Shown: positions 1 to 64,000 of the stretch, piece after piece
How positions within the stretch are numbered: the first letter of the stretch is position 1
How the letters are laid out: each line of letters begins with the position of its first letter
NCBI RefSeq assembly: GCF_056746865.1
Contig: NZ_CM163382.1
DNA length: 64,000 bases
Reading direction: 5' to 3' (one strand)
Notes under the pieces: generated by a model
Seen by the model: only the letters and a program-made list of their open reading frames with translations
The model's database searches: none
What the model was told of the DNA's origin: nothing
Program-made: the position numbers and the translations under genes

Positions 1-2
1 TA

Positions 3-686
3 GTGGTCATGCAAACCGTGCGTGACCAGATAGGCCAGCATGTGTTTACTGCTCATCGTCTGGACCGACCAACTTCTGGTGTGTTGTTGATGGGATTATC
101 CAGCGAGGCCGGACGGCTGCTGGCACAACAGTTTGAACAGCACCAAATCCAGAAACGTTACCATGCGATTGTGCGCGGCTGGTTGATGGAAGAAGCAGTT
201 CTGGATTATCCACTGGTGGAAGAACTGGACAAAATCGCTGATAAATTTGCCCGCGAAGATAAAGGCCCACAGCCAGCAGTGACGCATTATCGCGGTCTGG
301 CGACCGTAGAAATGCCGGTAGCGACCGGACGTTACCCGACCACGCGCTACGGCCTGGTGGAACTGGAGCCGAAAACCGGACGCAAGCACCAGCTCCGTCG
401 CCATCTTGCCCATTTGCGCCACCCGATTATTGGCGACAGCAAACATGGTGATTTACGCCAGAATCGCAGCGGTGCTGAACATTTTGGCCTTCAGCGGTTA
501 ATGTTGCATGCCAGTCAGTTGTCATTGACGCATCCTTTTACTGGCGAGCCGCTGACTATTCACGCGGGCCTGGACGACACCTGGATGCAGGCGTTATCAC
601 AATTTGGCTGGCGCGGTCTGCTTCCTGAAAATGAAAGGGTTGAGTTCAGTGCGCCATCGGGTCAGGATGGAGAGATAAGTTCCTAA
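3..686 (+). CDS. truC: tRNA pseudouridine synthase TruC (RluA family), 5'-truncated by window edge
   Basis: ORF open from the window start; translation has the RluA-family [12 protein letters not shown] motif and matches my recollection of E. coli TruC C-terminal ~227 aa; stop at 686. Confidence 0.85.
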
Positions 687-703
687 TCCAGGGAGAAAAC
701 GGT

Positions 704-1153
704 ATGGCGGAAATTGGTATTTTTGTCGGCACCATGTACGGAAATTCGCTGTTAGTGGCGGAAGAAGCAGAAGCAATTCTGACCGCACAGGGCCACAAAG
801 CAACGGTATTTGAAGATCCTGAATTAAGCGACTGGCTGCCCTATCAGGATAAGTATGTTCTGGTGGTTACGTCCACGACCGGGCAGGGCGACCTTCCTGA
901 TAGCATTGTGCCGCTCTTTCAGGGAATCAAAGATACCCTGGGCTTCCAGCCGAATCTGCGTTATGGCGTGATTGCGCTCGGCGACAGTAGTTATGTGAAT
1001 TTCTGCAATGGCGGCAAACAGTTCGATGCCTTGTTGCAGGAACAGAGCGCTCAGCGAGTGGGAGAAATGCTGTTGATTGACGCCAGTGAGAACCCGGAAC
1101 CGGAAACGGAATCAAATCCGTGGGTCGAACATTGGGGCACGCTGTTGTCCTGA
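704..1153 (+). CDS. yqcA: flavodoxin-like protein YqcA
   Basis: 149-aa ORF, ATG 18 bp after truC stop; short-chain flavodoxin-like sequence (GTMYGNS...[10 protein letters not shown]). Confidence 0.8.
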
Positions 1154-1167
1154 TACGTTCAGCGAGC

Positions 1168-1230
1168 GGTAAATGCCGTTTTAGCGGTGTAAATGCCGTT
1201 TTAGCGGTGTAAATGCCGTTTTAGCGGTGC
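1168..1230. repeat. tandem direct repeat, three copies of a ~20-bp unit GGTGTAAATGCCGTTTTAGC (first copy 18 bp)
   Basis: read directly: cggtaaatgccgttttagc / ggtgtaaatgccgttttagc / ggtgtaaatgccgttttagc / ggtgc, immediately 3' of yqcA. Confidence 0.8.
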
Positions 1231-1627
1231 TGAATCGAATCTTTTCAGGCAAATGCCAGTAAAAACTGCTTCATAGCGCGGATTTTTACTGGCGTTTGCC
1301 TGGAGTCAAGCGATCCATTTCATACTCTTCTTTATTTCTTCGTTTTAACCCTTCCTTTCTTGTTCTTGTTTTCATTTCCGTGAAGTGGATTCCACCGTCC
1401 AGGGCTAATGCCAAAATTGGGCCTCATTGAACGCATTAATGTTGTGTTGTTGCACGGTGAGCCGCTATGGCGCGCTTTTTATACTGCTATTGCCAGATAT
1501 AAACACGCGCCGTATTCGGCGAACGACCTATAAAAACGGCAAAAAACACCCTACGTCACCTCTGATTTCCTGGCGATGTCGCAGTCCAGAGTGAGCGTGG
1601 CTAACGCGAATTTTCAGGAGTGCAACA

Positions 1628-2980
1628 ATGAGTTCTTTAAGTCAGGCTGCGAGCAGTGTGGAAAAACGCACGAATGCTCGTTACTGGATAGTGGTGATGT
1701 TGTTTATCGTCACATCCTTCAACTACGGCGACCGCGCTACGCTTTCTATTGCCGGTTCGGAAATGGCCAAAGATATCGGCCTTGATCCCGTGGGAATGGG
1801 CTATGTGTTCTCTGCCTTCTCATGGGCTTATGTTATCGGGCAGATCCCTGGTGGTTGGTTGCTGGATCGTTTTGGTTCAAAACGCGTCTACTTCTGGTCG
1901 ATCTTTATCTGGTCGATGTTTACCTTGCTGCAAGGCTTCGTCGATATCTTTAGTGGATTCGGCATTATCGTTGCCCTGTTTACGCTGCGCTTCCTGGTCG
2001 GGCTTGCTGAAGCGCCATCTTTCCCCGGCAACAGTCGCATTGTTGCGGCCTGGTTTCCGGCGCAGGAAAGGGGAACGGCGGTGTCGATTTTTAACTCCGC
2101 TCAATACTTCGCAACGGTGATCTTCGCGCCGATTATGGGCTGGCTGACGCATGAAGTGGGCTGGTCACACGTCTTCTTCTTTATGGGCGGTCTGGGGATT
2201 GTCATCAGCTTTATCTGGTTGAAAGTCATCCACGAGCCAAATCAACATCCGGGGGTAAATCAGAAAGAGCTGGAGTACATCGCCGCGGGTGGCGCGCTGA
2301 TCAATATGGATCAGCAAAACACCAAAGTTAAAGTGCCGTTCAGCGTGAAGTGGGGGCAGATCAAACAACTGCTCGGGTCACGGATGATGATCGGCGTTTA
2401 TATCGGTCAGTACTGTATCAACGCCCTGACTTACTTCTTTATTACCTGGTTCCCGGTTTATCTGGTGCAGGCGCGTGGGATGTCGATTCTGAAAGCGGGC
2501 TTTGTGGCTTCCGTTCCGGCGGTTTGCGGTTTTATCGGCGGTGTGCTGGGTGGGATTATTTCCGACTGGCTGATGCGCCGCACGGGATCGCTGAACATTG
2601 CGCGTAAAACACCGATCGTAATGGGCATGTTGCTGTCGATGGTGATGGTGTTCTGCAACTACGTCAACGTTGAGTGGATGATCATCGGCTTTATGGCGCT
2701 GGCCTTCTTCGGTAAGGGCATCGGGGCGCTGGGTTGGGCAGTAATGGCAGATACCGCGCCAAAAGAGATCAGCGGTCTTTCCGGTGGCCTGTTCAACATG
2801 TTCGGTAACATTTCTGGCATCGTCACGCCAATCGCAATTGGTTATATCGTTGGCACGACTGGCTCCTTTAATGGGGCGCTGATTTATGTTGGTGTTCATG
2901 CCTTAATCGCGGTACTGAGCTACCTGGTGCTGGTGGGCGATATCAAGCGTATCGAGCTGAAACCTGTCGCGGGGCAATAA
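1628..2980 (+). CDS. gudP: glucarate/galactarate MFS transporter GudP
   Basis: 450-aa ORF; hydrophobic multi-TM MFS sequence matching recalled E. coli GudP. Confidence 0.9.
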
Positions 2981-2981
2981 G

Positions 2982-4322
2982 ATGACGACACAATCCAGTC
3001 CTGTTATTACTGATATGAAAGTCATTCCGGTCGCCGGGCACGATAGCATGTTGCTTAATATTGGTGGGGCGCATAACGCATATTTCACTCGCAATATTGT
3101 GGTACTCACCGATAACGCCGGGCATACCGGCATTGGTGAAGCGCCAGGCGGAGAGGTGATTTATCAGACATTGGTCGATGCTATTCCGATGGTGCTGGGC
3201 CAGGAAGTTGCGCGCCTGAATAAAGTGGTTCAGCAGGTGCATAAAGGTAATCAGGCAGCCGATTTTGATACCTTCGGCAAAGGTGCCTGGACTTTTGAAT
3301 TGCGCGTTAATGCCGTGGCGGCGCTGGAAGCCGCCTTGCTTGACCTGCTAGGTAAGGCGCTGAATGTTCCGGTCTGCGAACTGTTGGGGCCAGGCAAGCA
3401 ACGCGAGGCTATTACCGTCCTCGGTTATCTGTTTTATATCGGTGATCGGACCAAAACCGATCTTCCTTATCTGGAAAATACGCCGGGCAACCATGAGTGG
3501 TATCAATTGCGGCATCAGAAAGCGATGAACAGCGAAGCCGTTGTGCGTCTGGCGGAAGCTTCACAGGATCGCTATGGCTTTAAAGATTTCAAACTTAAGG
3601 GCGGGGTGTTACCTGGCGAGCAAGAAATCGACACTGTTCGTGCATTGAAGAAACGCTTCCCGGATGCGCGAATTACCGTTGATCCCAACGGTGCATGGCT
3701 GCTTGATGAAGCAATTTCTCTGTGCAAAGGGCTGAATGATGTTCTCACCTATGCTGAAGATCCATGCGGCGCTGAGCAGGGTTTCTCCGGTCGTGAAGTG
3801 ATGGCTGAGTTTCGACGGGCGACCGGCCTGCCCGTCGCGACCAACATGATTGCCACCAACTGGCGCGAAATGGGCCATGCGGTAATGCTTAATGCGGTGG
3901 ATATTCCACTTGCCGATCCGCATTTCTGGACGCTTTCCGGTGCAGTCCGCGTAGCGCAGCTTTGCGACGACTGGGGGCTGACCTGGGGCTGCCATTCCAA
4001 TAACCACTTTGATATCTCTCTGGCGATGTTTACCCATGTGGGTGCGGCGGCACCGGGTAATCCTACCGCTATCGATACCCACTGGATTTGGCAGGAGGGC
4101 GATTGTCGCCTGACCAAAAATCCGCTGGAGATTAAAAACGGAAAAATTGCCGTTCCTGATGCGCCCGGTCTGGGCGTGGAACTGGACTGGGAGCAGGTAC
4201 AAAAGGCGCATGAGGCCTATAAACGTCTGCCTGGCGGTGCGCGTAACGACGCGGGCCCGATGCAGTACCTGATCCCCGGCTGGACCTTTGACCGTAAACG
4301 TCCCGTTTTCGGCCGTCATTGA
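2982..4322 (+). CDS. gudX: glucarate dehydratase-related protein GudX (enolase superfamily)
   Basis: 446-aa ORF starting 2 bp after gudP stop; enolase-superfamily sequence, paralogous to downstream GudD. Confidence 0.9.
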
Positions 4323-4342
4323 TTTTGAAAAAGGACATAAAT

Positions 4343-5683
4343 ATGAGTTCTCAATTTACGACGCCTGTTGTTACTGAAATGCAGGTCATCCCGGTGGCGG
4401 GCCATGACAGTATGCTGATGAATCTGAGTGGTGCACACGCACCGTTCTTCACGCGTAATATTGTGATTATCAAAGATAATTCTGGTCACACTGGCGTAGG
4501 GGAAATTCCCGGCGGCGAGAAAATCCGTAAAACGCTGGAAGATGCGATTCCGCTGGTGGTGGGTAAAACGCTGGGTGAATACAAAAACGTTCTGACGCTG
4601 GTGCGTAATACATTTGCCGATCGTGATGCCGGCGGGCGCGGTTTGCAGACATTTGACCTGCGGACCACTATTCATGTGGTTACCGGGATAGAAGCGGCAA
4701 TGCTGGATCTGCTGGGGCAGCATCTGGGGGTTAACGTGGCATCGCTGCTGGGCGATGGTCAACAGCGTAGCGAAGTCGAAATGCTCGGTTATCTGTTCTT
4801 CGTCGGTAATCGCAAAGCCACACCGCTGCCGTATCAAAGCCAGCCGGATGATAAATGTGACTGGTATCGCCTGCGTCACGAAGAAGCGATGACGCCGGAT
4901 GCGGTGGTGCGCCTGGCGGAAGCGGCATATGAAAAATATGGCTTCAACGATTTCAAACTGAAGGGCGGTGTACTGGCCGGGGAAGAAGAAGCAGAATCTA
5001 TTGTGGCACTGGCGCAACGCTTCCCACAGGCGCGTATTACCCTCGATCCTAACGGTGCCTGGTCGCTGAACGAGGCGATTAAAATTGGTAAATACCTGAA
5101 AGGTTCGCTGGCTTATGCAGAAGATCCGTGTGGTGCGGAGCAAGGTTTCTCCGGGCGTGAAGTGATGGCAGAGTTCCGTCGCGCGACAGGTCTGCCGACT
5201 GCAACCAATATGATCGCCACCGACTGGCGGCAGATGGGCCATACGCTCTCCCTGCAATCCGTTGATATCCCGCTGGCGGATCCGCATTTCTGGACGATGC
5301 AAGGTTCGGTACGTGTGGCGCAAATGTGCCATGAATTTGGCCTGACCTGGGGTTCACACTCTAACAATCATTTCGATATTTCCCTGGCGATGTTTACCCA
5401 CGTTGCCGCTGCTGCACCGGGTAAAATTACTGCTATTGATACGCACTGGATCTGGCAGGAAGGCAATCAGCGTCTGACCAAAGAACCGTTTGAGATCAAA
5501 GGCGGGCTGGTACAGGTGCCGCAAAAACCAGGATTGGGCGTAGAAATCGATATGGATCAGGTGATGAAAGCCCACGAGCTGTATCAGAAACATGGGCTTG
5601 GTGCGCGTGACGATGCGATGGGAATGCAGTACCTGATTCCTGGCTGGACGTTTGATAACAAGCGCCCGTGCATGGTGCGTTAA
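4343..5683 (+). CDS. gudD: glucarate dehydratase GudD
   Basis: ORF 4319..5683; preferred start is the ATG at 4343 ([22 protein letters not shown]...) giving 446 aa, parallel to GudX N-terminus. Confidence 0.9.
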
Positions 5684-5696
5684 GACAGAAAACCAA

Positions 5697-5723
5697 AACC
5701 GGCTCTTTCAGGAGCCGGTTTGA
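5697..5723. terminator. hairpin after gudD (aaccggctc-tttcagg-agccggtt), weak T-tract
   Basis: inverted repeat read directly, lying between convergent gudD and barA. Confidence 0.45.
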
Positions 5724-5805
5724 GACTGATGCCAAACGCAAAATTGCCTGTTGCGCTACGTATCAGGCCAACATACTTTTTAATTCATTGAATTTAATTG
5801 GTTTT

Positions 5806-5841
5806 GTAGGCCGGATAAGGCGTTAACGCCGCATCCGGCAT
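5806..5841. repeat. REP-like palindromic unit (gtaggccggataaggcgttaacgccgcatccggcat)
   Basis: characteristic enterobacterial REP motif GCCGGATAAGGCG...GCATCCGGC between convergent genes. Confidence 0.6.
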
Positions 5842-5913
5842 AAACACAGGCACCTTGTCACCAATCTGAAACCAGCGTCATAAAAAGCCGATTGCTACTC
5901 GACAAGACGTCCA

Positions 5914-8670
5914 TTACCCGAGAATTTTGCTGGCTTCGCGCGCTACATTATCCATCTCGTCCAACAGTTCCAGCAGCTCCGGCTCCAAATCTTCTTCTTT
6001 AGTACCGCTACGTAGCTGTTGTTCGATCAGTTGGCAGAGATTCTTCATACGCGGCACACCGCTATAGCCGCAACTGCCATGCAGTTTATGAATCAAATCA
6101 ACCAGGCCTTCCGGGTTTTCTCCAACCAGCTGTTCCTCAACTTTGTTGCGAACTTCAGGCAGGAAATCGAGTAACATTTGCAGCATATCGCGCGCTAAAT
6201 CGGTTTTTCCTGCTGCCTGGCGTAGTGCCAGTTGCCAGTCGAGGGTCGCATTCGGGTTCACCACAATTTCGTTGACTTCGGGCGTCACGACGCGAGAGGA
6301 AATACCGCTGCCAGGCTTGTAGCGCAACAGCAAATTATGCAATCGTTCTTCTTCAATCGGTTTCGCCAGATAATCGCTCATCCCTGCGCCAAGCAGCTTC
6401 TCTTTTTGCCCGGCCATTGCATGCGCCGTTACCGCGATAACTGGCGTTTGTTGCTGATGGGGGAGCTGGTGGATGAGTTCGCAGGCCCGAATGCCGTCCA
6501 TGTCCGGCATTTGAATATCCATTAAGATCAAATCGAACGGCATCTGTTTCGCCCGTTCAACCGCCTGATGCCCGCTATCGCAAAGTTCCACATGTTGCAC
6601 CATATCTTCCAGCAATGCGCCGATAAGTTTCAGGTTAGCGGGGTTGTCATCAACCGCCATGACTGTCATTGCCAGCTTACTTTCATCGGTTACAGGCAAA
6701 AGCGTGTTTTGTTTGTGATGACAAAATTCCGTCAGGGCAGGTAACAGGCGCGTAGGTGTTAATGGTTTCAGCAGACACGCGCCGATACCATCTTGCTTAA
6801 GTTTTTCAGCATTGACTTGTGCATGGCAAGGAAGTGCCAGCATCAGAAAATCGGTCATCGATACCGCTTTCGCTAATCGCTCATGTTGCATTGTTAGCGG
6901 CTCGCGGAAGGTCACCGCAATGCCTAATAACATCATGTCGTAATGCGCGGGAGGCAGCGCGGAGAACGTTGGGCTATAAACCACTTCCAGCGGCGTTTCA
7001 CTTAAAATATCCAGCGTGCATTGCGCTGCTGCGGAGTTTGGTTCGACATAGGCCAGGCGCTTGCCGGCGAGGCATTGGGTGGATGGCCCTTCGATAATAA
7101 TGTTCGGATTCAGATCGAGATTAATGTGGAACCAGAAAGTTGAACCGCGATTCGGCTGGCTATGGAACGAAATATCGCCGCCCATTTCATTAACCAGTTT
7201 TTGTGTAATCACCAGCCCCAGCCCGGTGCCACCATGACGGCGGGAAATACTGGCATCAGCCTGTCGGAAGGCCTGGAATAAGCGCGATTGATCGCGTTCC
7301 GGAATACCAATGCCGGTATCCCGAATCTGCACTTCAATCTGCACTTTGGTATTACTCAGCGCACGTTTTTCTACCAGAATATCAATGTTGCCATTCTCGG
7401 TGAATTTAATTGCATTCCCTACCAGGTTAGTGATGATTTGCTGTAATCGTAGTGGGTCGCCGATAACGTTATCAGGCACGTCGCTTTTAATATTGAGCGT
7501 CAGTTCCAGCCCTTTATCGTGAGAAGAATGTGCCAGCAGGGTAACGACTTCATCCAGCGTGCTGCGTAGTGGGAATGGAATACTTTCCAGAATCAGCTTA
7601 CCTGCTTCCAGTTTCGAGAAGTCGAGAACATCATTAATAATTGCCAGCAAATTATTTGCCGAACGTTCAATCGTATTCAGGTGATCGCGCTGCGTTGGTG
7701 TTAATTCTGTTTTCAGCGTCAGGCGGGTAAAGCCAATAACACCATTCAGTGGTGTACGCAGTTCGTGTGACATATTTGCCAGAAACTCGGATTTAATACG
7801 CGCCGCTTCCTGGGCGCGCTTTTTCGCCAGATCCAACTCAACGTTCTGAATTTCCATCTGCTCCAGCGTTTCACGCAGATCGGACGTCGCCTGGTCGATA
7901 TTGTGCTGCATCTCTTCGTGATAAGCAGCCAGCGACATTGCCATCGAGTTGATACCGTTTTTCAGCATATCCAGCTCACCAAGCATAAATCCTTCCACCC
8001 GGCTGTCGAGTTGCCCGCGACGGATGCGGTCGACGGTATTCACCATGTTGCGAATCGGACCGGTTACATCGCGCATTAAGCGCCAGCCAAAAATAAGCGC
8101 AATACCGATACAAAACAGCATCATCACGCTGGAAATAAAGATCTCTTTATATTGCTGCAAGCGAACCGATTTAAGATCCAGCTCCAGCGCAATATATCCC
8201 AGCATATTTTGACTATTTTTGGCATCGCTACTGGGCGATTCGTCGGGGGAGTAACTCTCAGAAATAATCGGCGTGCGGAGGATCATAATATCGCCGTCAC
8301 GAGTGACAGTGAGCTGGCGAGGAAACGGCACGTTGCTGCCGAGCTGCATTGATGAGGGATCAAGATGAAAATTGGAAGTGACAAAGAGTCGGTTATTTTC
8401 ATCATAAACCGAAATCGCGCGAACAATATCGGAATGGCGACGATGCAGTACGCTTATTAACTGACCGATAGATTCGCGATTTTGCAGGCTCATGCCATAT
8501 TCAGTAGAAACTGCAAGCGGCTCAATAATGCTGGCTCCGGCATCTTCCAGTTGACGCTGCAAGTCGTTATAGCGATGCACAACGAAAAAGATACTCAGCA
8601 ATAAACCAATAAGGACGGTCGGTGCCAGGATCAGAATCATCATGCGTGCGCGCAGGCTGTAGTTGGTCAT
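5914..8670 (-). CDS. barA: hybrid sensor histidine kinase BarA
   Basis: 918-aa ORF; N-terminal TM segments, HAMP, HisKA (H-box [10 protein letters not shown]), HATPase, receiver and Hpt regions. Confidence 0.95.
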
Positions 8671-8726
8671 GGAGTTCCGTTATGGGACAATTAAGGTCAC
8701 ACTGTTAAATTGAGAAAGTCTCGCCA

Positions 8727-10028
8727 ATGGCGCAATTCTACTCTGCAAAACGACGCACGACGACGCGTCAGATCATAACTGTTTCAGTCAACGACCTCGA
8801 CTCTTTTGGTCAGGGCGTGGCACGACATAACGGCAAAGCGTTATTTATTCCTGGATTACTGCCACAGGAAAACGCGGAAGTTACTGTTACTGAAGATAAA
8901 AAACAATACGCCCGCGCTAAAGTCGTACGCCGGTTAAGCGATAGCCCGGAACGCGAAACGCCACGCTGCCCTCATTTTGGCGTATGCGGCGGCTGTCAGC
9001 AACAACACGCCAGCGAGGATTTACAGCAGCGAAGCAAAAGTGCGGCACTCGCCCGATTAATGAAACACGAGGTCTCTGAAGTGATCGCCGATGTTCCCTG
9101 GGGCTATCGCCGTCGCGCGCGTTTAAGTTTGAACTACTTACCGAAAACACAGCAACTTCAGATGGGGTTTCGCAAAGCGGGCTCCAGTGACATTGTCGAC
9201 GTTAAACAATGTCCCATTTTAGTGCCCCAACTTGAAGCATTGCTGCCCAAAGTCAGGGCATGCCTGGGCAGCTTACAAGCTATGCGCCATCTTGGTCATG
9301 TTGAACTGGTACAGGCAACCAGCGGCACGCTGATGATTTTGCGCCATACCGCACCGCTAAGTTCGGCAGATCGCGAAAAACTGGAACGCTTTTCGCATTC
9401 TGAAGGCCTGGATCTGTATCTCGCCCCCGATAGTGAGATACTCGAAACCGTCTCTGGTGAGATGCCCTGGTATGACTCAAACGGGTTGCGCTTAACTTTT
9501 AGCCCGCGCGATTTTATTCAGGTCAATGCGGGTGTGAACCAAAAAATGGTAGCGCGTGCGTTGGAATGGCTGGATGTGCAACCTGAAGATCGCGTACTGG
9601 ATCTGTTCTGCGGTATGGGCAACTTTACACTGCCATTGGCGACACAAGCTGCCAGTGTGGTGGGTGTAGAAGGTGTTCCGGCGCTGGTGGAAAAAGGCCA
9701 GCAGAATGCGCGTCTTAATGGCTTACACAATGTGACGTTTTATCACGAAAATCTTGAAGAAGATGTCACAAAGCAGCCGTGGGCGAAAAACGGCTTCGAT
9801 AAAGTGTTGCTGGACCCGGCGCGAGCAGGTGCCGCAGGAGTTATGCAGCAAATTATAAAACTGGAACCTATTCGTATAGTTTATGTATCCTGTAACCCTG
9901 CAACGCTGGCTCGGGATAGCGAAGCGTTATTAAAAGCAGGATATACCATTGCGCGACTGGCGATGCTGGATATGTTCCCACACACGGGACATCTGGAATC
10001 GATGGTACTTTTCTCGCGCGTTAAATAG
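8727..10028 (+). CDS. rlmD: 23S rRNA (uracil1939-C5)-methyltransferase RlmD (RumA)
   Basis: 433-aa ORF; TRAM-like N-terminus, Fe-S cysteines ([11 protein letters not shown]), SAM-MTase core. Confidence 0.95.
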
Positions 10029-10075
10029 TTACGATTTGCCGATTTCGGCAGGTCTGGTCCCTAAAGGAGAGGACG

Positions 10076-12310
10076 ATGGTTGCGGTAAGAAGTGCACATA
10101 TCAATAAGGCTGGTGAATTTGATCCGGAAAAATGGATCGCAAGTCTGGGTATTACCAGCCAGAAGTCGTGTGAGTGCTTAGCCGAAACCTGGGCGTATTG
10201 TCTGCAACAGACGCAGGGGCATCCGGATGCCAGTCTGTTATTGTGGCGTGGTGTTGAGATGGTGGAGATCCTCTCGACATTAAGTATGGACATTGACACG
10301 CTGCGGGCGGCGCTGCTGTTCCCTCTGGCGGATGCCAACGTAGTCAGCGAAGATGTGCTGCGTGAGAGCGTCGGTAAGTCGGTCGTTAACCTTATTCACG
10401 GCGTGCGTGATATGGCGGCGATCCGCCAGCTGAAAGCGACGCATACCGATTCTGTTTCCTCCGAGCAGGTCGATAACGTTCGCCGGATGTTATTGGCGAT
10501 GGTCGATGATTTTCGCTGCGTGGTCATCAAACTGGCAGAGCGTATTGCTCATCTGCGCGAAGTAAAAGACGCGCCGGAAGATGAACGCGTACTGGCGGCA
10601 AAAGAGTGCACCAATATCTACGCGCCGTTGGCGAACCGTCTTGGGATTGGACAACTGAAATGGGAGCTGGAAGATTACTGCTTCCGTTATCTCCACCCGA
10701 CCGAATACAAACGCATCGCAAAACTGCTGCATGAACGCCGTCTCGACCGCGAACACTATATCGAAGAGTTTGTCGGCCATCTGCGCGCTGAGATGAAAGC
10801 TGAAGGCGTTAAAGCTGAAGTGTATGGTCGACCGAAACACATCTACAGCATCTGGCGCAAAATGCAGAAAAAGAACCTCGCCTTCGATGAGCTGTTTGAT
10901 GTGCGTGCGGTACGTATTGTCGCCGAGCGTTTACAGGATTGTTATGCCGCACTGGGGATAGTGCACACTCACTATCGCCACCTGCCGGATGAGTTTGACG
11001 ATTACGTCGCTAACCCGAAACCAAACGGTTATCAGTCTATTCATACCGTGGTTCTGGGGCCGGGTGGAAAAACCGTTGAGATCCAAATCCGCACCAAACA
11101 GATGCATGAAGATGCAGAGTTGGGGGTTGCTGCGCACTGGAAATATAAAGAAGGCGCGGCAGCTGGCGGCGCACGTTCGGGACATGAAGACCGAATTGCC
11201 TGGCTGCGTAAACTGATTGCGTGGCAGGAAGAGATGGCTGATTCCGGCGAAATGCTCGACGAAGTACGCAGCCAGGTCTTTGACGACCGGGTGTACGTCT
11301 TTACGCCGAAAGGTGACGTCGTTGATTTGCCTGCGGGATCAACGCCGCTGGACTTCGCTTACCACATCCACAGTGATGTCGGGCACCGCTGCATCGGGGC
11401 AAAAATTGGCGGGCGCATTGTGCCGTTCACCTACCAGCTGCAGATGGGCGACCAGATTGAAATTATCACCCAGAAACAGCCGAACCCCAGCCGTGACTGG
11501 TTAAACCCAAACCTCGGTTACGTCACAACCAGCCGTGGGCGTTCGAAAATTCACGCCTGGTTCCGTAAACAGGACCGTGACAAAAACATTCTGGCTGGGC
11601 GGCAAATCCTTGACGACGAGCTGGAACATCTGGGGATCAGCCTGAAAGAAGCAGAAAAACATCTGCTGCCGCGTTACAACTTCAATGATGTCGACGAGTT
11701 GCTGGCGGCGATTGGTGGCGGGGATATCCGTCTCAATCAGATGGTGAACTTCCTGCAATCGCAATTTAATAAGCCGAGTGCCGAAGAGCAGGATGCCGCC
11801 GCGCTGAAGCAACTTCAGCAAAAAAGCTATACGCCGCAAAACCGCAGTAAAGATAACGGTCGTGTGGTGGTTGAAGGTGTCGGTAACCTGATGCACCACA
11901 TCGCGCGCTGCTGCCAGCCGATTCCTGGAGATGAGATTGTCGGCTTCATTACCCAGGGACGCGGTATTTCAGTACACCGCGCCGATTGCGAACAACTGGC
12001 GGAACTGCGCTCCCATGCGCCAGAACGTATTGTTGATGCGGTATGGGGCGAGAGCTACTCCGCCGGATATTCGCTGGTGGTCCGCGTGGTGGCTAATGAT
12101 CGTAGTGGGTTGTTACGTGATATCACGACCATTCTCGCCAACGAGAAGGTGAACGTACTTGGCGTTGCCAGCCGTAGCGACACCAAACAGCAACTGGCGA
12201 CCATCGACATGACCATTGAGATTTACAACCTGCAAGTGCTGGGCCGCGTGCTGGGTAAACTCAACCAGGTGCCGGATGTTATCGACGCGCGTCGGTTGCA
12301 CGGGAGTTAG
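10076..12310 (+). CDS. relA: GTP pyrophosphokinase RelA ((p)ppGpp synthetase I)
   Basis: 744-aa ORF with RelA/SpoT synthetase, TGS and ACT regions; matches recalled E. coli RelA. Confidence 0.95.
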   Translation: MVAVRSAHINKAGEFDPEKWIASLGITSQKSCECLAETWAYCLQQTQGHPDASLLLWRGVEMVEILSTLSMDIDTLRAALLFPLADANVVSEDVLRESVGKSVVNLIHGVRDMAAIRQLKATHTDSVSSEQVDNVRRMLLAMVDDFRCVVIKLAERIAHLREVKDAPEDERVLAAKECTNIYAPLANRLGIGQLKWELEDYCFRYLHPTEYKRIAKLLHERRLDREHYIEEFVGHLRAEMKAEGVKAEVYGRPKHIYSIWRKMQKKNLAFDELFDVRAVRIVAERLQDCYAALGIVHTHYRHLPDEFDDYVANPKPNGYQSIHTVVLGPGGKTVEIQIRTKQMHEDAELGVAAHWKYKEGAAAGGARSGHEDRIAWLRKLIAWQEEMADSGEMLDEVRSQVFDDRVYVFTPKGDVVDLPAGSTPLDFAYHIHSDVGHRCIGAKIGGRIVPFTYQLQMGDQIEIITQKQPNPSRDWLNPNLGYVTTSRGRSKIHAWFRKQDRDKNILAGRQILDDELEHLGISLKEAEKHLLPRYNFNDVDELLAAIGGGDIRLNQMVNFLQSQFNKPSAEEQDAAALKQLQQKSYTPQNRSKDNGRVVVEGVGNLMHHIARCCQPIPGDEIVGFITQGRGISVHRADCEQLAELRSHAPERIVDAVWGESYSAGYSLVVRVVANDRSGLLRDITTILANEKVNVLGVASRSDTKQQLATIDMTIEIYNLQVLGRVLGKLNQVPDVIDARRLHGS

Positions 12311-12405
12311 TCTTACATAGCTGGATATGGCGTCAGCCGTATCCAGCGATATCTTTTACTCGAAGGTATTACACCTGACAGACCCGCAATTTTCAGGACA
12401 TTCTA

Positions 12406-13197
12406 ATGAATCAAATCGACCGTTTGCTCACTATTATGCAGCGCCTGCGCGATCCGGAAAACGGCTGCCCGTGGGATAAAGAGCAGACATTTGCCACCAT
12501 TGCGCCTTACACCCTTGAAGAAACCTACGAGGTGCTGGACGCCATCGCCCGTGAAGATTTTGACGATCTTCGCGGTGAACTGGGCGATCTGCTGTTCCAG
12601 GTGGTGTTTTACGCACAAATGGCTCAGGAAGAAGGGCGCTTTGACTTTAATGATATATGCGCCGCGATCAGCGATAAATTAGAACGTCGCCATCCGCATG
12701 TTTTTGCTGACAGTTCTGCCGAAAATAGTAGTGAAGTGCTTGCCCGTTGGGAGCAAATCAAAACCGAAGAGCGCGCGCAGAAAGCGCAGCATTCGGCGCT
12801 GGACGATATTCCTCGTAGTTTACCGGCTTTAATGCGTGCGCAAAAAATCCAGAAACGTTGCGCCAACGTTGGTTTTGACTGGACGACGCTTGGTCCGGTA
12901 GTCGATAAAGTCTACGAAGAGATCGACGAGGTGATGTACGAGGCACGGCAGGCTGTTATCGACCAGGCTAAACTGGAGGAGGAAATGGGCGACCTGCTGT
13001 TTGCCACGGTCAATCTGGCTCGTCATTTAGGGACAAAAGCGGAAATCGCATTGCAAAAAGCGAACGAAAAATTCGAGCGTCGTTTTCGCGAAGTGGAGCG
13101 TATTGTTGCCGCGCGTGGACTGGAAATGACAGGTGTTGACCTCGAAACAATGGAAGAAGTCTGGCAACAGGTAAAACGGCAGGAAATTGATCTCTAA
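12406..13197 (+). CDS. mazG: nucleoside triphosphate pyrophosphohydrolase MazG
   Basis: 263-aa ORF with tandem MazG EE..E motifs; starts only 95 bp after relA stop. Confidence 0.9.
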   Translation: MNQIDRLLTIMQRLRDPENGCPWDKEQTFATIAPYTLEETYEVLDAIAREDFDDLRGELGDLLFQVVFYAQMAQEEGRFDFNDICAAISDKLERRHPHVFADSSAENSSEVLARWEQIKTEERAQKAQHSALDDIPRSLPALMRAQKIQKRCANVGFDWTTLGPVVDKVYEEIDEVMYEARQAVIDQAKLEEEMGDLLFATVNLARHLGTKAEIALQKANEKFERRFREVERIVAARGLEMTGVDLETMEEVWQQVKRQEIDL

Positions 13198-13409
13198 GGG
13201 AATTACGTGGTCAAGCGCGATTTGTGTCATTTTTTAAATGACAAGCGCTTGATTTGCGTCAAAAACATTTACCCCAAAGGGGCTATTTTCTCACTCCTGA
13301 TTTCAATAGTGCGCTGGCGAAGAGGAGGGATAATGAAAGTTTGTGGCACAGGTCATGTTCGGGTATACTGCTTTCCCGTCCTGGTTATTCCATCGTCTTT
13401 TCAACCTAA

Positions 13410-15062
<1,653 letters not shown>

Positions 15063-15081
15063 GAAAAAAGTTAGAACGGCA

Positions 15082-15110
15082 ACGCGTACCCTGGGTACGC
15101 GTTGTTTGTC
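15082..15110 (+). terminator. hairpin between pyrG and eno (acgcgtacc-ctg-ggtacgcgt) followed by T-rich tract
   Basis: perfect 9-bp inverted repeat read directly, then tgtttgtc. Confidence 0.45.
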
Positions 15111-15133
15111 TGGAGTTTCAGTTTAACTAGTGA

Positions 15134-16447
<1,314 letters not shown>

Positions 16448-16471
16448 GTCTGACTTTATCTGATTTAAAAA

Positions 16472-16498
16472 TGCCAGCCTTCGGGCTGGCATTTTTTA
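16472..16498 (+). terminator. rho-independent terminator after eno (gccagcc-ttcg-ggctggc + TTTTTT)
   Basis: GC stem and T-run read directly, 25 bp after eno stop. Confidence 0.8.
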
Positions 16499-16506
16499 TG
16501 GTTGAG

Positions 16507-17412
16507 TTACCAGCGACCGGACGCGCCGCCACCGCCAGAAGAACCGCCCCCGCCGCTAAAGCCACCGCCTGAGCCTCCGCCACTTGAGCCGCCACCGGAA
16601 GAGGATGAAGAAGAACCTTTTCTTGAAGCTCTTTCTTTACCGAGCTTCTTGTATTTAGCGCGTAGCTTTTTATTAACGATAAGCCAAAAAATAAGCAGTG
16701 GTACGATGGCAAAAGGCGTGAGCATACCGCAGGCAACGATTAAATTGGTCCATGGTCCTGGCTCGGCAACATAGAGGAATACCATCCCGTAAATGGCGCC
16801 AGTGAGAGTGATCCAGGGTAAATTCGACGGATCGGTAAAAACAATAAAATATGAAAGTACCGCCAGCAATATAATTACAGCAAGCGATAATGGAATAAAG
16901 GGATTGATACTGTAATAATCCCCCCTGTCTTCCGATAATTCACCATTCAACAGAAGCGCGCCGATATTTTCGCTTGCCAGTGTTAATCCACCCATCAGGT
17001 CATCACTTTTGAAGGCAGGGATCAAAATATCTCTGATAATCTTCGCCGCTTGCAGGTCGGTAACCACCCCTTCCAGCCCGTAGCCAACCTCAATACGAAC
17101 AGCATGCTCCTCCCAGGCAACCAGAAGTAAAATACCATCGTTTCTCTGCTTATCTCCCAGTTTCCAGCTATCAAAAACGCGTGCTGCATATTGTTCAATG
17201 GAATCGTCTCCGGTGGACGGCACTACTAATACAGCGACCTGCGCCCGTGTTTTATGTGTAATATCCTGCAGCTGCTGCGTTAGCGATTGCTGTTCAGACG
17301 TGCTTAACGTACCAGTAATATCAGTCACTTGTTGGCGCAGCTCCGGCACAGCAATTTGCTGGGCAAGCCCGGGAAGGCTCCACAAAGCAAGTAGAATAAA
17401 GATTAAGCGCAT
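16507..17412 (-). CDS. TPM-domain (YgcG-like) protein, paralog 1; signal peptide, C-terminal TM region, Gly/Ser tail ending SGRW
   Basis: ORF 16507..17424 uses a TTG start; preferred ATG at 17412 (MRLIFILLALWSLPGLAQQ...); TPM-like core (VAVLVVPSTGDDSIEQYA...LLLVAWEEHAVRIEVGYGLEG). Confidence 0.75.
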   Translation of the reverse strand: MRLIFILLALWSLPGLAQQIAVPELRQQVTDITGTLSTSEQQSLTQQLQDITHKTRAQVAVLVVPSTGDDSIEQYAARVFDSWKLGDKQRNDGILLLVAWEEHAVRIEVGYGLEGVVTDLQAAKIIRDILIPAFKSDDLMGGLTLASENIGALLLNGELSEDRGDYYSINPFIPLSLAVIILLAVLSYFIVFTDPSNLPWITLTGAIYGMVFLYVAEPGPWTNLIVACGMLTPFAIVPLLIFWLIVNKKLRAKYKKLGKERASRKGSSSSSSGGGSSGGGSGGGFSGGGGSSGGGGASGRW

Positions 17413-17417
17413 TACGA

Positions 17418-18566
17418 TCACCAACGGCCGGATGAACCGCCGCCTCCTGAAGAACCGCCACCACCGCGGAAAGAATTTCTCGACGAAGAGCGAGAATGAG
17501 CATTACGATTCCCCGTTTTCCTGTTGCTTTTTTCTCCTGATCCCAGCTTAAGATTGCCAGTAAATTTGGCCACAATGATCAGCAGAACGATGCCAGCAAT
17601 GGTTATTGGGCCGATAAAATGATCAATTAACCCAATAATTGTTGAGATGAATGCAATATCTTTATTACTGGCGAACACCAGGCACCATCCCACAATAATT
17701 ATCAGCATCACGACAAACAATGAATTTCGTCCTGATTCACGAACCTGCGGAGTCTTCTTTTGTTTTTTCACTTTAGCGTTTTTATTTTTTGGGGTCAGCA
17801 TCATAGGAAATACGCGGCACATATTAAAAACTACCGCGAGACGCTGCTTGCAGGTTGTTGCTAACAATAAACTAAAACAAACGACCGATACCCGCCGAAT
17901 GATGACATCGTCCTGAAAGGAGAAAAACCAGACCATAGGGGTAATCATCGATATCATCCATATGCCACGCCCTGGGCGGCTGGCAAATCGCCAGAGGACA
18001 ACGATGGCAACGATCATCAGCAGTGTCCAGGCAAGACAAGGCAGCGAACGTTGCGGATTAGCAAACAGATGATTGGCTAAAGCATCCAAAGGGCTAAGGT
18101 TCGCTTTGATATGGGTAAACTGTGCGATGCTTTCAATTCCGCCCGTTAATCCAGCAAAGAGATTGTTTTTTTCGAATTCTGGCTGCATATGGTAACGAAC
18201 AATTTGCGAAGCTTGTTCCGGCGGCAACATCTGTTCCAGTCCATGTCCAATCTTCATTGACGCCAGCCCTTCCGGCCATACGACGAGAATTAAGATACCT
18301 TCGCCATATCGCTTCTCTCCAACGGGTTTCCAGTGATATACCCCGTATCTCTGCGAGGCTGCAAGTTTAATGTTTTTGCCCCCTGTGGTCGGCGTGACCA
18401 ACACGGCCACCTGGAAGTGGTTTTGCTGCTCGAGAGTCTGTAATTGTTGAGTTAAAGCAGTTTGTTCTTCTGTCGTTAATGTCCCGGTTAAGTCAGTTAC
18501 TGAAGGCAATTGTTCAGCGAATACCTGAAAACCGCATAGCATCAGAAGTAAGAGAAAAATACGCAT
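17418..18566 (-). CDS. TPM-domain (YgcG-like) protein, paralog 2, with extended multi-TM C-terminal half; Gly/Ser tail ending SGRW
   Basis: 382-aa ORF; signal peptide; TPM-like core (VAVLVTPTTGG...LILVVWPEGLASMKIGHGLE); several hydrophobic segments. Confidence 0.75.
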   Translation of the reverse strand: MRIFLLLLMLCGFQVFAEQLPSVTDLTGTLTTEEQTALTQQLQTLEQQNHFQVAVLVTPTTGGKNIKLAASQRYGVYHWKPVGEKRYGEGILILVVWPEGLASMKIGHGLEQMLPPEQASQIVRYHMQPEFEKNNLFAGLTGGIESIAQFTHIKANLSPLDALANHLFANPQRSLPCLAWTLLMIVAIVVLWRFASRPGRGIWMISMITPMVWFFSFQDDVIIRRVSVVCFSLLLATTCKQRLAVVFNMCRVFPMMLTPKNKNAKVKKQKKTPQVRESGRNSLFVVMLIIIVGWCLVFASNKDIAFISTIIGLIDHFIGPITIAGIVLLIIVAKFTGNLKLGSGEKSNRKTGNRNAHSRSSSRNSFRGGGGSSGGGGSSGRW

Positions 18567-18580
18567 ATCAATTCCTTTTG

Positions 18581-19474
18581 TTACCAGCGCCCGGAAGCGC
18601 CACCGCCACCAGATGAACCGCCACCACCGCTGAAATTGTCATTGTTGAATGAAGAGGATGACGATGATGAATAGTGGGAGGAAGAATTGCTTCTTGTATG
18701 GCGTGATGGCTGGTTGGCATCACGCATCGAATCCCGAACCTTTTTGCCGAAGGGGGTAAAAGCGATGGCGACAGCCAGGAACGGTGTGGCGAAGCAGAGT
18801 AATGTTGCGAGTACTCCCCAGCTTCCGCTGAAGCCTGCTATAGGTAAAACAAAGGCCAGTACAATAGCTGCGAAGCAAATTACTCCCAGCGTTTTGATAT
18901 ATCCTCTGGCAGAAATAAACGTCAGTACTATCGCCCAGACTAACAAAGCCCACCAACCGCTAAAAGGCAAAGGGTGATCGGTCGGTGTTATCGTTGCTAA
19001 ATTATTCCCCGTCAGACGACTTTCAATATCGCTGATTCCCTTTTGCAAACCACCAGCCAGGTCCCCTTTTTTAAATGCCGGAATAATACTGTTGCGAATA
19101 ATTTTCCCGGACTGTGCATCCGTAATAATACCTTCCAGTCCGTAACCGATTTCAATACGCACGGTATGATCCTGCCAGGCGACTAACAGTAGAACGCCAT
19201 CATCGTGGTCTTTATCACCCGGTTTCCAGCTATCGAATACCCGCGTTGCGTACTGCTCGATGGTTTCATCGCCAGTTGTTTCAACCACTAACACGACCAA
19301 CTGTGCGTAGTTTTTTTGCGTCAGGGCTTTAATCTGGTTGGTCAGGGTGTTTACTTCGCTGTTTGTTAATGTGCCGGTTAAGTCATTCACATACTTGGGT
19401 GATTCAGGTACTGGAATTTGTGTGGCAAACACAGATGAACAGAAGAAAGCCATAAGGAAGATAAAATTTCGCAT
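18581..19474 (-). CDS. TPM-domain (YgcG-like) protein, paralog 3; Gly/Ser tail ending SGRW
   Basis: ORF 18581..19504; preferred ATG at 19474 (MRNFIFLMAFF...) preceded by GGGGAAG Shine-Dalgarno; TPM-like core (LVVLVVETTGDETIEQYA...LLLVAWQDHTVRIEIGYGLEG). Confidence 0.75.
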   Translation of the reverse strand: MRNFIFLMAFFCSSVFATQIPVPESPKYVNDLTGTLTNSEVNTLTNQIKALTQKNYAQLVVLVVETTGDETIEQYATRVFDSWKPGDKDHDDGVLLLVAWQDHTVRIEIGYGLEGIITDAQSGKIIRNSIIPAFKKGDLAGGLQKGISDIESRLTGNNLATITPTDHPLPFSGWWALLVWAIVLTFISARGYIKTLGVICFAAIVLAFVLPIAGFSGSWGVLATLLCFATPFLAVAIAFTPFGKKVRDSMRDANQPSRHTRSNSSSHYSSSSSSSFNNDNFSGGGGSSGGGGASGRW

Positions 19475-19487
19475 AGAACTTCCCCGC

Positions 19488-20090
19488 TTAATGAGCATTA
19501 GCATTCTGGCTAAAATCTATTGTTGGGGCTTTACTTACTGCGGCGACATCATCCGGCAAATAATTTTTCTTTGGTGTGTAATCCATGACCTTTGCGGTTA
19601 ACACAGCGGGGAATTTGCGGATAGTGACATTATATTGTTCAATGGCTTTAATATATCTTCCTCGCGCAACGGCAATCCGATTTTCACTTCCTTCAAGCTG
19701 TACCATTAAATTTTGATAGAGTTCCTGAGATTTTAACTCAGGGTAACGCTCACTAATTATCGTTAACTGACCGAGAGTGCGAGTCACCTGCGCTTGAGCC
19801 TGTTGCCAGGCTTGTAATTTTTGTTCATCGCCCGGAGTTTGCTGAAGATCGCTACTGGCGCGATTAGCCTGGCTACGAGCCAATGTTACGGCTTCCAGTA
19901 CATCTCGTTCATGGCTGGAATAACCTTTAATGCTGGCGACAAGATTAGGAATAAGATCGGCGCGACGTTGATATTGATTCAATACCTCAGACCAGGAGGC
20001 GTTAACCTGCTCATCATAGGTTTGAATATCGTTATATCCACAGCCTGATAAATTGAAAATAAATATAATTACGATGAATATTCTGAGCAT
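19488..20090 (-). CDS. LemA-family lipoprotein
   Basis: 200-aa ORF; lipobox LSGC; LemA-like sequence (WSEVLNQYQRRADLIPNLV...); first gene of the lemA-TPM-TPM-TPM string. Confidence 0.8.
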   Translation of the reverse strand: MLRIFIVIIFIFNLSGCGYNDIQTYDEQVNASWSEVLNQYQRRADLIPNLVASIKGYSSHERDVLEAVTLARSQANRASSDLQQTPGDEQKLQAWQQAQAQVTRTLGQLTIISERYPELKSQELYQNLMVQLEGSENRIAVARGRYIKAIEQYNVTIRKFPAVLTAKVMDYTPKKNYLPDDVAAVSKAPTIDFSQNANAH

Positions 20091-20262
20091 GTTTAAATCC
20101 CTTTTAATTAATTCCTTAAAACATAATACTCTGCTTCATTTTATTCTTTATGATCTAATCCACTTTTTGCCTTAAAACTGCCTGTAACAGAATGTTAATA
20201 AGACATGATTGTTGTGGCAGGATCTGCAATAATTAACAATTATCCACTTCACAGAGAATGCT

Positions 20263-20934
20263 ATGCAGTACCCGATTAACGAGATGTTCCAGACCCTGCA
20301 AGGTGAGGGTTACTTTACCGGCGTCCCCGCCATTTTTATTCGTTTACAGGGATGCCCGGTTGGCTGTGCCTGGTGCGACACCAAACACACCTGGGAAAAG
20401 CTTGAGGATCGGGAAGTCTCCCTTTTCAGCATTCTGGCGAAGACCAAAGAGAGTGATAAGTGGGGGGCGGCGAGCAGTGAAGACTTGCTGGCTGTCATTG
20501 GTCGCCAGGGATACACCGCGCGGCATGTGGTGATTACGGGTGGTGAGCCTTGCATTCATGATTTGCTGCCACTGACTGACCTGCTCGAAAAGAACGGTTT
20601 TAGCTGCCAGATCGAAACCAGTGGTACTCATGAGGTACGCTGCACACCGAATACCTGGGTTACCGTATCGCCAAAGCTGAACATGCGCGGCGGCTATGAA
20701 GTGTTGTCACAGGCACTGGAGCGAGCCAACGAAATCAAGCATCCAGTGGGACGCGTACGTGATATTGAAGCACTGGATGAACTTTTGGCGACGCTGACCG
20801 ATGATAAACCGCGAGTCATTGCACTGCAGCCGATTAGCCAAAAGGATGATGCCACACGATTGTGCATTGAAACCTGCATTGCTCGTAATTGGCGTTTGTC
20901 GATGCAAACACATAAATATCTAAATATTGCCTGA
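20263..20934 (+). CDS. queE: 7-carboxy-7-deazaguanine synthase QueE (radical SAM)
   Basis: 223-aa ORF; radical-SAM cysteine motif (CPVGCAWCDT). Confidence 0.9.
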   Translation: MQYPINEMFQTLQGEGYFTGVPAIFIRLQGCPVGCAWCDTKHTWEKLEDREVSLFSILAKTKESDKWGAASSEDLLAVIGRQGYTARHVVITGGEPCIHDLLPLTDLLEKNGFSCQIETSGTHEVRCTPNTWVTVSPKLNMRGGYEVLSQALERANEIKHPVGRVRDIEALDELLATLTDDKPRVIALQPISQKDDATRLCIETCIARNWRLSMQTHKYLNIA

Positions 20935-21099
20935 TTAAACATTTATAAGCGTTATAAATGGGTGGAACCTGTAAAGATTTCTACTCATTTATATTGTTTG
21001 TCGCCTCTGAAAACTCCTCCATTTTACCCATCCAGGGCTAATCATTAGCATTCTCTACAAATTCTGCGGCATTAATTTTTCGCTGGAGTGAAAATTATT

Positions 21100-21272
21100 G
21101 CGGTAAAGTTTGGTAGATTTTAGTCGGTATAGGATTACTTTAAATATTTAGCTTTTCAATCAATGGATTAAGTGCTCTTTAACATAATGGATGTGTTGTT
21201 TGTGTGATACTATAAAGTTGGTAGATTGTGACTGACTTAAAAAATCAATAATTAATAATAGGTTATGTTTAG
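21100..21272 (+). promoter_or_regulatory. AT-rich CRISPR leader upstream of first repeat
   Basis: strongly AT-rich tract directly abutting repeat 1; repeat orientation matches the transcribed E. coli I-E crRNA repeat. Confidence 0.5.
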
Positions 21273-21850
21273 TGAGTTCCCCGCGCCAGCGGGGATAAAC
21301 CGTCTGGGCCGGATTCGATCCCGCGCGTACCGGAGAGTTCCCCGCGCCAGCGGGGATAAACCGTACAATCCCGCATCGAAACTGAATACCCCGATGAGTT
21401 CCCCGCGCCAGCGGGGATAAACCGTTGCCCAGGCTTTTGCGAAAATTTGTGATTTGGAGTTCCCCGCGCCAGCGGGGATAAACCGACACGGGGCAGATTG
21501 AGCAGGACTGCGACCTCGAGTTCCCCGCGCCAGCGGGGATAAACCGGCAGCAGATTTACAAACAGATCGGAGATTACTGAGTTCCCCGCGCCAGCGGGGA
21601 TAAACCGCGCGGCCTGCGCTCGCGTAAAATCAGTTGCAGGAGTTCCCCGCGCCAGCGGGGATAAACCGTCCGCGCAAGCCTATATAAACCAGATTGATCA
21701 GAGTTCCCCGCGCCAGCGGGGATAAACCGCGAAATCGCACGCGCTTCCCGCATGGGGGAAAGAGTTCCCCGCGCCAGCGGGGATAAACCGTGTAAAAGTC
21801 TTGGTTTTGGCGCATCATTTGTGAGTTCCCCGCGCCAGCGGGGATAAACC
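21273..21850 (+). CRISPR. type I-E CRISPR array, 10 repeats of 29 bp (GAGTTCCCCGCGCCAGCGGGGATAAACCG), 9 spacers of 32 bp, terminal repeat degenerate (ends ...CCA)
   Basis: exact 61-bp periodicity; repeats start at 21273, 21334, 21395, 21456, 21517, 21578, 21639, 21700, 21761, 21822. Confidence 0.97.
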
Positions 21851-22283
21851 ACCATATAACCCGTTATCTCTTTCTCAAGTTTTTATATTAGCAGTACTCG
21901 TATTAAGCAATATATCCACGTAACACCTCATGTTCAAAATAGCTCTCCATATATGAGAAGTTCACAATTATCGATACAAAAAATCAAATTTAATTAAAGT
22001 GTTAGTTGTATGATACTTAAATCATTAAGAAATTATCATATATTATTTTTTTAATATTGAATTGATGTTTGTTAATTTTTTCTTTAGGATAGTAGTTTGT
22101 TTTTTAAGCTTATTATTCATTGATTAAGTAATAAATCTGGAAATTTGTCTTTGTTTTGAGGCTAATGAGTGGTTTTACATAATCGCCTCTATACGCTGTT
22201 GATGAATAGTTCTTATGAATAAAGATATCCAGTTCATACTTTAAGTGAAAATTGATAAAGTGCGATTCGTATTGTCTTTTATT

Positions 22284-22288
22284 CTAAA
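22284..22288. repeat. left 5-bp target-site duplication (CTAAA) of IS2
   Basis: CTAAA immediately flanks both IS2 ends. Confidence 0.8.
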
Positions 22289-22379
22289 TAGACTGGCCCC
22301 CTGAATCTCCAGACAACCAATATCACTTAAATAAGTGATAGTCTTAATACTAGTTTTTAGACTAGTCATTGGAGAGCAG

Positions 22380-22745
22380 ATGATTGATGTCTTAGGACCG
22401 GAGAAACGCAGACGGCGTACTACACAGGAAAAGATCGCTATTGTTCAGCAGAGTTTTGAACCGGGAATGACGGTCTCCCTTGTTGCCCGGCAACACGGTG
22501 TGGCAGCCAGCCAGTTATTTCTCTGGCGCAAGCAATACCAGGAGGGAAGTCTTACTGCTGTGGCCGCAGGAGAGCAGGTCGTTCCTGCCTCTGAACTTGC
22601 TGCTGCCATGAAGCAGATTAAAGAACTCCAGCGCCTGCTCGGCAAAAAAACGATGGAAAATGAACTCCTTAAAGAAGCCGTTGAATACGGGCGTGCAAAA
22701 AAGTGGATAGCGCACGCGCCCTTATTGCCCGGGGATGGGGAGTAA
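22380..22745 (+). CDS. insC: IS2 OrfA (InsC), helix-turn-helix transposase subunit
   Basis: ORF 22335..22745; preferred ATG at 22380 ([18 protein letters not shown]...), 121 aa. Confidence 0.85.
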
Positions 22746-23608
22746 GCTTAGTCAGCCGTTGTCTCCGGGTGTCGCGTGCGCAGTTGCACGTCATTCTCAG
22801 ACGAACCGATGACTGGAAAGATGGTCGCCGCAGCCGTCACTCAGATGATACGGATGTGCTTCTCCGTATACACCATGTTATCGGAGAGCTGCCCACGTAT
22901 GGTTATCGTCGGGTATGGGCGCTGCTTCGCAGACAGGCCGAACTTGATGGTATGCCTGCGATCAATGCCAAACGTGTTTACCGGATCATGCGCCAGAATG
23001 CGCTGTTGCTTGAGCGAAAAACCGCTGTACCGCCATCGAAACGGGCACATACTGGCAAAGTGGCCGTGAAAGAAAGCAATCAACGATGGTGCTCTGACGG
23101 GTTCGAGTTCCGCTGTGATAACGGAGAAAAACTGCGAGTCACGTTCGCGCTGGACTGCTGTGACCGTGAGGCACTGCACTGGGCAGTCACTACGGGCGGC
23201 TTCGACAGTGAAACAGTACAGGACGTAATGCTGGGAGCGGTGGAACGCCGCTTCGGCAACGAGCTTCCGGCGTCTCCAGTAGAGTGGCTGACGGATAATG
23301 GTTCATGCTACCGGGCTAATGAAACACGGCAGTTTGCCCGGATGTTGGGGCTTGAACCGAAGAACACGGCGGTGCGGAGTCCGGAGAGTAACGGCATAGC
23401 AGAGAGCTTCGTGAAAACGATAAAGCGTGACTACATCAGTATCATGCCTAAACCAGACGGGTTAACGGCAGCAAAGAACCTTGCAGAGGCGTTCGAGCAT
23501 TATAACGAATGGCATCCGCATAGTGCACTGGGTTATCGCTCGCCACGGGAATATCTACGGCAGCGGGCCAGTAATGGGTTAAGTGATAACAGGTGTCTGG
23601 AAATATAG
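22703..23608 (+). CDS. insD: IS2 OrfB (InsD), DDE transposase catalytic subunit, normally made as OrfAB by -1 frameshift
   Basis: 301-aa ORF overlapping orfA; rve/DDE-type sequence. Confidence 0.85.
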
Positions 23609-23619
23609 GGGCAAATCCA

Positions 23620-23624
23620 CTAAA
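23620..23624. repeat. right 5-bp target-site duplication (CTAAA) of IS2
   Basis: CTAAA read directly after the IS2 right end. Confidence 0.8.
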
Positions 23625-23641
23625 GACATCGAGTGTAGTTA

Positions 23642-23779
23642 ATATTCCTTGTAAAAACAGGGATAAACCGAACTAGTTAAAGTTTTTATTATGTTCCCTG
23701 CATCAGCGGGGATAAACCGGACTTGTTATCATTTTTTAAGTTGTCGAACTTATGTTCCCCGCGTCAGCGGGGATAACCA
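23642..23779 (+). CRISPR. degenerate CRISPR remnant: three decayed repeats (..cagggataaaccg; atgttccctgcatcagcggggataaaccg; atgttccccgcgtcagcggggataa-cca)
   Basis: partial matches to the 29-bp repeat at ~23642-23670, 23691-23719, 23752-23779; one 32-bp spacer between the last two. Confidence 0.6.
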
Positions 23780-23825
23780 TTCAGGTACGTTCATGCCGGG
23801 CAGTTTCCCGCCCGGCCTTCCTCAC

Positions 23826-25304
23826 TTACGCATTCGACCAGCTCTGGATCGAATCCGCATTCCCCAATTCCCCATGCATCACTTCATACGATTTTTTCAG
23901 GATTACATCAGTATGTTTGGTTAACTCCTTGAAAATGCCTTTATTCATCGCGTCGTAGCGTTTGGCATTGTTCTCAACAGGCATAAAGATATCTTTCACG
24001 CGAACCATTTTGTCGACAGCCGTTGCGTAATCCGGGTATAGCCCCAGACCTACCGCCGTATTGATCGCTGCCCCCAGACTTGCACAACCATTAATGGCGT
24101 TACGGCGTGCCGGAAGGTTGAACACGTCGGCAAAAATCTGCATAAACAGATCGCTGTTCGAACCGCCGCCAGTAATGATCACATGTTTGGCAAAGTGATT
24201 CATTTCATTACACATATTGTCGTAATTGTTCTTCAGCGTCAGCGCCACGCTTTCCAGTATCGAACGATATATCCATGCGTAATCCATGCTGGAATCAAAG
24301 CCGATCATAATCCCGCGTTTGTACGGTTCCCACGGATTGGTCAGCCAGTCCAGCACCGTCATCAGACCATTACAGCCAGGCGGCACACAAGACGCTTTCT
24401 TGTTGAGTAAATCTTCCGGTGAAAGATCCTGTGCTTTGGCATCCTGAATTAACGACTCGCCTAACATGTCGCGCAGCCAGCTCACTGTCCACATGCCTTT
24501 GCGGATACCGTAACCTTCATACAGCAATGTTTGCGGAATAGAAGACATAATTGGCCAGTACGCCACCGGATCTTTCGGCAGTGCTTTGCCGTTCATCATC
24601 AATGCGATGTAAGTGCCAAGAGAAATTACCGCAGTTTCATTATCCAGTAATCCGGCCCCCAGAGCTTCTACCGGTTTATCACTGGTGGTACAAACAACCG
24701 GCAGTCCTGCCGGGAAATGTGTCGCCAGTGCGGCTTGTGGTGTGATATGTCCGAGGACGGTGCCAGGCATTTGCACATCAAAAAGCATATGACGGGGGAT
24801 ATTAAACTTCTCCATGACTGCGGCATCTTCACTCCATGCCCAGGTCTTATAATCCACCGGCCACTGACCAAAATAGTTGGCGATATTGTCTTTAAACTCG
24901 CCGGTTAAGCGATGCGTCAGATAACCTGAAAAAGAGGTGACATATGCCACGTCAGGATTCGTATGTTCGTAAGGGCGTGTAACGCGTGCATCCTGCCAGC
25001 TAATCAACGGCGCAGCTGGCGTGCCATCGGCTTTCAATAACGCACGGCAGCAACGGATGGATCCCAGACCAATACCGACAATATCTTCTTTATTCCCGGC
25101 AAACTGACTCATCAAATCGTGACCGGCAAAACATAATGATGCCCATAAATCGTCGTCAGGATGTTCTGCGGTATCGGCATCTGGCGTGTGCATCGGCTGC
25201 AATAAGCCTTTGCCTTCGCAAACCACATTACCTTCCAGATCATACATCACCACTTTTGTGCTCTGACTTCCGCCATCAATCCCTATGATGTATTTTTTCG
25301 ACAT
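23826..25304 (-). CDS. ygcE: FGGY-family carbohydrate kinase YgcE
   Basis: 492-aa ORF; FGGY kinase N-terminus (KYIIGIDGGSQSTK). Confidence 0.85.
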   Translation of the reverse strand: MSKKYIIGIDGGSQSTKVVMYDLEGNVVCEGKGLLQPMHTPDADTAEHPDDDLWASLCFAGHDLMSQFAGNKEDIVGIGLGSIRCCRALLKADGTPAAPLISWQDARVTRPYEHTNPDVAYVTSFSGYLTHRLTGEFKDNIANYFGQWPVDYKTWAWSEDAAVMEKFNIPRHMLFDVQMPGTVLGHITPQAALATHFPAGLPVVCTTSDKPVEALGAGLLDNETAVISLGTYIALMMNGKALPKDPVAYWPIMSSIPQTLLYEGYGIRKGMWTVSWLRDMLGESLIQDAKAQDLSPEDLLNKKASCVPPGCNGLMTVLDWLTNPWEPYKRGIMIGFDSSMDYAWIYRSILESVALTLKNNYDNMCNEMNHFAKHVIITGGGSNSDLFMQIFADVFNLPARRNAINGCASLGAAINTAVGLGLYPDYATAVDKMVRVKDIFMPVENNAKRYDAMNKGIFKELTKHTDVILKKSYEVMHGELGNADSIQSWSNA

Positions 25305-25330
25305 GATTTTTCTCCTGTAATTTTCTGGAC

Positions 25331-26608
25331 TTACTTGCTGCTAGCCATAGCAGGGGCGCTATCAGCAGTACGAATTTTTTGGAACAGCAAAAAGGTAAAG
25401 ACGATCACCATGGCAAGCGCCGCCATGCCCATCAGCCACATATTGCGGTAGGCTTCTGCAGCGGGCAGGGTGTCTTGCCAGTAGCCGATAATCGGGTAAA
25501 CGAAGACATCCGGCAGGAATCCAATCACCGAACAAATACCTACCGTGGTGCCCATAATGTAAGACGGTGTTCTCGCTTCGCCAGGGCAGGCCCAGTACAG
25601 CCCGCGTGAGGCGTAACAGGTGAATCCCAGCAGTAAAATCAGGCCAATCCCCATCGCGACCGATTGCGGGTTAGAGTTCGTGACGAGCAGGGCAGTTAAC
25701 GCCAGCAAGCCGAGTACGGAAAGGATTTGGATCACGCGGGTAGGGGATTTCACTTTGCTGTAGGTGGTGATAATGCCACCAAGTGGGCCGCACAGTGCGC
25801 GGAAGATTTTGTTGATCACAATCCCCATGTAGCTCGCCGCCACCAGCGACATGCCGTACATTTCGGTCAGATAGTTGGTGGAGTAACTCAGAATGGCGTA
25901 GATGGTGAAGACACCAAAAATCACCATGCTGCAATACCAGGTGGTGCTGATGCGCAAAACAGCCAGGATGTCGCTAAGCTGGAATGACTGTTTTTCTTCG
26001 TTATTGGTATTGCGCAGGTTGTTGTTATCGCTAACAAAAAACCAACACAAAATGCCCAGCAGAATGTAAACCACACTATAGATAATAATGACCGTTTTCA
26101 GGCTGGCGCTGTCATCCGGTGCAAAGCGAGAAAAGACCCACATGGTAAACACCGCCAGCGACATTACACCGACGCCGCGCAGCCCTTCCATCCAGCCCAT
26201 AATTTTCCCTTGCTCGCTATGATCGCCCAGCAACGAGGCGGCTTTAATCGACACCGACCACAGCATTAAAATCGTCGTTATCGCAAAGGCGACCTGAATA
26301 CAGAGCATTACCCACAGCGGTGGATATGTTGCCATTAACAGACCCAGTAATCCGGTAATGATCATCGCGGAAGTAATCATTTTGCGGTGTGAAAATTTAT
26401 CGGCAATAACGCCGCTGGGGGCATAAAGAATAATAGCCGCAATACCAAAGGTACTCATTATTAAACCTATCTCGGTATTGCTGAATCCCATAAATTTCGC
26501 CATGGGAATTTGATAAATATAACGTAAATAAGCCAGGTCGAAACTAACGCCGCCGCTAAAACTAATTATCGCGAGGGTTATCCAACGGCGATATGAGTTG
26601 TGTTGCAT
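25331..26608 (-). CDS. yqcE: MFS transporter YqcE
   Basis: 425-aa polytopic membrane ORF. Confidence 0.8.
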   Translation of the reverse strand: MQHNSYRRWITLAIISFSGGVSFDLAYLRYIYQIPMAKFMGFSNTEIGLIMSTFGIAAIILYAPSGVIADKFSHRKMITSAMIITGLLGLLMATYPPLWVMLCIQVAFAITTILMLWSVSIKAASLLGDHSEQGKIMGWMEGLRGVGVMSLAVFTMWVFSRFAPDDSASLKTVIIIYSVVYILLGILCWFFVSDNNNLRNTNNEEKQSFQLSDILAVLRISTTWYCSMVIFGVFTIYAILSYSTNYLTEMYGMSLVAASYMGIVINKIFRALCGPLGGIITTYSKVKSPTRVIQILSVLGLLALTALLVTNSNPQSVAMGIGLILLLGFTCYASRGLYWACPGEARTPSYIMGTTVGICSVIGFLPDVFVYPIIGYWQDTLPAAEAYRNMWLMGMAALAMVIVFTFLLFQKIRTADSAPAMASSK

Positions 26609-26926
26609 ATCGTATTCCCATTTGTAATAGACAAAAAAAAGAGAAAAGTAAGCCGCCCTTTCAGGTGGATTACTTTTCTCAGGTCTCTAGTAATTGCAAT
26701 AAGAAATAACATGGAAAGCAGTGGTGTTGTGTGAGAGTAATCACGCTTCTGCTTTTTAAAATTATTTGACAATTCGAATATAACACTGTGATTACGATCA
26801 CATTAGCGATTATGCCCTTATGATAAAAATTATCTCCAGTTACCAGAGATAATGAGAAAGGTAACTTCCCTCTCGCGGGGGAAGTTACCTTTCTTTTTTT
26901 TTGCCTTACGGAAATTGGAGCTAACT

Positions 26927-27712
26927 ATGTCAATCGAATCTCTCAATGCGTTCTCAATGGATTTTTTCTCCCTGAAAGGTAAAACCGCAATTGTTACCGG
27001 CGGGAATAGCGGTTTAGGCCAGGCATTTGCCATGGCGCTGGCCAAAGCAGGCGCAAATATCTTTATTCCAAGCTTCGTTAAAGATAACGGCGAAACAAAG
27101 GAAATGATTGAAAAACAGGGTGTTGAGGTGGACTTCATGCAGGTGGATATCACCGCAGAAGGCGCGCCGCAGAAGATAATCGCCGCCTGTTGCGAACGTT
27201 TCGGTACCGTCGATATTCTGATTAACAATGCCGGTATTTGTAAGCTGAATAAGGTGCTGGACTTCGGTCGTGCCGACTGGGACCCGATGATTGATGTGAA
27301 CCTGACCGCCGCATTCGAGTTAAGCTATGAAGCTGCAAAAATTATGATCCCGCAGAAAAGCGGTAAAATCATTAATATCTGTTCATTATTCTCTTACTTA
27401 GGTGGACAATGGTCACCTGCATATTCTGCCACTAAACATGCTCTTGCCGGATTCACCAAAGCTTACTGTGATGAACTAGGTCAATATAATATTCAGGTAA
27501 ATGGTATTGCCCCTGGCTATTATGCAACAGATATTACGCTGGCGACACGCAGTAATCCAGAAACCAATCAGCGCGTTCTTGATCATATTCCGGCAAACCG
27601 TTGGGGCGATACTCAGGATTTAATGGGCGCAGCCGTATTCCTCGCAAGTCCGGCATCGAATTATGTCAACGGACATTTATTAGTGGTTGATGGTGGTTAT
27701 TTAGTGCGCTAA
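26927..27712 (+). CDS. ygcW: short-chain dehydrogenase/reductase YgcW
   Basis: ORF 26852..27712; preferred ATG at 26927 with GGAG Shine-Dalgarno; Rossmann TGGNSGLG and catalytic YxxxK (YSATK). Confidence 0.85.
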   Translation: MSIESLNAFSMDFFSLKGKTAIVTGGNSGLGQAFAMALAKAGANIFIPSFVKDNGETKEMIEKQGVEVDFMQVDITAEGAPQKIIAACCERFGTVDILINNAGICKLNKVLDFGRADWDPMIDVNLTAAFELSYEAAKIMIPQKSGKIINICSLFSYLGGQWSPAYSATKHALAGFTKAYCDELGQYNIQVNGIAPGYYATDITLATRSNPETNQRVLDHIPANRWGDTQDLMGAAVFLASPASNYVNGHLLVVDGGYLVR

Positions 27713-27781
27713 TCCATAACGGTGGTTTCTGTTTTCTCTTATTAATGATTATTCCATTTTTATTATCAGGAAGGAATTACT

Positions 27782-29236
27782 ATGTCTTTATCTCGCGCAG
27801 CGATTGTCGACCAGCTAAAGGAAATTGTTGGTGCAGATCGCGTAATTACCGATGAAACAGTATTAAAGAAGAACAGTATTGACCGTTTTCGCAAATTTCC
27901 GGATATTCATGGCATTTATACTTTGCCGATTCCGGCAGCGGTCGTAAAACTCGGTTCCACAGAACAAGTATCCCGTGTGCTGAATTTTATGAATGCGCAC
28001 AAAATTAACGGTGTGCCGCGTACCGGTGCTTCCGCTACCGAAGGTGGGCTGGAAACCGTTGTGGAAAACTCGGTGGTGCTCGACGGCTCTGCCATGAATC
28101 AAATCATTAATATTGATATTGAGAATATGCAGGCCACGGCGCAATGCGGAGTTCCGCTGGAAGTGCTGGAAAACGCGTTGCGTGAAAAAGGTTACACCAC
28201 GGGGCATTCTCCGCAGTCAAAGCCGCTGGCGCAGATGGGCGGCCTGGTAGCAACCCGCAGTATCGGGCAGTTCTCCACACTCTACGGCGCAATCGAAGAT
28301 ATGGTCGTTGGTCTGGAAGCAGTATTGGCTGATGGCACCGTAACACGCATTAAAAACGTACCACGCCGCGCGGCAGGCCCGGACATTCGTCACATCATCA
28401 TCGGCAACGAAGGTGCATTGTGCTATATCACTGAAGTAACTGTGAAAATCTTTAAGTTCACCCCGGAAAACAACCTCTTCTACGGCTATATCCTGGAAGA
28501 CATGAAAACCGGCTTCAACATCCTGCGTGAAATCATGGTGGAAGGGTATCGTCCGTCGATCGCTCGTTTGTATGACGCTGAAGATGGCACCCAACACTTC
28601 ACCCATTTTGCTGACGGAAAATGCGTGCTGATCTTTATGGCTGAAGGTAACCCTCGCATTGCGAAGGCGACGGGCGAAGGGATTGCTGAAATCGTGGCAC
28701 GTTACCCGCAATGCCAGCGAGTGGACAGCAAGCTGATCGAAACCTGGTTTAACAACCTGAACTGGGGACCGGATAAAGTAGCTGCCGAACGTGTGCAGAT
28801 CCTCAAAACCGGCAACATGGGCTTTACCACCGAAGTGTCCGGCTGCTGGAGCTGCATTCACGAAATCTACGAAAGCGTTATTAACCGTATTCGTACCGAG
28901 TTCCCGCACGCCGACGACATCACCATGCTGGGCGGTCACTCCTCTCACAGCTACCAGAACGGCACCAACATGTACTTCGTTTACGACTACAACGTTGTTG
29001 ACTGTAAGCCGGAAGAGGAAATCGACAAGTACCACAATCCGCTCAACAAAATCATCTGCGAAGAAACCATTCGCCTCGGTGGTTCGATGGTGCACCACCA
29101 CGGCATTGGTAAACATCGCGTTCACTGGAGCAAGCTGGAACACGGCAGCGCGTGGACGTTGCTGGAAGGTCTGAAAAAGCAGTTCGATCCTAACGGCATT
29201 ATGAATACGGGTACTATCTATCCGATTGAAAAATAA
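27782..29236 (+). CDS. ygcU: FAD-linked oxidase YgcU (alkyl-DHAP-synthase-like)
   Basis: 484-aa ORF with FAD-binding-type sequence. Confidence 0.8.
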   Translation: MSLSRAAIVDQLKEIVGADRVITDETVLKKNSIDRFRKFPDIHGIYTLPIPAAVVKLGSTEQVSRVLNFMNAHKINGVPRTGASATEGGLETVVENSVVLDGSAMNQIINIDIENMQATAQCGVPLEVLENALREKGYTTGHSPQSKPLAQMGGLVATRSIGQFSTLYGAIEDMVVGLEAVLADGTVTRIKNVPRRAAGPDIRHIIIGNEGALCYITEVTVKIFKFTPENNLFYGYILEDMKTGFNILREIMVEGYRPSIARLYDAEDGTQHFTHFADGKCVLIFMAEGNPRIAKATGEGIAEIVARYPQCQRVDSKLIETWFNNLNWGPDKVAAERVQILKTGNMGFTTEVSGCWSCIHEIYESVINRIRTEFPHADDITMLGGHSSHSYQNGTNMYFVYDYNVVDCKPEEEIDKYHNPLNKIICEETIRLGGSMVHHHGIGKHRVHWSKLEHGSAWTLLEGLKKQFDPNGIMNTGTIYPIEK

Positions 29237-29329
29237 TGTGTCAGGCAGCGTTCCGCGATGACGGGGCGTTGCCTTTTCGGCTTCTCAGGCGAGAAGCCGT
29301 TCTTATTACCGGACAATGAAGGGATAAAG

Positions 29330-30667
29330 ATGAACACTTCACCGGTGCGAATGGATGATTTACCACTTAACCGTTTTCACTGCCGCATTGCTGCGCTCAC
29401 TTTCGGCGCACACCTGACCGACGGTTATGTCCTCGGCGTCATTGGTTACGCCATTATTCAGCTTACGCCCGCCATGCAACTGACGCCGTTTATGGCGGGA
29501 ATGATTGGCGGCTCAGCACTCCTTGGTTTGTTTCTTGGCAGCCTGGTTCTGGGCTGGATCTCCGACCATATTGGGCGACAAAAAATCTTCACCTTCAGCT
29601 TTTTGCTGATTACGCTTGCTTCGTTTTTACAATTTTTTGCCACCACGCCAGAGCATCTTATTGGACTGCGCATTTTGATTGGCATTGGTCTGGGAGGCGA
29701 TTACTCAGTCGGTCACACCTTGCTGGCTGAATTTTCCCCGCGCCGCCACCGCGGTATTTTGCTGGGCGCGTTCAGCGTGGTGTGGACTGTAGGCTATGTG
29801 CTGGCAAGTATTGCCGGACATCACTTTATTAGCGAAAGCCCGGAGGCCTGGCGCTGGCTGCTGGCATCGGCAGCTCTGCCCGCATTGTTGATTACGTTAT
29901 TACGCTGGGGAACGCCAGAATCGCCACGCTGGCTACTGCGCCAGGGGCGTTTTGCAGAAGCTCACGCTATCGTGCATCGCTATTTTGGTCCCCATGTTTT
30001 ACTGGGCGATGAAGTGGCAACGGCGACCCATAAACACATCAAAACCTTGTTCTCTTCGCGCTACTGGCGGCGCACAGCGTTTAACAGCGTCTTCTTTGTC
30101 TGCCTCGTAATCCCATGGTTTGTGATTTATACCTGGCTGCCAACTATCGCCCAGACTATTGGTCTGGAAGATGCGTTGACCGCTAGCCTGATGCTTAATG
30201 CGTTGTTAATTGTGGGTGCGCTGCTGGGATTAGTTCTGACGCACCTGCTGGCACATCGCAAATTTTTGCTGGGAAGTTTTTTGCTGCTGGCGGCAACGCT
30301 GGTAGTGATGGCTTGTTTGCCTTCCGGCAGTTCATTAACGCTGCTGCTTTTTGTTCTCTTCAGCACCACCATTTCGGCAGTCAGTAATCTGGTGGGCATT
30401 TTGCCTGCGGAAAGTTTTCCTACTGACATTCGCTCGCTGGGCGTCGGTTTTGCCACCGCCATGAGTCGGTTGGGCGCGGCGGTAAGTACTGGCCTGCTGC
30501 CGTGGGTGCTGGCGCAGTGGGGAATGCAAGTCACCTTATTGCTCCTGGCGGCAGTGTTGTTGGTTGGTTTTGTCGTGACCTGGCTATGGGCACCAGAAAC
30601 CAAAGCACTCCCGCTGGTGGCGGCGGGAAATGTTGGAGGTGCGAATGAACATTCTGTTAGCGTTTAA
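29330..30667 (+). CDS. ygcS: MFS transporter YgcS
   Basis: ORF 29258..30667; preferred ATG at 29330 (MNTSPVRMDDL...), 445 aa; polytopic. Confidence 0.8.
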   Translation: MNTSPVRMDDLPLNRFHCRIAALTFGAHLTDGYVLGVIGYAIIQLTPAMQLTPFMAGMIGGSALLGLFLGSLVLGWISDHIGRQKIFTFSFLLITLASFLQFFATTPEHLIGLRILIGIGLGGDYSVGHTLLAEFSPRRHRGILLGAFSVVWTVGYVLASIAGHHFISESPEAWRWLLASAALPALLITLLRWGTPESPRWLLRQGRFAEAHAIVHRYFGPHVLLGDEVATATHKHIKTLFSSRYWRRTAFNSVFFVCLVIPWFVIYTWLPTIAQTIGLEDALTASLMLNALLIVGALLGLVLTHLLAHRKFLLGSFLLLAATLVVMACLPSGSSLTLLLFVLFSTTISAVSNLVGILPAESFPTDIRSLGVGFATAMSRLGAAVSTGLLPWVLAQWGMQVTLLLLAAVLLVGFVVTWLWAPETKALPLVAAGNVGGANEHSVSV

Positions 30668-31424
30668 AGCCGAACCGGATGCCGGAATGCTGGCGGAAAA
30701 AGAGTGGCAGGCGGCGGCTCAGGGTAATAGCGGACCGGATGTTTCGCTTCTGCGAAGTTTGCTCGGTGCTGATGAACAGGCTGCCGCCGCGCTGCTGTTG
30801 GCGCAGAGAAAAAACGGTACGTCGATGTCTTTAACCGCGTTGAGCATGGGGGATGAACGGGCGTTGCACTGGCTGCGCTATCTTATGGCTCTTGGGTTTG
30901 AGGAAGCTGTATTGCTGGAGACGGCGGCAGATCTGCGCTTTGCGCCGGAATTTGTCGCTCGCCATATTGCCGAATGGCAGTACCAGAATCCGCTGGAGCT
31001 GATAATTACTGGCTGCCAAAGCAGCGAAGGGCAGAATGGGCAAACGCCATTTTTGCTGGCGGAAATGCTGGGCTGGCCCTGCTTCACCCAGGTGGAGCGT
31101 TTTACTCTCGACGCGCCGTTTATCACCCTTGAACAGCGTACTGAAAACGGGCTGCGCTGTTGCCGGGTTCGCTTGCCTGCGGTGATTGCCGTGCGTCAGT
31201 GTGGTGAAGTGGCCTTGCCAGTACCGGGAATGCGCCAGCGAATGGCTGCGGGGAAAGCAGCAATTATCCGTAAAACTGTTGCTGCCGAATCGCCAGCGAT
31301 GCAGTGTCGGCAACTGGCAAGAGCAGAGCAACGACGCGGAGCGACGCTGATTGATGGGCAAACGGTAGCAGAAAAAGCGCAAAAGCTATGGCAGGACTAT
31401 TTACGCCAAAGGATGCAGCCATGA
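30645..31424 (+). CDS. ygcR: electron-transfer flavoprotein beta-subunit-like YgcR
   Basis: ORF 30630..31424; preferred ATG at 30645 (MNILLAFKAEPD...). Confidence 0.75.
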   Translation: MNILLAFKAEPDAGMLAEKEWQAAAQGNSGPDVSLLRSLLGADEQAAAALLLAQRKNGTSMSLTALSMGDERALHWLRYLMALGFEEAVLLETAADLRFAPEFVARHIAEWQYQNPLELIITGCQSSEGQNGQTPFLLAEMLGWPCFTQVERFTLDAPFITLEQRTENGLRCCRVRLPAVIAVRQCGEVALPVPGMRQRMAAGKAAIIRKTVAAESPAMQCRQLARAEQRRGATLIDGQTVAEKAQKLWQDYLRQRMQP

Positions 31425-32281
31425 ATATCGCAATTGTGACAATAAATCAGGAGAATGCCGCAATAGCGAGCTGGCAGGCGGCGCAGGATTTCAGCGGTTG
31501 TACCCTGGCGCACTGGAAGATTGAACCTCAGCCCGCTGTGGCGGAACAGGTGCTGGATGCGCTGGTGGAACAGTGGCAGCGAACGCCTGCGGACGTTGTT
31601 CTCTTTCCGCCGGGAACGTTTGGCGATGAACTGTCGACCCGGCTGGCCTGGCGTTTACATGGTGCAAGCATCTGCCAGGTGACTTCGTTAGATATTCCAA
31701 CCGTAAGCGTGCGCAAATCCCACTGGGGAAATGCGCTAACGGCGACGCTGCAAACAGAAAAACGCCCGCTATGCCTTTCCCTGGCGCGTCAGGCGGGAGC
31801 AGCGAAAAACGCCACGTTGCCCTCTGGTATGCAGCAACTGAACATTGTCCCAGGTGCGCTTCCCGACTGGCTGGTTAGCACAGAGGATCTGAAAAATGTT
31901 ACCCGTGACCCATTAGCTGAGGCCAGACGGGTGCTGGTGGTGGGGCAGGGCGGAGAGGCAGATAACCAGGAAATCGCTATGCTGGCAGAAAAGCTGGGAG
32001 CCGAAGTGGGCTATAGTCGGGCGCGAGTAATGAACGGTGGCGTTGATGCCGAAAAAGTGATTGGTATTTCCGGACATTTGCTGGCACCTGAGGTGTGTAT
32101 TGTTGTTGGCGCTTCCGGCGCAGCAGCGTTAATGGCGGGCGTACGCAATAGCAAGTTTGTGGTGGCGATTAATCATGACGCCAGCGCGGCGGTATTTTCA
32201 CAGGCAGATGTTGGCGTGGTTGATGACTGGAAAGCGGTGCTGGAGGCACTGGTGACAACCATTCACGCAGATTGCCAATAA
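31421..32281 (+). CDS. ygcQ: electron-transfer flavoprotein alpha-subunit-like YgcQ
   Basis: ORF 31388..32281; preferred ATG at 31421 (MNIAIVTINQ...) overlapping ygcR stop (ATGA). Confidence 0.75.
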   Translation: MNIAIVTINQENAAIASWQAAQDFSGCTLAHWKIEPQPAVAEQVLDALVEQWQRTPADVVLFPPGTFGDELSTRLAWRLHGASICQVTSLDIPTVSVRKSHWGNALTATLQTEKRPLCLSLARQAGAAKNATLPSGMQQLNIVPGALPDWLVSTEDLKNVTRDPLAEARRVLVVGQGGEADNQEIAMLAEKLGAEVGYSRARVMNGGVDAEKVIGISGHLLAPEVCIVVGASGAAALMAGVRNSKFVVAINHDASAAVFSQADVGVVDDWKAVLEALVTTIHADCQ

Positions 32282-32289
32282 CGTGCTGC

Positions 32290-32400
32290 CGGATGATCCT
32301 GCCTACGGTTCTGGCCTGGGGACTTGTAGGCCTGATAAGACGCGTCAAGCGTCGCATCAGACGCTGAATGTCGGATGTGGCGTGCAGCCTACAAATCACA
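32290..32400. repeat. REP/BIME-like palindromic elements between ygcQ and ygcP
   Basis: gtaggcctgataagacgcgtcaagcgtcgcatcagacgc plus a second diverged copy. Confidence 0.6.
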
Positions 32401-32427
32401 CAAATTCAATTCGTTACGATTATCCCG

Positions 32428-33003
32428 TCAAAGCAATTTTTTCGCTAGCGTCCAGACCCCGGTATTCGTGGTGGAAAGCGCCACGACACCTGCGTTAATC
32501 GCATTACGCGCATCTTCTTCATCGCACACCAGCCCGCCAGCAATCAGCGGTTGGCGGATTTTCTCCGTCACCCAGCCCAGCACTTTGGGCATACAGCCTG
32601 GCAGGATCTCAATACAATCCGGATTCGATTGCGCAACTTGCTTATCAATGTTGTGAAACGAAATTGAATCAACAATAAACAGGCGATGAATACAGAAAAA
32701 ACCTTCCGCTCTTGCCGCTTTCAACATTGAGGCTTTGGTACTGATAATGCCGTCCGCCTCAGTCACCAGTTTCAAAAACTGAATCACCACTTCTTTATTT
32801 GACGCGCCTTCCAGCAAATCAACATGAATAAAAGCATATTTTCCGGCGTTCTTAATCTTTTTAACGATATTACTGATGGTGCAGATATTGCCGTACAACA
32901 CGGAAATAAACTGGCATTCAGAGTCGATTGCCAGTTGCAGGCTGGCATTATCTTTAACGGCAGCAATCACCGGATTCTGGCGGAGCAGGTGTAAGAGGGG
33001 CAT
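32428..33003 (-). CDS. ygcP: GlpP-like glycerol-3-phosphate-responsive antiterminator family protein YgcP
   Basis: 191-aa ORF; gene order matches K-12. Confidence 0.75.
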   Translation of the reverse strand: MPLLHLLRQNPVIAAVKDNASLQLAIDSECQFISVLYGNICTISNIVKKIKNAGKYAFIHVDLLEGASNKEVVIQFLKLVTEADGIISTKASMLKAARAEGFFCIHRLFIVDSISFHNIDKQVAQSNPDCIEILPGCMPKVLGWVTEKIRQPLIAGGLVCDEEDARNAINAGVVALSTTNTGVWTLAKKLL

Positions 33004-33019
33004 AAATTATCCTTATTAT

Positions 33020-33280
33020 TTATCCAAAACGGTAGGTGATGCCGAATCCGGAAGGCGGATAGCGCCACTGTTGTAGTGTTGATTCGTCGCACAGCAAACG
33101 GCAGGTGCCACACTCCAGGCAGCCGCGATAATCAACGCGTAAGTCACCTTCCGGTGTGAGCGAAAAAAGACCAGCCGGACAAGCGTTAATCAACCGTTGT
33201 ACCGTCTGACGCTCAACGGAGTCAGCCGGAACAATGTGCGGCGCATCGGCAACGCGCCAGAGATTACGGGCTACAGACAT
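33020..33280 (-). CDS. ygcO: ferredoxin-like protein YgcO (FixX-like)
   Basis: ORF 33020..33316; preferred start MSVARNL... (86 aa); 4-Cys cluster CxxCxxC(R)LLC. Confidence 0.7.
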   Translation of the reverse strand: MSVARNLWRVADAPHIVPADSVERQTVQRLINACPAGLFSLTPEGDLRVDYRGCLECGTCRLLCDESTLQQWRYPPSGFGITYRFG

Positions 33281-34542
33281 CGCAGACTCATGATAACATC
33301 GCCCGCCAGATGCCACAGGCCGTGACGACGTAAATGACGCCAGAATAACTGGCGCAGCGGTGGAACAGGTTTATCACCCTGATCCCATAAATCACGGGAA
33401 ATATCCTGCATTAACGCAGGCCATGCACGGTACCATCCAGGGCGTTGCAAAAGCGCCGGAACATGCTGATAACGTTGTAGAACATCCCATAGCAGGCTGC
33501 GCTCTATGTTGTGATGATAAAGCGCAAACAGATTTTGCGGCTCGCGGTGCTGGCAGGCGCTTATCAGCGTTTGTGCCGCCGCCTGCGCGCCAGTCAGCGC
33601 CATATCCATGCCGCGCACGGAAATTCCGGTATTGACGCAACTGCGCAACGCATCGCCCAGCAGCAGCCAGCCGTTACCGGCGTATTGCACCGGCATACTG
33701 TGCAAGCCACCTTCTGGCACCAGATGCGCACCATACTCCAGTGATTCCGTGTTTTTGATAAGCGGGCGCACTGCCGGATGCGTTTTAAAGCGAGCCAGCA
33801 GCTCGCTTGCCGGAACACGACTTTGCGTAAGGGAAGAGAGCGGGCAAACAATCCCTAACGAGAGCGTTTGTTGATTAGTATAAAGAAATGTGCCGCCGGG
33901 TAAGTCATCACAGATCCCGCCGCTGAACAGCAACGCTGCGCCTTCGTTATTCTCCAGATGAAAACGTTCTTCAATAGCGGATGTTTCAAGCGCCAGCACT
34001 TCTTTGATCCCCAACGCCATCGCTTCGCCAGCAGGACGAGTCACTAACCCGTGACGTTCAGCCAGGACGCTGTTGGCTCCTTCTGCCAGCACCACATAAC
34101 GGGCGCGGAGAATATCGTCACCACAAATGACACCACACACCCTGCCGTTTTCTTCATACAGCGCATCCACCGTCGCACCGGGGATGCATTCGACACCTTC
34201 TTTTTCGGCTTCGGCAACCAGCCACGGATCGAACCGTGCACGTAATACACTCCAGGATTCACCGCCGGGCTGTAAGCTGGAAAACGTCGTTGCGCCATCC
34301 GGCGTTAACAGGGAAAGGCTTTCGTGAGTGATGCGTCGTTCAAGAGGCGCGGTCAGATGAAATTGTGGGAGGAGTTCCGCGAGCGCCTGGGTATATAAAC
34401 GCCCGCCGGAAAGATTTTTGCTGCCGGGGATTTCAGCGCGTTCCAGTAACAAAACGGATAAACCCGCTCGCGCGCAGCGTAACGCGCAAGCGGTGCCTGC
34501 AATACCGGCACCAATAATAATAATGTCGCAGTCGTCTTCCAT
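33271..34542 (-). CDS. ygcN: FAD-dependent oxidoreductase YgcN (FixC-like)
   Basis: ORF 33271..34572; preferred start MEDDCDIIIIGAGIAGTACA (FAD dinucleotide-binding motif). Confidence 0.8.
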   Translation of the reverse strand: MEDDCDIIIIGAGIAGTACALRCARAGLSVLLLERAEIPGSKNLSGGRLYTQALAELLPQFHLTAPLERRITHESLSLLTPDGATTFSSLQPGGESWSVLRARFDPWLVAEAEKEGVECIPGATVDALYEENGRVCGVICGDDILRARYVVLAEGANSVLAERHGLVTRPAGEAMALGIKEVLALETSAIEERFHLENNEGAALLFSGGICDDLPGGTFLYTNQQTLSLGIVCPLSSLTQSRVPASELLARFKTHPAVRPLIKNTESLEYGAHLVPEGGLHSMPVQYAGNGWLLLGDALRSCVNTGISVRGMDMALTGAQAAAQTLISACQHREPQNLFALYHHNIERSLLWDVLQRYQHVPALLQRPGWYRAWPALMQDISRDLWDQGDKPVPPLRQLFWRHLRRHGLWHLAGDVIMSLRCL

Positions 34543-34619
34543 GTCATGCCCCAGATATCCAGAACACAACACCCTAACATAGCGTTACTTAAGGGAAATT
34601 GACCGCCGACACACTCTTA

Positions 34620-34985
34620 TCATTCGCCGCGATAGATGCAACCTGCGGTGCAGGTTTCTTTCACCATAACCGCACTTAACAGCGGAACAACCGGTTTAAC
34701 CTGATCCCAAATCCATTTTGCTAAAACCTCGCTGGTCGGGTTTTCCAGGCCAGGAATATCATTGAGATAATAGTGATCGAGGCGCTCGTAGGTTGGCTTA
34801 AACGCCGCTTTTAGTTCAGCGAAATCGATAATCCAGCCCGTATGCGGATCGACTTCCCCGGTAATTTCCAGTCGCACCATAAAGGAATGCCCGTGCAGGC
34901 GACCACATTTATGCCCTTCCGGGACGTGTGGTAAGCGGTGAGCGGCTTCGAAGGTGAAATCTTTAAATAACGTGGTGGACATCAT
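34620..34985 (-). CDS. queD: 6-carboxy-5,6,7,8-tetrahydropterin synthase QueD
   Basis: ORF 34620..35069; preferred start [10 protein letters not shown]... giving 121 aa; conserved Cys/His motif ([18 protein letters not shown]). Confidence 0.85.
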
Positions 34986-35300
34986 AATTTCTCTACAGGA
35001 CGATAAAACCGCCGTAGAGTACCGGAAAGGCTGTTTTTTCGCATTATCTAAAACGACTTTGTTGCGCAAAATCGCTGATTTATCTTAATGATTGGCTAAA
35101 TTCATTTGTTTTTCATTGGGTTGGTTAATCTGTTTTGTTGTTAAAGACTATTGCTAAAACAGGTTAGTCGATTTGGTTATTAGTTATCGCTATCCCGTCT
35201 TTAATCCACACCGTTCACCCCGTTAACCTTACCTTCTCTTCTGTTTTATGGGCGCTGACAGGGCGCAGAAACAGCTTTGCTTACTGGAACATAACGACGC

Positions 35301-37100
35301 ATGACGACACAGGTCCCACCTTCCGCGTTGCTTCCGTTGAACCCGGAGCAACTGGCACGCCTTCAGGCGGCCACGACCGATTTAACTCCCACCCAGCTTG
35401 CCTGGGTTTCTGGCTATTTCTGGGGCGTGCTCAACCAGCAGCCTGCTGCGCTTGCAGCGACGCCAGCGCCCGCCGCAGAAATGCCGGGTATAACTATTAT
35501 CTCCGCCTCGCAAACCGGCAATGCGCGCCGGGTTGCTGAAGCATTACGCGATGATTTATTGGCGGCAAAACTGAACGTTAAGCTGGTGAACGCGGGCGAC
35601 TATAAATTCAAACAAATCGCCAGCGAAAAACTGCTTATCGTGGTGACGTCAACGCAAGGGGAAGGGGAACCGCCGGAAGAAGCCGTCGCGCTGCATAAGT
35701 TCCTGTTCTCCAAAAAAGCGCCGAAGCTGGAAAACACCGCATTTGCCGTGTTTAGCCTCGGCGATAGCTCTTATGAATTTTTCTGCCAGTCCGGGAAAGA
35801 TTTTGACAGCAAGCTGGCGGAACTGGGCGGTGAACGCCTGCTCGACCGTGTCGATGCCGACGTTGAATACCAGGCTGCTGCCATCGAGTGGCGCGCCCGC
35901 GTGGTTGATGTTCTGAAGTCCCGTGCGCCTGTCGCGGCACCTTCGCAATCCGTCGCTACTGGCGCGGTAAATGAAATCCACACCAGCCCGTACAGCAAAG
36001 ACGCGCCGCTGGTGGCGAGCCTTTCGGTTAACCAGAAAATTACCGGGCGTAACTCTGAAAAAGACGTTCGCCATATCGAAATTGACTTAGGTGACTCTGG
36101 CCTGCGTTATCAGCCGGGTGACGCGCTGGGCATATGGTATCAGAACGATCCGGCACTGGTGAAAGAACTTGTCGAACTGCTGTGGCTGAAAGGCGATGAA
36201 ACTGTCACCGTTGACGGCAAAACGCTGACCCTGAGCGAAGCGCTCCAGTGGCACTTTGAACTGACCGTCAACACCGCCAACATTGTTGAGAACTACGCCA
36301 CGCTTACCCGCAGCGAAACGCTGCTGCCGCTGGTGGGCGATAAAGCGAAGTTACAGCATTACGCCGCGACCACGCCGATTGTTGACATGGTGCGTTTCTC
36401 TCCGGCGCAACTGGATGCCGAAGCGCTGATTAATCTGCTGCGCCCGCTGACCCCGCGCCTGTATTCCATCGCCTCCTCGCAGGCGGAAGTCGAGAACGAA
36501 GTGCACGTTACCGTTGGTGTGGTGCGTTACGACGTGGAAGGCCGCGCCCGTGCGGGTGGTGCCTCCAGCTTCCTCGCGGATCGTGTGGAAGAAGAGGGTG
36601 AAGTCCGCGTCTTTATCGAACATAACGATAACTTCCGCCTGCCAGCCAATCCGGAAACGTCGGTGATTATGATTGGCCCAGGCACCGGCATCGCGCCGTT
36701 CCGCGCCTTTATGCAGCAACGCGCCGCCGACGAAGCGCCGGGGAAAAACTGGCTGTTCTTTGGCAACCCGCACTTTACGGAAGATTTCCTCTACCAGGTG
36801 GAATGGCAGCGCTACGTCAAAGAGGGCGTGCTGACGCGTATCGATCTTGCCTGGTCGCGCGATCAAAAAGAAAAAATTTACGTACAAGACAAACTGCGCG
36901 AACAGGGCGCGGAGCTGTGGCGCTGGATCAATGACGGTGCCCACATTTATGTCTGCGGCGACGCTAATCGCATGGCGAAAGATGTTGAGCAGGCACTTCT
37001 GGAAGTGATTGCCGAATTTGGTGGCATGGACACCGAAGCGGCGGATGAATTTTTAAGTGAGCTGCGCGTAGAGCGCCGTTATCAGCGAGATGTCTACTAA
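35301..37100 (+). CDS. cysJ: sulfite reductase [NADPH] flavoprotein alpha component CysJ
   Basis: 599-aa ORF; flavodoxin-like FMN domain plus FAD/NADPH reductase domain. Confidence 0.95.
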
Positions 37101-38812
37101 TGAGCGAAAAACATCCAGGGCCTTTAGTGGTCGAAGGAAAACTGACAGACGCCGAGCGCATGAAGCTTGAAAGCAACTACCTGCGCGGCACCATTGCGGA
37201 AGATTTAAACGACGGTCTGACCGGCGGCTTTAAGGGCGATAACTTTCTGCTGATCCGCTTCCACGGCATGTATCAACAGGATGACCGCGACATTCGCGCC
37301 GAACGTGCTGAACAGAAGCTGGAGCCGCGCCACGCGATGCTGTTGCGCTGCCGTCTGCCGGGTGGCGTGATCACCACCAAACAGTGGCAGGCGATCGATA
37401 AATTTGCCGGTGAAAACACCATTTATGGCAGCATTCGCCTGACCAACCGCCAGACGTTCCAGTTCCACGGCATTCTGAAAAAGAACGTCAAACCGGTGCA
37501 CCAGATGCTGCACTCGGTCGGTCTTGATGCGCTGGCGACTGCTAACGACATGAACCGTAACGTACTCTGCACCTCGAACCCTTACGAGTCGCAGTTGCAC
37601 GCGGAAGCATATGAATGGGCGAAGAAAATCTCTGAACATCTGCTGCCGCGTACCCGCGCGTATGCGGAGATCTGGCTCGATCAGGAAAAAGTCGCCACCA
37701 CCGATGAAGAACCGATCCTCGGTCAGACTTATTTGCCGCGTAAATTCAAAACCACGGTAGTGATCCCGCCGCAGAACGATATCGATCTGCACGCCAACGA
37801 CATGAACTTCGTGGCGATCGCCGAAAACGGCAAGCTGGTGGGCTTTAACCTGCTGGTGGGCGGTGGGCTTTCCATCGAGCACGGCAACAAGAAAACCTAC
37901 GCCCGCACGGCGAGTGAGTTTGGTTATCTGCCGCTGGAGCATACGCTGGCGGTGGCAGAAGCCGTCGTGACGACTCAGCGCGACTGGGGTAACCGTACCG
38001 ATCGTAAAAATGCCAAAACCAAATACACGCTGGAGCGCGTGGGGGTTGAGACGTTTAAAGCGGAAGTGGAGCGTCGCGCGGGGATCAAATTTGAACCGAT
38101 CCGTCCATATGAGTTCACCGGACGCGGCGATCGTATTGGCTGGGTTAAAGGCATTGATGATAACTGGCACCTGACGCTGTTTATCGAAAATGGTCGCATC
38201 CTTGATTATCCTGGGCGTCCGCTGAAAACCGGCCTGCTGGAGATCGCGAAGATCCACAAAGGTGATTTCCGCATTACGGCGAACCAGAATCTGATCATCG
38301 CCGGAGTGCCGGAAAGCGAGAAAGCGAAGATCGAGAAGATCGCCAAAGAGAGCGGGTTAATGAATGCCGTCACGCCACAGCGTGAAAACTCAATGGCCTG
38401 CGTGTCATTCCCGACTTGCCCGCTGGCGATGGCCGAAGCGGAGCGTTTCCTGCCGTCTTTTATCGACAACATCGATAATTTAATGGCGAAACATGGTGTC
38501 AGCGATGAGCATATCGTGATGCGTGTAACAGGCTGCCCGAACGGTTGTGGTCGCGCGATGCTGGCGGAAGTGGGCCTGGTGGGTAAAGCGCCGGGTCGCT
38601 ACAACCTGCATCTTGGCGGCAACCGCATTGGGACACGTATCCCACGGATGTATAAAGAAAACATCACCGAACCGGAAATCCTGGCGTCGCTTGATGAACT
38701 GATAGGGCGCTGGGCGAAAGAGCGCGAAGCGGGTGAAGGCTTCGGCGACTTTACGGTGCGTGCGGGCATCATTCGCCCGGTGCTCGATCCGGCGCGCGAT
38801 TTGTGGGATTAA
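37100..38812 (+). CDS. cysI: sulfite reductase hemoprotein beta component CysI
   Basis: 570-aa ORF starting at cysJ stop overlap; sirohaem/4Fe-4S cysteines (CVSFPTC...CPNGC). Confidence 0.95.
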
Positions 38813-38826
38813 CCATCAGCCCGGTC

Positions 38827-38864
38827 TTGTAGGCCTGATAAGACGCGTGAGCGTCGCATCAGGC
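38827..38864. repeat. REP-like palindromic unit between cysI and cysH
   Basis: cttgtaggcctgataagacgcgtgagcgtcgcatcaggca. Confidence 0.6.
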
Positions 38865-38885
38865 AAGGCAAACAGTGAGGAATCT

Positions 38886-39620
38886 ATGTCCAAACTCGAT
38901 CTAAACGCCCTGAACGAACTGCCGAAGGTAGATCGCATTCTGGCGCTGGCAGAAACTAACGCCGAACTGGAAAAACTGGACGCTGAAGGCCGCGTTGCCT
39001 GGGCGCTGGATAATCTGCCCGGTGAATATGTACTTTCTTCCAGTTTCGGCATTCAGGCGGCGGTGAGCCTGCATCTGGTGAATCAGATTCGCCCGGATAT
39101 TCCAGTGATCCTCACCGATACGGGTTACTTGTTCCCGGAAACCTACCGCTTTATTGACGAGTTAACGGACAAACTCAAACTCAACCTGAAAGTGTACCGT
39201 GCTACCGAAAGCGCAGCCTGGCAGGAAGCACGCTACGGTAAACTATGGGAGCAGGGCGTTGAAGGCATTGAAAAGTACAATGACATCAACAAAGTCGAAC
39301 CGATGAACCGGGCGCTGAAAGAACTGAATGCGCAAACGTGGTTTGCTGGCCTGCGCCGCGAACAATCCGGCAGTCGCGCCAATTTACCGGTGCTGGCAAT
39401 TCAGCGTGGCGTATTTAAAGTGCTGCCGATTATCGACTGGGATAACCGAACGATATATCAGTATCTGCAAAAACATGGCCTGAAATATCACCCATTATGG
39501 GATGAAGGATATTTATCGGTCGGTGATACCCATACAACCCGTAAATGGGAACCCGGCATGGCGGAAGAAGAAACGCGTTTCTTTGGCTTAAAAAGAGAAT
39601 GTGGGTTACACGAAGGGTAA
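38886..39620 (+). CDS. cysH: phosphoadenosine phosphosulfate (PAPS) reductase CysH
   Basis: ORF 38733..39620; preferred ATG at 38886 ([15 protein letters not shown]...) giving 244 aa; C-terminal ECGLH motif. Confidence 0.9.
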
Positions 39621-39637
39621 ATATTGCCGGATAAATT

Positions 39638-39677
39638 AAACGCCTCTGTCAGAAATGATGGGGGCGTTTTTATTTTG
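39638..39677 (+). terminator. probable cysH terminator (aaacgcc ... ggcgttt + TTTTATTTT)
   Basis: 7-bp stem with long loop then T-run, 18 bp after cysH stop. Confidence 0.45.
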
Positions 39678-39884
39678 CGAGCAGCATTCCTGATTTTAAA
39701 CGTGAACGCCGCTGGAAGAATTATCAGGTATAGAATGGCGTTGGGTGCTTGAGGCTGTCTGGCGTTAAGCATTCGCGAGGTTCCAGATGGACAAAAGCCC
39801 CAGGCGATATTTCTATCAACCTGAGGCCAGCGTTCGAACCTAAGCAATTCGAATGTTAGTCTCTTCTTTGCAGGGAGGCAAGAC

Positions 39885-40037
39885 ATGCTGACAAAATATG
39901 CCCTTGTGGCAATCATCGTACTGTGTTGTACAGTACTGGGATTCACGCTGATGGTAGGCGACTCGTTGTGTGAGTTGAGTATCAGAGAACGTGGTATGGA
40001 GTTTAAGGCAGTTCTCGCTTACGAATCGAAGAAGTAG
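39885..40037 (+). CDS. Hok/Gef-family type I toxin (HokE-like), 50 aa
   Basis: ATG at 39885 preceded by AGGGAGG Shine-Dalgarno; [50 protein letters not shown] has the single TM helix and the Hok signature ...SLCE...E..AVLAYES.K; not listed in the ORF track because it is under the length cutoff. Confidence 0.75.
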
Positions 40038-40048
40038 CCACCACGCGG

Positions 40049-40058
40049 GGGTAAAACC
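40049..40058. repeat. left target-site duplication of IS186 (GGGTAAAACC)
   Basis: identical 10-bp sequence flanks both IS186 ends; an 11th base is ambiguous. Confidence 0.75.
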
Positions 40059-41397
40059 CATAAGCGCTAACTTAAGGGTTGTGGTATTACGCCTGATATG
40101 ATTTAACGTGCCGATGAATTACTCTCACGATAACTGGTCAGCAATTCTGGCCCATATTGGTAAGCCCGAAGAACTGGATACTTCGGCACGTAATGCCGGG
40201 GCTCTAACCCGCCGCCGCGAAATTCGTGATGCTGCAACTCTGCTACGTCTGGGGCTGGCTTACGGCCCCGGGGGGATGTCATTACGTGAAGTCACTGCAT
40301 GGGCTCAGCTCCATGACGTTGCAACATTATCTGACGTGGCTCTCCTGAAGCGGCTGCGGAATGCCGCCGACTGGTTTGGCATACTTGCCGCACAAACACT
40401 TGCTGTACGCGCCGCAGTTACGGGTTGTACAAGCGGAAAGAGATTGCGTCTTGTCGATGGAACAGCAATCAGTGCGCCCGGGGGCGGCAGCGCTGAATGG
40501 CGACTACATATGGGATATGATCCTCATACCTGTCAGTTCACTGATTTTGAGCTAACCGACAGCAGAGACGCTGAACGGCTGGACCGATTTGCGCAAACGG
40601 CAGACGAGATACGCATTGCTGACCGGGGATTCGGTTCGCGTCCCGAATGTATCCGCTCACTTGCTTTTGGAGAAGCTGATTATATCGTCCGGGTTCACTG
40701 GCGAGGATTGCGCTGGTTAACTGCAGAAGGAATGCGCTTTGACATGATGGGTTTTCTGCGCGGGCTGGATTGCGGTAAGAACGGTGAAACCACTGTAATG
40801 ATAGGCAATTCAGGTAATAAAAAAGCCGGAGCTCCTTTTCCGGCACGTCTCATTGCCGTATCACTTCCTCCCGAAAAAGCATTAATCAGTAAAACCCGAC
40901 TGCTCAGCGAGAATCGTCGAAAAGGACGAGTAGTTCAGGCGGAAACGCTGGAAGCAGCGGGCCATGTGCTATTGCTAACATCATTACCGGAAGATGAATA
41001 TTCAGCAGAGCAAGTGGCTGATTGTTACCGTCTGCGATGGCAAATTGAACTGGCTTTTAAGCGGCTCAAAAGTTTGCTGCACCTGGATGCTTTGCGTGCA
41101 AAGGAACCTGAACTCGCGAAAGCGTGGATATTTGCTAATCTACTCGCCGCATTTTTAATTGACGACATAATCCAGCCATCGCTGGATTTCCCCCCCAGAA
41201 GTGCCGGATCCGAAAAGAAGAACTAACTCGTTGTGGAGAATAACAAAAATGGTCATCTGGAGCTTACAGGTGGCCATTCGTGGGACAGTATCCCTGACAG
41301 CCTACAAAACGCAATTGAAGAACGCGAGGCATCGTCTTAACGAGGCACCGAGGCGTCGCATTCTTCAGATGGTTCAACCCTTAAGTTAGCGCTTATG
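40059..41397 (+). mobile_element. IS186 (IS4 family), ~1.34 kb
   Basis: 23-bp terminal inverted repeats CATAAGCGCTAACTTAAGGGTTG / CAACCCTTAAGTTAGCGCTTATG; transposase matches recalled IS186 InsL; inserted in a G-run/C-run palindrome. Confidence 0.9.
40114..41226 (+). CDS. IS186 transposase
   Basis: ORF 40108..41226 begins at a GTG; preferred ATG at 40114 (MNYSHDNWSAILAHIGKPEEL...). Confidence 0.85.
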   Translation: MNYSHDNWSAILAHIGKPEELDTSARNAGALTRRREIRDAATLLRLGLAYGPGGMSLREVTAWAQLHDVATLSDVALLKRLRNAADWFGILAAQTLAVRAAVTGCTSGKRLRLVDGTAISAPGGGSAEWRLHMGYDPHTCQFTDFELTDSRDAERLDRFAQTADEIRIADRGFGSRPECIRSLAFGEADYIVRVHWRGLRWLTAEGMRFDMMGFLRGLDCGKNGETTVMIGNSGNKKAGAPFPARLIAVSLPPEKALISKTRLLSENRRKGRVVQAETLEAAGHVLLLTSLPEDEYSAEQVADCYRLRWQIELAFKRLKSLLHLDALRAKEPELAKAWIFANLLAAFLIDDIIQPSLDFPPRSAGSEKKN

Positions 41398-41407
41398 GGG
41401 TAAAACC
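41398..41407. repeat. right target-site duplication of IS186 (GGGTAAAACC)
   Basis: read directly after the right inverted repeat. Confidence 0.75.
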
Positions 41408-41580
41408 CCGCGTATTGAATTGTGATGGTTTGGTCTCCTGCACCCTTTTTTAATTTATATTGTTTATGTGAATATTATGCCTATGTTTATTATTCATATA
41501 TATTACTGATGAAAATTATTTGATTATTCATAATGTAAATATTTTATTGGACGATATATATCACAGATAATTTTTAATAT

Positions 41581-44280
41581 ATGCGTAAATATCCTTTAAG
41601 TTTACTGAAGGATAAAAATATTGTGACTTTTTTTGATTTCTGGGGAAAAACCCGACGCGGCGAGAAAGACGGGGGCGACGACTATCACCTTCTTTGCTGG
41701 CATTCGCTGGATGTAGCCGCGATGGGCTATTTAATGGTTAAAAGCAATTGCTTCGGACTGGCTGACTATTTTCGTCAATTAGAGATTTCTGACAAGGAAC
41801 AGGCGGCTCAATTTTTCGCCTGGTTGTTGTGCTGGCACGATACTGGTAAATTTGCCCGCTCATTTCAGCAACTTTACCTGCACCCGAAACTCAGGGTTCC
41901 GGAAGGTGCTAGAAAAAATTACGAAAAAATCTCTCATTCAACGCTGGGCTACTGGTTGTGGCATCATTATTTAAGTGAATGTCAGGAGTTACTTCCTTCC
42001 TCTTCACTCTCTCCCCGCAAACTTACACGTGTAATAGCGATGTGGATGCCCATAACTACCGGGCATCATGGTCGCCCGCCTGACCGTATTGATGAACTGG
42101 ATAATTTTCTGCCTGAAGACAAAGCTGCCGCGCGAGATTTTCTTCTTGAAATCAAACCACTGTTTCCGCTCATAGAGATCCCCGCATTCTGGGATGATGA
42201 TGAGGGCATTGAACTTATAAAACACCTTTCCTGGTATATCTCTGCAACCGTCGTACTCGCAGACTGGACGGGATCGTCAGCGCGGTTTTTTCCACGCGTT
42301 GCACAGGCAATGGATATTAAAGATTACTGGCAGAAGGCTTTAGTTCAGGCTCAAAACGCCTTAACCGTCTTTCCTCCAAAAGCACAAACCGCGCCTTTCA
42401 CCGGAATTAATACGCTGTTTCCTTTTATTGAGAATCCGACACCGTTACAGCAAAAGGTGCTGGATCTGGATATCAGCCAGCCAGGGCCACAGTTATTTAT
42501 TCTGGAAGATGTGACTGGCGCAGGTAAAACGGAAGCGGCGCTTATCCTGGCGCACAGGTTGATGGCTGCGGGTAAAGCGCAGGGTTTGTTTTTTGGCCTG
42601 CCAACAATGGCAACGGCCAATGCCATGTACGATCGACTGGTCAAAACCTGGCTTGCTTTCTATTCGCCAGAGTCCCGCCCCAGCCTGGTGCTGGCACACA
42701 GTGCCCGAACATTAATGGACCGCTTTAATGAATCACTCTGGTCCGGTGATTTAGTCGGGTCAGAAGAACCGGATGAACAAACGTTCAGTCAGGGATGTGC
42801 GGCCTGGTTTGCCGACAGTAACAAGAAGGCGCTACTGGCTGAAATTGGCGTCGGCACGCTGGATCAGGCGATGATGGCTGTGATGCCGTTCAAACATAAT
42901 AATCTGCGGCTTCTGGGACTGAGTAACAAAATCCTGCTGGCTGATGAGATCCATGCCTGTGACGCTTACATGTCATGCATTCTTGAAGGGCTGATCGAGC
43001 GGCAGGCGCGTGGCGGAAACAGCGTCATTTTGCTTTCTGCCACGTTATCTCAACAGCAGTGCGACAAACTCGTTGCTGCCTTTGCGCGTGGTACAGAGGG
43101 CCAGCAAGAAGCTCCGTTCCTGGAAAAGGATGATTACCCCTGGCTGACGCACGTTACGAAATCCGATGTGCATTCACACCGGGTAGCGACGCGCAAAGAC
43201 GTTGAGCGTAGCGTGAGCGTGGGTTGGCTTCATAGCGAACAAGAATGTATTGCGCGTATCGAATCGGCAGTAAGTCAGGGGAAATGCATCGCCTGGATCC
43301 GGAATTCTGTCGATGACGCTATTAAGGTTTATCGTCAGTTGCTTGCCCGCGGCGTCATTCCTGCTTCCAGCCTTTCTCTGTTTCATAGCCGCTTTGCTTT
43401 TAGCGATCGCCAGCGAATTGAAACGGAAACGCTGGCACGCTTCGGTAAAGAAGATAGCTCACAGCGTGCCGGAAAAGTCCTCATTTGTACTCAGGTCTTA
43501 GAGTCGAGCGTTGATTGCGATATGGACGAAATGATTTCCGACCTGGCCCCTGTTGATTTGCTGATCCAGCGAGCGGGGCGATTACAGCGGCATATCCGCG
43601 ATATTAATGGTCAGTTAAAGCGTGACGGAAAAGACGAGCGTTCCCCTCCTGAATTGCTGATTCTGGCCCCCGTCTGGGACGACGCTCCAGGTGACGAATG
43701 GTTCGGCAGTGCCATGCGTAACAGTGCATATGTCTATCCCGATCATGGACGAATCTGGCTGACGCAGCGTGTACTGCGTGAGCAAGGCGCTATTCAAATG
43801 CCACACGCAGCCCGCCTTCTTATTGAATCAGTCTACGGTGAGGACGTGGTAATGCCGGAAGGATTTGCCCGCAGCGAGCAGGAGCAAGTGGGCAAATATT
43901 ACTGCGATCGCGCAATGGCTAAAAAGTTTGTGCTGAACTTCAGGCCTGGCTATGCCGCCAATATCAACGATTACCTTCCGGAAAAGCTGTCGACACGTCT
44001 GGCGGAGGAGTCTGTTTCCCTGTGGCTGGCTACCTGTATTGCCAGTGTGGTGAAGCCTTATGCCAACGGTGCTCACGCATGGGAAATGAGCGTTGTCAGA
44101 GTGCGTCGAAGCTGGTGGAAAAAACATCGGGATGAGTTTTCTTTACTGGAAGGGGAAGCGTTCAGGCAGTGGTGCATTGAACAGCGGAAAGATCCGGAGA
44201 TGGCAAACGTGATTTTAGTTACCGATGACGAAAGTTGCGGGTATTCGGCTATGGAAGGATTGACTGGCAAGGTTGGTTGA
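41581..44280 (+). CDS. cas3: CRISPR-associated nuclease/helicase Cas3 (type I-E)
   Basis: 899-aa ORF; N-terminal HD-type histidines (HSLDVA, WHDTGK, TGHHGRP); helicase Walker A (GAGKTEA) and DExH-like box (LADEIHACD); AT-rich upstream region. Confidence 0.9.
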   Translation: MRKYPLSLLKDKNIVTFFDFWGKTRRGEKDGGDDYHLLCWHSLDVAAMGYLMVKSNCFGLADYFRQLEISDKEQAAQFFAWLLCWHDTGKFARSFQQLYLHPKLRVPEGARKNYEKISHSTLGYWLWHHYLSECQELLPSSSLSPRKLTRVIAMWMPITTGHHGRPPDRIDELDNFLPEDKAAARDFLLEIKPLFPLIEIPAFWDDDEGIELIKHLSWYISATVVLADWTGSSARFFPRVAQAMDIKDYWQKALVQAQNALTVFPPKAQTAPFTGINTLFPFIENPTPLQQKVLDLDISQPGPQLFILEDVTGAGKTEAALILAHRLMAAGKAQGLFFGLPTMATANAMYDRLVKTWLAFYSPESRPSLVLAHSARTLMDRFNESLWSGDLVGSEEPDEQTFSQGCAAWFADSNKKALLAEIGVGTLDQAMMAVMPFKHNNLRLLGLSNKILLADEIHACDAYMSCILEGLIERQARGGNSVILLSATLSQQQCDKLVAAFARGTEGQQEAPFLEKDDYPWLTHVTKSDVHSHRVATRKDVERSVSVGWLHSEQECIARIESAVSQGKCIAWIRNSVDDAIKVYRQLLARGVIPASSLSLFHSRFAFSDRQRIETETLARFGKEDSSQRAGKVLICTQVLESSVDCDMDEMISDLAPVDLLIQRAGRLQRHIRDINGQLKRDGKDERSPPELLILAPVWDDAPGDEWFGSAMRNSAYVYPDHGRIWLTQRVLREQGAIQMPHAARLLIESVYGEDVVMPEGFARSEQEQVGKYYCDRAMAKKFVLNFRPGYAANINDYLPEKLSTRLAEESVSLWLATCIASVVKPYANGAHAWEMSVVRVRRSWWKKHRDEFSLLEGEAFRQWCIEQRKDPEMANVILVTDDESCGYSAMEGLTGKVG

Positions 44281-44377
44281 GATGCCTGCGACAGGGCTCT
44301 CTGAATAGTTGATACACCGAAAAGGATGGAATGATGGACAACCGACCTAGGATGGTCTTTTTTACGAGAGGATGCGT

Positions 44378-45940
44378 ATGAACTCGTTTTCACTTCTGAC
44401 AACCCCGTGGTTGCCCGTTCGTTATAAAGACGGAACGACAGGCAAACTGGCGCCTGTCGATCTGGCGGATGAAAATGTTGTCGATATTGCTGCGCCACGG
44501 GCAGATCTCCAGGGAGCGGCATGGCAGTTTTTGCTGGGGCTACTACAAACCAGCTTTGCGCCAAAAGATCATCGTCGTTGGGATGATATCTGGGAAGACG
44601 GACTGGAATCTGAAAAGCTACGGGAAGCATTGCTGTCCTTAGAACACGCTTTCCAGTTTGGGCCAGATTCCCCTTCATTTATGCAGGATTTCGAGGCGCT
44701 CACAGGAGATAAAGTTCAGGTCGCTTCGCTACTGCCTGAGATTCCCGGCGCTCAAACAACGAAGTTTAATAAAGACCACTTTATCAAGCGTGGTGTAACG
44801 GAATACCTGTGCCCACATTGTTCTGCGTTAGCTCTGTTCTCCCTACAGTTAAATGCGCCGTCAGGTGGTAAAGGCTACCGCACCGGTTTACGCGGCGGTG
44901 GGCCGATGACCACTCTGATTGAATTACAGGAATATCAGGGCAATCAACAAACGCCCTTGTGGCGCAAACTGTGGCTCAATGTGATGCCGCAGGACGAAGC
45001 CGACTTACCGCTACCCAAAAAATTTGACGATCTGGTTTTCCCCTGGCTTGGCCCGACGCGTACCAGCGAACTGGCCGGTGCGGTGGTAACCGATGATCAG
45101 GTTAATAAACTCCAGGCGTACTGGGGAATGCCGCGGCGTATTCGTATTGATTTTAATACCACGACAGTCGGCAACTGCGATATTTGCGGCGAGCAGAACG
45201 ACGCGCTCCTGAGCCTGATGACGACCAAAAATTACGGCGCGAATTATGCCATGTGGCAGCATCCCTTAACGCCTTACCGTGTACCCCTTAAAGAGGGCGG
45301 CGAGTTTTACTCGGTCAAACCACAACCAGGCGGTTTAATCTGGCGCGACTGGTTAGGCCTTATCGAAACGGGTAAATCAGAAAACAATACGGAACTTCCC
45401 GCGCTGGTGGTGAAACTCTTTAATGCCAGCAGTCTCAAGCAGGCAAAAGTGGGCCTGTGGGGATTTGGTTATGATTTTGACAACATGAAAGCGCGCTGTT
45501 GGTACGAACACCATTTTCCGCTGCTGCTCGATAAAAAAGAAGGCCAGATACCGAAGCTGCGGCTGGCTGCGCAAACGGCTTCACGGATTCTGAGTCTGTT
45601 ACGGAGTGCATTGAAAGAAGCGTGGTTCTCCGATCCAAAAGGTGCACGGGGTGATTTCAGTTTTGTGGATATCGACTTCTGGAACAAAACTCAGCATCGC
45701 TTCCTGAGGTTAGTGCGCCACATTGAAGAAGGTCAGGATGCGGATGAATTACTCAGCAAATGGCAAAAGGAAATTTGGTTATTCGCGCGTCAGGATTTTG
45801 ACGAGCGTGTCTTCACCAATCCATATGAGCCCGTTGATTTGAAACGCGTCATGACCGCGCGCAAGAAATATTTTACAACATCGGCGGAGAAGCAAAATGC
45901 TAAAGCCGCCAGGGAGAAAAAGCAGGAGGCTGCTGAATGA
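44378..45940 (+). CDS. cse1: Cascade large subunit Cse1 (CasA)
   Basis: ORF 44372..45940; ATG at 44378 has better Shine-Dalgarno spacing (GAGAGG); position after cas3 and size ~520 aa; sequence diverges from the K-12 CasA I recall. Confidence 0.8.
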   Translation: MNSFSLLTTPWLPVRYKDGTTGKLAPVDLADENVVDIAAPRADLQGAAWQFLLGLLQTSFAPKDHRRWDDIWEDGLESEKLREALLSLEHAFQFGPDSPSFMQDFEALTGDKVQVASLLPEIPGAQTTKFNKDHFIKRGVTEYLCPHCSALALFSLQLNAPSGGKGYRTGLRGGGPMTTLIELQEYQGNQQTPLWRKLWLNVMPQDEADLPLPKKFDDLVFPWLGPTRTSELAGAVVTDDQVNKLQAYWGMPRRIRIDFNTTTVGNCDICGEQNDALLSLMTTKNYGANYAMWQHPLTPYRVPLKEGGEFYSVKPQPGGLIWRDWLGLIETGKSENNTELPALVVKLFNASSLKQAKVGLWGFGYDFDNMKARCWYEHHFPLLLDKKEGQIPKLRLAAQTASRILSLLRSALKEAWFSDPKGARGDFSFVDIDFWNKTQHRFLRLVRHIEEGQDADELLSKWQKEIWLFARQDFDERVFTNPYEPVDLKRVMTARKKYFTTSAEKQNAKAAREKKQEAAE

Positions 45941-46473
45941 GTATTGTAAAAGAGGAGCACAAAGCCACGCTGCGTAAATGGCACGAAGAGTTGCAGGAAA
46001 AACGCGGCAATCGTGCCAGTCTGCGGCGTAGCACAACGGTTAATGATGTTTGTCTGTCAGAAGGGTTTCGTTCTCTGCTGATGCAGACCCACACTTTGTG
46101 GAAAATTGAAGCACAAGAGTGGCGTTTTACCGCACTGGCGCTGGTCGCCGCAGTTAGCGCCAATGTTAAAGCTATTGATGAACGGCAGCCTTTTGCCGCG
46201 CAGCTGGCGGCGGTAATGTCGGAGGGGCGTTTTACTCGCCTGTCGGCAGTAAAAACGCCTGATGATTTACTGCGTCAGTTACGTCGCGCGGTCAAATTAT
46301 TAAATGGTTCCGTCAATCTTATCTCTTTGGCAGAAGATATTTTCCGCTGGTGCCAGGAGAGCGACGACCTGCTCAATCATCACCGCCGCCAGCAGCGGCC
46401 AACAGAATTTATCCGTATCCGCTGGGCGCTGGAATATTACCAGGCTGGCGACGCCGATAACGAACAAAATTAA
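45937..46473 (+). CDS. cse2: Cascade small subunit Cse2 (CasB)
   Basis: 178-aa ORF, start overlaps cse1 stop (ATGA), AGGAGG Shine-Dalgarno; operon position. Confidence 0.8.
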   Translation: MSIVKEEHKATLRKWHEELQEKRGNRASLRRSTTVNDVCLSEGFRSLLMQTHTLWKIEAQEWRFTALALVAAVSANVKAIDERQPFAAQLAAVMSEGRFTRLSAVKTPDDLLRQLRRAVKLLNGSVNLISLAEDIFRWCQESDDLLNHHRRQQRPTEFIRIRWALEYYQAGDADNEQN

Positions 46474-46487
46474 TAAAGGACTATCTC

Positions 46488-47543
46488 ATGACGACATTTA
46501 TTCAGCTTCATTTGTTAACCGCTTACCCTGCTGCCAACCTTAACCGTGATGACACCGGTGCGCCAAAAACTGTGGTACTGGGTGGAGCAACGCGTCTGCG
46601 CGTTTCCTCACAAAGTCTGAAACGTGCGTGGCGCACTTCTGCACTTTTTGAACAGGCACTGGCGGGCCATATTGGTATTCGCAGTGGGCGTATTGCGCGT
46701 GAGGCGGCAACTATCCTGATTGAGAAAGGCATCGAAGAGAAAAAAGCCATCGAATGGGCGGCAAAAATTGCGGATTATCTTGGGAAAGCTAAAAACGACA
46801 AAAAACCAAAAGATCCGCTCACTAACGCCGAAACTGAACAGCTAGTCCATATCAGCCCGGCAGAATTTGACGCCGTAAAAGCGCTGGCCCATCAACTGGC
46901 CGAAGAAAAGCGCGCGCCAAAAGAGGAAGATCTCGCTTTGTTACGTAAAGATCGCATGGCGGTAGATATCGCTATGTTTGGTCGTATGCTGGCGAATAAA
47001 CCCGAATTTAATGTTGAAGCCGCCTGCCAGGTCGCGCATGCATTTGGTGTCAGTGAAACGATTGTCGAAGATGATTTTTTCACCGCCGTTGATGATTTGC
47101 GCCAGGCTTCTGAAGATGCCGGTGCCGGGCATCTTGGTGAAACCGGATTCGGTTCTGCGCTGTTCTACACCTATATCTGCATCGATAAAGATCTGCTGGT
47201 CGAAAACCTCGGCGGTGACGAAGCGTTAGCTAATCAGACCTTGCGCGCCTTTACGGAAGCCGCACTTAAAGTCTCCCCAACCGGCAAACAGAACAGCTTT
47301 GCCAGCCGTGCCTACGCCTCCTGGGCGCTGGCAGAAAAAGGCACTGAACAACCACGCTCTCTGGCGGCGGCTTTCTATGAACCCATTAATGGCACCCGGC
47401 AGTTAGATGTGGCGGTGCAGCGTATTACAACGCTTCGCGAAAATATGAATACGGTCTATGAACAGAAGACCGAATGCGCAAGCTTTGACGTGATGAACAA
47501 ACAGGGAAGCATGAAGGACGTGCTGGACTTTATCTGCGCGTAA
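46488..47543 (+). CDS. cas7e: Cascade backbone Cas7e (CasC/Cse4)
   Basis: 351-aa ORF; N-terminus ...LNRDDTGAPK...GGATRLRVSSQSLKRAWR parallels K-12 CasC (...LNRDDLGKPK...GGVERGRVSSQCWKRAIR). Confidence 0.9.
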   Translation: MTTFIQLHLLTAYPAANLNRDDTGAPKTVVLGGATRLRVSSQSLKRAWRTSALFEQALAGHIGIRSGRIAREAATILIEKGIEEKKAIEWAAKIADYLGKAKNDKKPKDPLTNAETEQLVHISPAEFDAVKALAHQLAEEKRAPKEEDLALLRKDRMAVDIAMFGRMLANKPEFNVEAACQVAHAFGVSETIVEDDFFTAVDDLRQASEDAGAGHLGETGFGSALFYTYICIDKDLLVENLGGDEALANQTLRAFTEAALKVSPTGKQNSFASRAYASWALAEKGTEQPRSLAAAFYEPINGTRQLDVAVQRITTLRENMNTVYEQKTECASFDVMNKQGSMKDVLDFICA

Positions 47544-47553
47544 GGGGCGGCTA

Positions 47554-47630
47554 ATGAGCCAATATTTGATTTTTCAGCTTCATGGGCCAATGGCATCCTG
47601 GGGCGTCGATGCCCCGGCGAAGGGAACAAT
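47554..47630 (+). pseudogene. cas5e: cas5e (casD) 5' fragment: only about 24 N-terminal codons retained; breakpoint approximate
   Basis: MSQYLIFQLHGPMASWGVDAPAKG parallels the Cas5e N-terminus (MRSYLILRLAGPMQAWG...); the frame then runs into unrelated low-complexity sequence and stops at 107 aa; no cas6e/cas1/cas2 follow. Confidence 0.7.
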
Positions 47631-48113
47631 ACAACATCACACAAGGCCAGTAATAGCGCGAATCCTGCGAGTTCTAAAATCAATTCTATACACATTTCTA
47701 TACACATTTATCCCTCGCTTGAGGGTTATGCGTCATCGTTATCGGCTATCTCGCTGGTGGATGATCACGGATGGCCTGATATCTACAGCCGCCTTAAAAA
47801 GCTGTACCCGACAAGCATTACTGCGTATCGGGTTCGTTCGCTCTTTCTACTCGTGGCAGATGAGTTTATCGGTGTGATTTTATCGGGCGAGGGTATTGTA
47901 TCAGGCATCCCCTTTTCTATGCAGATTTGCATAGTTCCGAATGGTGGCGTTATGGAAGCCTCCCATATCAGCATCATGCCCACCAGCGTGAAGTATTTTT
48001 TTATTTCGCGGGTGTAAAAATTTGACGAGGCGGGCGGTCCCATAAGCAATGGATTGTAGGGATTTCGCTCCCCCCCTCCTGAATGCAATTTTTCGTATAT
48101 ATATACAAAACAG

Positions 48114-48270
48114 TGCGGGTTATGCGGGTTACCGGGTTATCTTAGTATGCTAACTATTTTTTGTTCTTTAGTATCAATATGTTGCAAAATACACTGTTCA
48201 TTATTCAAGCATCACATAACCCGCAAAACATCCCAAATAACCCGCAAACGCCCCAAAATAACCCGCAAAC
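48114..48270. repeat. iteron cluster A: GCGGGTTA(T/C) direct copies (48114-48140) and three inverted copies phased at 21 bp (48216, 48237, 48258), next to an AT-rich TATATATATA tract
   Basis: read directly: cagtgcgggttatgcgggttaccgggttat ... cataacccgcaaaacatcccaaataacccgcaaacgccccaaaataacccgcaaac. Confidence 0.65.
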
Positions 48271-48878
48271 ACATTGCTGAAAGCAGGGGTTGATAGTTCC
48301 ACTGGTGCCACAGAACGGCTGAATACGGTAACTGTTGCTGGTGGTCTGTCCTGTTGTCGTTCCAGTCTCATCAAATTGAGAGGCAAGACAAAGTGCATTT
48401 TTGCACTATAGCCAAAGCCTCATAAAACAGAGTTACCCCCACAGGCTGGCAAACCATTACCCAACGCAATTAAGTGCGTCAGAATCGATTACAGCGCGTT
48501 CCTGTGGCACGTTGTTGCCGTTCTCAGCAGTGAAAGGAGAGAGTGAAAAGCGCATATCTATTACTGTTGAGGGGTGTAGCGGCATATATCGCGAATATCC
48601 ACGCCCTTAATCCCGATACCGTCACGGCGCATTGAGATCCACCAGAAGATTAAGATAGTTTTTACCTGAAATTATCCAAATAATTGTTTTAACTGATTAA
48701 TTTTTCGAATATCTATTGTTAGGGAATAAATCATCAGATACACCATAAAACGACATCTTTCAGGGTGTAGAAGATGCAAAGCCGGTACTGAAGAAAAGAC
48801 AAAGAATATGAATGGCTGGCCACACGATGGAAGGATTGTCCATTGAAGGATAAATCCCCGTGGTACAAGTTTTGGTAA

Positions 48879-48899
48879 GCCCGCAGCGCGGGCTTTTTT
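48879..48899 (+). terminator. rho-independent terminator on + strand (gcccgc-agc-gcgggc + TTTTTT)
   Basis: read directly; no convincing ORF upstream of it. Confidence 0.65.
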
Positions 48900-48971
48900 G
48901 TGGACGAAACAAAAGTCAGTGCTACATTCATTGACGCCACATCGAGGTGGCTTATAGATGGAAATTTCACA

Positions 48972-49133
48972 ATGAAAAAAGCATTTGCTGCACTGTTCGT
49001 TTTGTTGTCTCTGGTAGCTTCAACTCAGGCCTTTGCCGGTCGTTGTCAGCACGACAGCGATACTGCCGCTGACGGCTCCCGCTGCGGTGGGCGTTCTGCG
49101 GATTCCCGCCCGGGCGGCGGTGGCATTCGTTAA
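48972..49133 (+). CDS. small secreted peptide (53 aa precursor): signal peptide then ~30-aa Cys-containing, Gly-rich mature region
   Basis: ATG at 48972 inside ORF 48900..49133; MKKAFAALFVLLSLVASTQAFA | GRCQHDSDTAADGSRCGGRSADSRPGGGGIR; followed by a hairpin terminator. Confidence 0.45.
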   Translation: MKKAFAALFVLLSLVASTQAFAGRCQHDSDTAADGSRCGGRSADSRPGGGGIR

Positions 49134-49136
49134 AAA

Positions 49137-49156
49137 CAAGGCCGCGAAAGCGGCCT
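49137..49156. terminator. bidirectional hairpin terminator (aggccgc-gaaa-gcggcct) between convergent small-peptide gene and cargo operon
   Basis: perfect 7-bp stem; T-tracts on both strands. Confidence 0.7.
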
Positions 49157-49162
49157 GTTTGA

Positions 49163-50014
49163 TCACTGTGCAGTTTTCGCTGATCGATTTTCAGCTCTAA
49201 ATTCAAGAACCGTTTCAATATTTCTTTCCTTCAGCATATCAATAACATTTTTATTCATTTGACTATCACTGGTTAATAACTGGTAAACGTTGCTTCTCTC
49301 TTTATCAGAATTTTCTTTAACAGCTGCTTTGCATGCCAAATGCTTATTGAAATTTTCTACATCGCTAGTACAGGAATTTACGGCTGCTGATGAAATATCA
49401 GACGCTGAAGAAACACCATCATCCAAACGTTTTATAGCATTTTCTATACATGAGTTAAGGGAATAAACGACAACTGAGCGATACCCTTCAGACGCACACC
49501 ATTCTAAATTTCTTGAAGGATCGAGTGGTTTTACTTCGCTGGATTGAATTAACTTGTCAAAAACTGACTTATATTCAATCTGTTTTTTATCTATAGCCCA
49601 TACTTCAGTAGCTGATTTATAATTCCCCGTATGCCTATTAACATCAAATCCATGTTTTATAAGCAAATCTGCCCATGAAAGATTTATTGATTCATTGTTA
49701 TGAGGCCATTTTCCTGTCAGAACCGCCCCCATAGACCCCATATATCCGCCATATGATGGTATAGCACCATGGCTCAGTAACTTCTCAGCAACCACAGGGC
49801 AATTAATTACATAAGAGGCGTAAAGCCCATTCCATAAAGCCCCTCTATAGTAATCGCCACGATTAGGTTCTTTTAAGTCGATAGCCTTTGATAATTGTTC
49901 ACACGTTTTGCATGCATCAAAGTTATCCTTATTGCATTGCAATGAACTGGCGGCTGTAGGATTTACAGAGACTATTGAAAGCACTATGCCAAAAAACAAA
50001 TTTATTTTTTTCAT
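49163..50014 (-). CDS. secreted Cys-rich protein of unknown function (283 aa), last gene of cargo operon
   Basis: N-terminal signal peptide (MKKINLFFGIVLSIVSVNPTAA); 8 Cys; strongly AT-rich codon usage; ATG one base after upstream stop (TAGGATG). Confidence 0.7.
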   Translation of the reverse strand: MKKINLFFGIVLSIVSVNPTAASSLQCNKDNFDACKTCEQLSKAIDLKEPNRGDYYRGALWNGLYASYVINCPVVAEKLLSHGAIPSYGGYMGSMGAVLTGKWPHNNESINLSWADLLIKHGFDVNRHTGNYKSATEVWAIDKKQIEYKSVFDKLIQSSEVKPLDPSRNLEWCASEGYRSVVVYSLNSCIENAIKRLDDGVSSASDISSAAVNSCTSDVENFNKHLACKAAVKENSDKERSNVYQLLTSDSQMNKNVIDMLKERNIETVLEFRAENRSAKTAQ

Positions 50015-50015
50015 C

Positions 50016-53000
50016 CTATTTCATCTGCTCTTCAACTTTATTTAGTAATGGTGATATCGCCCACAGATTCTGAAAAGGTAGCATTTTACGGACAGCGTGG
50101 GTTTGCTGGCTGTCAAATTCTCCGTTAAGTACACCATTTGCAACCGTCGCGGCATCACCGCCAAGATCAAAGGTAGGACCAAGTAAAGCACCAATAGCAT
50201 TACGACTCTGAAACCTTGATACCGGAGGCGCACCAAACATCGCGCCAAGACCAAACCTACCGCCGCTTATGTTCTCAACGGTATTCAGCGGCTCAGAGAG
50301 CCAGCCAAGCATTCCGCCCCGGTCGATCCCCTCTTTCACAAGGTTATTCCAGCTGTAGTCGATATCGCGACCGCTTAACTTCTGTTTCATCATATAGACC
50401 ATTGAGCCAAGCGCAATCGTGCCAAGCGCACCAAGATAGAATGAAGCATCGCCCTGCTGGATACCAGATACCAACACCCTGTTATGCTGTGCGAAGATAA
50501 ACGTTTTGAACTGCGTGATCATCTTCCAGCCTTCTTTACTAAAAAACAGCGGTGTATCACCTACGCCAGGCGTTACAATCACTGAGTCTACATCTTTCAG
50601 CACTGCAGACTGGAAAATCTCTCTAGCGAAACGGTCATCCCACAGATGACTATGCCCGGTTAACAGCCCGTCCATATCCTCTCCGTGCTTCCCGAATTGC
50701 TCCCCGATTCGGCGCAGAACATCTTCATTGATGCCGACCTGTGCCATCTTCCGCATTTCACTTTTGGCGAGCGTGCCACCAGCAGAAACCTGGCGAGCCG
50801 CGTCAAGTATCCTCGACTGCACTATCATCCCGGACCATGATTTAAGTGCGCTGTTCCACTGATTCATCAGCGTCCAGTTACCGAATTTCTGCGTCATCCA
50901 GTTCAGGCCTCGCTCAGCGGCGCTTCTCCGGCTATAGGGGTCAGTAAGATCCGCTATAGCCTTTGTACGCGTAGACAGGACATAATCAAGCCCAACGGCC
51001 ATTTCTCGCAAATCCCTGGTTGCAATTTTCACTGAGTCCATATTTTTAAGCATGCTTACCATTGGTCCGAGAGATTTTCTCAGGCCATGCTGCATCATCG
51101 GTCGCATCAGATCAGTTGCAGCGGAGACGGTCATTCCACCAAGCAAACGGAGGAAGTTAATATTCCTAGCAACTCGCCCGGCACGAACAAAGAAACTGCG
51201 TGGATCTTGAGGTGCGCCGTAAGTACCAAGCAGTCGGTCACGCATAGCCGTAATATCCCTAATATCAGCCTCCCGTTGCTTCTCAAGAGCTGCACGTCGT
51301 TTAGGTGTTTTAGCCTCTTTTATTAGCCGGGTATATTCCTCACTAACCTGACGGATTTGCTCCCCCATATCTTTACGGCCAAACTGCGCAGTCAGCTCAA
51401 TTTCTGGTGCCACCTGCCGGAGATAACTTTCCATGATGTAGTTAACATCTGATTCAAGAAAATCTTCTATACGCTCATCAGGAATAAGCAGCGTTCGGCT
51501 TTTAGTGAAACCAGCCCGACCAACGAGTCTCTCTGGGATAATATCGGCTGGTACAAGCCCGGAAGGTGCGCCTATTATTTTATTCACGATCTCGTCAGCA
51601 GCGTCCTCTGCTTCCTCTCGGGATAGAGGCTCCATCTGCTTCAGTGCTCGCTCGCGGCTTGCATTCAGCCTTGTGGTTGAATTTGCCCGTTTTTGCAGTC
51701 GGCGAAGCTCAGAACGATATTTCCGTGGATTATCCAGCAACTCCATATGGCGCTGATAGACAGGAAGCTCACTCTTTGCCTGCGCTATATCATCAAGGCG
51801 TGTTTTAAGGTCAGAGCTTTCTTTCATCATTCTTGCCTGAAGTTTTTCTGATGAAGTCTCGGCCAACTCTTTTTCTATTCTTGTAAGACGCGCCTGTGTG
51901 TCAGTCTCCTGAGATATAAGCTTATTTCGTTTATCCAGTTCTTCCATGAGTAGAATTTTTTTACCAGACCATTTCTCCGCTTCAGCGATTTCACTAGCGA
52001 GAGCATCAGCGCGCGGTGCCGATTCCTCTGCAGTTTTTAGCAATGAATTTATCCTTTCAATTCGCTGACCTGCTTTGTCAGCACCTTTGGCACTAATCCC
52101 TTGTATCCAGTTGGCAATTCGCCCTCTGAATTCAGTGCGGTCGGAAAGTATCTTATCGAACTTATAAATGCGGGGAAGATAACTTTTCGCCGTCACGACA
52201 TCGATATCCTCAGGAAGGATCCCCAGTTCCTGCATACGGGCTTTTGTGGTCTCGAAAATGGGGCGGATTCTGGCGGCTGCTTGTGAAACCTCAGGAATAT
52301 CACTCTGATCACCACGGCGCATAGCCATGCCAACAGCTTCATTGAAATCAATAAAGCTCATCCTCTTCACGCCGCGGGCGCTGACAGATTTGCTGTACTG
52401 CTGGTAAGCATCACGAGTGGCTTCCATCTGCTTATAAAGCATGGCGTCGTATTGCTTAATCTTAGTCTCGACTGCCGTAAACGTAGCCAACCCCTCATCA
52501 TTTTTGGCGAAGAAATAGTTATTTTCGGCAAGCTGCTGGTTAATCTGACGGGAGACAAGAGATGGTGATTGCGCCAAGCGGCCAGCAGGAGTGACACTCA
52601 ACGTTTTGTTAGCAAGTCCAAGTCCAGCGAGCTGTTCCTGATCGAGTGTGGTATTGAAAACCTGAGCTGCACCAATGCTTTGAGGAGAATCCATACCTCG
52701 CAAATGATTACCTACTGAGTTAACCACTGCCTCGCGCGCGCTAGGTCCAGCAAGTAGCTGTGCACCAGCACCAAGGATCCCACCAACGAGAGCATCAACA
52801 ACAACGTTCGATACGCTCTCCATCGGTGAGCGAGCTTCCTGAGTGGCCTGCAATGCGGCCTCTGAAGCAACACTGCCAGCAGCATTGGCTAAAGCAAAAC
52901 GTCCGGCTGTTTCTGCAATACGACCGCCACGAACGACAGCGCCGAACGGAATAAACATAGAAATCGCATTGAATGGATCTGCTAATCTCATTGCTACAGA

Positions 53001-53405
53001 AGAGACTGTACCAGCAAATCCCAAGCCTGAATTGTATTCCATGTCAGCTCTCTGCTGATCGATTCGATGTTTAATTGCCATTGTTTCTTCAGGCGAACCG
53101 GAGTTGATAAACGAATCTGCAAAATCTTCATAGCCTTTAATATCTGCTGCATCGTTATCAAATGGGTTATATCCTTCAATCCTGTCAAACTGACTGAAAG
53201 GAGCACTGGCAATAAAGCTACCCAGCGTGTTATCTATACGAAATGCTGCTTGTCTAGACCTTTGAACGCGTTGATCACTGGTAAATGGGTTCACAGCAGA
53301 AAGCAAAGAAGGTGTTTCCATATAGAAATTACTGTCATCAGGTGCTGCTATTTGCTGAATATCCTCGCCAAGCAACTCTTTAGGATCCTGTTCATATATC
53401 GGCAT
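50016..53405 (-). CDS. large protein of unknown function (1129 aa), predicted alpha-helical with Gly-rich hydrophobic C-terminal region
   Basis: long uninterrupted ORF; start overlaps upstream stop (TAATG); Q/A/E/R-rich; C-terminal hydrophobic/glycine-rich segments (GALGTIALGSMVYMM, GGRFGLGAMFGAPP); no NTPase motifs seen. Confidence 0.8.
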   Translation of the reverse strand: MPIYEQDPKELLGEDIQQIAAPDDSNFYMETPSLLSAVNPFTSDQRVQRSRQAAFRIDNTLGSFIASAPFSQFDRIEGYNPFDNDAADIKGYEDFADSFINSGSPEETMAIKHRIDQQRADMEYNSGLGFAGTVSSVAMRLADPFNAISMFIPFGAVVRGGRIAETAGRFALANAAGSVASEAALQATQEARSPMESVSNVVVDALVGGILGAGAQLLAGPSAREAVVNSVGNHLRGMDSPQSIGAAQVFNTTLDQEQLAGLGLANKTLSVTPAGRLAQSPSLVSRQINQQLAENNYFFAKNDEGLATFTAVETKIKQYDAMLYKQMEATRDAYQQYSKSVSARGVKRMSFIDFNEAVGMAMRRGDQSDIPEVSQAAARIRPIFETTKARMQELGILPEDIDVVTAKSYLPRIYKFDKILSDRTEFRGRIANWIQGISAKGADKAGQRIERINSLLKTAEESAPRADALASEIAEAEKWSGKKILLMEELDKRNKLISQETDTQARLTRIEKELAETSSEKLQARMMKESSDLKTRLDDIAQAKSELPVYQRHMELLDNPRKYRSELRRLQKRANSTTRLNASRERALKQMEPLSREEAEDAADEIVNKIIGAPSGLVPADIIPERLVGRAGFTKSRTLLIPDERIEDFLESDVNYIMESYLRQVAPEIELTAQFGRKDMGEQIRQVSEEYTRLIKEAKTPKRRAALEKQREADIRDITAMRDRLLGTYGAPQDPRSFFVRAGRVARNINFLRLLGGMTVSAATDLMRPMMQHGLRKSLGPMVSMLKNMDSVKIATRDLREMAVGLDYVLSTRTKAIADLTDPYSRRSAAERGLNWMTQKFGNWTLMNQWNSALKSWSGMIVQSRILDAARQVSAGGTLAKSEMRKMAQVGINEDVLRRIGEQFGKHGEDMDGLLTGHSHLWDDRFAREIFQSAVLKDVDSVIVTPGVGDTPLFFSKEGWKMITQFKTFIFAQHNRVLVSGIQQGDASFYLGALGTIALGSMVYMMKQKLSGRDIDYSWNNLVKEGIDRGGMLGWLSEPLNTVENISGGRFGLGAMFGAPPVSRFQSRNAIGALLGPTFDLGGDAATVANGVLNGEFDSQQTHAVRKMLPFQNLWAISPLLNKVEEQMK

Positions 53406-56152
53406 TATTTGCCCCCTGCGTATATATTGCTCGGAAGGTAATTGGCTGAACCATAACCGAATGGTTTGGTCAGATCTGGAGGAGTATATCCATCTTTATT
53501 GCTGAACTGCGGCAGCGGATTGCCTTCTCTCCGCACTCTAGCCTCATCAACACGCTGTTGCTGGAACTGAATGGTTTGCCTGTACATTGGAGATGTCAGC
53601 TGATCCGGCTTGAAACGAACAGGGAGACCATTTTCTCCAATATAATTTCTCGGTTCTATCGCTCCGTTTGCGTCAGGCTGTAAAACCATAACAGCATAAC
53701 TCCTATCCCTTGCCGTAAGGCCATCAGAAACAAGTATTAAGTCCGTATCACTGCGAGGACCGCCAAAGGATTTTGATTTAAGCTCGCGTTTTTCCTGCTC
53801 CCACTGCCCCTGTATCCAGTTACCAGCACCATTATTTACTCCGTACAATGCCTCAGGTGCATACTTCATAACCTCTGCTTTGCCATTAACCGTAGAAACT
53901 CCCCAGGTGGTTCTGATCATGGCATTGGTCATTTTCTCAGCCTGTTCTGCATCGCCACCTGTCTGTACAAAGTTAGCATCGTAAATTGTCTGGTAATCTC
54001 GCTGATAGGCCGCATTTGATTTTCCTGGATCGGTAATATCCGGAGACCACGAACCAAAGGAAGTCAGACTGCTGGCGTTATTTTGTGCAGCAGTTACCCT
54101 CGCCGCGACATATTTTTTGTCTCGCATGGCAGTGGAAAGCATCTGTTTCATTCGGTCATCCTGTTGGAACACCTGACTGTAAGCCATATCAACAGCCTTA
54201 TCCTCCGGCACGCCAGCGCGGGAATAATCGTAAACCTTGCCATAAAATGCCATCGTACTTTTATCAAGTGTTGCCGCTGCCGCCGGATTATTATCGAATA
54301 ACTGACCGTAGAATTTTGCCATCGGGACAACCAGCGCAGGATCTCTTGATGTTGCTCCACTGTTAAGCATTGTTTTAACCTGAGTTGGTATCATGCCGCT
54401 TTTAGTTGTGACGGTGACCAGTGTATTGATGCTCTGCGGATCAGATATGGAAAACGAAGGCGCGATATCCTGCGCGAAATAACGGTCTACCGCTGCCTGA
54501 TTGTTTTTGTCGTTCGGGTCCAGCGGGAAGTTATTTTGCATTGAAGACACGAACCTGTTTCTTCCCTGCTGAATCTCCCACTCCCTATCCATCTCTTTAA
54601 ATTTGGCCTGCATTTTCTCCCAGCGTTGCTGGTTAGCAGCAAATCCAGGAGCATTTGGATCCTGTGGACGTAAACGTTCAAGAATGTCTTGTCGTCCTTC
54701 TGGAGTGAGGTCTTTAGCGGCACCAATGACACCTCCATATTGTATCTGCGCCTGCATATCCTTCCACTTCATAGCGCCAATGCGCGGACCATTGGCCCGG
54801 ATAAAATCGTCCTCAGAAGGTAACTTCTCAGGTTTCAATCCTTCATCAAGGGCTGAATATGCATCTTTAACTACGGTGCTAAGCTGGTCCGCATACTGCT
54901 GGCGGTACTGATTTCTCAGCTCATTAGCCTGCCTCAATGCCTGTATTTGCATTTGAGGGCTCATAGCATCAAATGCCGCATTGCCCGTATAACGCTTAGG
55001 TGAATCAAGGTTAGTTAGACCAAGGGCTGCCGAGATACCAGTTTCAAGCTGTTCGGTGCTATAAGGCATACTGCCATTTTCGTGTTTAATAATCCCAGCA
55101 CATAAAGCAGCTAGTGTCTTTGGGTTAGAGATATCAAGCTGATCATTCTCCCCAACACCAAGCTCACCACACAATGCCCTAATATAAGCATCAGTATTAT
55201 TACCATCACTAGCCGGAGCATAGCGATTAACAATCTCGCTAACGGTGTCATAGCCTTGACGCTGGTAAGACAACATATTTTTACCCAACGCGCGGATTCC
55301 ATGCTCAGGGGTAGCAAACGTTGCAAAACGTCCATCGCTACCGATCTGACCTTCCCACGGGTTAGATTTGCTCGCTTCAATATTACCAGGGTTATTATTA
55401 CGTAAACCACGAGCATCCAATGAATTACCATGTGATATTGCACGACTCACACCATCAAGATCCCCTGGCTCTCCATTAACCTGAAGAAACTCGTTGTATT
55501 TTTGAGCGATATTTCCTATCCATGCTTGCTGCCCCATTTGTTCCTTGAGCTGAGTTTTCTGCTGAACACGCCACTCATCAGGAAGCCCATGCGCATCAGC
55601 GTATTGATCAATAGATTCAAATCGCTGCTTGGCTAAATCGACAAATGCTTGGTTATAGCTATATAGCCCCGCAGACTGAGTGACAGCCAATGCATTTCCT
55701 GACAAATACGTTTGATCTTGGAATTGCTGAAACTGCCCAACTTCATATCGACGTGCCTGATTGTAATAAGACTGCATAGACTGCTGGAGTTGAAAGGATA
55801 ATTTATTCCTTTCCTCACTTTCAGGGATTGAGCCTAATAATGCCTGAGCCCTTTCCTGCATATTTTTCATAACAGCGTCACTCTGACCAAGAGCGTTTTT
55901 ACCCTGTTTAGAAATCAGCCCATTTTCAGGGTTGTTAATCTGGTCATCTGCAAATTGGTTAAATTGCAGTAACGCCTCCTGGGCCATAGCAACATTCGCT
56001 TTCTGCCTGGCTTCACCATATGCCACCGCATACTGATCTGCGACATTCGCCAGCACCTGACCTGCTTGAGGAACATCGAAGGTCTGAAAACCACCGGTTT
56101 GCACACCACGACTTTGCACCTGGCGTCCGGATGTAGTAGGAACAACAAGCAT
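53405..56152 (-). CDS. large protein of unknown function (915 aa), Q/N/A-rich
   Basis: ATG at 56152 preceded by TAGGAGGT Shine-Dalgarno; contains conserved-looking block RGLRNNNPGNIEASKSNPWEGQ...; no NTPase motifs seen. Confidence 0.8.
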   Translation of the reverse strand: MLVVPTTSGRQVQSRGVQTGGFQTFDVPQAGQVLANVADQYAVAYGEARQKANVAMAQEALLQFNQFADDQINNPENGLISKQGKNALGQSDAVMKNMQERAQALLGSIPESEERNKLSFQLQQSMQSYYNQARRYEVGQFQQFQDQTYLSGNALAVTQSAGLYSYNQAFVDLAKQRFESIDQYADAHGLPDEWRVQQKTQLKEQMGQQAWIGNIAQKYNEFLQVNGEPGDLDGVSRAISHGNSLDARGLRNNNPGNIEASKSNPWEGQIGSDGRFATFATPEHGIRALGKNMLSYQRQGYDTVSEIVNRYAPASDGNNTDAYIRALCGELGVGENDQLDISNPKTLAALCAGIIKHENGSMPYSTEQLETGISAALGLTNLDSPKRYTGNAAFDAMSPQMQIQALRQANELRNQYRQQYADQLSTVVKDAYSALDEGLKPEKLPSEDDFIRANGPRIGAMKWKDMQAQIQYGGVIGAAKDLTPEGRQDILERLRPQDPNAPGFAANQQRWEKMQAKFKEMDREWEIQQGRNRFVSSMQNNFPLDPNDKNNQAAVDRYFAQDIAPSFSISDPQSINTLVTVTTKSGMIPTQVKTMLNSGATSRDPALVVPMAKFYGQLFDNNPAAAATLDKSTMAFYGKVYDYSRAGVPEDKAVDMAYSQVFQQDDRMKQMLSTAMRDKKYVAARVTAAQNNASSLTSFGSWSPDITDPGKSNAAYQRDYQTIYDANFVQTGGDAEQAEKMTNAMIRTTWGVSTVNGKAEVMKYAPEALYGVNNGAGNWIQGQWEQEKRELKSKSFGGPRSDTDLILVSDGLTARDRSYAVMVLQPDANGAIEPRNYIGENGLPVRFKPDQLTSPMYRQTIQFQQQRVDEARVRREGNPLPQFSNKDGYTPPDLTKPFGYGSANYLPSNIYAGGK

Positions 56153-56248
56153 CAGTAACCTCCTATTTTGAATCGGGAGTCAGAATTCATAAAACCTGAG
56201 TTAGATAACATTGGCGTCCCTCTGCTTTGATGCTGTACCAGCGATTCA

Positions 56249-56455
56249 TTACTCACCCCCCGATGCAAAACCATTCTGATTAAGCCAGGCGTTTACGGCA
56301 TGTCTGACAATCTGCGCCACGCCTGGTAATGGCTGATCAGGGTGATTGTTCACATGGTCGATTCTGTACTGCTTAAGGCGCATCACGGTCTGTGCATCCA
56401 GATGAACGGAACCACCTCTGACATCGCCTGTGTTCAGGTCGTTAATACAATTCAC
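56249..56455 (-). CDS. small protein of unknown function (68 aa), first gene of cargo operon, GTG start
   Basis: GTG start preceded by AAGAGGAAA Shine-Dalgarno at optimal spacing; AT-rich putative promoter region upstream (56456-56554). Confidence 0.55.
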   Translation of the reverse strand: MNCINDLNTGDVRGGSVHLDAQTVMRLKQYRIDHVNNHPDQPLPGVAQIVRHAVNAWLNQNGFASGGE

Positions 56456-56554
56456 AGCAATTTCCTCTTACTGACTAAACTATGCACATTATTGATCTGA
56501 AAAAGTGGTAGATAAACATATTTCTATCACAAAAACAGATTAATTGATTTCAGC

Positions 56555-56580
56555 CAAAAAAAAGCCGGATTGCTCCGGCT
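56555..56580 (-). terminator. rho-independent terminator on minus strand (agccgga-ttgc-tccggct with A-run on + strand)
   Basis: read directly; separates the IS200/IS605 element from the cargo-operon promoter. Confidence 0.6.
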
Positions 56581-56785
56581 CTGTGCTTACTTCTGGTAGT
56601 TACGCCATACTGATTTCCCGATCCCATCTATCCCCATTTCTTTTTCAGTGCGTTTAAGCGACCGTTTCAGGTCTTCTAAATTATCCGGTTGCTTCGGTGG
56701 CCTCTGTGCCTTCCTGGAACATTCCAGTCGTCGCATTGATATTTGACATCCTCCACGCCCTGAAGGACGTGGATTCCTGCTACGT

Positions 56786-57994
56786 TCAGGCTGTCGCCTG
56801 AATCATTTCGGTGGGTTCCTGCTTCAACGGGCGGCCTGACTGCACCATCCCTCCACAGGCAAGAACGGCGTGCCCCGCCGCTAAAATGTTACGAGCGCCG
56901 TTTACATCGGCGTTCGCTGTATATCCACATACCTGGCATCTGAATTGACTTTGTGACAGGCGATTTTCTTTCGCTGTATGACCACAGCACGCGCAACGCT
57001 GGCTTGTGTACGCTGGCGGAACAGCAAGCACCTGACCGCCACACCAGAGCTGCTTGTACTCAAGCTGACGGCGCATTTCATACCAGCCCTGATCCAGTAT
57101 CGAACGGTTTAAACCTGATTTTGCCCGGACATTGCGCCCCGGCTGGCTGACCGTACCCGAGGCTGACTTTGACATGTTGCTGACCTTCAAATCCTCAATG
57201 ACTATCATTGCGTGGTTTTTGCTGATGGTCGTTGTGACTTTGTGAAGGTAGTCCCTGCGGATATTTGCGATACGGGAATGCAGTCGCTGTATTTTGCGTT
57301 TCTGCTTCTGCCAGTTGTTGCTGAATTTAACCTTGCGGCTTAACTGGCGCTGAAGTCTCGCCAGCTTCTTCTGGTTTTTATGAAAACTGTTTACAGGCTC
57401 AAAGACCGTGCCATCTGACAGCGTGGCGAGTTTAGCCACGCCAGCATCCAGCCCGACCATTAATGCTGAAGGGTGAACCGGAGTTGATACTTCACTTTCT
57501 GTCTGAATACTGATGTACCACTTACCGCAGGACTGGCTGACAGTGACATTTTTCACAACACCCGTGACCTGACGGCTGTTCCGGTAGCGCATCCAGCCCA
57601 GTTTCGGCAGAAAAATACGGCTGTTTTCCTGATCGAGCTTAACACCCTGCGGATAGCGGAATGCATCATGCTGTCCCCGCTTTTTGAATCGGGGAAAAGC
57701 GGCACGCTTCTGAAAGAAATTTTTGTAGGCTCGCTCAAGGTCTTTCAGTGACTGCTGCAATGGCTGTGAGGGAGAATCTTTAAGCCATTGCGTTTCAGTA
57801 GCATTTTTCCATTCAACCAGCCAGGAAGTCATCTTTGCATAAGAAATATATTTGTTCCCGGCCTCATGATTCTCATTCTGAAGCGCCAGAGCACGATTGA
57901 AAACGAAACGACATGCGCCCGCGAAGCGCCTCATTTCACGCTCCTGTTTTCCATTTGGTCTTAACTGGAATTTGAAAGCTTGTAGTCGTTTCAT
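56786..57994 (-). CDS. tnpB: TnpB (OrfB), RuvC-like RNA-guided nuclease of IS200/IS605 elements
   Basis: 402-aa ORF; C-terminal zinc-finger cysteines (CACCGH...CQVCGY) and RuvC-like blocks. Confidence 0.85.
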
Positions 57995-58016
57995 ATGCCA
58001 AATTATACTTTGGCCT

Positions 58017-58433
58017 ATGAAAAAAGAAACCGATATCCGACGTGGAAGGCACTGTGTCTTCCTGATGCACGTTCACCTGGTCTTTGTTACCAAGTACCGA
58101 CGCCAGATTTTTGACCATGACGCAATAGAAAAACTACGCACTTACTTTTCAAGTGTATGTGCTGATTTTGAAGCTGAACTGGTTGAAATGGATGGAGAAC
58201 GAGATCACGTTCACCTGCTAATTAACTATCCTCCCAAATTGGCGATATCCACCCTGGTGAACAGTCTCAAGGGCGTATCGAGTAGATTATTGCGACGAGA
58301 TCGACCAGATATTGCAGTCAGGTATTACTACAAAGGCGTTTTATGGAGTCCCAGCTATTTTGCCAGTAGCTGCGGAGGTGCGCCAATATCCATCATCCGC
58401 CAATACATTGAACAACAGCAAACACCTAGTTAG
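58017..58433 (+). CDS. tnpA: IS200/IS605 TnpA, Y1 HuH transposase
   Basis: ORF 57897..58433; preferred ATG at 58017 (MKKETDIRRGRH...); HuH motifs (HVHLVF, HVHLLI) and C-terminal catalytic Tyr region (RQYIEQQ). Confidence 0.85.
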   Translation: MKKETDIRRGRHCVFLMHVHLVFVTKYRRQIFDHDAIEKLRTYFSSVCADFEAELVEMDGERDHVHLLINYPPKLAISTLVNSLKGVSSRLLRRDRPDIAVRYYYKGVLWSPSYFASSCGGAPISIIRQYIEQQQTPS

Positions 58434-58516
58434 GTGGAAAACCGCGCCTTATATCCCCGACCTGAAGGACGGGGCTTTACGGCGCACTGGGTAATTACTC
58501 TGTTCGCTGTTGTGAA

Positions 58517-58942
58517 TTAAAACGGTATCCCGTCCCCGTACGGATCATCGTGCTGGCCTGTCTGTTGCTTTGCCCTGTTCAGTGCATCAGTAGCCTGCCC
58601 CTGCTGGCCTTTTTTGCCGCCCGGTCGCGCCGTTCGCGCACTGATTACGCTGTCTGCGATAACCTGCCATCCCTGCCTCGTTTCGCCGTTCTGGCCCGTC
58701 CACCAGCTCACCTGCATGTTACCGGCCACGCTCACCAGTTCGCCTTTGTGGTGTTTTGCCAGTGCGTCAGCCTGTCTGCCAAACGCCAGGACGGATAACC
58801 ACATCGTCGCCGTTCCGTCATCTGTCTGATTGCATGGAAGGGGGACCGCCATACTCGCCATCGCCATTTGTGTGCCCTTGCTGGTGGTCTTTAACTGCGG
58901 GTCAGCCACCAGCCGCCCGTAAGCTGATATTTGCGCCGTCAT
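58517..58942 (-). CDS. ssb: single-stranded DNA-binding protein (SSB-like), 141 aa
   Basis: OB-fold-like sequence and C-terminal acidic tip ending ...DDPYGDGIPF (compare E. coli SSB ...DDDIPF). Confidence 0.75.
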   Translation of the reverse strand: MTAQISAYGRLVADPQLKTTSKGTQMAMASMAVPLPCNQTDDGTATMWLSVLAFGRQADALAKHHKGELVSVAGNMQVSWWTGQNGETRQGWQVIADSVISARTARPGGKKGQQGQATDALNRAKQQTGQHDDPYGDGIPF

Positions 58943-59001
58943 GCTGTTTGTTCTCCGGTTTTAACGTGATAGTTACGCTTGTTTACACTCTTACAGTGAA
59001 A

Positions 59002-59129
59002 TTTTGCGGGTTACAATCGCACATTTGCGGGTTATAACTGCCGTTTTGCGGGTTACGTGCGGGTTATTAATTTCCTTTTTAATCATTCAGTTAATTAACT
59101 TATGCACAGGATAACCCGCATAACCCGCA
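59002..59129. repeat. iteron cluster B: four direct copies of TTTGCGGGTTA(C/T) plus two inverted copies (ATAACCCGCA), immediately 3' of the primase-helicase gene
   Basis: read directly: ttttgcgggttac ... tttgcgggttat ... tttgcgggttac gtgcgggttat ... ataacccgcataacccgca. Confidence 0.7.
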
Positions 59130-59152
59130 ACTTTTTACCTCACACAGGGAAG

Positions 59153-61279
59153 TTAATCTTCTGCTTCAGGCTGGAACATCAGCACGTAAAAAATATGTTG
59201 CTTCCCGCCAATCCTGCCGAGCGCCTTTTTCTTGTAACGGCGGTCGCCTCCCGCTTCCAGCATTCCGGCTGCACTCAACGCGCGGGCAAAGTGAGACGGA
59301 TTAAATCCCTGTGCTATCTCACCCTCAAACACATGCGGGAACGTGTAAAAACGGAACTCGTCATCTTCGTTTCTGATACTCCCCTTTCTGTATCCGGCAA
59401 GGTCTTTAATCGGTAAATCACGCTCGTCGCTGTTTGGATAGGGAAGGTATCGACTGAACCCGAACGACGACAAAAACGCCTCAGCCTGTTCAACCATCTG
59501 TTTAAACTCCCTGTTCCCCGTGCCGAACTCCTTCACCCAGGCATTAAAATTATGCTGAATGGCATCGCGGCATTCCTGCTCATCCCAGCCAGTAACATGA
59601 CCGGAAAGTACAAGCGCGGCCTCCAGTATGGCGAATCGTTCCCCCACACGGTGAACCTGTTCGCCGTAGCTCTCCGGTATCAGGTTGCGCCACCGCTCGC
59701 GACATGCCCTTACCGCGTCCTTTGCCTCCTGCTGGTGTTCTGCCAGCCATTTAACCCACTCACGACCTGCCGCCCCGTGATTTTCTGTCCAGGCATCTTT
59801 TAACGCGTCTGCGTGCGCCTTTCCGGTGCTGTATTCGTGAAACTGCGAGGCCTTTTCCATCGGCACGTTAAGCAGACGGACAAGCTGCCCCGCTTTAATT
59901 TTTATCCCTTCCGTTTTGAGGAATGTTTCAACGTCCATTTCTCCGGTGCTGATTGCCACCGTGCGCCAGTGTTTTATCTCCCTGTTGCCGCCGTCCTTCG
60001 CCCCCTGTAATTTCCCCGAACCGTTAAACAGCGTATAGGCTGACGTGGACACCTCCCGCGCGTTTCCGGCCTGGCCTATTTCATCCAGGGGTAACAGCCC
60101 GTCATTATGTGCTTCGGCCTCGTTGGCGATACCTAACGCCGTTCCGTACCAGGTCAGCCGTTGCGCGTCCGGCTCTCCCCATAAACTTGATGCAATGTTC
60201 TGTGTGGTGGTTTTACCTGCTGATGATTGCTCAAAAAGATGAACCCCGAAGCCGTCAGCACCCACCAGCCCGATTAATGGTGCAGATAGCGATACCGCCA
60301 CACCCAGCATCATGGACGGATTACCACCAGCCAGCCGTGCCACGGTATCGCGCCAGCCCTCCGCTGTTCCCGCCACGGAATAGCCATTAACAGCGGCAGT
60401 TTTTCCGGTAAACAGGATGGGTTTCTCTGATTCACCGATGATCGAACCATCCGGCATGATGTACGCACCAAAATGCCACCCCGTTGTTGTGCTTAACTGC
60501 CATTCCTCATGGTTTCCGCTTAACTGCATCCAGTCAGCCAGGATAGCCCTGTATTTGCCGTTGGTCGTCACGTTAAGGCCGTGGTCTTTCAGCAACCGCC
60601 AGCCGTCACGGTCACCAATGCCTCCGCACGGGACCGCCATTGTAATGACCTCATGGTTTGCTGGTTTTTTCCAGCGCATCACGCGGTAATGCTCTTTGCC
60701 GATTGTTCCTGTTCCCAGTAGTTCAAGCGGAGAACATAACCACGTCTCAGGCCGGATAATTTCGCCTGACTGCTTGTCCACTTTGGGCGTTACCCAGAAA
60801 ACACCATCGACGCGACTTTCAACACGAGGCTTTAATTCGTCATCATAATTTCCGGTGAAATTTGTCTTCGCCGGAAGGTTGATCACCAGACTGTTACCGC
60901 GTTCCGCATCATACTTCAGTCCAGCCATGCGCGGAGTCCAGTCCTCCGGCTGCTGATCAACAAAGCTGCGGTAGCAACGCGCCTCCTTCACACCCGCCAC
61001 TGCAAGCAGTGTCGCTATCTGTGTAAGGTGCTGCTCTGATATTTCACCAGCACGATAAATGCGCACGTAATAGCGTCCTTTGTCGATGATTTGCGTGTCT
61101 GCCAGACTCGCCAGTTGTTCCGGTCCAAGAATAACTGGATGTGTATCATCTGCCGCAATATGCTTTCCGGCCCATTCGCTCCACTCTTTCGCATGTGCCC
61201 AGGCATCACTACCCGCAAAGATAATCACCTCCGTCATTTTGTCTTTCGGCTGGTGCTTTAAATTCGGTGCGCGTTTCAT
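59153..61279 (-). CDS. replication primase-helicase (P4 alpha-like)
   Basis: 708-aa ORF; helicase Walker A-like (SSAGKTT) and Walker B-like (LLPLDEI) blocks; adjacent iterons; typical of satellite/island replication modules. Confidence 0.8.
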   Translation of the reverse strand: MKRAPNLKHQPKDKMTEVIIFAGSDAWAHAKEWSEWAGKHIAADDTHPVILGPEQLASLADTQIIDKGRYYVRIYRAGEISEQHLTQIATLLAVAGVKEARCYRSFVDQQPEDWTPRMAGLKYDAERGNSLVINLPAKTNFTGNYDDELKPRVESRVDGVFWVTPKVDKQSGEIIRPETWLCSPLELLGTGTIGKEHYRVMRWKKPANHEVITMAVPCGGIGDRDGWRLLKDHGLNVTTNGKYRAILADWMQLSGNHEEWQLSTTTGWHFGAYIMPDGSIIGESEKPILFTGKTAAVNGYSVAGTAEGWRDTVARLAGGNPSMMLGVAVSLSAPLIGLVGADGFGVHLFEQSSAGKTTTQNIASSLWGEPDAQRLTWYGTALGIANEAEAHNDGLLPLDEIGQAGNAREVSTSAYTLFNGSGKLQGAKDGGNREIKHWRTVAISTGEMDVETFLKTEGIKIKAGQLVRLLNVPMEKASQFHEYSTGKAHADALKDAWTENHGAAGREWVKWLAEHQQEAKDAVRACRERWRNLIPESYGEQVHRVGERFAILEAALVLSGHVTGWDEQECRDAIQHNFNAWVKEFGTGNREFKQMVEQAEAFLSSFGFSRYLPYPNSDERDLPIKDLAGYRKGSIRNEDDEFRFYTFPHVFEGEIAQGFNPSHFARALSAAGMLEAGGDRRYKKKALGRIGGKQHIFYVLMFQPEAED

Positions 61280-61578
61280 TTCTTGCCCCTGAATGCGTTA
61301 ATCATGTTCTTTATTACCTGAATATTTGCCCGTGCTTTCTCTTTACTGGTGGGCTTACTGCGTGGTGCTGCACATACCAGTGAAAAATCACGCCGGAACT
61401 GATGAACGGGCATCACACAGTCATAGTCGTACCCTGCGCGGCGGTATGTAATGTGCCGTTCATACACGGAATTAATAACCACGCTGTCGCCATATTTATC
61501 CCGGAAAATATCCCCGATCCTGATTTTCGGATGAGTCTGTCCGCTGGCATTTAAGCCAGTAAATTTAATCTTCTTCAT
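61276..61578 (-). CDS. hypothetical protein (100 aa), translationally coupled to primase-helicase
   Basis: ATG start; stop overlaps downstream start. Confidence 0.55.
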   Translation of the reverse strand: MKKIKFTGLNASGQTHPKIRIGDIFRDKYGDSVVINSVYERHITYRRAGYDYDCVMPVHQFRRDFSLVCAAPRSKPTSKEKARANIQVIKNMINAFRGKK

Positions 61579-61580
61579 GT

Positions 61581-61838
61581 TTATTTCCCGGTGTGAGGTT
61601 CTTCTTTATATTTATGGGCTAACAAATCTGGTAATTGCCTGTATTTATCCTCGGCAATATATTCAGAATAATCGACAGCACTGTTCAGTATATCTAACGC
61701 CGTTTCATGCTCCAGATTCGAAACTATAAGGAACGTTGCTACTTTTAGCATATTCGCGATATGCAAAAGAGCATCAATTTCATTTTTTGGCGCTTCACTG
61801 AATTTTTGCTCCAGAAGAATAAATCGTTCATCACGCAT
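61581..61838 (-). CDS. hypothetical protein (85 aa)
   Basis: ATG start; 2-bp gap to next gene. Confidence 0.55.
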   Translation of the reverse strand: MRDERFILLEQKFSEAPKNEIDALLHIANMLKVATFLIVSNLEHETALDILNSAVDYSEYIAEDKYRQLPDLLAHKYKEEPHTGK

Positions 61839-62034
61839 AGTATTCCCCCTGACGGATGCGGGCAGTAAATACCATCACGCAGCCAGCCGGGGATTGCTGG
61901 CGTGCTTCCTGTTCGCTGGTGGCCACGATGGTAATCACACGCGGTTTTGCGGCGCTCAGGGCGATAAAACGCCAGGCGAATTTATTCAGGTTGTGCGAAT
62001 CCCGCCCTTGCGGGTGTATGGTATGATTTCTCAT
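61831..62034 (-). CDS. hypothetical protein (67 aa), likely first gene of the replication operon
   Basis: internal ATG at 62034 of the 415-aa ORF 61831..63078; stop overlaps next start (ATGCGTGA); the upstream 348 codons overlap the operator and the Arc-like gene and are unlikely to be real. Confidence 0.4.
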   Translation of the reverse strand: MRNHTIHPQGRDSHNLNKFAWRFIALSAAKPRVITIVATSEQEARQQSPAGCVMVFTARIRQGEYYA

Positions 62035-62129
62035 AGCTACCTCGATACTCTCGTTATCGTTGGTGGTTAGAAGCCCTGCGAGTGGTAACGACACTTGCGG
62101 GGCTTTGTTTTTTGTTGCACTTACTGTTA

Positions 62130-62175
62130 ATGTACGTACGTAATATTGATGATAATAGGAGTTACGTACGTACAT
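62130..62175. promoter_or_regulatory. perfect 14-bp inverted repeat ATGTACGTACGTAA (18-bp spacer), putative operator
   Basis: half-sites 62130-62143 and 62162-62175 read directly; overlaps the start codon of the Arc-like gene and sits upstream of the divergent replication operon. Confidence 0.6.
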
Positions 62176-62365
62176 GTCAACATTAAAGCGGGATAAATCA
62201 CCACGCGGCGAGGGATGGTCGCCGACATTCCAGATACGAATTAGCAAAGAACTACGCCAGCAAGTAAACGAGGCAGCAACCGCCGATGGCCTAACCCTCG
62301 GCAATTGGTTTAAAGAATTAGCTCGTGCCGAACTAAAGCGACGCGGCATTGAACCTAAAGGCTGA
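62174..62365 (+). CDS. Arc/Mnt-like ribbon-helix-helix DNA-binding protein (63 aa)
   Basis: ...PTFQIRISKELRQQVNEAATADGLTLGNWFKELARAELKRRG resembles P22 Arc (...PQFNLRWPREVLDLVRKVAEENGRSVNSEIYQRVMESFKKEG); divergent from the minus-strand operon. Confidence 0.6.
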   Translation: MSTLKRDKSPRGEGWSPTFQIRISKELRQQVNEAATADGLTLGNWFKELARAELKRRGIEPKG

Positions 62366-62917
62366 TGTATGACTGAAAAGCAGACCGATAACAAACTTTC
62401 TCTACCAGAGAATAAACCAGCAGGCTTCTTACCAAGAAAAATCCTTGATGAGATCAAACGCCGCCAGCGGCGCAAGGCCAAAGAGCAGGAGTAACCATCA
62501 CCAGCGCCGTGGTGCGGTGAACTGTGGCGCACAGGGTTACAGGTATCTACGATGACTGACAAATCATTAAAGAAATTATCCTCATCCAGGAAAAAACAAC
62601 GCAAAAATGCGGTAAGCGAACAAGAACAGGAAAGATTTGCGCCATGTGCGTTTGTCCTTGAGAAGTTCTTAAAAGAGTACAGGCGCACAAAAATGGAATC
62701 GCATACCTGGAAAACATCGCAGTATGGCGATGCTAAAGAGCAGGAATAGCCCACCAGCAAGCCAGCACACTGATCACATTGCCCACCAGCCGCAAATCTG
62801 GCATTGTTGGCGATGCGTTTGATTTCCTTTGTTCCCACTGGCGACCTATCCCGGTCGCCTTTGTTTTGCCTGTTATCCAGCAACGGGGCGCTTTTTCTTT
62901 CTGTAACGTTCGGATCG

Positions 62918-63475
62918 TTACACATTGCTTTCACCCTCCAGAAAATCAGGCTGATATTTACGCCATAGCGCCCGCTCTTCTCGTTCCAGTGCATCTTTTG
63001 CCTCTTTGCATTGCTGTAACCTGTAACCGCGTTTGCTGGCTTCCTGTTGATATGCAGCCTGACGTTTACTGAAATCATTCAGCATGGCAAACGGAACACC
63101 ATAACCCCCCGTTTTGCGGATTGAAGGAATCACCTCGCGGAATACCCAGTTACTGAAACGGTGCGCAAATGTGCCTGGTGTGGAAGCTTTACGGCTGCGG
63201 GCGATCAGTTTGTAGAAACCTGATTCAGAGACAACATTCCAGCTTCTGGCACCACCACGCTTACCGGAATGACCCTCGGTTAAAGCTAGGGTCATTACCT
63301 CATCGTTATCCAGAACTGAAACGGCATCAGTAACATTGCTGATTTCCAGCGCGGCACACACATCAGCGCCAACAAACCACGGCTCGCCGTTGATACTCAC
63401 TATGCGCACCTGAATGTCATCGAATTTAATGACAGAGATTTCAGTGCGACCGGCATAAAAGACAGGTTTACGCAT
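62918..63475 (-). CDS. Bro-N domain protein (phage antirepressor-like)
   Basis: 185-aa ORF; Bro-N-like N-terminus (...[37 protein letters not shown]...). Confidence 0.7.
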
Positions 63476-63950
63476 GGCTGCTCACCTCCATGCGGCGGGC
63501 TAACCAGCGTTGCGAAAGACGAATTAATTCAGCTTTCCGCTGGTGGTAGTCCTGGCCTAACTCAATCAGCGTGATATTGCTCTGCTCAAGGTAAGAAAGG
63601 TGCTCAAGCTGCAGCGTGCTCATGTGGTCGCGTGGTTCGCCTGTGATGCCGTTCGCCTGCGCCCACTGTTTTGCATTCATGCCACCCAGCACGATACGCG
63701 CCAGCATATTGGCTTCCGTGGTGTAGTGGTGCTGGAGCGTGTTTTTACCCAGTTCAGCCCGGTACGCCTCCAGCGCGGCACACATTGGCTTAAAGTAGCT
63801 GGCTACGGTGATACGGGCTTTCAGTTCCCGGCGTAACGCTGCGGAACGTACAGGCGCTACCTTGTGTAGCTCCTCCTCGCATTTGATGAAGTACTGACGA
63901 ACGGCGCGGCCCTGTTCGGTGCGTTCGATCATTGCCAGTTCTTTCGCCAT
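63468..63950 (-). CDS. hypothetical phage-like regulatory protein (160 aa)
   Basis: ATG-initiated ORF overlapping the Bro-N gene start by 8 bp; no motif I can assign. Confidence 0.5.
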
Positions 63951-64000
63951 TCCGACACTTAACAGATAGTCTTTACCGGGTCTGCCAGAGTGCTTAATCT

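Follow-up and report, generated by a model that had tools for sequence, protein, structure and literature searches.

Both divergent operons of the ygc locus, ygcW and yqcE, begin with a strong intrinsic terminator that overlaps a weak alternative hairpin carrying an AGAGA and a GAGAA box. This conserved and so far unannotated RNA element, new here, has an anatomy (Table 1) from which we infer an on/off switch matching the GlpP-like antiterminator of the same cluster, YgcP. A preliminary description of the locus was right about the genes and overlooked the regulatory RNA; no other feature there is as informative. The window is the whole 64-kb stretch of DNA that was analysed.

Table 1. Features of the ygc locus (positions within the window)
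Feature	Position	Strand	Description
ygcE	23826-25304	-	FGGY-family kinase, 492 aa; Pfam FGGY_N + FGGY_C; second gene of the yqcE-ygcE operon
yqcE	25331-26608	-	MFS transporter, 425 aa; Pfam MFS_1
yqcE leader element	26633-26702	-	arm AUUAC 26694-26690; AGAGA 26688-26684; GAGAA 26680-26676; arm GUAAU 26673-26669
yqcE leader, terminator part	stem 26680-26641; U-tract 26640-26633	-	
CRP-like site 2	26730-26745		TGTGAGAGTAATCACG; one mismatch to TGTGA-N6-TCACA
CRP-like site 1	26787-26802		TGTGATTACGATCACA; perfect consensus match
ygcW leader element	26831-26902	+	arm GUUAC 26839-26843; AGAGA 26845-26849; GAGAA 26854-26858; arm GUAAC 26861-26865
ygcW leader, terminator part	stem 26854-26895; U-tract 26896-26902	+	19-bp terminator-like hairpin, then T-run
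ygcW	26927-27712	+	SDR, KduD / gluconate-5-dehydrogenase type, 261 aa; Pfam adh_short
ygcU	27782-29236	+	FAD enzyme resembling alkyl-DHAP synthase, 484 aa; Pfam FAD_binding_4 + FAD-oxidase_C
ygcS	29330-30667	+	MFS transporter, sugar-porter / aromatic-acid type; Pfam Sugar_tr + NCBIfam matches; K-12 start
ygcR	30645-31424	+	ETF beta-like subunit, 259 aa; Pfam ETF
ygcQ	31421-32281	+	ETF alpha-like subunit, 286 aa; Pfam ETF_alpha + weak ETF
ygcP	32428-33003	-	GlpP-family antiterminator protein, 191 aa; Pfam G3P_antiterm 210 bits; last in ygcN-ygcO-ygcP
ygcO	33020-33280	-	FixX-like ferredoxin, 86 aa; NCBIfam FixX 84 bits (below cut-off of 166); Pfam Fer4_9 weak
ygcN	33271-34542	-	FixC-like ETF:quinone oxidoreductase, 423 aa; Pfam DAO + ETFQO_UQ-bd (ETF-QO ubiquinone-binding)
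queD (ygcM)	34620-34982/34985	-	6-carboxytetrahydropterin synthase, queuosine gene; RefSeq + K-12 annotation; outside cluster proper

The ygcW leader folds at -43.1 kcal/mol (z -5.8), with the terminator alone at -30.6 kcal/mol vs. -6.7 kcal/mol for the alternative hairpin; in the yqcE leader, the corresponding values are -20.5 kcal/mol (z -4.9) and -1.4 kcal/mol. Both terminators lie on the sense strand and end ~25 nt ahead of the start codon. Scored against the covariance model R1, the ygcW and yqcE leaders reached 81.3 bits and 72.8 bits (E 3.7e-12), respectively, as the only two copies in the window, with no such leader ahead of the ygcNOP unit. Rfam contained no match for the leader element, and no feature is annotated under the ygcW leader in RefSeq E. 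coli genomes.

Judging from sequence, conservation of the leader extends from Enterobacterales as far as Bacillota and Actinomycetes; 34 leaders, taken from Enterobacterales, Photobacterium, Clostridia, Syntrophomonadaceae and Saccharopolyspora, all keep both the AGAGA and the GAGAA box unchanged. In the terminator, 96% of cells are paired and 8 of 14 pairs show compensatory changes, as counted on an alignment that had been fitted to that very structure. The antiterminator hairpin is 89.6% paired with compensatory changes in 6 of 7 pairs (0 of 500 shuffles equal; slid registers at most 56.6% paired), and a perfect 5-bp stem occurs in 66 of 67 distinct leaders vs. 49.3 ± 1.9 with the arms permuted, this covariation being drawn from related sequences, with AUUAC/GUAAU found mostly in enteric yqcE leaders, so that independent events are fewer than the cells counted.

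The element also tracks with YgcP, which is identical to its K-12 counterpart in 191/191 residues and has solved relatives in 3kts (1.2e-27) and 1vkf. Among 57 loci, ygcP and the element are both present in 31 and both missing in 20, while the element occurs without ygcP in 6 (where ygcP is absent within the examined stretch, some of these being on short contigs) and ygcP without the element in none (Fisher p = 1.9e-10). Outside the enterics, the leader precedes genes for BCCT and OpuA-type transporters and MttB-type methyltransferases (Bacillota, Photobacterium and others). Based on anatomy and co-occurrence, we propose that YgcP, with its effector, may act on these leaders.

Both CRP-like sites are located between the two leaders, and they represent 2 of the 4 matches to the CRP consensus (≤1 mismatch) in the window, within a spacer of 318 bp. 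Site 1 corresponds to a CRP site already predicted in the yqcE/ygcW spacer (PMC1794230), and yqcE-ygcE is reported to be activated by CRP (PMC8085971). Measured from the center of site 1 (26794.5), position 26836 would lie 41.5 nt away, 2-3 nt ahead of the ygcW leader hairpin; for site 2 (center 26737.5), the same 41.5 nt leads to position 26696, 2 nt ahead of the yqcE leader hairpin, a spacing that would fit a class II promoter.

The claim of an intact ygc cluster at 23826-34985 in the K-12 arrangement stands for the cluster itself: open reading frames of the named families are located there, order and orientation match MG1655, and the ten ygc genes display 96-100% protein identity to K-12 MG1655 (482/492 residues in YgcE) with no internal stop in any. 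The extent to 34985 does not stand, the last 366 bases being queD, an unlisted and unrelated gene (119/120 residues the same as in K-12). The locus comprises three transcription units, ygcW-ygcU-ygcS-ygcR-ygcQ, yqcE-ygcE and ygcN-ygcO-ygcP, with the first two divergent from the spacer. Of 5426 complete E. coli genomes, 5060 (93%) retain 80% or more of the interval, and an intact cluster is the ordinary state in this species. As the preliminary description had stated for the substrate, a full-text literature search by gene names yielded no pathway or substrate assignment; the same search found no reported phenotype or inducing condition for the cluster. YgcS has been assayed as a NiaP homologue in NMN production, and in that role only (PMC8601175), and a D-serine phenotype was absent in a ygcU deletion (PMC13012123). 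This lack of a reported phenotype, together with disruptions in some strains (e.g. an IS1 hitting both the leader and the 5' end of ygcW; truncated YgcU and YgcP in E. coli and Shigella) and absence of the leader from ~7% of genomes, might suggest a cryptic remnant in E. coli, with leader hairpins that are plain terminators or palindromic spacers and no protein-controlled switch. We regard this as highly improbable, given that none of the ten genes is damaged in this DNA or in K-12, with YgcP unchanged between both, that most complete genomes keep the cluster, that the leader is conserved across phyla with compensatory changes and tracks ygcP, and that both operons carry it in sense orientation, after the promoter and before the start codon.

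The core conserved between phyla consists of YgcW, YgcU and YgcE, whose genes lie next to each other in 68-75 of 81 loci; the ETF and FixCX genes are optional add-ons outside this core and are lacking in Pantoea/Erwinia-type and Halobacillus-type clusters. YgcE scores under all NCBIfam equivalog cut-offs (XylB 143 vs. 380, AI-2 kinase 141 vs. 528, GlpK 103 vs. 590), with LsrK as its closest solved structure (5ya0, E 1.4e-29). YgcW, 63-86% identical in other phyla, is likewise below the cut-off of the NCBIfam KduD model (350 vs. 369 bits), and its closest solved structures are annotated as 2-deoxy-D-gluconate 3-dehydrogenase (KduD-type; 4z9y, E 2.4e-58) and gluconate 5-dehydrogenase. YgcU (65-94% identity across phyla) resembles alkyl-DHAP synthase, an enzyme with a described mechanism (PMC3509576), rather than GlcD. 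Residues R262, Y398 and H438-H440 of YgcU align with R419, Y578 and H615-617 of alkyl-DHAP synthase and do not vary among 13 orthologues that come from several phyla. Nevertheless, YgcU matches GlcD too (NCBIfam 144 bits; PDB glycolate oxidase 1e-25; LctD 1.2e-21), and the order oxidase, EtfB, EtfA is that of lct operons, as if YgcU and YgcRQ were an ETF-linked D-2-hydroxyacid (lactate/glycolate type) dehydrogenase like LctBCD, with the kinase and SDR for an upstream sugar branch. We find this quite unlikely, because alkyl-DHAP synthase is clearly the better match (4bby, 5e-40 vs. 1e-25) and YgcU carries HHHG vs. EHG in the accompanying LctD-like oxidase (cluster c15), the Glu of the EHG motif having a functional role in GlcD, LDHD and D2HGDH enzymes. 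In anaerobes, this separate EHG oxidase follows the ETF pair and is truly LctD-like (best 7qh2_C; no alkyl-DHAP synthase match), implying that YgcU and that oxidase are not equivalent; the latter may be the true partner of the ETF pair. Moreover, alkyl-DHAP synthase is redox-neutral, and an ETF partner for YgcU thus does not follow from the analogy.

An electron-bifurcating or ETF-dependent pathway had been suggested earlier; dependence on ETF is plausible, whereas bifurcation is without positive evidence. YgcR is closest to Paracoccus ETF (1efp_B, 7.9e-12) and human ETF (1efv_B), with chains of bifurcating complexes at 1e-5 to 1e-7, and the solved relatives of YgcQ (5ow0_A, 1efv_A, 7qh2_A) are all at ~1e-22, placing the pair marginally closer to non-bifurcating ETFs. 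Nor do the domains of YgcQ (ETF and ETF_alpha only, with no ferredoxin domain in Pfam) or the nucleotide motif of the beta subunit, which fits neither class, lend support. YgcN scores 361-378 bits against NCBIfam FixC-type models, under cut-off, and is closest to Thermotoga maritima FixC (7koe_C, E 3.9e-55).

As for the transporters, YqcE has weak NCBIfam matches to the D-galactonate (ACS) and PgtP (OPA) subfamilies, and in Enterobacterales and Photobacterium, yqcE and the kinase gene form one operon downstream of the leader element. The start of ygcS varies by annotation, at 29258 (469 aa) in this lineage vs. 29330 (445 aa) in K-12; a hairpin at 29278-29299 falls within the longer reading frame.

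The gene set mirrors the kinase and dehydrogenase pairs GlpK/GlpD and EryA/EryB in combining an FGGY kinase with a respiratory-chain flavin dehydrogenase and a G3P-type regulator; YgcW scores with SDR models for polyols and sugar acids, GolD/DthD among them, YgcS is of sugar-porter type, and the FixC closest to YgcN belongs to a bifurcating EtfABCX complex. These features are consistent with ordinary sugar alcohol or sugar acid catabolism, e.g. of a tetritol as in the Brucella erythritol route, where YgcE would be a polyol kinase, YgcU a polyol-phosphate dehydrogenase and YgcQR-NO a bifurcating FixABCX-type complex. However, YgcU is unlike GlpD/EryB and closest to alkyl-DHAP synthase, the ETF subunits lean non-bifurcating with YgcQ devoid of a ferredoxin domain, many orthologous clusters do without ETF and FixCX, and the leader also heads BCCT, OpuA-type and MttB-family genes, i.e. 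quaternary-amine-specific families and not sugar ones, rendering this reading rather unlikely. The substrate class given in the preliminary description, "sugar alcohol or acid", is too loose in view of the alkyl-DHAP-synthase likeness of YgcU, the quaternary-amine transporters and methyltransferases in the non-enteric regulon, and the control of glycerol, G3P and glycerophosphodiester genes by the nearest relatives of YgcP.

We lean, with some reserve, toward an intact locus for catabolism of a small hydroxylated compound, gated by both CRP and YgcP, with a glycerol-like phosphorylatable substrate; regulation is the well supported part, while the chemistry is surmised from family resemblance and gene order. 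The first gate, partly shown, would be the two CRP sites of the spacer, putting both divergent promoters under cAMP. The second would reside in the leaders, where by default the very stable terminator would stop transcripts of ygcWUSRQ and yqcE-ygcE before the start codon; alternatively, the 5' half of the terminator would be taken up in the weak 5-7 bp hairpin (GUUAC...GUAAC), with AGAGA and GAGAA in its loop. We postulate that YgcP, supplied by the separate ygcNOP unit and loaded with a phosphorylated intermediate, binds and stabilizes this hairpin, resulting in read-through. Its effector would be glycerol-3-phosphate or a close analogue; as E. coli has GlpK, GlpD and GlpABC, G3P itself as inducer would cross-talk with glycerol metabolism. 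The compound would be imported by YqcE and/or YgcS, its secondary alcohol beside CH2OH converted by YgcW to a hydroxymethyl ketone, as with KduD or gluconate 5-dehydrogenase, and its primary hydroxyl phosphorylated by YgcE. YgcU, which retains the Arg, Tyr and His-His-His residues used for catalysis by alkyl-DHAP synthase, would then act at C1 of a 1-substituted dihydroxyacetone phosphate and thereby release the substituent along with a product at the triose-phosphate level, with electrons passing in E. coli from YgcU via the ETF YgcRQ and YgcNO to quinone. This order of enzymes is guesswork, as the YgcW and YgcE steps may swap and the YgcU step is perhaps net-oxidative, and the absence of ETF/FixCX from several cluster versions speaks against our reading. 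The proposed leader switch offers a direct handle for finding the inducer of the cluster.

Relatives of YgcP (34-50% identity) adjoin glpK/glpF, G3P dehydrogenase or GDPD genes. Two G3P dehydrogenase leaders near ordinary glpP genes, with weak R1 matches (L086, 23.5 bits, E 0.006; L212, 27.1 bits, E 0.0004), are laid out as the ygc leaders are, comprising stem, AGAGA, N3, GAG and terminator. The action we propose for YgcP would resemble that of B. subtilis GlpP, for which antitermination at the glpD, glpFK and glpTQ leaders has been summarized (PMC9604022).

The ygc cluster is present intact in the window, as the preliminary description had it, an ordinary state that is shared by most E. coli: several sequenced strains match the interval with 100% identity, and of 5426 complete E. 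coli genomes, 5060 contain at least 80% of it. The ten ygc proteins are full length and 96-100% identical to those of K-12 MG1655 (191/191 residues for YgcP), the gene order and orientation are those of MG1655, and every protein family that had been named was recovered by ORF listing together with Pfam and NCBIfam scans. The extent that had been proposed for the cluster, 23826-34985, holds for the ygc genes but not for its final 366 bases, which belong to queD. Since none of the ten proteins reaches a curated equivalog cut-off in NCBIfam, no specific function can be inherited from that source. The ygcS frame of this lineage encodes 469 aa vs. 445 aa from the K-12 start, and we favor the latter because the longer frame encloses a GC-rich hairpin. 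Between the convergent genes ygcQ and ygcP, a gap of 146 bp carries a weak match to naRNA4, a REP-derived RNA family (26 bits vs. a gathering score of 59.5, E 0.38 in Rfam); the match is probably a REP-like palindrome or due to chance. Elsewhere in the species, IS1 has removed the 5' end of ygcW and most of its leader in strain Res13-Lact-PEA14-20 (NZ_CP062871.1, 9001-10299 of the fetched locus L214), the leader is absent from 362 of 5426 complete E. coli genomes, and shortened YgcU and YgcP variants occur among E. coli and Shigella protein clusters; together, these cases indicate that a minority of lineages are losing or inactivating the cluster.

Features of the ygc cluster and its surroundings in the window (gene assignments from ORF listing, Pfam and NCBIfam)
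Feature	Position	Strand	Assignment
CRISPR array, first part	21387-21855		type I-E-style, repeat GAGTTCCCCGCGCCAGCGGGGATAAACCG
ORF in insert	22335-22745		136 aa
ORF in insert	22703-23608		301 aa
CRISPR array, second part	23646-23783		type I-E-style
ygcE	23826-25304	-	FGGY kinase
yqcE	25331-26608	-	MFS
yqcE leader	26633-26702	-	terminator and alternative antiterminator hairpin
CRP-like site	26730-26745		TGTGAGAGTAATCACG, one mismatch
CRP-like site	26787-26802		TGTGATTACGATCACA, perfect
ygcW leader	26831-26902	+	terminator and alternative antiterminator hairpin
ygcW	26927-27712	+	SDR
ygcU	27782-29236	+	FAD_binding_4 / FAD-oxidase_C
ygcS	29258 (this lineage) or 29330 (K-12 equivalent) to 30667	+	MFS, sugar-porter type
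Hairpin in longer ygcS frame	29278-29299		GC-rich
ygcR, ygcQ	30645-32281	+	ETF beta, ETF alpha
naRNA4 match	32329-32401	-	weak; probably REP-like palindrome or chance
ygcP	32428-33003	-	G3P_antiterm
ygcO	33020-33280	-	FixX-like
ygcN	33271-34542	-	FixC-like

Between queE and ygcE lies a type I-E-style CRISPR array with 61-nt spacing, which was missed by Tandem Repeats Finder and a short-range repeat search and found by a wider search. It is split by about 1.8 kb of inserted DNA with two ORFs, probably an IS element as judged by the closest genomes covering only 56% of this stretch and by thousands of matches on plasmids; by its ORF sizes, the element would be IS2-like. In the closest annotated genome (locus L001, 24060-27160), hok/Gef toxin genes and IS421 copies lie downstream of cysH, a place where K-12 has cas3 and the cas operon; with the same arrangement in the window, the array near ygcE would have no adjacent cas genes. 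Beside eno, the same genome carries three TPM-domain genes, one of them a pseudogene, and a LemA-family gene (2018-5601), while only yqcG and ygcG are found there in K-12 (L002, 19558-20584).

The 318-bp spacer between yqcE and ygcW harbors two strong terminator-like hairpins, one on the sense strand of each gene, each with a U-tract and with its end some 25 nt ahead of the start codon. Folding energies are -43.1 kcal/mol (z -5.8) for the ygcW leader and -31.1 kcal/mol (z -3.7) for the yqcE leader, with terminators comprising a 19-bp stem and U9 (-30.6 kcal/mol) and a stem and U8 (-20.5 kcal/mol), respectively. Both leaders have in common the sequence (G/A)UUAC, Y, AGAGA, N3-4, GAGAAAR and GUAA(C/U), followed by the remaining part of the terminator. 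Pairing between the complementary five-base blocks at either end of this motif gives a small hairpin; since the 5' terminator arm is made up of the last block together with the GAGAA box, this hairpin and the terminator are mutually exclusive. The small hairpin alone is weak (-6.7 kcal/mol for ygcW and -1.4 kcal/mol for yqcE) and the terminator strong, suggesting that termination is the default and that a factor is needed for the alternative fold. In the 64-kb window, R1, a covariance model of the leader, found exactly two sense copies of the leader; the ygcN-ygcO-ygcP unit carries no copy, and YgcP would therefore not be under its own switch. The leaders gave no family match in Rfam 15, and the RefSeq annotation of 5064 E. 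coli genomes has no feature under the ygcW leader.

Two CRP-like sites, out of only four such matches in the window, lie between the leaders, each centered 41.5 nt away from a position that precedes the hairpin of the facing leader by 2-3 nt. This spacing fits two class II CRP promoters with transcripts that would start at the switch itself. A CRP site between yqcE and ygcW has been predicted (PMC1794230), and yqcE-ygcE is activated by CRP in transcriptomes (PMC8085971). We also considered whether the hairpins might be plain bidirectional terminators, but rejected this because they lie in sense orientation downstream of the promoter and ahead of the start codon, and because they track ygcP.

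To follow the leader in other organisms, 80 loci around YgcU orthologues were taken from a species-level genome collection, and their ORFs were called and labelled by BLAST. The leader precedes ygcW and yqcE throughout the Enterobacterales and also occurs in Photobacterium, Clostridia, Halobacillus, Virgibacillus, Thalassobacillus, Syntrophomonadaceae, Sporomusa and Saccharopolyspora; outside the window, R1 matched 64 times in these loci with E below 1e-3. Across 34 aligned leaders, the AGAGA and GAGAA boxes do not vary. In 59 leaders, pairing amounts to 96% in the terminator, of whose 14 pairs 8 show compensatory changes, in an alignment fitted to the terminator structure. For the antiterminator hairpin, which lies outside the model, pairing is 89.6%, and 6 of 7 pairs have such changes. 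The antiterminator pairing was matched by none of 500 shuffles, and registers slid along the sequence were at most 56.6% paired. In a separate count, a perfect 5-bp stem was found in 66 of 67 distinct leaders vs. 49.3 +/- 1.9 with permuted arms. Because the leader sequences are related, all these figures run above the true number of independent events. Variant stems include AUUAC/GUAAU in enteric yqcE leaders and several Bacillota leaders, GUCGC/GCGAC in Saccharopolyspora, and GUUGC/GCGAC. A DNA-motif scan of metagenomes (AGAGA-N3-5-GAGAAAAGTAA) matched at least 120 stretches; re-scoring 100 of these loci with R1 left one true element, on an E. coli-like contig, the other 99 being chance matches. 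In Limnobaculum eriocheiris (L037, 3086-3161), the R1 matches for the two leaders, yqcE and ygcW, run in opposite directions over shared sequence (3086-3152 on the plus strand, 3095-3161 on the minus strand), both without the usual 5' arm and AGAGA box, and one hairpin may be common to both directions.

The candidate for the factor acting on this switch is encoded in the cluster itself. YgcP matches G3P_antiterm (PF04309) with 210.6 bits over the full profile, its solved relatives being 3kts and 1vkf, and across 57 loci the presence of ygcP follows that of the leader: both are found in 31, neither in 20, the leader only in 6 (several of them short contigs) and ygcP only in none (Fisher p = 1.9e-10). 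The Desulfobacterales versions have neither ygcP nor leader, and in one of them (L059) a GntR-family gene lies directly upstream of ygcW instead. The best 120 YgcP homologues are all of the ygc type. A full HMMER search also returned more distant relatives with 34-50% identity, and the neighbors of those inspected were glpK/glpF, a GlpA-type G3P dehydrogenase with DUF1667, and a GDPD phosphodiesterase with a TRAP transporter. For leader comparison, ordinary glpP loci were drawn from metagenomes in place of the B. subtilis leaders. Weak R1 matches fell exactly in the leaders of G3P dehydrogenase genes beside glpP in two of these loci (L086, 23.5 bits, E 0.006; L212, 27.1 bits, E 0.0004), and a plan comprising a short stem, two GAGA-type loop boxes and an overlapping terminator was recognized by eye in both as well as in L087 and L088. 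In B. subtilis, GlpP with G3P is reported to disrupt the 5' UTR terminators of glpD, glpFK and glpTQ (PMC9604022). Taken with the weak matches in glp leaders, this suggests that the ygc leader may be a diverged, tightly conserved subtype of GlpP target. By analogy, a GlpP-like action of YgcP would be the natural mechanism, and we consider it probable that the ygc genes are regulated by the leader switch paired with YgcP.

Among solved structures, YgcU is most similar to alkyl-DHAP synthase (E 5e-40), with glycolate oxidase (1e-25) and LctD (1.2e-21) behind it. Its residues R262, Y398 and H438-440 align with R419, Y578 and H615-617 of the guinea-pig synthase, the catalytic Arg, Tyr and His-His-His loop; the YgcU residues are invariant in 13 orthologues from several phyla (alignment A1). 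The GlcD/LctD-type D-2-hydroxyacid dehydrogenases, in which the Glu of the EHG motif has a role, were rejected as a model for YgcU on account of these scores and of the sequence HHHGIGK in place of the EHG motif. A review names R352, Y508 and R447 as the Dictyostelium equivalents, and describes how alkyl-DHAP synthase deprotonates C1 of 1-acyl-DHAP and forms a flavin N5 adduct, whereupon the C1 substituent leaves and a new nucleophile enters, with an extra gating domain, found in ADPS only, controlling access to the fatty-alcohol channel (PMC3509576). Judging from its sequence, YgcU may work like alkyl-DHAP synthase at the flavin site only. Its ETF and FixCX neighbors suggest that its reaction includes a net electron transfer, which would depart from the redox-neutral replacement of acyl by alkyl on DHAP.

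The genes for EtfA, EtfB, FixC and FixX are all present together in the cluster. YgcN is clearly FixC-like (7koe_C, E 3.9e-55). In a typing based on similarity to solved structures and on a motif consensus, YgcR is closest to Paracoccus and human ETF (7.9e-12 and 1.4e-9) vs. 1e-5 to 1e-7 for bifurcating chains, YgcQ ties between the ETF classes and has no ferredoxin domain, and the nucleotide-binding segment of YgcR, CQSSEGQNGQT, matches neither class consensus. The preliminary interpretation as an electron-bifurcating or ETF-dependent pathway is therefore only partly right: ETF dependence is reasonable for E. coli, whereas bifurcation is unsupported, with YgcR nearer to the non-bifurcating proteins, YgcQ tied and the ferredoxin domain missing. 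An ETF-FixCX core for the pathway as a whole was rejected in view of its absence from many orthologous loci, namely the Pantoea, Erwinia, Serratia proteamaculans, Halobacillus, Thalassobacillus and Virgibacillus versions, and FixC is limited to the Enterobacterales (34 of 81 loci). The anaerobes encode, after their ETF pair, another oxidase that carries an EHG motif (TEHGVGK), for which LctD is the best match and the best solved relative and which shows no match to alkyl-DHAP synthase; in these other lineages, ETF may serve the second oxidase. Photobacterium gaetbulicola (L005, 14640-16591) has two ETF pairs, the second with a longer EtfA of 383 aa that shows a faint Fer4_7 match and comes after an LctD-like oxidase. 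LctC/CarE-type EtfA subunits carry a ferredoxin domain, and this second EtfA possibly does so as well.

The two remaining enzymes were compared with curated families. YgcW is closest to KduD and the gluconate 5-dehydrogenases but falls below both KduD cut-offs in NCBIfam (350.1 vs. 369 and 275.5 vs. 338.9), a near miss suggesting that the type of reaction is shared and the substrate is not. KduD and gluconate 5-dehydrogenase interconvert a secondary alcohol beside a terminal CH2OH and a hydroxymethyl ketone. YgcE is an FGGY kinase nearest to LsrK, XylB and GlpK, far under the respective cut-offs (XylB, 142.6 vs. 380; AI-2 kinase, 141.5 vs. 528; GlpK, 102.7 vs. 590), and it exceeded none of the NCBIfam equivalog cut-offs for XylB, LsrK, GlpK, AraB, FucK, RhaB and GntK. 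We speculate that the substrate could be a 1-substituted 2,3-diol, of which C2 would be oxidized first and C3 then phosphorylated, yielding a 1-substituted DHAP, the class of substrate that fits the alkyl-DHAP synthase active site and would thus be handed to YgcU. Of the schemes that we can devise this is the most economical, but we put it forward tentatively, as possible rather than probable.

Loci from other phyla provide some hints to the substrate. The core is kept everywhere, with identities of 63-86% for YgcW (outside the Enterobacteriaceae), 65-94% for YgcU and 43-58% for YgcE, and the transporters vary. In Bacillota, Photobacterium and related loci, the same leader lies upstream of BCCT genes and OpuA-type ABC systems, the Halobacillus BCCT being closest to a solved trimethylamine transporter and DddT, and one leader precedes an MttB-family methyltransferase gene followed by a PanB-like gene. 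In Desulfobacula, genes for an MttB-family protein, a corrinoid protein and a methyl-THF methyltransferase form one string with ygcW, the corrinoid protein scoring similarly against MtbC (dimethylamine-type, 212 bits) and MtgC (glycine-betaine-type, 203 bits). Recurrent extras comprise an aspartase-like lyase, a betaine-aldehyde-dehydrogenase-like ALDH, a Fae-family protein, a GldA-like dehydrogenase and an aldo-keto reductase, the nearest named families of the last being L-glyceraldehyde-3-phosphate and methylglyoxal reductases. At least in those lineages, these genes point to a compound joining a quaternary-ammonium group to a glycerol-like part; E. coli has MFS carriers and lacks the extras, so the substituent on its substrate may be a different one.

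A more specific reading, which we rate as unlikely, is that YgcW, YgcE and YgcU free the glycerol moiety from a glycerol-linked charged head group, with a G3P-like intermediate inducing the regulon via YgcP. Here, oxidation at C2 and phosphorylation at C3 would be followed by flavin-N5 chemistry of the alkyl-DHAP synthase type that breaks the C1-X bond, and candidate substrates would be betaine-lipid backbones (glyceryl-trimethylhomoserine), a glycerophosphocholine-like compound, or a 2,3-dihydroxypropyl onium or sulfonate. Such a reading would explain the BCCT, OpuA and MttB/corrinoid methyltransferase genes under the leader, the extras of some loci (lyase, ALDH, alcohol dehydrogenase or aldo-keto reductase, Fae), and the control of glycerophosphodiester and glycerol genes by the nearest relatives of YgcP. 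If true, enzymes would here cleave ether, C-N or C-S bonds in a new way, and the route would be the first by which head groups of this kind are catabolized.

Within the literature searched, the earlier statement that the substrate is unassigned stands, as full-text searches on the gene names gave no pathway or substrate. Over-expression of YgcS, picked as a NiaP homologue, helped NMN production (PMC8601175), and deletion of ygcU left a D-serine phenotype unaffected (PMC13012123); the 'ygcO' of a PTS-Ntr review proved to be a misspelling of ycgO. In the literature searched, we found no published route joining an alkyl-DHAP-synthase-like enzyme with FGGY, ETF and BCCT genes, no route for the catabolism of betaine-lipid head groups, and no description of GlpP-type antitermination in a gamma-proteobacterium.

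The ygc genes are one of the larger blocks without function in E. coli K-12. What is new here is a regulatory RNA paired with YgcP, well supported and apparently undescribed, along with the re-reading of YgcU as alkyl-DHAP-synthase-like and the definition of a conserved core; together, these make the pathway question approachable by experiment. The leader switch offers a simple assay, in that a reporter behind the ygcW or yqcE leader, with and without ygcP, should respond only to the true inducer, and once both terminators are removed, the pathway should become accessible to growth and enzyme screens. The switch, if borne out, would be a case of GlpP-type antitermination in a gamma-proteobacterium and an RNA family absent from Rfam 15. 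In marine, hypersaline and gut anaerobes, the enzyme trio is linked to methyl transfer and to the uptake of quaternary amines, which hints at an unrecognised route in osmolyte or lipid head-group turnover.

Among known systems, GlpK/GlpD and Brucella EryA/EryB follow a logic like that of ygc, pairing an FGGY kinase with a flavin dehydrogenase: the kinase makes a polyol phosphate, electrons pass to the respiratory chain and the phosphorylated intermediate is the inducer. In contrast, the flavoenzyme in GlpD and EryB is of another family than YgcU, the ygc set always comes with an additional SDR, and, unlike the glycerol and erythritol routes, ygc is co-regulated with genes for quaternary-amine transport and methyl transfer in other phyla. 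The alkyl-DHAP synthase AGPS has the two flavin domains of YgcU (FAD_binding_4 and FAD-oxidase_C) but comprises 658 aa vs. 484; the alignment begins at about AGPS residue 193-215, and since the N-terminal 150-200 residues are missing in YgcU, we do not file it as an alkyl-DHAP synthase. Moreover, AGPS is redox-neutral and directed at lipids, whereas ygcU has ETF genes and genes for transporters of small polar molecules as neighbors. In LctBCD of Acetobacterium woodii, a flavin oxidase of the same superfamily is encoded beside EtfB and EtfA, as in ygc, and the anaerobic ygc versions have an LctD-like oxidase after their ETF genes, but E. coli is without that second oxidase, YgcU itself is not of the LctD type and E. 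coli YgcQ has no ferredoxin domain. E. coli FixABCX and YdiQRST likewise attach paralogous ETF beta and alpha, a FixC-like flavoprotein and a FixX-like ferredoxin to a catabolic cluster, FixABCX going with the cai carnitine operon and YdiQRST with ydi; all four Ygc ETF/Fix proteins nevertheless fall below the NCBIfam cut-offs for the Fix families, and the partner there is an acyl-CoA dehydrogenase-type enzyme, in ygc an alkyl-DHAP-synthase-like oxidase.

The closest parallel to the regulatory part is the B. subtilis GlpP system, which like that of YgcP combines a PF04309 protein with target operons whose 5' UTR contains an intrinsic terminator, catabolite control being layered on both, by CcpA there and by CRP here. 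The leader layout of the ordinary glpP loci from metagenomes (stem, AGAGA, N3, GAG, terminator) is similar to that of the ygc leaders, but R1 separates the two, with 43-83 bits for ygc leaders vs. at most 27 bits for glp-type leaders. Unlike B. subtilis, the host of ygc is a gamma-proteobacterium; B. subtilis GlpP regulates glpK, glpD and glpF, whereas the ygc targets are a set of SDR, FGGY kinase and alkyl-DHAP-synthase-like enzyme, and the glpP gene of B. subtilis precedes its targets, whereas ygcP sits with the FixCX-like genes.

Follow-up and report, generated by a model that had tools for sequence, protein, structure and literature searches.

An IS186 insertion downstream of the intact hokX toxin gene separates it from predicted mRNA 3′ control elements in Escherichia coli

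What does an insertion sequence do to a toxin gene when it lands just beyond an intact reading frame? The cysH–cas3 intergenic region of a 64,000-nucleotide stretch of DNA (contig NZ_CM163382.1 of RefSeq assembly GCF_056746865.1; hereafter the window) poses this question. The region is the E. coli chromosomal type I toxin–antitoxin locus hokX/sokX; in most E. coli this locus has cysH on one side and the type I-E cas operon on the other. The toxin gene, hokX (39885..40037, + strand), encodes 50 amino acids with the same sequence as RefSeq WP_000956458.1; the open reading frame (ORF) is annotated in thousands of genomes, and RefSeq labels it as a Hok/Gef family protein adjoining an IS186/IS421 transposase. 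An initial annotation had likened this ORF to HokE and noted a strong Shine–Dalgarno sequence, and both points held. It matches Pfam HOK_GEF (PF01848) over model positions 1–42 of 42 (E = 6.3e-10), HokX shares 39/50 residues (78%) with K-12 HokE and 16–24 with HokA, HokB, HokC and R1 Hok, and GGAGG at 39874–78 lies 6 nt upstream of the ATG. The hokX locus and an insertion of this kind are already in the literature, including a published description of an IS-bearing hokX in E. coli B, such that the observation is correct but not new. Searches of the large downstream ORFs against NCBIfam, PADLOC and Pfam returned nothing informative.

The inserted element is IS186 (40059..41397, + strand, the same direction as hok and cas3; 1339 bp). 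It has the features of this IS4-family element: a length of ~1.34 kb, perfect 23-bp terminal inverted repeats (CATAAGCGCTAACTTAAGGGTTG; IRL 40059–81 and IRR 41375–97), with only two matches in the 64 kb against 0.01 expected, and a single transposase ORF (40114–41226), intact and encoding 370 amino acids identical to WP_001300563.1. A single nucleotide in 1339 separates this copy from K-12 IS186A. As the initial annotation had described, 21 nt lie between the end of the hok stop codon (40037) and the start of the element (40059), and a 10-bp direct repeat, GGGTAAAACC, flanks it at 40049–58 and 41398–407. Removal of IS186 in silico yields ACGCGGGG-GTAAAA-CCCCGCGT, a sequence present exactly in IS-free strains. 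This reconstructed empty site, ACGCGGGGGTAAAACCCCGCGT, has an 8-bp stem and a 6-nt loop, and strain 118UI carries it with 100% identity over 640 bp, bearing out the GC hairpin proposed as the target. In the window, the left arm and loop (ACGCGGGG GTAAAA CC, including the left duplication copy) occupy 40043..40058 (+), and the right duplication copy with the right arm (CCCCGCGT, 41406–13) occupies 41398..41413 (+).

The duplication falls within GGGGG-TAAAA-CCCC. SaiSree reportedly defined the IS186 consensus target in 2001 as a G-run, a short spacer and a C-run, and the palindrome was probably struck because it fits this preference. Insertion of IS186 at a G-run/spacer/C-run target has been described for a single site in either orientation, with precise excision reported (PMC3045373, PMC3861542); that target is in a promoter, whereas the one at hokX is an RNA-structure element of a toxin mRNA. 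Origin of the hokX copy by recombination with a hokE–IS186 copy was ruled out, as both flanks are halves of the local hairpin and carry a locus-specific duplication.

Junction-specific queries detected hokX–IS186 with a cas3 flank in the orientation of the window in 169 of 5,426 complete genomes and in the inverted orientation in 326 of the 5,426, while 2240 complete genomes had an uninterrupted hok-to-cas3 interval. Empty sites, forward insertions and inverted insertions were all found on 100%-identical flanks. A count of 1381 genomes, obtained with a 2-kb query at a coverage of at least 80%, was discarded as a frequency because hokE–IS186 loci (~89% identical flank plus the IS) also pass.

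Upstream of the toxin ORF, the hok mRNA leader (39743..39900, +) matches the Rfam family 'sok' (RF01794) at 111.7 bits (gathering score 59). The mRNA 5′ end, with the tac element GGGUGCUUGAGGCU (39743..39756, +), falls at position 1 of this model and is conserved in hokB, hokC, hokE and R1. A hokX promoter −10 element, TAGAAT (39731..39736, +), aligns with those of hokB, hokC and hokE, and its −35 is weak. On the opposite strand, the 59-nt antisense RNA SokX (39787..39845, −) was placed by transferring the coordinates of K-12 sokX (b4701) by alignment; its predicted fold (−22.7 kcal/mol) comprises a 5′ single-stranded tail, a terminator hairpin and a U-run. The Sok promoter (39853..39881, −; −35 TTGCCT 39881–76, 17-nt spacer, −10 TAACAT 39858–53) occupies a position homologous to that in the paralogs and has 8/12 consensus positions, below the scan threshold. 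As neither promoter, hok or Sok, was picked up by a sigma-70 consensus scan (the sole match, at 39888, was within chance expectation), both are assigned by homology only. The Rfam match, the mapped K-12 sokX (running 39845→39787), the terminator fold and, by position, the promoter identify a cis-encoded antisense Sok overlapping the hok leader, contrary to the possibility, raised in the initial annotation, that the ORF lacked an upstream antisense sok-like promoter. From the Rfam structure line and folds, a Sok-target stem-loop (39823..39863, +) is predicted only in transcripts without the fold-back element fbi, namely the processed mRNA and every IS read-through form.

The palindrome (G5-N5-C4) begins 5 nt after the hok stop and stands at an equal distance from the stop codon in hokB, hokC, hokE and R1 hok. 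In the alignment with these paralogs and R1, a post-stop GCGGGG-N5–6-CCCCGC stem, tac, the Sok terminator region and fbi are all in register, which identifies the hairpin, as judged by alignment, as the conserved post-stop stem-loop of hok mRNAs; its R1 counterpart is nt 337–354. The palindrome had been taken for the site of the 3′ fold-back element. It corresponds instead to the stem-loop at the end of the processed mRNA; fbi (GGUCUCCUGCACCC, 41432–45, then U6 at 41446–51; 41432..41451, +), located by folds and by alignment with fbi of hokB, hokC, hokE and R1, lies 25 nt further on. Together, fbi and U6 presumably form the 3′ end of full-length hokX mRNA. The companion claim, that the insertion hits the mRNA 3′ region and not the coding sequence, stands: the stem is split, and its right arm, fbi and the U-tract are displaced by 1.35 kb and separated from hok by IS186, while the insertion leaves intact the hok coding sequence with its Shine–Dalgarno sequence and the Sok gene with its promoter.

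Folding the transcript with and without the insertion, as the initial annotation had suggested, predicted tac–fbi pairing only for the IS-free form. In its minimum-energy fold, nt 1–6 and 9–14 pair with 41440–45 and 41432–37, respectively. These predicted 12 bp of end pairing, a property of hok/sok loci, are accompanied by compensatory changes relative to R1 (GGCGCUU/AAGCGCC in R1 versus GGGUGC/GCACCC at the chromosomal loci). For the processed form and for read-through forms carrying 60–400 nt of the IS, the 5′ end is predicted to fold locally and the Sok-target hairpin to form; this local 5′ hairpin is of the metastable type, unlike the tac/ucb stem of the R1 model. The contiguous 3′ untranslated region of a terminal GC stem-loop followed by fbi is found in IS-free alleles but not here, and the locus of the window is a disrupted member of the hok/sok-type loci.

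Comparison with R1 hok/sok showed the same colinear order of tac, the ucb/GAGG hairpin, Sok with a promoter that overlaps the hok Shine–Dalgarno sequence, the terminal 3′ stem-loop and fbi, as well as the same 5′–3′ end pairing (predicted for hokX). However, the leader of hokX is shorter and lacks a canonical mok start, the locus is chromosomal, the protein is only 40% identical, and no separate terminator hairpin follows fbi, the U-run lying directly 3′ of it. K-12 hokX/sokX has the same flanking genes and a sokX (b4701) colinear with SokX, but comprises only sokX and the leader without a hok ORF, homology stopping at the hok ATG (window 39888). In E. coli B, hokX carries the IS in the opposite orientation, the cas genes are lost and Hok bears C15F.

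The homologous post-stop stem, GCGGGG-N6-CCCCGC, is where IS186 lies at K-12 hokC and hokE; the 10-bp duplications (GGAGTGATCC and GGAGTAATCC, respectively) have the loop at their centre, the same geometry as at hokX, and the coding sequences are untouched; at hokE, the paralog with 78% protein identity, the orientation of the IS is also that of the window. As the three genes have different sites and different duplicated sequences, the hokC, hokE and hokX insertions are independent. An in-frame mokC is annotated at hokC, whereas no mok is annotated for hokE or hokX. The initial annotation's statement that K-12 hok loci carry IS elements just downstream of the reading frame thus applies to hokC and hokE, with IS186 in the post-stop hairpin, but not to hokA, where IS150 lies upstream of hok. 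Pedersen and Gerdes are said to have described hokE::IS186 and hokC(gef)::IS186 of K-12 in 1999. Both insertions are cited in later papers (PMC7232551, PMC3562002).

We consider it likely that the IS186 insertion silences hokX through loss of mRNA 3′ control elements. In hok mRNAs, fbi pairs with the 5′ tac to keep the full-length form inert and stable, and the terminal stem-loop shields the 3′-processed, translatable mRNA from 3′-to-5′ exonucleases. In R1, 19 of 22 loss-of-toxicity substitutions in the 3′ untranslated region break a CG pair of the terminal stem, and the processed mRNA vanishes (PMC9841398). With IS186 transposed into this palindrome, 5 nt beyond the hok stop codon, transcription starting at the hokX promoter would run into the element; such read-through transcripts would have neither the tac–fbi lock nor a protected 3′ end, would be exposed to SokX and RNases once made, and no stable pool of toxin mRNA should accumulate. 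Without such a reservoir, hokX should no longer act as a post-segregational or stress-triggered killer. This agrees with the proposal made for K-12 hokC and hokE; the K-12 gef/hokC mRNA is reported to end inside IS186, and fbi and processing are thought to be disrupted (PMC3562002). Because a stem of the palindrome type is kept in all hok paralogs, the insertion would be expected to recur, as seen at hokC, hokE, hokX and plasmid hok genes in either orientation, and the double role of the stem, indispensable to active toxin mRNA and at the same time ideal as an IS186 target, would account for repeated silencing of hok loci by this element. Genomes with the IS still have an intact hok ORF, as would be expected if the insertion is recent or if some function persists.

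Alternatively, the insertion may have been neutral for hok, a defective leader or mok frame having already blocked expression and the palindrome merely fitting the documented preference of IS186 for GC-rich targets (PMC3903273). Paralog alignment, from which the initial annotation had hoped to locate mok, sok and the fold-back element, recovered the latter two, but the canonical mok start of R1, mokB and mokC is absent, with TCG in place of its ATG. A candidate mokX, the leader ORF at 39787..39843 (+; Shine–Dalgarno GAGG 39777–80, ATG 39787), is cut by TAA at 39841–43. The B, WCHEC020031 and K-12 alleles have CAA here, and in B and WCHEC020031 the ORF is 34 codons long and ends at a TGA that overlaps the hok ATG. 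The TAA also occurs in the IS-free 118UI, JNE120442 and SCU125 alleles, so translation of hokX may already have been poor prior to the insertion, and a 1-nt deletion breaks the frame in O157 and Dog168; interrupted in 3 of the 4 haplotype groups sampled, the long ORF from ATG 39787 was rejected as a universal mok. R1 hok loses its toxicity when mok is stopped prematurely upstream of it (PMC9841398). However, the Hok peptide is strictly conserved, with eight synonymous changes and one nonsynonymous change across eight alleles, substitution counts that point to purifying selection, and tac, the Sok region, the 3′ stem and fbi are much less variable than the flanks (4–9 variable sites per element versus 86/129 just downstream). 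Moreover, hokX has a strong Shine–Dalgarno sequence of its own, and a 12-codon upstream ORF (39853..39891, +), whose TGA overlaps the hok start (ATGCTGA), is kept in 8/8 alleles and could supply coupling; the O157 allele has TAA for this TGA, a change synonymous in hok, and the ATG of the small ORF is the complement of the Sok −10. On balance, prior inactivity of hokX seems rather unlikely. We give practically no credence to the idea that the palindrome is a terminator of cysH, or another unrelated structure, beside a chance ORF. Its intergenic position is all that favours this, whereas cysH (stop 39620) has an intrinsic terminator of its own (39638..39678, +; a 14-bp stem in the hairpin 39638–39669 plus a T-run, by terminator scan) 375 bp upstream of the palindrome, the palindrome keeps its fixed distance from the stop among hok genes, and the ORF has its Pfam match and wide annotation. 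An Rfam hit to ctRNA_p42d at 39636–78 (24.9 bits against a gathering score of 50) is this same cysH terminator.

A further reading, which we regard as a tentative possibility, places the main biological effect on CRISPR-Cas: IS186, 183 bp upstream of cas3 (41581..44280, +; the type I-E variant found together with hok and different from that of K-12), would change how cas3 is transcribed or silenced, and recombination between homologous IS186 copies would delete cas genes. In the inference of Almendros et al. 2014, IS186 inserted at this boundary before the cas-E1 genes were lost (PMC3903273), E. coli B has IS186 between hokX and a GGGGTTTTTCCCC site beside a residual CRISPR array with no cas genes, and about half of the inverted-orientation hokX junctions are without a cas3 flank. 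In the window, however, both copies of the duplication are intact and cas3 is complete, so no IS-mediated deletion has occurred at this copy, and an effect on CRISPR-Cas is compatible with silencing of hokX. Almendros et al. describe the same order of cysH, hok sok, IS186 at the GC-rich IG2–IG3 boundary and cas-E1 genes among the arrangements that derive from their case A through IS186 insertion, but they present the IS as driving cas evolution and leave the hok mRNA 3′ elements undiscussed (PMC3903273). More speculative, and in our view improbable, is that the hok 3′ terminal stem-loop is a family-wide IS186 homing site, with insertion and precise excision acting as a reversible killing switch and the IS at hokX also seeding CRISPR-Cas gene loss.

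Silencing of hokX through its mRNA 3′ end thus remains our preferred reading. Gene callers give 'Hok/Gef family protein' and 'IS4-like transposase' at this locus and leave the lost 3′ control elements of the toxin mRNA unmarked. The IS186 copy 183 bp upstream of cas3 is of the element type implicated in cas loss in E. coli B-like strains. Beyond this, the significance of the finding is small and lies in correct annotation: the window holds a disrupted hokX/sokX module.

The interval between the cysH stop codon (39620) and the cas3 start (41581) carries hokX, a 50-codon toxin ORF at 39885-40037 on the + strand, with a GGAGG Shine-Dalgarno (SD) sequence 6 nt 5' of its ATG. The ORF matched the full Pfam HOK_GEF model (E = 6.3e-10), and its product shares 78% identity with K-12 HokE and 32-48% with HokA, HokB, HokC and the Hok of plasmid R1. 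The locus has been published as hok/sokX or hokX, and in 90% of urological isolates it lies beside cysH (PMC12736100). Almendros et al. 2014 reported that only strains with the K-12-type cas variant lack hok-sok, placed IS186 at the GC-rich IG2-IG3 boundary, and inferred that recombination between IS copies eliminated cas-E1 genes (PMC3903273). Earlier publications thus cover the locus, IS186 at this boundary, and the wider tendency of the element to sit behind hok genes; the window is one of the IS186-bearing arrangements of that study, with cas3 retained 183 bp downstream of the IS.

IS186 occupies 40059-41397 (1339 bp) and begins 21 nt past the hokX stop. Its 23-bp terminal inverted repeats are perfect and are the sole two matches in the window (0.01 expected by chance). 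This copy differs from K-12 IS186A at 1 position, and its intact transposase ORF is identical to RefSeq WP_001300563.1. The 10-bp direct repeat GGGTAAAACC lies on both sides; removal of the element and one repeat copy yields ACGCGGGG-GTAAAA-CCCCGCGT, a reconstructed empty site found exactly in strain 118UI (100% identity, 640 bp). Overall, the hok-to-cas3 interval is uninterrupted in 2240 of 5426 complete genomes. The initial annotation was right in every detail of the toxin ORF, SD, insertion point, duplication and palindrome.

To place the palindrome, we aligned hokX with K-12 hokE and hokC (all three with the IS removed), hokB and a plasmid hok/sok locus encoding R1 Hok. A GC-rich stem-loop lies a few nucleotides 3' of the stop codon in all five loci, with the common form GCGGGG-N5-6-CCCCGC in the four chromosomal ones. 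A terminator belonging to cysH, the alternative raised for the palindrome in the initial annotation, was rejected, as cysH has a separate terminator at 39638-39678 (14-bp hairpin with T-run). In R1, the 3'-processed mRNA, the translatable form, has the homologous stem at its terminus. Le Rhun et al. 2022 found that, of 22 3'-UTR substitutions causing loss of toxicity, 19 disrupt a CG pair in it (for example, G345A and C358A); the processed mRNA is lost in such mutants, which they attributed to 3'-to-5' exonucleases (PMC9841398). The aligned hairpin is nt 337-354 of the plasmid variant used here, whose numbering is ~4 nt off that of R1.

The fold-back element (fbi), which pairs with the mRNA 5'-end element tac, could be aligned in the same register across hokB, hokC, hokE and R1; the initial annotation had proposed a comparison with other E. 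coli hok loci. The fbi of R1 (CUGAAGCGCC) and of hokB, hokC and hokE (GGCACC/GCACCC) aligned with CUGCACCC at 41438-41445, directly 5' of a U6 run (41446-41451). Folded to minimum energy (-128.9 kcal/mol), the reconstructed IS-free transcript, from 39743 to the U-run, pairs its 5' nt 1-6 with 41440-41445 and nt 9-14 with 41432-41437. The tac-fbi pairing covaries, being GGCGCUU/AAGCGCC in R1 versus GGGUGC/GCACCC in chromosomal loci. Because the alignment and the end-pairing fold place fbi at 41432-41445, its predicted position is downstream of IS186, 25 nt past the palindrome. The insertion does hit the mRNA 3' region, as first proposed, but the palindrome is the terminal stem and not the fold-back region itself. 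IS186 splits this protective stem, and also shifts fbi and the transcript end 1.35 kb from the hok coding sequence.

We compared folds of the processed form (ending past the intact stem) and of IS-occupied transcripts with 60, 150, 250 and 400 nt of IS. All shared an identical 5' architecture not seen in the full-length IS-free fold: the Sok-target stem-loop (39823-39863) formed, and tac paired locally with nt 19-32. The resulting 5' hairpin is closer to the metastable structure of the R1 model than to its tac/ucb stem, and GAGG at 39813-39816 remained paired. Folding with and without the insertion, a check suggested at the outset, thus gave IS-occupied forms that lose 5'-3' end-pairing, and supports the prediction that IS-bearing hokX mRNA cannot take the end-paired inert state; the folds bear on that state and not on translatability.

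Rfam RF01794 ('sok') matched 39743-39900 at 111.7 bits (gathering score 59); on the window strand, this match is the hok mRNA leader. K-12 MG1655 has an annotated small RNA, sokX (b4701), between cas3 and cysH, and, mapped onto the window, this RNA runs 39845->39787 (- strand), with a predicted fold of a 5' tail followed by a terminator hairpin with U-run. The possibility, raised earlier, that hokX lacks an upstream sok-like element is countered by the Rfam match and the K-12 mapping. A putative Sok promoter (39881-39853, - strand; TTGCCT, 17-nt spacer, TAACAT) matches 8 of 12 consensus positions and overlaps the hok SD, as at other hok loci; a putative hok -10, TAGAAT, lies at 39731-39736 (+). 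A simple promoter scan called neither, and both assignments follow from positional homology with hokB, hokC, hokE and R1. Colinearity between K-12 and the window extends from cysH to the hok ATG (~39888), past which K-12 has its own cas3 upstream region; it therefore retains only sokX and the leader. Comparison of K-12 record positions 3221-3578 with 39621-39888 puts the K-12-type cas module boundary exactly at the hok start codon, leaving a remnant of hokX promoter, leader and sokX without toxin ORF.

The leader leaves room for a hokX haplotype that was already poorly expressible before IS186 arrived. The canonical start codon of mok (R1 mok, mokB, mokC) aligns with TCG in hokX. A leader ORF from ATG 39787, a start common to hokE (SD GAGG, 39777-39780), is 34 codons long in the B and WCHEC020031 alleles, where its TGA overlaps the hok ATG, but is interrupted in other alleles, IS-free ones included: codon 39841-39843 is TAA in the window and in IS-free 118UI, JNE120442 and SCU125, versus CAA in E. 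coli B, WCHEC020031 and K-12, the last of which lacks the hok ORF. A 1-nt deletion cuts it in O157 and Dog168. The TAA/CAA polymorphism sits in the Sok-target hairpin loop, and may reflect loss of mok-type coupling in particular alleles or co-variation between Sok and its target. A 12-codon uORF (39853-39891, ending ATGCTGA) is kept in all alleles, with TGA changed to TAA in O157, synonymous in hok; its conservation is ambiguous, since the complement of its ATG belongs to the Sok -10. Against prior decay, eight hokX alleles (94-100% DNA identity) carry 8 synonymous and 1 nonsynonymous change in the Hok coding sequence, the latter C15F in E. coli B, and the leader, coding sequence and 3' UTR are much less variable than the neighbouring cas3 upstream region (86 of 129 sites variable). 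With so few nonsynonymous changes and such low variability relative to that region, the sequences argue for purifying selection on hokX. The interpretation first offered is supported overall, refined as to the stem's identity, the fbi position and the name hokX/sokX, with mok questionable.

K-12 hokC and hokE also carry IS186 in the homologous stem, with loop-centred 10-bp duplications (GGAGTGATCC and GGAGTAATCC, respectively); the orientation at hokE is that of the window, and at hokC the opposite. K-12 hokA differs, having IS150 upstream, in mokA, so that the initial statement that K-12 hok loci are hit downstream of the ORF holds for hokC and hokE but not for hokA. Junction-specific searches of the 5426 genomes found IS186 at hokX with the cas3 flank in window orientation in 169 and inverted in 326, and the inverted hok-side junction with unrestricted right flank in ~600. 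A count of 1381 genomes was discarded as inflated by hokE-IS186 loci. The empty site (118UI), forward IS (window) and inverted IS (Ecol_545) have 100% identical flanks and identical junctions; the hokX site has therefore taken up IS186 repeatedly, or has lost and regained it. Insertion in either orientation and precise excision have been reported for IS186 at the lon hot spot (PMC3045373, PMC3861542). Hairpins of the hok type behind the stop codon are likewise joined to IS186 at hokE and hokC of other strains, where both orientations turned up, and in a plasmid-borne hok (NZ_CP189960.1).

The ~600 genomes with the inverted hok-side junction include E. coli B-type ones, which have lost the cas genes and in which the far IS end abuts GGGGTTTTTCCCC by a residual CRISPR array, fitting cas loss by recombination between two IS186 copies. 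In the E. coli B95 delta A record (4448-5810), the hokX-adjacent IS186 has the orientation opposite to that in the window, its far end meets GGGGTTTTTCCCC next to a short CRISPR array and iap, and every cas gene is missing. The window itself has the second E. coli array, distant from the cas genes (21276-21851; type I-E, 10 repeats GTTCCCCGCGCCAGCGGGGATAAACCG, 61-bp period), and a single degenerate repeat 1.8 kb beyond (23693-23719). Its type I-E cas operon ends within cas5 (47554-47625), and the window holds no cas6e, cas1, cas2, cas-side CRISPR array or iap. Homology of cas7-cas5 to other strains stops at ~47622, just past a GGGGCGTCGATGCCCC motif (47600-47615); the DNA beyond adjoins yqeG, ~100 kb away, in FDAARGOS_1298. 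This fits an inversion breakpoint, a junction shared by 0 of 5426 complete genomes. Between it and genes for TnpB (56786-57994), a helicase-like ORF (59153-61279) and an Icd-like protein (61831-63078) lie three consecutive - strand ORFs (283, 1129 and 915 aa; 49163-56152) that NCBIfam and PADLOC left unmatched and for which Pfam gave only a marginal hit (DUF919, 5e-5), suggesting a P4-like satellite or island. The corresponding site of FDAARGOS_1298 holds other large hypothetical genes, as would suit a variable cargo/defence hotspot. Two sets of 21-bp tandem units, ATAACCCGCAAACACCCCAAA (48216-48272) and TTTGCGGGTTACAACCGCACA (59003-59056), partially matching, inverted and ~10.8 kb apart, bracket the unmatched ORFs and TnpB and may be mobile-element ends.

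The K-12 gef/hokC mRNA is reported to end ~200 nt into IS186, where fbi and processing are thought to be disrupted while regulation by Sof persists (PMC3562002). By this analogy and the predicted folds, a stable reservoir of toxin mRNA would not build up from IS-bearing hokX, its transcript would be quickly cleared by SokX and RNases, and the locus would be silent as a killer.

What the first reader, a model, noticed from the sequence alone, without database searches (positions are those of the whole stretch)
40059..41580. IS186 sits about 180 bp upstream of cas3 in the AT-rich promoter region
The IS186 transposase gene is co-oriented with cas3 and only 183 bp of AT-rich DNA separate the IS end from the cas3 start codon. 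Read-through or an outward promoter could change cas3 expression, or the insertion could separate cas3 from upstream silencing or regulatory DNA.
Basis: inference. Interest (0 to 1): 0.35.

Follow-up and report, generated by a model that had tools for sequence, protein, structure and literature searches.

The report
IS186 in the hokX hairpin beside cas3
The IS186 copy is real, but it sits in a known IS186 hot spot, a GC-rich hairpin in the tail of the hokX toxin mRNA, so its closeness to cas3 is most likely incidental and the arrangement is already described in E. coli.

Summary
A complete IS186 lies at 40059/60-41396/97. It has perfect 23-bp ends, a 12-bp duplication (GGGGTAAAACCC), and a transposase identical to K-12 InsL1. 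It is co-oriented with cas3, whose ATG (41581) is 183 bp from the IS end.

The IS is not in the AT-rich DNA. It sits 22 nt after the hokX stop codon, in the loop of a GC-rich hairpin. That hairpin is the only GGGG-N3-6-CCCC site in the 64-kb window. K-12 IS186A and IS186B occupy the same homologous position downstream of hokC and hokE.

The insertion separates hokX from the 3' element predicted to pair with its mRNA 5' end (41432-41445). It leaves the whole 129-bp, 16% GC tract attached to cas3.

Of 5,426 complete E. coli genomes, 768 carry IS186 at this hokX site: 171 in this orientation and 597 inverted. In 259 of the inverted cases cas3 is no longer adjacent; in the two examined, one of them E. 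coli B, the cas operon is deleted. Almendros et al. 2014 published this arrangement.

An effect on cas3 transcription cannot be tested here, and nothing supports it. In this window the cas operon is also broken inside cas5.

Verdict: already known, low interest.

The parts
39743..39900 (+). 5' leader of the hokX mRNA (Rfam 'sok' family RF01794). Its first bases, GGGUGCUUGAGGCU, are the end that pairs with the distant 3' element.
   Evidence: 111.7 bits against a gathering score of 59, E = 5.5e-26, full model 1-157; 39743-39756 pair with 41432-41445 in the minimum-energy fold of the IS-free reconstruction.
39787..39843 (-). sokX antisense RNA region, identified by homology to the annotated K-12 sokX.
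   Evidence: 56 of 57 bases identical to K-12 sokX (b4701, annotated).
39885..40037 (+). hokX, an intact 50-codon Hok/Gef toxin ORF.
   Evidence: PF01848, 39.1 bits against a cut-off of 22; the same protein (WP_000956458.1) is annotated in genomes with and without the IS.
40043..40059 (+). 5' half and loop of the hokX 3' hairpin (ACGCGGGG-GTAAAA-CCC...), including the left copy of the target-site duplication (40048-40059).
   Evidence: In the IS-free allele the hairpin reads ACGCGGGGGTAAAACCCCGCGT (strain 118UI, 100% identical to the reconstruction).
40059..41397 (+). IS186 (IS4 family; RefSeq label 'IS421 family'). Left repeat 40059-40081, transposase 40114-41226, right repeat 41375-41397.
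   Evidence: annotated as an IS4-like IS421-family transposase in identical genomes.
41397..41413 (+). Right copy of the duplication (41397-41408) and the 3' half of the hairpin (CCCCGCGT, 41406-41413).
   Evidence: this is the only GGGG-N3-6-CCCC site in the 64-kb window.
41432..41451 (+). Predicted fbi (fold-back) element of the hokX mRNA (41432-41445) and its U-run (41446-41451), now cut off from hokX by the IS.
   Evidence: 5'-3' end pairing in the reconstruction; the same architecture in reconstructed hokC and hokE, with one compensatory pair.
41452..41580 (+). AT-rich tract (16% GC) directly upstream of cas3; the presumed cas3 promoter and 5' UTR, untouched by the IS.
   Evidence: composition; only weak promoter-like matches (8 of 12), all starting at or downstream of 41431; 100% identical in the IS-free allele.
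41581..44280 (+). cas3, intact at 899 aa, of the non-K-12 (cas-E1) variant.
   Evidence: domains; the same protein (WP_001233965.1) is annotated with and without the IS.
44378..47622 (+). cse1, cse2 and cas7, followed by a cas5 gene cut after about 22 codons at ~47616-47622. The rest of the operon is absent from the window.
   Evidence: No 25-mer from the rest of cas5, cas6e, cas1, cas2 or iap occurs in the window.

Best explanation
This is a target-site-driven insertion of IS186 into its preferred GC-rich palindromic target. Here that target is the stem-loop 22 nt after the hokX stop codon, in the 3' region of the hokX/sokX type I toxin-antitoxin transcript.

The insertion separates the hokX coding part from its 3' fold-back (fbi) element and U-run. 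In the hok/sok model that element pairs with the mRNA 5' end to keep the toxin mRNA stable and untranslated. The likely result is the same as proposed for K-12 hokC::IS186A and hokE::IS186B: the hok locus is uncoupled from its normal RNA regulation.

cas3 happens to be the next gene and keeps its entire AT-rich upstream tract. The IS also supplies portable homology next to cas3, which in many strains has been one endpoint of a deletion of the whole cas operon.

Shown here: the identity of the IS, the exact site, positional homology with hokC and hokE, recurrence in both orientations, and the deletion derivatives. Inferred: loss of hokX regulation, and little or no selected effect on cas3.
For: - Site: junction alignments show IS186 exactly 22 nt after the stop codon, in the hairpin loop, for hokX (window), hokE and hokC (K-12). 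The duplication is 12 bp at all three sites.
- Target: the targets read G5-N5-C4 (hokX) and G4-N6-C4 (hokC, hokE). This motif occurs once in the 64-kb window.
- RNA: Rfam 'sok' marks the hokX mRNA 5' end at 39743. In the IS-free reconstruction, 39743-39756 pair with 41432-41445, just before a U-run. With the IS present, the 5' end folds locally instead. Reconstructed hokC and hokE show the same end pairing, with U7-A in hokC and C7-G in hokE.
- Population: the left junction occurs in 171 genomes co-oriented and 597 inverted, out of 5,426. Both junctions with cas3 retained occur in 171 and 338. All eight junction sets examined, including the two deletion derivatives, have the same left junction.
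- Same haplotype in three states: empty (118UI, 100% identical), co-oriented (WP8-S18-ESBL-07) and inverted (AF206).
- Deletion derivatives: in Z217-2 and E. coli B REL606 the order is hokX, IS186, CRISPR spacer, iap. The two flanks do not match (GGGGTAAAACCC against GGGGTTTTTCCCC).
- A different IS at the same place: IS1 sits 8 bp further along in the same hairpin in JMK_KBN3987.
- Literature: IS186 downstream of gef/hokC is thought to disrupt fbi (PMC3562002). K-12 hok loci, and hokX of E. coli B, are described as inactivated by insertion elements (PMC7232551). IS186 at the boundary between hok/sok and cas-E1 is proposed to drive cas loss (PMC3903273).
Against: - No transcript or phenotype data: inactivation of hokX rests on analogy with R1 hok/sok and with hokC.
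- The hokX ORF is still intact, and gef/hokC with IS186 is reported as still transcribed and regulated.
- The fold is a minimum-energy prediction with assumed 5' and 3' ends.
- Genome counts are not counts of independent events. Clonal expansion and sampling bias towards clinical isolates inflate them.
- Only two independent insertions are strictly proven, by orientation.
- No predicted terminator lies between the transposase gene and cas3, so a side effect on cas3 transcription is not excluded.
Confidence: 0.8

Rival explanations
1. One reading: the co-oriented IS186 changes cas3 expression. It could do so by read-through from the transposase gene, by an outward promoter, or by insulating cas3 from upstream transcription or silencing. 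That effect would be the functionally relevant consequence.
For: - The transposase and cas3 are on the same strand, 354 bp apart from transposase stop to cas3 ATG.
- No terminator-like site is predicted between 41127 and cas3.
- With the IS present, the hokX 3' pairing that precedes the U-run can no longer form.
- In the IS-free allele hokX and cas3 are co-directional and only 194 bp apart. Any hokX read-through into cas3 would therefore be interrupted by the IS (inference).
Against: - No consensus-like promoter at the IS right end or spanning the junction. The only candidates (8 of 12 matches) lie in the retained tract.
- The AT-rich tract is intact and identical to the IS-free allele.
- There is no AT-rich DNA upstream of the site to be separated from cas3.
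- The inverted orientation is twice as frequent among cas3-retaining genomes.
- IS186 at the lon promoter arises in either orientation, and such insertions are reported to disrupt the promoter and lower expression.
- No paper on an IS186 outward promoter was found.
- In this window the operon is broken in cas5, so cas3 level cannot affect interference unless Cascade genes are supplied from elsewhere.
Confidence: 0.12
2. A neutral hot-spot insertion. IS186 lands here only because of its sequence preference, and neither hokX nor cas3 is affected in any way that matters to the cell.
For: - It is the only consensus target in 64 kb.
- The junction is identical in every genome checked.
- Both orientations occur.
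- The Hok and Cas3 proteins are unchanged between alleles with and without the IS.
Against: - Three different IS types are found just downstream of hok ORFs. IS186 and IS1 were seen here. IS150 downstream of hokA is recalled from Pedersen & Gerdes 1999 and was not checked here.
- IS1 does not share the IS186 target preference, which hints at selection for breaking hok 3' regions.
- The insertion demonstrably removes the predicted fbi partner.
Confidence: 0.25
3. The IS186 matters mainly as a step towards loss of the I-E system. It supplies homology for recombination with a second IS186 in the CRISPR array, which deletes cas3 through cas2.
For: - 259 of 597 inverted-orientation carriers have lost the adjacent cas3.
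- REL606 and Z217-2 show hokX, IS186, CRISPR spacer, iap, with non-matching flanks.
- Almendros et al. 2014 proposed this model.
Against: - No second IS186 is present in this window.
- None of the 171 co-oriented carriers has lost cas3.
- In this window the operon was broken by a different event, in cas5.
- This describes a consequence in some lineages, not a function of the insertion.
Confidence: 0.3

Closest known systems
hokC(gef)::IS186A and hokE::IS186B of E. coli K-12 (Pedersen & Gerdes 1999, cited in PMC7232551; PMC3562002)
   Same: - The same IS (1338 of 1339 bases identical; identical transposase).
- The same position, 22 nt after the hok stop codon in the loop of a GGGG-N5-6-CCCC hairpin.
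- A 12-bp duplication.
- The fbi element is left on the far side of the IS.
- hokE has the same orientation as this window.
   Different: - A different hok paralogue (hokX, between cysH and cas3).
- The downstream neighbour here is cas3.
- K-12 itself has lost hokX beyond its start codon and carries the other cas variant.
hokX::IS186 of E. coli B (REL606)
   Same: An identical left junction between hokX and IS186. The locus is described in the literature as hokX inactivated by an insertion element.
   Different: - In E. coli B the IS is inverted.
- Its other side abuts a CRISPR spacer, so the whole cas operon is deleted.
- An IS150 lies upstream of hokX.
- The window keeps cas3 through cas7.
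CRISPR-I locus arrangements with IS186 at the IG2-IG3 boundary (Almendros et al. 2014, mBio, PMC3903273)
   Same: cas-E1 strains with IS186 inserted between the hok/sok system and cas3 at a GC-rich site. The paper proposes this as a hot spot and a route to cas deletion.
   Different: - That paper does not link the site to the hok mRNA hairpin and fbi, or to the hokC and hokE precedent.
- It does not discuss cas3 expression.
- The window adds a separate break in cas5.
[quoted passage not shown] 2001, cited in PMC3045373 and PMC11251521)
   Same: A single-site hot spot with a G-run/C-run target and recurrent spontaneous insertion in either orientation.
   Different: At lon the IS splits the promoter itself and lowers expression. 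Here it lies 183 bp upstream of the ATG and outside the AT-rich tract.

Membership tests
IS186 (IS4 family insertion sequence) | DDE transposase of the IS4 type, near-identical to InsL | tested here: met
   PF01609, E = 1.6e-26. 371 of 371 residues identical to K-12 InsL1.
IS186 (IS4 family insertion sequence) | About 1.34 kb with perfect 23-bp terminal inverted repeats | tested here: met
   Repeats at 40059-40081 and 41375-41397 with no mismatches. 1338 of 1339 bases identical to IS186A.
IS186 (IS4 family insertion sequence) | GC-rich target of the form G>=4 N3-6 C>=4 with a duplication of about 10-13 bp. The consensus is recalled from SaiSree et al. 2001, which could not be read here. | tested here: met
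   The target is GGGGGTAAAACCCC and the duplication is 10-12 bp. It is the only such motif in the window. hokC, hokE and the REL606 spacer flank have the same form.
[quoted passage not shown] | Hok/Gef family toxin ORF of about 50 codons | tested here: met
   PF01848, 39.1 bits against a cut-off of 22.
[quoted passage not shown] | Structured 5' leader with an antisense Sok RNA | tested here: met
   RF01794, 111.7 bits against 59. 56 of 57 bases identical to K-12 sokX.
[quoted passage not shown] | 5' and 3' mRNA end pairing (tac/fbi) on one contiguous transcript | tested here: not met
   The pairing is predicted only after the IS is removed in silico. In the window, 1.34 kb of IS186 separates the fbi from hokX.
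[quoted passage not shown] | Toxicity of Hok and post-segregational or Sok-dependent control | not testable with these tools
   Needs expression and RNA-stability experiments.
IS-mediated activation of a neighbouring gene (outward or hybrid promoter) | A promoter or -35 element at the IS end facing the gene | tested here: not met
   No consensus-like site in 41150-41430 on the + strand. No supporting paper was found. Consensus scans are weak evidence.
IS-mediated activation of a neighbouring gene (outward or hybrid promoter) | Orientation bias among natural alleles towards the activating orientation | tested here: not met
   171 co-oriented against 338 inverted genomes that keep cas3. These are genomes, not independent events.
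IS-mediated activation of a neighbouring gene (outward or hybrid promoter) | A changed level or 5' end of the neighbouring gene's transcript | not testable with these tools
   Needs RNA-seq, 5'-RACE or reporter fusions.
Type I-E CRISPR-Cas (cas-E1 variant) | cas3 with HD nuclease and helicase domains | tested here: met
   PF18019, PF22590 and PF00270; 899 aa, intact.
Type I-E CRISPR-Cas (cas-E1 variant) | A complete Cascade gene set (cse1, cse2, cas7, cas5, cas6e) with cas1, cas2 and an adjacent array | tested here: not met
   cas5 is cut at ~47616-47622. No cas6e, cas1, cas2 or iap sequence occurs in the window. The only array in the window is the separate locus at 21276-21851.

The most novel reading that the evidence does not exclude
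In the co-oriented allele, transposase read-through crosses the now unpaired hokX 3' end and raises cas3 transcription above its silenced level. In this strain Cas3 would then be made without a working Cascade. That could have effects outside immunity, for example on plasmid replication or genome stability. Orientation of IS186 at the hokX hairpin would then act as a natural two-state switch for cas3.
Probability: 0.08. Interest if true: 0.4.

Novelty: already known. Interest (0 to 1): 0.15.

Why it matters
The finding has little importance as a discovery. IS186 between hok/sok and cas3 of the non-K-12 I-E variant, IS186 22 nt downstream of hok genes, and IS186-bounded loss of the cas operon are all in the literature.

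The work here adds precision:
- The site is the hokX mRNA hairpin, not the cas3 promoter.
- 768 of 5,426 complete genomes carry the insertion, in both orientations.
- All 259 carriers that lost the adjacent cas3 have the inverted orientation.
- One haplotype exists in nature in three states (empty, co-oriented, inverted), which gives a ready-made test of whether the IS affects cas3 or hokX expression.

Tried and rejected
- Consensus promoter and terminator scan of 39600-41700, plus a more lenient scan of my own of 41150-41585. Nothing at the IS end; only weak matches in the AT-rich tract. These scans cannot locate the real cas3 promoter.
- Literature search for an IS186 outward promoter. The hits used 'outward' in unrelated senses.
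- SaiSree et al. 2001 (PMC95536) is not held. The target consensus is therefore recalled from memory and checked only against the four targets seen here.
- Pedersen & Gerdes 1999 could not be read. Its content is taken from citing papers.
- The 2026 Hok survey preprint does not mention hokX, cas3 or IS186.
- First attempt to count left junctions with a query of 300 bp hok plus 300 bp IS. It was confounded by paralogous hok::IS186 junctions, so it was repeated with a 500-bp unique flank.
- TSD-length variation as a marker of independent events: rejected, because all seven full junction sets checked were identical.
- K-12 data on the cas3 promoter were considered but not transferred. K-12 carries the other cas variant, and its sequence diverges from the window just after the hokX start codon.

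Full report
**Observation.** The window is E. coli chromosome. The gene order is cysJ, cysI, cysH, a 50-codon Hok/Gef ORF (39885-40037), an insertion sequence, then cas3, cse1, cse2, cas7.

The insertion sequence has perfect 23-bp inverted repeats at 40059-40081 and 41375-41397. These are the only two matches in the window. It is flanked by the direct repeat GGGGTAAAACCC at 40048-40059 and 41397-41408. It matches K-12 IS186A at 1338 of 1339 bases and encodes a transposase identical to InsL1, with a DDE_Tnp_1 domain.

The transposase (40114-41226) and cas3 (41581-44280) are both on the + strand. The IS end lies 183 bp from the cas3 ATG.

**Where the IS really sits.** The AT-rich DNA is confined to 41452-41580 (16% GC) and the first bases of cas3. 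The 55 bp just right of the IS is 47% GC, the 22 bp between the hok stop and the IS is 68% GC, and everything upstream is 44-53% GC.

Removing the IS and one repeat copy restores the hairpin ACGCGGGG-GTAAAA-CCCCGCGT, which starts 5 nt after the hok stop codon. This reconstructed sequence is 100% identical over 952 bp to strain 118UI. That strain also carries the same CysH, Hok, Cas3 and Cascade protein alleles. The insertion point is in the hairpin loop, 22 nt after the stop codon.

**The hairpin belongs to the hokX transcript.** Rfam's sok/hok leader family matches 39743-39900 at 111.7 bits against a gathering score of 59, starting at GGGUGCUUGAG. K-12 sokX maps antisense to 39787-39843.

I folded the IS-free transcript from 39743 to the U-run. 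In that fold the 5' end (39743-39756) pairs with 41432-41445, immediately before UUUUUU. This is the mRNA end pairing (tac/fbi) known from R1 hok. With the IS in place, the 5' end forms a local hairpin instead.

The 183-bp 'spacer' is therefore made up of four parts: the right half of the hairpin, a short linker, the hokX fbi with its U-run, and 129 bp of AT-rich DNA.

**The same event at two other hok loci.** In K-12, IS186A lies next to hokC and IS186B next to hokE. The junctions align base for base with the window: stop codon, 22 nt, then ATAAGCGC.

The targets are GGGG-AGTGAT-CCCC and GGGG-AGTAAT-CCCC, each with a 12-bp duplication. Reconstructed hokC and hokE transcripts show the same 5'-3' pairing downstream of the IS site. 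One pair is compensatory: U-A in hokC and C-G in hokE.

GGGG-N3-6-CCCC occurs exactly once in the 64-kb window, at this hairpin. Published statements agree with this picture:
- IS186 downstream of gef/hokC is thought to disrupt the fbi (PMC3562002).
- K-12 hok loci and E. coli B hokX are described as inactivated by insertion elements (PMC7232551).

**Population picture.** The counts below are out of 5,426 complete E. coli genomes.

| Arrangement | Genomes |
|---|---|
| hokX-IS186 left junction, window's orientation | 171 |
| Both flanks with cas3 retained, window's orientation | 171 |
| hokX-IS186 left junction, inverted | 597 |
| Both flanks with cas3 retained, inverted | 338 |
| IS-free arrangement (at least 80% of the reconstruction) | 2,238 |

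So 259 inverted carriers have lost the adjacent cas3. The left junction was identical in all eight sequences inspected, and both junctions in the seven that keep cas3.

The window's own haplotype exists in three states:
- Empty: 118UI.
- Co-oriented: WP8-S18-ESBL-07 and five other genomes at 100% identity.
- Inverted: AF206 at 100% identity.

The site is therefore hit repeatedly. This matches reports that IS186 enters the lon promoter at one site in either orientation (PMC3045373).

In Z217-2 and E. coli B REL606 the order is hokX, IS186, CRISPR spacer, iap. The two flanks do not match, which is the signature of an IS-bounded deletion of the cas operon.

Almendros et al. 2014 already described this. 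[quoted passage not shown] In JMK_KBN3987 an IS1 sits 8 bp further along in the same hairpin.

**The cas3 question.** Sequence tools cannot measure expression.

Points against a meaningful regulatory role:
- The AT-rich tract is intact and unchanged.
- No AT-rich DNA lies upstream to be cut off.
- No promoter-like site lies at the IS end. The weak candidates all start at or downstream of 41431.
- There is no orientation bias towards co-orientation.
- IS186 at the lon promoter arises in either orientation, and such insertions are reported to disrupt the promoter and reduce expression.
- No paper reporting an IS186 outward promoter was found.

Points that keep the idea open:
- No terminator is predicted between the transposase gene and cas3.
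- The IS removes the hokX 5' partner of the helix that precedes the U-run.
- The IS must interrupt any hokX read-through that exists in the IS-free allele.

I rate a real, biologically relevant effect at about 0.1.

**Context in this particular window.** The window matches WP8-S18-ESBL-07 up to ~47616, inside cas5. From there to position 64000 it is unrelated mobile DNA. None of the rest of cas5, cas6e, cas1, cas2 or iap is in the window. No complete genome in the collection has this junction. Cascade therefore cannot be encoded by this operon as seen, which further lowers the immune relevance of cas3 regulation in this strain. In the intact relatives of this haplotype, cas1e already carries an internal stop.

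**Verdict.** The feature is a known hot-spot insertion of IS186 in the hokX 3' hairpin, and its nearness to cas3 is a by-product of gene order. It is already known and of low interest.

Noticed in passing
window 47554-64000: cas5 is cut after about 22 codons at ~47616-47622 and joined to mobile DNA that runs to the window end. That DNA carries 21-bp iteron-like repeats at 48216-48272 and, as reverse complements, at 59003-59056. It also has ORFs of 283, 1129 (DUF919) and 915 aa, a TnpB (56786-57994), an SSB, a DUF927 protein (59153-61279) and a Bro-N protein. None of 5,426 complete genomes has this junction.
   Followed up: partly
window 47616-47626; L015 ~8990-9020: In strain CS5L the same element end lies next to yqeG. 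It is preceded by TGGAGCGGGCGAAGGGAA, which I recall as the reverse complement of the tRNA-Gly (glyU) 3' end, that is, a partial att site. The window keeps only GGCGAAGGGAA, and native cas5 has CGGCGAAG at that point. This suggests either integration at a secondary site or an att-by-pseudo-att inversion through 7-8 bp of shared sequence.
   Followed up: partly
L012 (Z217-2) and L014 (REL606): All 259 genomes that carry IS186 at hokX but have lost the adjacent cas3 have the IS in the inverted orientation. None of the 171 co-oriented carriers has lost it. REL606 also has an IS150 between cysH and hokX. Whether the pattern reflects clonal descent or a mechanistic constraint is unknown.
   Followed up: partly
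L013 (JMK_KBN3987) 764-1531: An IS1 with a 9-bp duplication (AACCCCGCG) is inserted in the 3' half of the same hokX hairpin, 8 bp from the IS186 site. It also separates hokX from its fbi.
   Followed up: yes
E. coli complete genomes: A junction query of 300 bp hokX plus 300 bp IS186 reached at least 80% coverage in 1,722 genomes co-oriented and 835 inverted, against 171 and 597 with a hokX-specific flank. About 1,550 and 240 genomes therefore appear to carry IS186 at the same position downstream of a hok paralogue (hokE-like and hokC-like junctions). This is an estimate and was not checked individually.
   Followed up: no
L005 29330-30253; L016 16981-17904: In the intact relatives of this cas haplotype, cas1e is annotated as a pseudogene with an internal stop, in genomes both with and without the IS186.
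   Followed up: no
window 21276-21851 and 23693-23719: A separate I-E CRISPR array of ten repeats (nine perfect, one with a single mismatch) at 61-bp spacing, near ygcE and queE. A lone degenerate repeat lies about 1.8 kb further on.
   Followed up: no

Follow-up and report, generated by a model that had tools for sequence, protein, structure and literature searches.

Secondary-site (pseudo-attB) integration by tyrosine integrases is classical lambda and P2/P4 biology. Mobile elements have been found to break CRISPR-Cas loci in two ways: prophages integrate into CRISPR repeats in Streptococcus pyogenes (Varble et al.; bioRxiv 10.1101/2020.10.09.333658), and insertion sequences transpose into cas genes, type I-E included (Nat Commun 2023, PMC10359306). 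Among phage satellites, the phage-inducible chromosomal island EcCIMP1 of E. coli MP1 has been experimentally induced and transferred by its helper phage (ISME J 2025, PMC11773190). Here we analysed a 64-kb stretch of DNA (64,000 nucleotides, called the window) in which a type I-E cas operon breaks off inside cas5e. Our main reading, to which we give a probability of about 0.8, is that a PICI-type satellite inserted in cas5e through its integrase, acting at a secondary attachment site.

State of the cas operon and the breakpoint in cas5e

The operon and the first part of the foreign DNA are laid out as follows.

41581..44280, + strand: cas3, intact, 899-aa ORF; identical to the annotated Cas3 of E. 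coli SW071620
44378..45940, + strand: cse1/casA, intact; equals positions 13379-14941 of the SW071620 segment (L009), annotated casA, with zero differences
45937..46473, + strand: cse2/casB, intact; identical to the SW071620 gene
46488..47543, + strand: cas7e/casC, intact, 351-aa ORF; identical to SW071620 cas7e
47554..47622, + strand: cas5e 5' fragment; 21 correct codons, then loss of one C at 47616 and the crossover core
47616..47622, + strand: 7-bp common core GGCGAAG, the crossover site, from an alignment of nine junctions
47623..47715, + strand: integrase-distal (P') arm with tandem TCTATACACATTT repeats; matches the distal ends of satellites at glyU with 98-100% identity

The closest genome was that of E. 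coli SW071620. Positions 31000-47622 of the window and 1-16624 of its segment L009 showed two differences in 16.6 kb (99.988% identity), a substitution within IS421 (position 40836) and the lack of one C at 47616. The cas3, cse1, cse2 and cas7e genes, which a preliminary description had taken to be intact, are indeed base-for-base identical to SW071620 genes annotated as such. SW071620 carries an intact cas5e encoding 248 aa, i.e. the empty site, and downstream of it cas6e, cas1, cas2, a CRISPR and iap; its cas1 is a pseudogene. Alignment with this operon, a check that the preliminary description had proposed, maps the breakpoint to 47622.

The cas5e gene starts at 47554 and its homology to the intact gene stops at 47622. 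The truncation had been recognized before, with about 24 codons left; the correct count is 21 of 248 (MSQYLIFQLHGPMASWGVDAP). Past these codons, the 107-aa ORF at 47554-47877 runs out of frame into non-coding DNA of the satellite. The N-terminus of Cas5e aligns with K-12 CasD from residue 1, with conservation of the motif YLI..L.GPM..WG. Comparison of the whole 64-kb window revealed no cas5e 3' part, cas6e, cas1 or cas2, and CRISPR matches only at 21264-21850 and 23692-23776 (repeats). The window lacks both a complete type I-E interference module with an intact cas5e and an operon uniting cas6e, cas1 and cas2 with a cas-adjacent array. This agrees with the earlier view that these genes and that array lie outside the window and that Cascade is incomplete, a satellite-like integrative element breaking cas5e after about 21 codons.

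The attachment core and related insertions

Homology to the satellite starts at 47615/47616, and its overlap with the host homology is exactly GGCGAAG, which covers codons 22-24 of cas5e. This core is common to cas5e, the 3' end of tRNA-Gly (glyU) and the satellite attP. In the nine-junction alignment, the cas5e attB reads GATGCCCCC, GGCGAAG, TGCGTCAT and the glyU attB TTGGAGCG, GGCGAAG, GGAATCGAACCC; the left products consist of cas5e, the core and GGAACAATAC, and the right products of TTGGAGCG, the core and TGCGTCAT. The cas5e and tRNA sites match at 18 of 29 positions, including the motif TC..ACCC. The junction is therefore inside a core identical in the att of the element and in its target, the uninterrupted target is found in a close relative (SW071620), and the same integrase (Int proteins 2-11 aa apart) has a separate primary site, tRNA-Gly glyU. 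That the core is common to the glyU site points to off-target integration rather than to a system aimed at CRISPR-Cas. The tandem TCTATACACATTT repeats in the P' arm are likely arm-type integrase binding sites. TATACAC motifs similar to these repeats adjoin int in the related locus L001.

Satellite relatives with the same integrase were found at exactly the same cas5e position in four other assemblies. In ETEC1747 and GCA_036681765, both complete, the reciprocal junction is followed by the cas5e 3' part, cas6e, cas1, cas2, CRISPR1 and iap, while two draft contigs (L007 and L008) start exactly at this reciprocal junction. ETEC1747 has 99.9%-identical satellite copies at both glyU and cas5e. The Int beside cas5e in L005 is 2 aa from that of the ETEC1747 glyU copy and 10 aa (97.5% identity) from the glyU Int of strain CS5L. 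The satellite integrase of the glyU and cas5e sites is widespread in E. coli. Among the cas5e-resident elements, the replication module (DUF927 versus RepA/AAA_25), the cargo and the cas allele of the host (about 5-9% divergence) all vary, which speaks for repeated independent events. The junction was present in 1 of 5426 complete E. coli genomes, and no cas5e-satellite junction was found in species representatives or JGI metagenomes; integration in cas5e looks like a rare off-target event.

The window junction contains four C where the empty site contains five, a loss that would not be expected from a clean exchange. It may be due to a homopolymer error, and draft assemblies (L007, L008) do break at this junction, as might be expected if a cas contig had been wrongly joined to a satellite contig. 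Such an assembly chimera is nevertheless very improbable, as the common sequence of 7 bp is not long enough to lead an assembler astray, the join coincides exactly with the biological crossover core of the element, and the same type of junction occurs in two independently finished genomes.

According to the mechanism that we propose, the tyrosine integrase recombined the satellite attP with the secondary attB in cas5e at the common GGCGAAG. Of the two products, the window, whose end falls within the element, contains the cas5e(5')-core-P' junction. The reciprocal P-core-cas5e(3') junction, and then cas6e, cas1, cas2, CRISPR1 and iap, would stand about 3-4 kb past 64000; the missing cas genes are expected there because the related cases with both ends visible are clean insertions. 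For a simple insertion, the sequence past 64000 should read int, then TTGGAGCGGGCGAAGTGCGTCAT and the cas5e 3' part. The statement that the operon had been 'replaced' is probably wrong, since the clean insertions in ETEC1747 and GCA_036681765 indicate that it is interrupted instead.

Use of a secondary site is hard to explain in that glyU is unoccupied in SW071620, the nearest relative, and a first integration would be expected there, unless the present strain also has a glyU copy. This would fit a chromosomal rearrangement in which the satellite resides at glyU and an inversion of about 115-135 kb joins its distal end to the cas5e 5' part, through recombination of the distal att core with the cas5e core or through homologous recombination between two inverted satellite copies. 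ETEC1747 has two such inverted copies and, judging from gene orders, the cas5e and glyU cores are inverted relative to each other on the chromosome, so that exactly the observed junction would be formed. The window would then continue into int, tRNA-Gly, actS and xdhA, and the cas5e 3' part would be found with cas6e-cas2 about 0.1 Mb away, beside yqeG/ETT2. We regard this inversion as improbable: recombination of a bare attB with attL or attR is not normal for integrases, the integrase-proximal P arm adjoins the cas5e 3' part in all four related cases in which that side can be seen, so that these are plain insertions, and the window shows no sign of an inversion.

Identity of the element

From 47616 on, the sequence is that of a satellite, beginning with its integrase-distal end; the usual site of this satellite is tRNA-Gly (glyU). 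The closest copy, at glyU in strain CS5L, is 98.4% identical, which upholds the view that a satellite-like mobile element breaks the cas operon. The glyU-resident relatives comprise those of fS10a, CS5L and ETEC1747, and most listed locations of BRO-N-bearing satellites. The features of the element are listed below.

48114..48272, no strand: iteron cluster A; AT-rich spacer flanked by GCGGGTTA units, 2 of them direct and 3 inverted
48875..56220, - strand: phage block; DNA 99.4% identical to positions 18666-26011 of temperate podophage EC.W1-9
49163-50014, - strand: 283-aa secreted-type protein, inside the phage block
50016-53405, - strand: DUF919 internal virion protein, 1129 aa, inside the phage block
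53405-56152, - strand: 915-aa protein, inside the phage block
56743..58490, no strand: IS200/IS605-family insertion; gap in the homology to CS5L and fS10a
56786-57994, - strand: tnpB (NCBIfam TnpB, E=8e-117)
58017-58433, + strand: tnpA (NCBIfam IS200 TnpA, E=3e-43)
58517..58942, - strand: single-stranded DNA-binding protein (SSB); phrog_44, annotated SSB in relatives
59003..59128, no strand: iteron cluster B, immediately downstream of the primase gene; AT-rich spacer surrounded by GCGGGTTA units, 4 of them direct and 2 inverted
59153..61279, - strand: DUF927 primase-helicase, 708 aa; phrog_1139 DNA primase, E=6e-175; 62.5% aa identity to the EcCIMP1 primase
61276-61578, - strand: DUF4222 protein; profile matches and annotated relatives
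61581-61838, - strand: 85-aa protein between the DUF4222 and Icd-like genes
61831-62034, - strand: Icd-like protein; profile matches and annotated relatives
62174..62365, + strand: 63-aa ORF, possibly a ribbon-helix-helix or YlcI/YnfO-like regulator; weak, sub-threshold matches only
62918..63475, - strand: BRO-N anti-repressor-like protein; phrog_2593, E=5e-55
63468..64000, - strand: AntA/AntB antirepressor gene, cut by the window end; full gene 825 nt in CS5L

PHROG matches and annotated relatives confirmed the primase-helicase, SSB and Bro-N genes named in the preliminary description. Its iterons were likewise recovered, the 8-mer GCGGGTTA occurring 14 times in the window versus 1.85 expected, with 11 of the 14 in the two clusters. 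Its origin is probably cluster B, by analogy with the position of origins in staphylococcal and Gram-negative PICIs. The Arc-like repressor did not hold up: the ORF at 62174-62365 gave only sub-threshold scores (YlcI/YnfO, E=4e-4; HicB, 0.006; Arc, 0.28). Two features had been missed, the 7.3-kb block of phage virion genes and the IS200/IS605 at 56743-58490. The former matches phrog_342 (internal virion protein) and phrog_1044/992; the latter stands in place of the PerC/ProQ segment of the closest satellites. The exact BRO-N protein is found widely among E. coli satellites, which occupy glyU and one further site.

We classify the element, from its sequence, as a PICI-type phage satellite of about 19.5 kb by comparison with CS5L, 16.4 kb of it inside the window. 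It has its own primase (DUF927) with an adjacent iteron cluster (59003-59128), and its tyrosine integrase and AlpA-type regulator would lie past the window end, as the CS5L and fS10a elements, 98% identical to it, carry both. When all large ORFs in the window were scanned against PHROG, NCBIfam and Pfam, no capsid, portal, terminase, tail or lysis genes were recovered; the only phage-type genes detected were virion-core/ejection homologues, in contrast with the full phage EC.W1-9. A P4-like satellite was also considered and rejected, as no PHROG or NCBIfam match to Psu, Delta, Sid or Epsilon was found among the scanned ORFs and the annotated relatives likewise lack them. An EC.W1-9-like phage is a candidate helper type.

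Probable consequences for CRISPR-Cas and comparison with known systems

The insertion most likely disables the CRISPR-Cas operon. Cas5e would be split, with 21 aa on one side and, on the other, a fragment devoid of a natural start or promoter; Cascade would fail to assemble a crRNA-bound complex, cas6e-cas1-cas2 would no longer be coupled to the cas promoter, and the type I-E system would lose interference as well as adaptation. It had been proposed that the array at 21273-21850 can be neither processed nor used. The second part is well founded, because the Cas5e N-terminus, where conservation with K-12 CasD is highest, is detached from the remainder of the protein. The first is conjectural, since cas6e is probably still present downstream, cut off from the cas promoter, as in ETEC1747 and GCA_036681765. 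In the related insertions, the integrase gene adjoining the cas6e side is transcribed away from cas6e.

Because different elements have used this site repeatedly, we considered whether cas5e is a functional alternative target, integration being favoured because it removes Cascade from hosts with arrays directed against the satellite or its helper phage. Prophages that evade immunity by residing in CRISPR repeats (bioRxiv 10.1101/2020.10.09.333658) provide a precedent. Furthermore, a CRISPR1 spacer of SW071620 agrees with the 1129-aa gene of the satellite in 28 of 32 positions, the whole seed (positions 1-10) included; its target is at 51160-51129 in the window and the same sequence is found in phage EC.W1-9. 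However, the matched target has a non-canonical PAM (ATA), the spacer is old (present in 128 genomes), SW071620 has a cas1 pseudogene, and no satellite match was found among the spacers of the other insertion-bearing genomes or in the CRISPR2 array of the window. The primary site is moreover clearly glyU, with the same integrase at both sites, and the junction is rare. We therefore consider selection of this kind unlikely. It is equally doubtful that the cas5e core is a maintained alternative landing site, where integration itself would act as an anti-CRISPR against spacers to virion-core genes common to satellite and helper; the SW071620 spacer match, with its perfect seed, is the only hint for this.

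The E. coli type I-E system is normally silenced by H-NS (Pul 2010 and Westra 2010, cited in PMC10359306). The practical weight of the insertion is limited, as the event is rare and the system usually silent.

Off-target integration by the satellite integrase, our preferred reading, resembles classical pseudo-attB integration in that a short core is identical to attP, the flanks are partly like the primary attB, and the site is used more rarely than the primary one, which is also occupied in ETEC1747. It differs in that the site is inside a defence gene and has repeatedly received different members of one satellite family.

The element itself resembles EcCIMP1. The two share gene order (int, AlpA-type HTH, AntA antirepressor, Icd-like, DUF4222, DUF927 primase, podophage DNA-ejection/virion-core block, PerC, distal att) and aa identity (66% for Int, 62.5% for the primase, 75% for AntA). 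The ejection-like genes of EcCIMP1 resemble those of its helper Kapi1, just as the present block is 99.4% identical to EC.W1-9, but they are P22-like and unrelated to this block (no BLASTP match). EcCIMP1 resides at tRNA-Thr beside proA rather than in cas5e, and the present element has SSB and IS200/IS605 and has lost PerC/ProQ. Helper dependence has been shown for EcCIMP1 only.

As in S. pyogenes, an integrase-bearing mobile element lies inside a CRISPR-Cas locus and would impair immunity. The S. pyogenes phage, however, regularly uses the CRISPR repeat as its attB, and experiments demonstrated the effect on immunity, whereas the present element is a satellite and occupies a secondary site in a cas gene. 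A cas locus serving as regular attachment site was rejected for the present element, the regular site being glyU and the cas5e junction occurring in 1 of 5426 genomes. Transposition of insertion sequences into cas genes is likewise a natural inactivation of CRISPR-Cas by a mobile element inserted in a cas gene, but it involves elements of 1-2 kb at many positions, in contrast with site-specific recombination of a satellite of about 20 kb at one 7-bp core. Beside these two, the present locus suggests a third way in which CRISPR-Cas loci are broken by mobile elements in nature, namely by the tRNA-specific integrase of a phage satellite when it acts within a cas gene on a site that resembles its tRNA target. 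With their common 7-bp core, the attB of glyU and the pseudo-attB of cas5e offer a precise pair of sites for studying the target choice of satellite integrases.

Break in the cas operon and its attachment-site core

In agreement with the preliminary description, which had considered cas3-cse1-cse2-cas7e to be intact, these genes form uninterrupted ORFs spanning 41581-47543, shortly before the start of cas5e:

41581-44280, cas3, uninterrupted ORF
ending at 45940, cse1, uninterrupted ORF
45937-46473, cse2, uninterrupted ORF
46488-47543, cas7e, uninterrupted ORF
47554, start of cas5e

The closest genome, that of E. coli SW071620, is collinear with the window from 31000 to 47622; over these 16.6 kb, the two differ only twice, by a substitution at 40836, within IS421, and by a C missing at 47616. 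SW071620 has an intact cas5e (248 aa), with cas6e, cas1 (a pseudogene), cas2, the CRISPR array, and iap downstream. Both cas5e and glyU, the tRNA-Gly gene that is the normal home of the satellite described below, are unoccupied in this strain, and its cas locus is the empty site in a near-identical background. The IS421 copy (IS4 family; about 40108-41226), which lies about 355 bp before the start of cas3 and has a hok/sok-like locus on its other side, is common to SW071620 and the other closest genomes.

The proposed alignment with an E. coli genome carrying an intact operon maps the breakpoint: homology to intact cas5e genes ends at 47622. The gene does break off as had been described, with 21 preserved codons rather than about 24. 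The 107-aa ORF that begins at the cas5e start reads out of frame into foreign non-coding DNA after these codons. Nothing similar to the 3' part of cas5e, cas6e, cas1, or cas2 was found elsewhere in the window; the reported absence of the last three genes from it is correct, and the break in the operon is therefore real.

When the junction region was compared by megablast with 5426 complete E. coli genomes, thousands of them matched the cas side, while separate loci matched from query position 266/267 (window 47615/47616) onward. With a 200-nt query centered on the break, intact cas5e genes matched up to 47622. The host and element homologies thus overlap by exactly 7 bp, GGCGAAG (47616-47622), 7 bp being the usual size of the overlap region of tyrosine recombinases. 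An alignment of intact cas5e and the window junction with the two junctions of a related insertion and with each end of two elements resident at glyU gave the following parts:

cas5e attB: GTCGATGCCCCC GGCGAAG TGCGTCATACCC
tRNA-Gly attB (reverse complement of the tRNA 3' end): TTGGAGCG GGCGAAG GGAATCGAACCC
element arm, integrase side: ...GAAATGTTTGTTTGGAGCG
element arm, distal side: GGAACAATACAAC...
47616-47622, window junction: cas5e-left, GGCGAAG, distal arm

Counted from this alignment, 11 of the 22 positions flanking the core match between the cas5e and tRNA sites, including TC..ACCC on the right. To judge from its sequence, the window junction arose by a crossover between attachment sites. 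That the join is an assembly chimera is very unlikely, as the shared sequence is only 7 bp long and coincides with the biological crossover site. The reciprocal right junction would lie past the window, after about 3.1 kb more of the satellite, and would read ...GAGAAATGTTTGTTTGGAGCGGGCGAAGTGCGTCATACCCATGAACTGCC..., followed by the 3' part of cas5e, cas6e, cas1, cas2, CRISPR1, and iap.

The C run at the window junction has 4 C instead of 5; the exchange may have been imprecise, slippage may have followed later, or the homopolymer may have been misread in sequencing. The glyU distal att of strains fS10a (locus L001, about 20003) and ETEC1747 (locus L023, about 15575) likewise lacks 1 nt directly 5' of GGCGAAG, as the window does at 47616; this loss was absent in strain CS5L and in the cas5e junction of ETEC1747.

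Identity and content of the satellite

Many E. coli strains have an element at glyU, beside actS and xdhA, and the window from 47616 on shows 98-100% identity to its integrase-distal end. The best overall match was CS5L (98.4% identity across 81% of 47616-64000), in which the order is distal att, virion-core genes, PerC, ProQ, SSB, DUF927 primase, DUF4222, Icd-like, small regulators, BRO-N, AntA, AlpA-type HTH, a 265-aa protein, a 404-aa tyrosine integrase, and tRNA-Gly. The copy in the window ends within antA at the window end; since comparison with CS5L places about 3.1 kb beyond this point, the satellite would total about 19.5 kb. Its features include:

48875-56220, block for a 915-aa and a 1129-aa protein of the virion core/ejection type (the latter a DUF919 internal virion protein) and for a 283-aa secreted-type protein
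56743-58490, IS200/IS605-family element with tnpA and an RNA-guided-nuclease-type tnpB
59003-59128, iteron cluster
DUF927 primase-helicase (phrog_1139, E=6e-175)
SSB, DUF4222 protein, and Icd-like protein
BRO-N and AntA, anti-repressor-type proteins

The primase-helicase, iterons, SSB, and Bro-N gene of the preliminary description were all recovered, while its 'Arc-like repressor' can at most be called a weak candidate for a ribbon-helix-helix protein. The iteron GCGGGTTA occurs 14 times in the window (1.85 expected), with 11 of the 14 in two clusters. The cluster at 59003-59128, arranged around an AT-rich spacer, sits immediately downstream of the primase gene, the place where a PICI origin is usually found. 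Capsid, portal, terminase, tail, and lysis genes are all absent among the visible genes of the satellite. Classification as P4-like was dropped because the P4 core genes are absent. The PADLOC defense models matched no satellite ORF, and Pfam gave nothing significant for the 915-aa and 283-aa proteins. The block at 48875-56220 has its counterpart, with 99.4% identity, in a contiguous 7.3-kb stretch of the temperate podophage EC.W1-9 that adjoins the T7 gp14-family core gene of the phage. The IS200/IS605 element replaces about 1 kb (PerC, a 138-aa protein, and ProQ/FinO) of the closest relatives.

All satellites returned by a look-up of the window BRO-N protein sit at glyU or at one other site, near yicC; none is located in cas5e. 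At this second site, close to yicC, rph, and pyrE, the same BRO-N/primase backbone is combined with another integrase, of 422 aa (loci L012, L018, L019, and L021), and the integration modules of this satellite family are therefore exchangeable.

Other insertions at cas5e and the nature of the event

Among the 5426 complete E. coli genomes, ETEC1747 was the only one to span the cas5e junction. There, the 3' part of cas5e, cas6e, cas1, cas2, the CRISPR array, and iap are separated from a cas5e stub of 73 nt by a related element about 10 kb long. Its right junction, TTGGAGCG GGCGAAG TGCGTCAT, is the exact reciprocal product. In the downstream fragment, PGAP calls a 231-aa Cas5e from a TTG within the element arm (MFGAGEVRH...), which really lacks the first 21 residues; three more assemblies shared this fragment in an exact-protein look-up. 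In assembly GCA_036681765, an intact 404-aa integrase directly adjoins the cas5e junction, and the contigs of two draft assemblies start with (G)TTTGTTTGGAGCGGGCGAAGTGCG. Compared with that of the window, these other elements have a RepA/AAA_25 helicase instead of the DUF927 primase and carry other cargo, and the host cas allele is about 5-9% divergent. The elements of GCA_036681765 and ETEC1747 show 82-99% mosaic identity to each other. Because of these differences, independent integrations at cas5e are the simplest reading.

The integrase adjoining cas5e in GCA_036681765 differs by 2 aa from that of the ETEC1747 glyU copy and by 10 aa (97.5% identity) from those of CS5L and fS10a. ETEC1747 contains the same satellite twice, with an intact copy at glyU (L023, 3359-15600) and a second one in cas5e (L002, 20278-30380). 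The latter is 99.9% identical to the former, lies about 140 kb away in the opposite chromosomal orientation, and has lost the int-AlpA segment. This pair is a classical secondary-site integration with the primary site occupied. Such inverse copies are also a potential substrate for a large chromosomal inversion.

On the chromosome, the cas5e core has the opposite orientation to the glyU core, and the left junction of the window would also result from an inversion involving a copy at glyU; we nevertheless consider this quite improbable, every comparable case being a plain insertion. A large deletion between cas5e and an element residing at glyU was rejected, since with inverted loci only an inversion could give the junction.

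Several observations favor reading the insertion into cas5e as off-target: with 1 of 5426 complete genomes, the junction is rare; glyU is clearly the primary site; and both sites are served by the same integrase. Exact-pattern scans for the predicted right junction and the window left junction found none in GTDB species representatives or JGI metagenomes, which also argues for this reading. Exact-protein look-ups of the 107-aa fusion ORF and of the modelled truncated Cas5e (SW071620 allele) gave no match.

The one hint that integration itself might serve as an anti-CRISPR is a CRISPR1 spacer of SW071620 (TTAACTTCCTGCGTCTGCTTGGGGGAATGGCC; L009, 19818-19849), which matches the satellite 1129-aa gene (window 51160-51129, minus strand; same sequence in EC.W1-9) at 28 of 32 positions, with a perfect seed (positions 1-10) and mostly synonymous mismatches. 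However, the PAM is ATA rather than a canonical AAG or ATG, and the spacer is old, being present in 128 of the 5426 genomes, always within a CRISPR array. Furthermore, no match to the element, related satellites, or EC.W1-9 was found among the 9 spacers of the window CRISPR2 array, and none of the spacers of the other insertion-bearing genomes matches the satellites. We therefore regard an anti-CRISPR role as unlikely. The arrays of the window are:

21274-21851, CRISPR2 array, 10 repeats and 9 spacers
23692-23776, degenerate two-repeat remnant, 1.8 kb past the CRISPR2 array

Consequences for CRISPR function and comparison with known systems

The alignment of intact Cas5e with K-12 CasD begins at residue 1 and is best conserved in the N-terminal YLI..L.GPM..WG. 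A split after residue 21 should therefore abolish functional Cas5e, and thereby Cascade. In the related insertions, the integrase gene beside the 3' part of cas5e is transcribed away from that part, so that cas6e-cas1-cas2 are cut off from the cas promoter and gain no obvious replacement. Both points support the earlier view that the arrays would be unusable. E. coli type I-E systems are normally repressed by H-NS; for this reason, and because cas1 is a pseudogene in SW071620, the fitness effect of the insertion may be small. The event is mechanistically clear and recurrent but rare, with a modest expected phenotypic impact.

Reports of mobile elements physically breaking CRISPR-Cas concern the transposition of IS elements into cas genes (PMC10359306) and the integration of prophages into CRISPR repeats (bioRxiv 10.1101/2020.10.09.333658). 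Our literature searches turned up no satellite or prophage described as inserted in cas5e. In architecture the satellite matches EcCIMP1, an E. coli island of 20 kb for which experiments demonstrated induction and transfer by the temperate podophage Kapi1 (PMC11773190); the amino acid identities between the two are 66% for Int, 62.5% for the primase, and 75% for AntA. The ejection-type genes of EcCIMP1 resemble those of its helper, just as the satellite block in the window resembles EC.W1-9. By this parallel, and given the 99.4% identity of the block, EC.W1-9-like phages would be the obvious candidate helpers.
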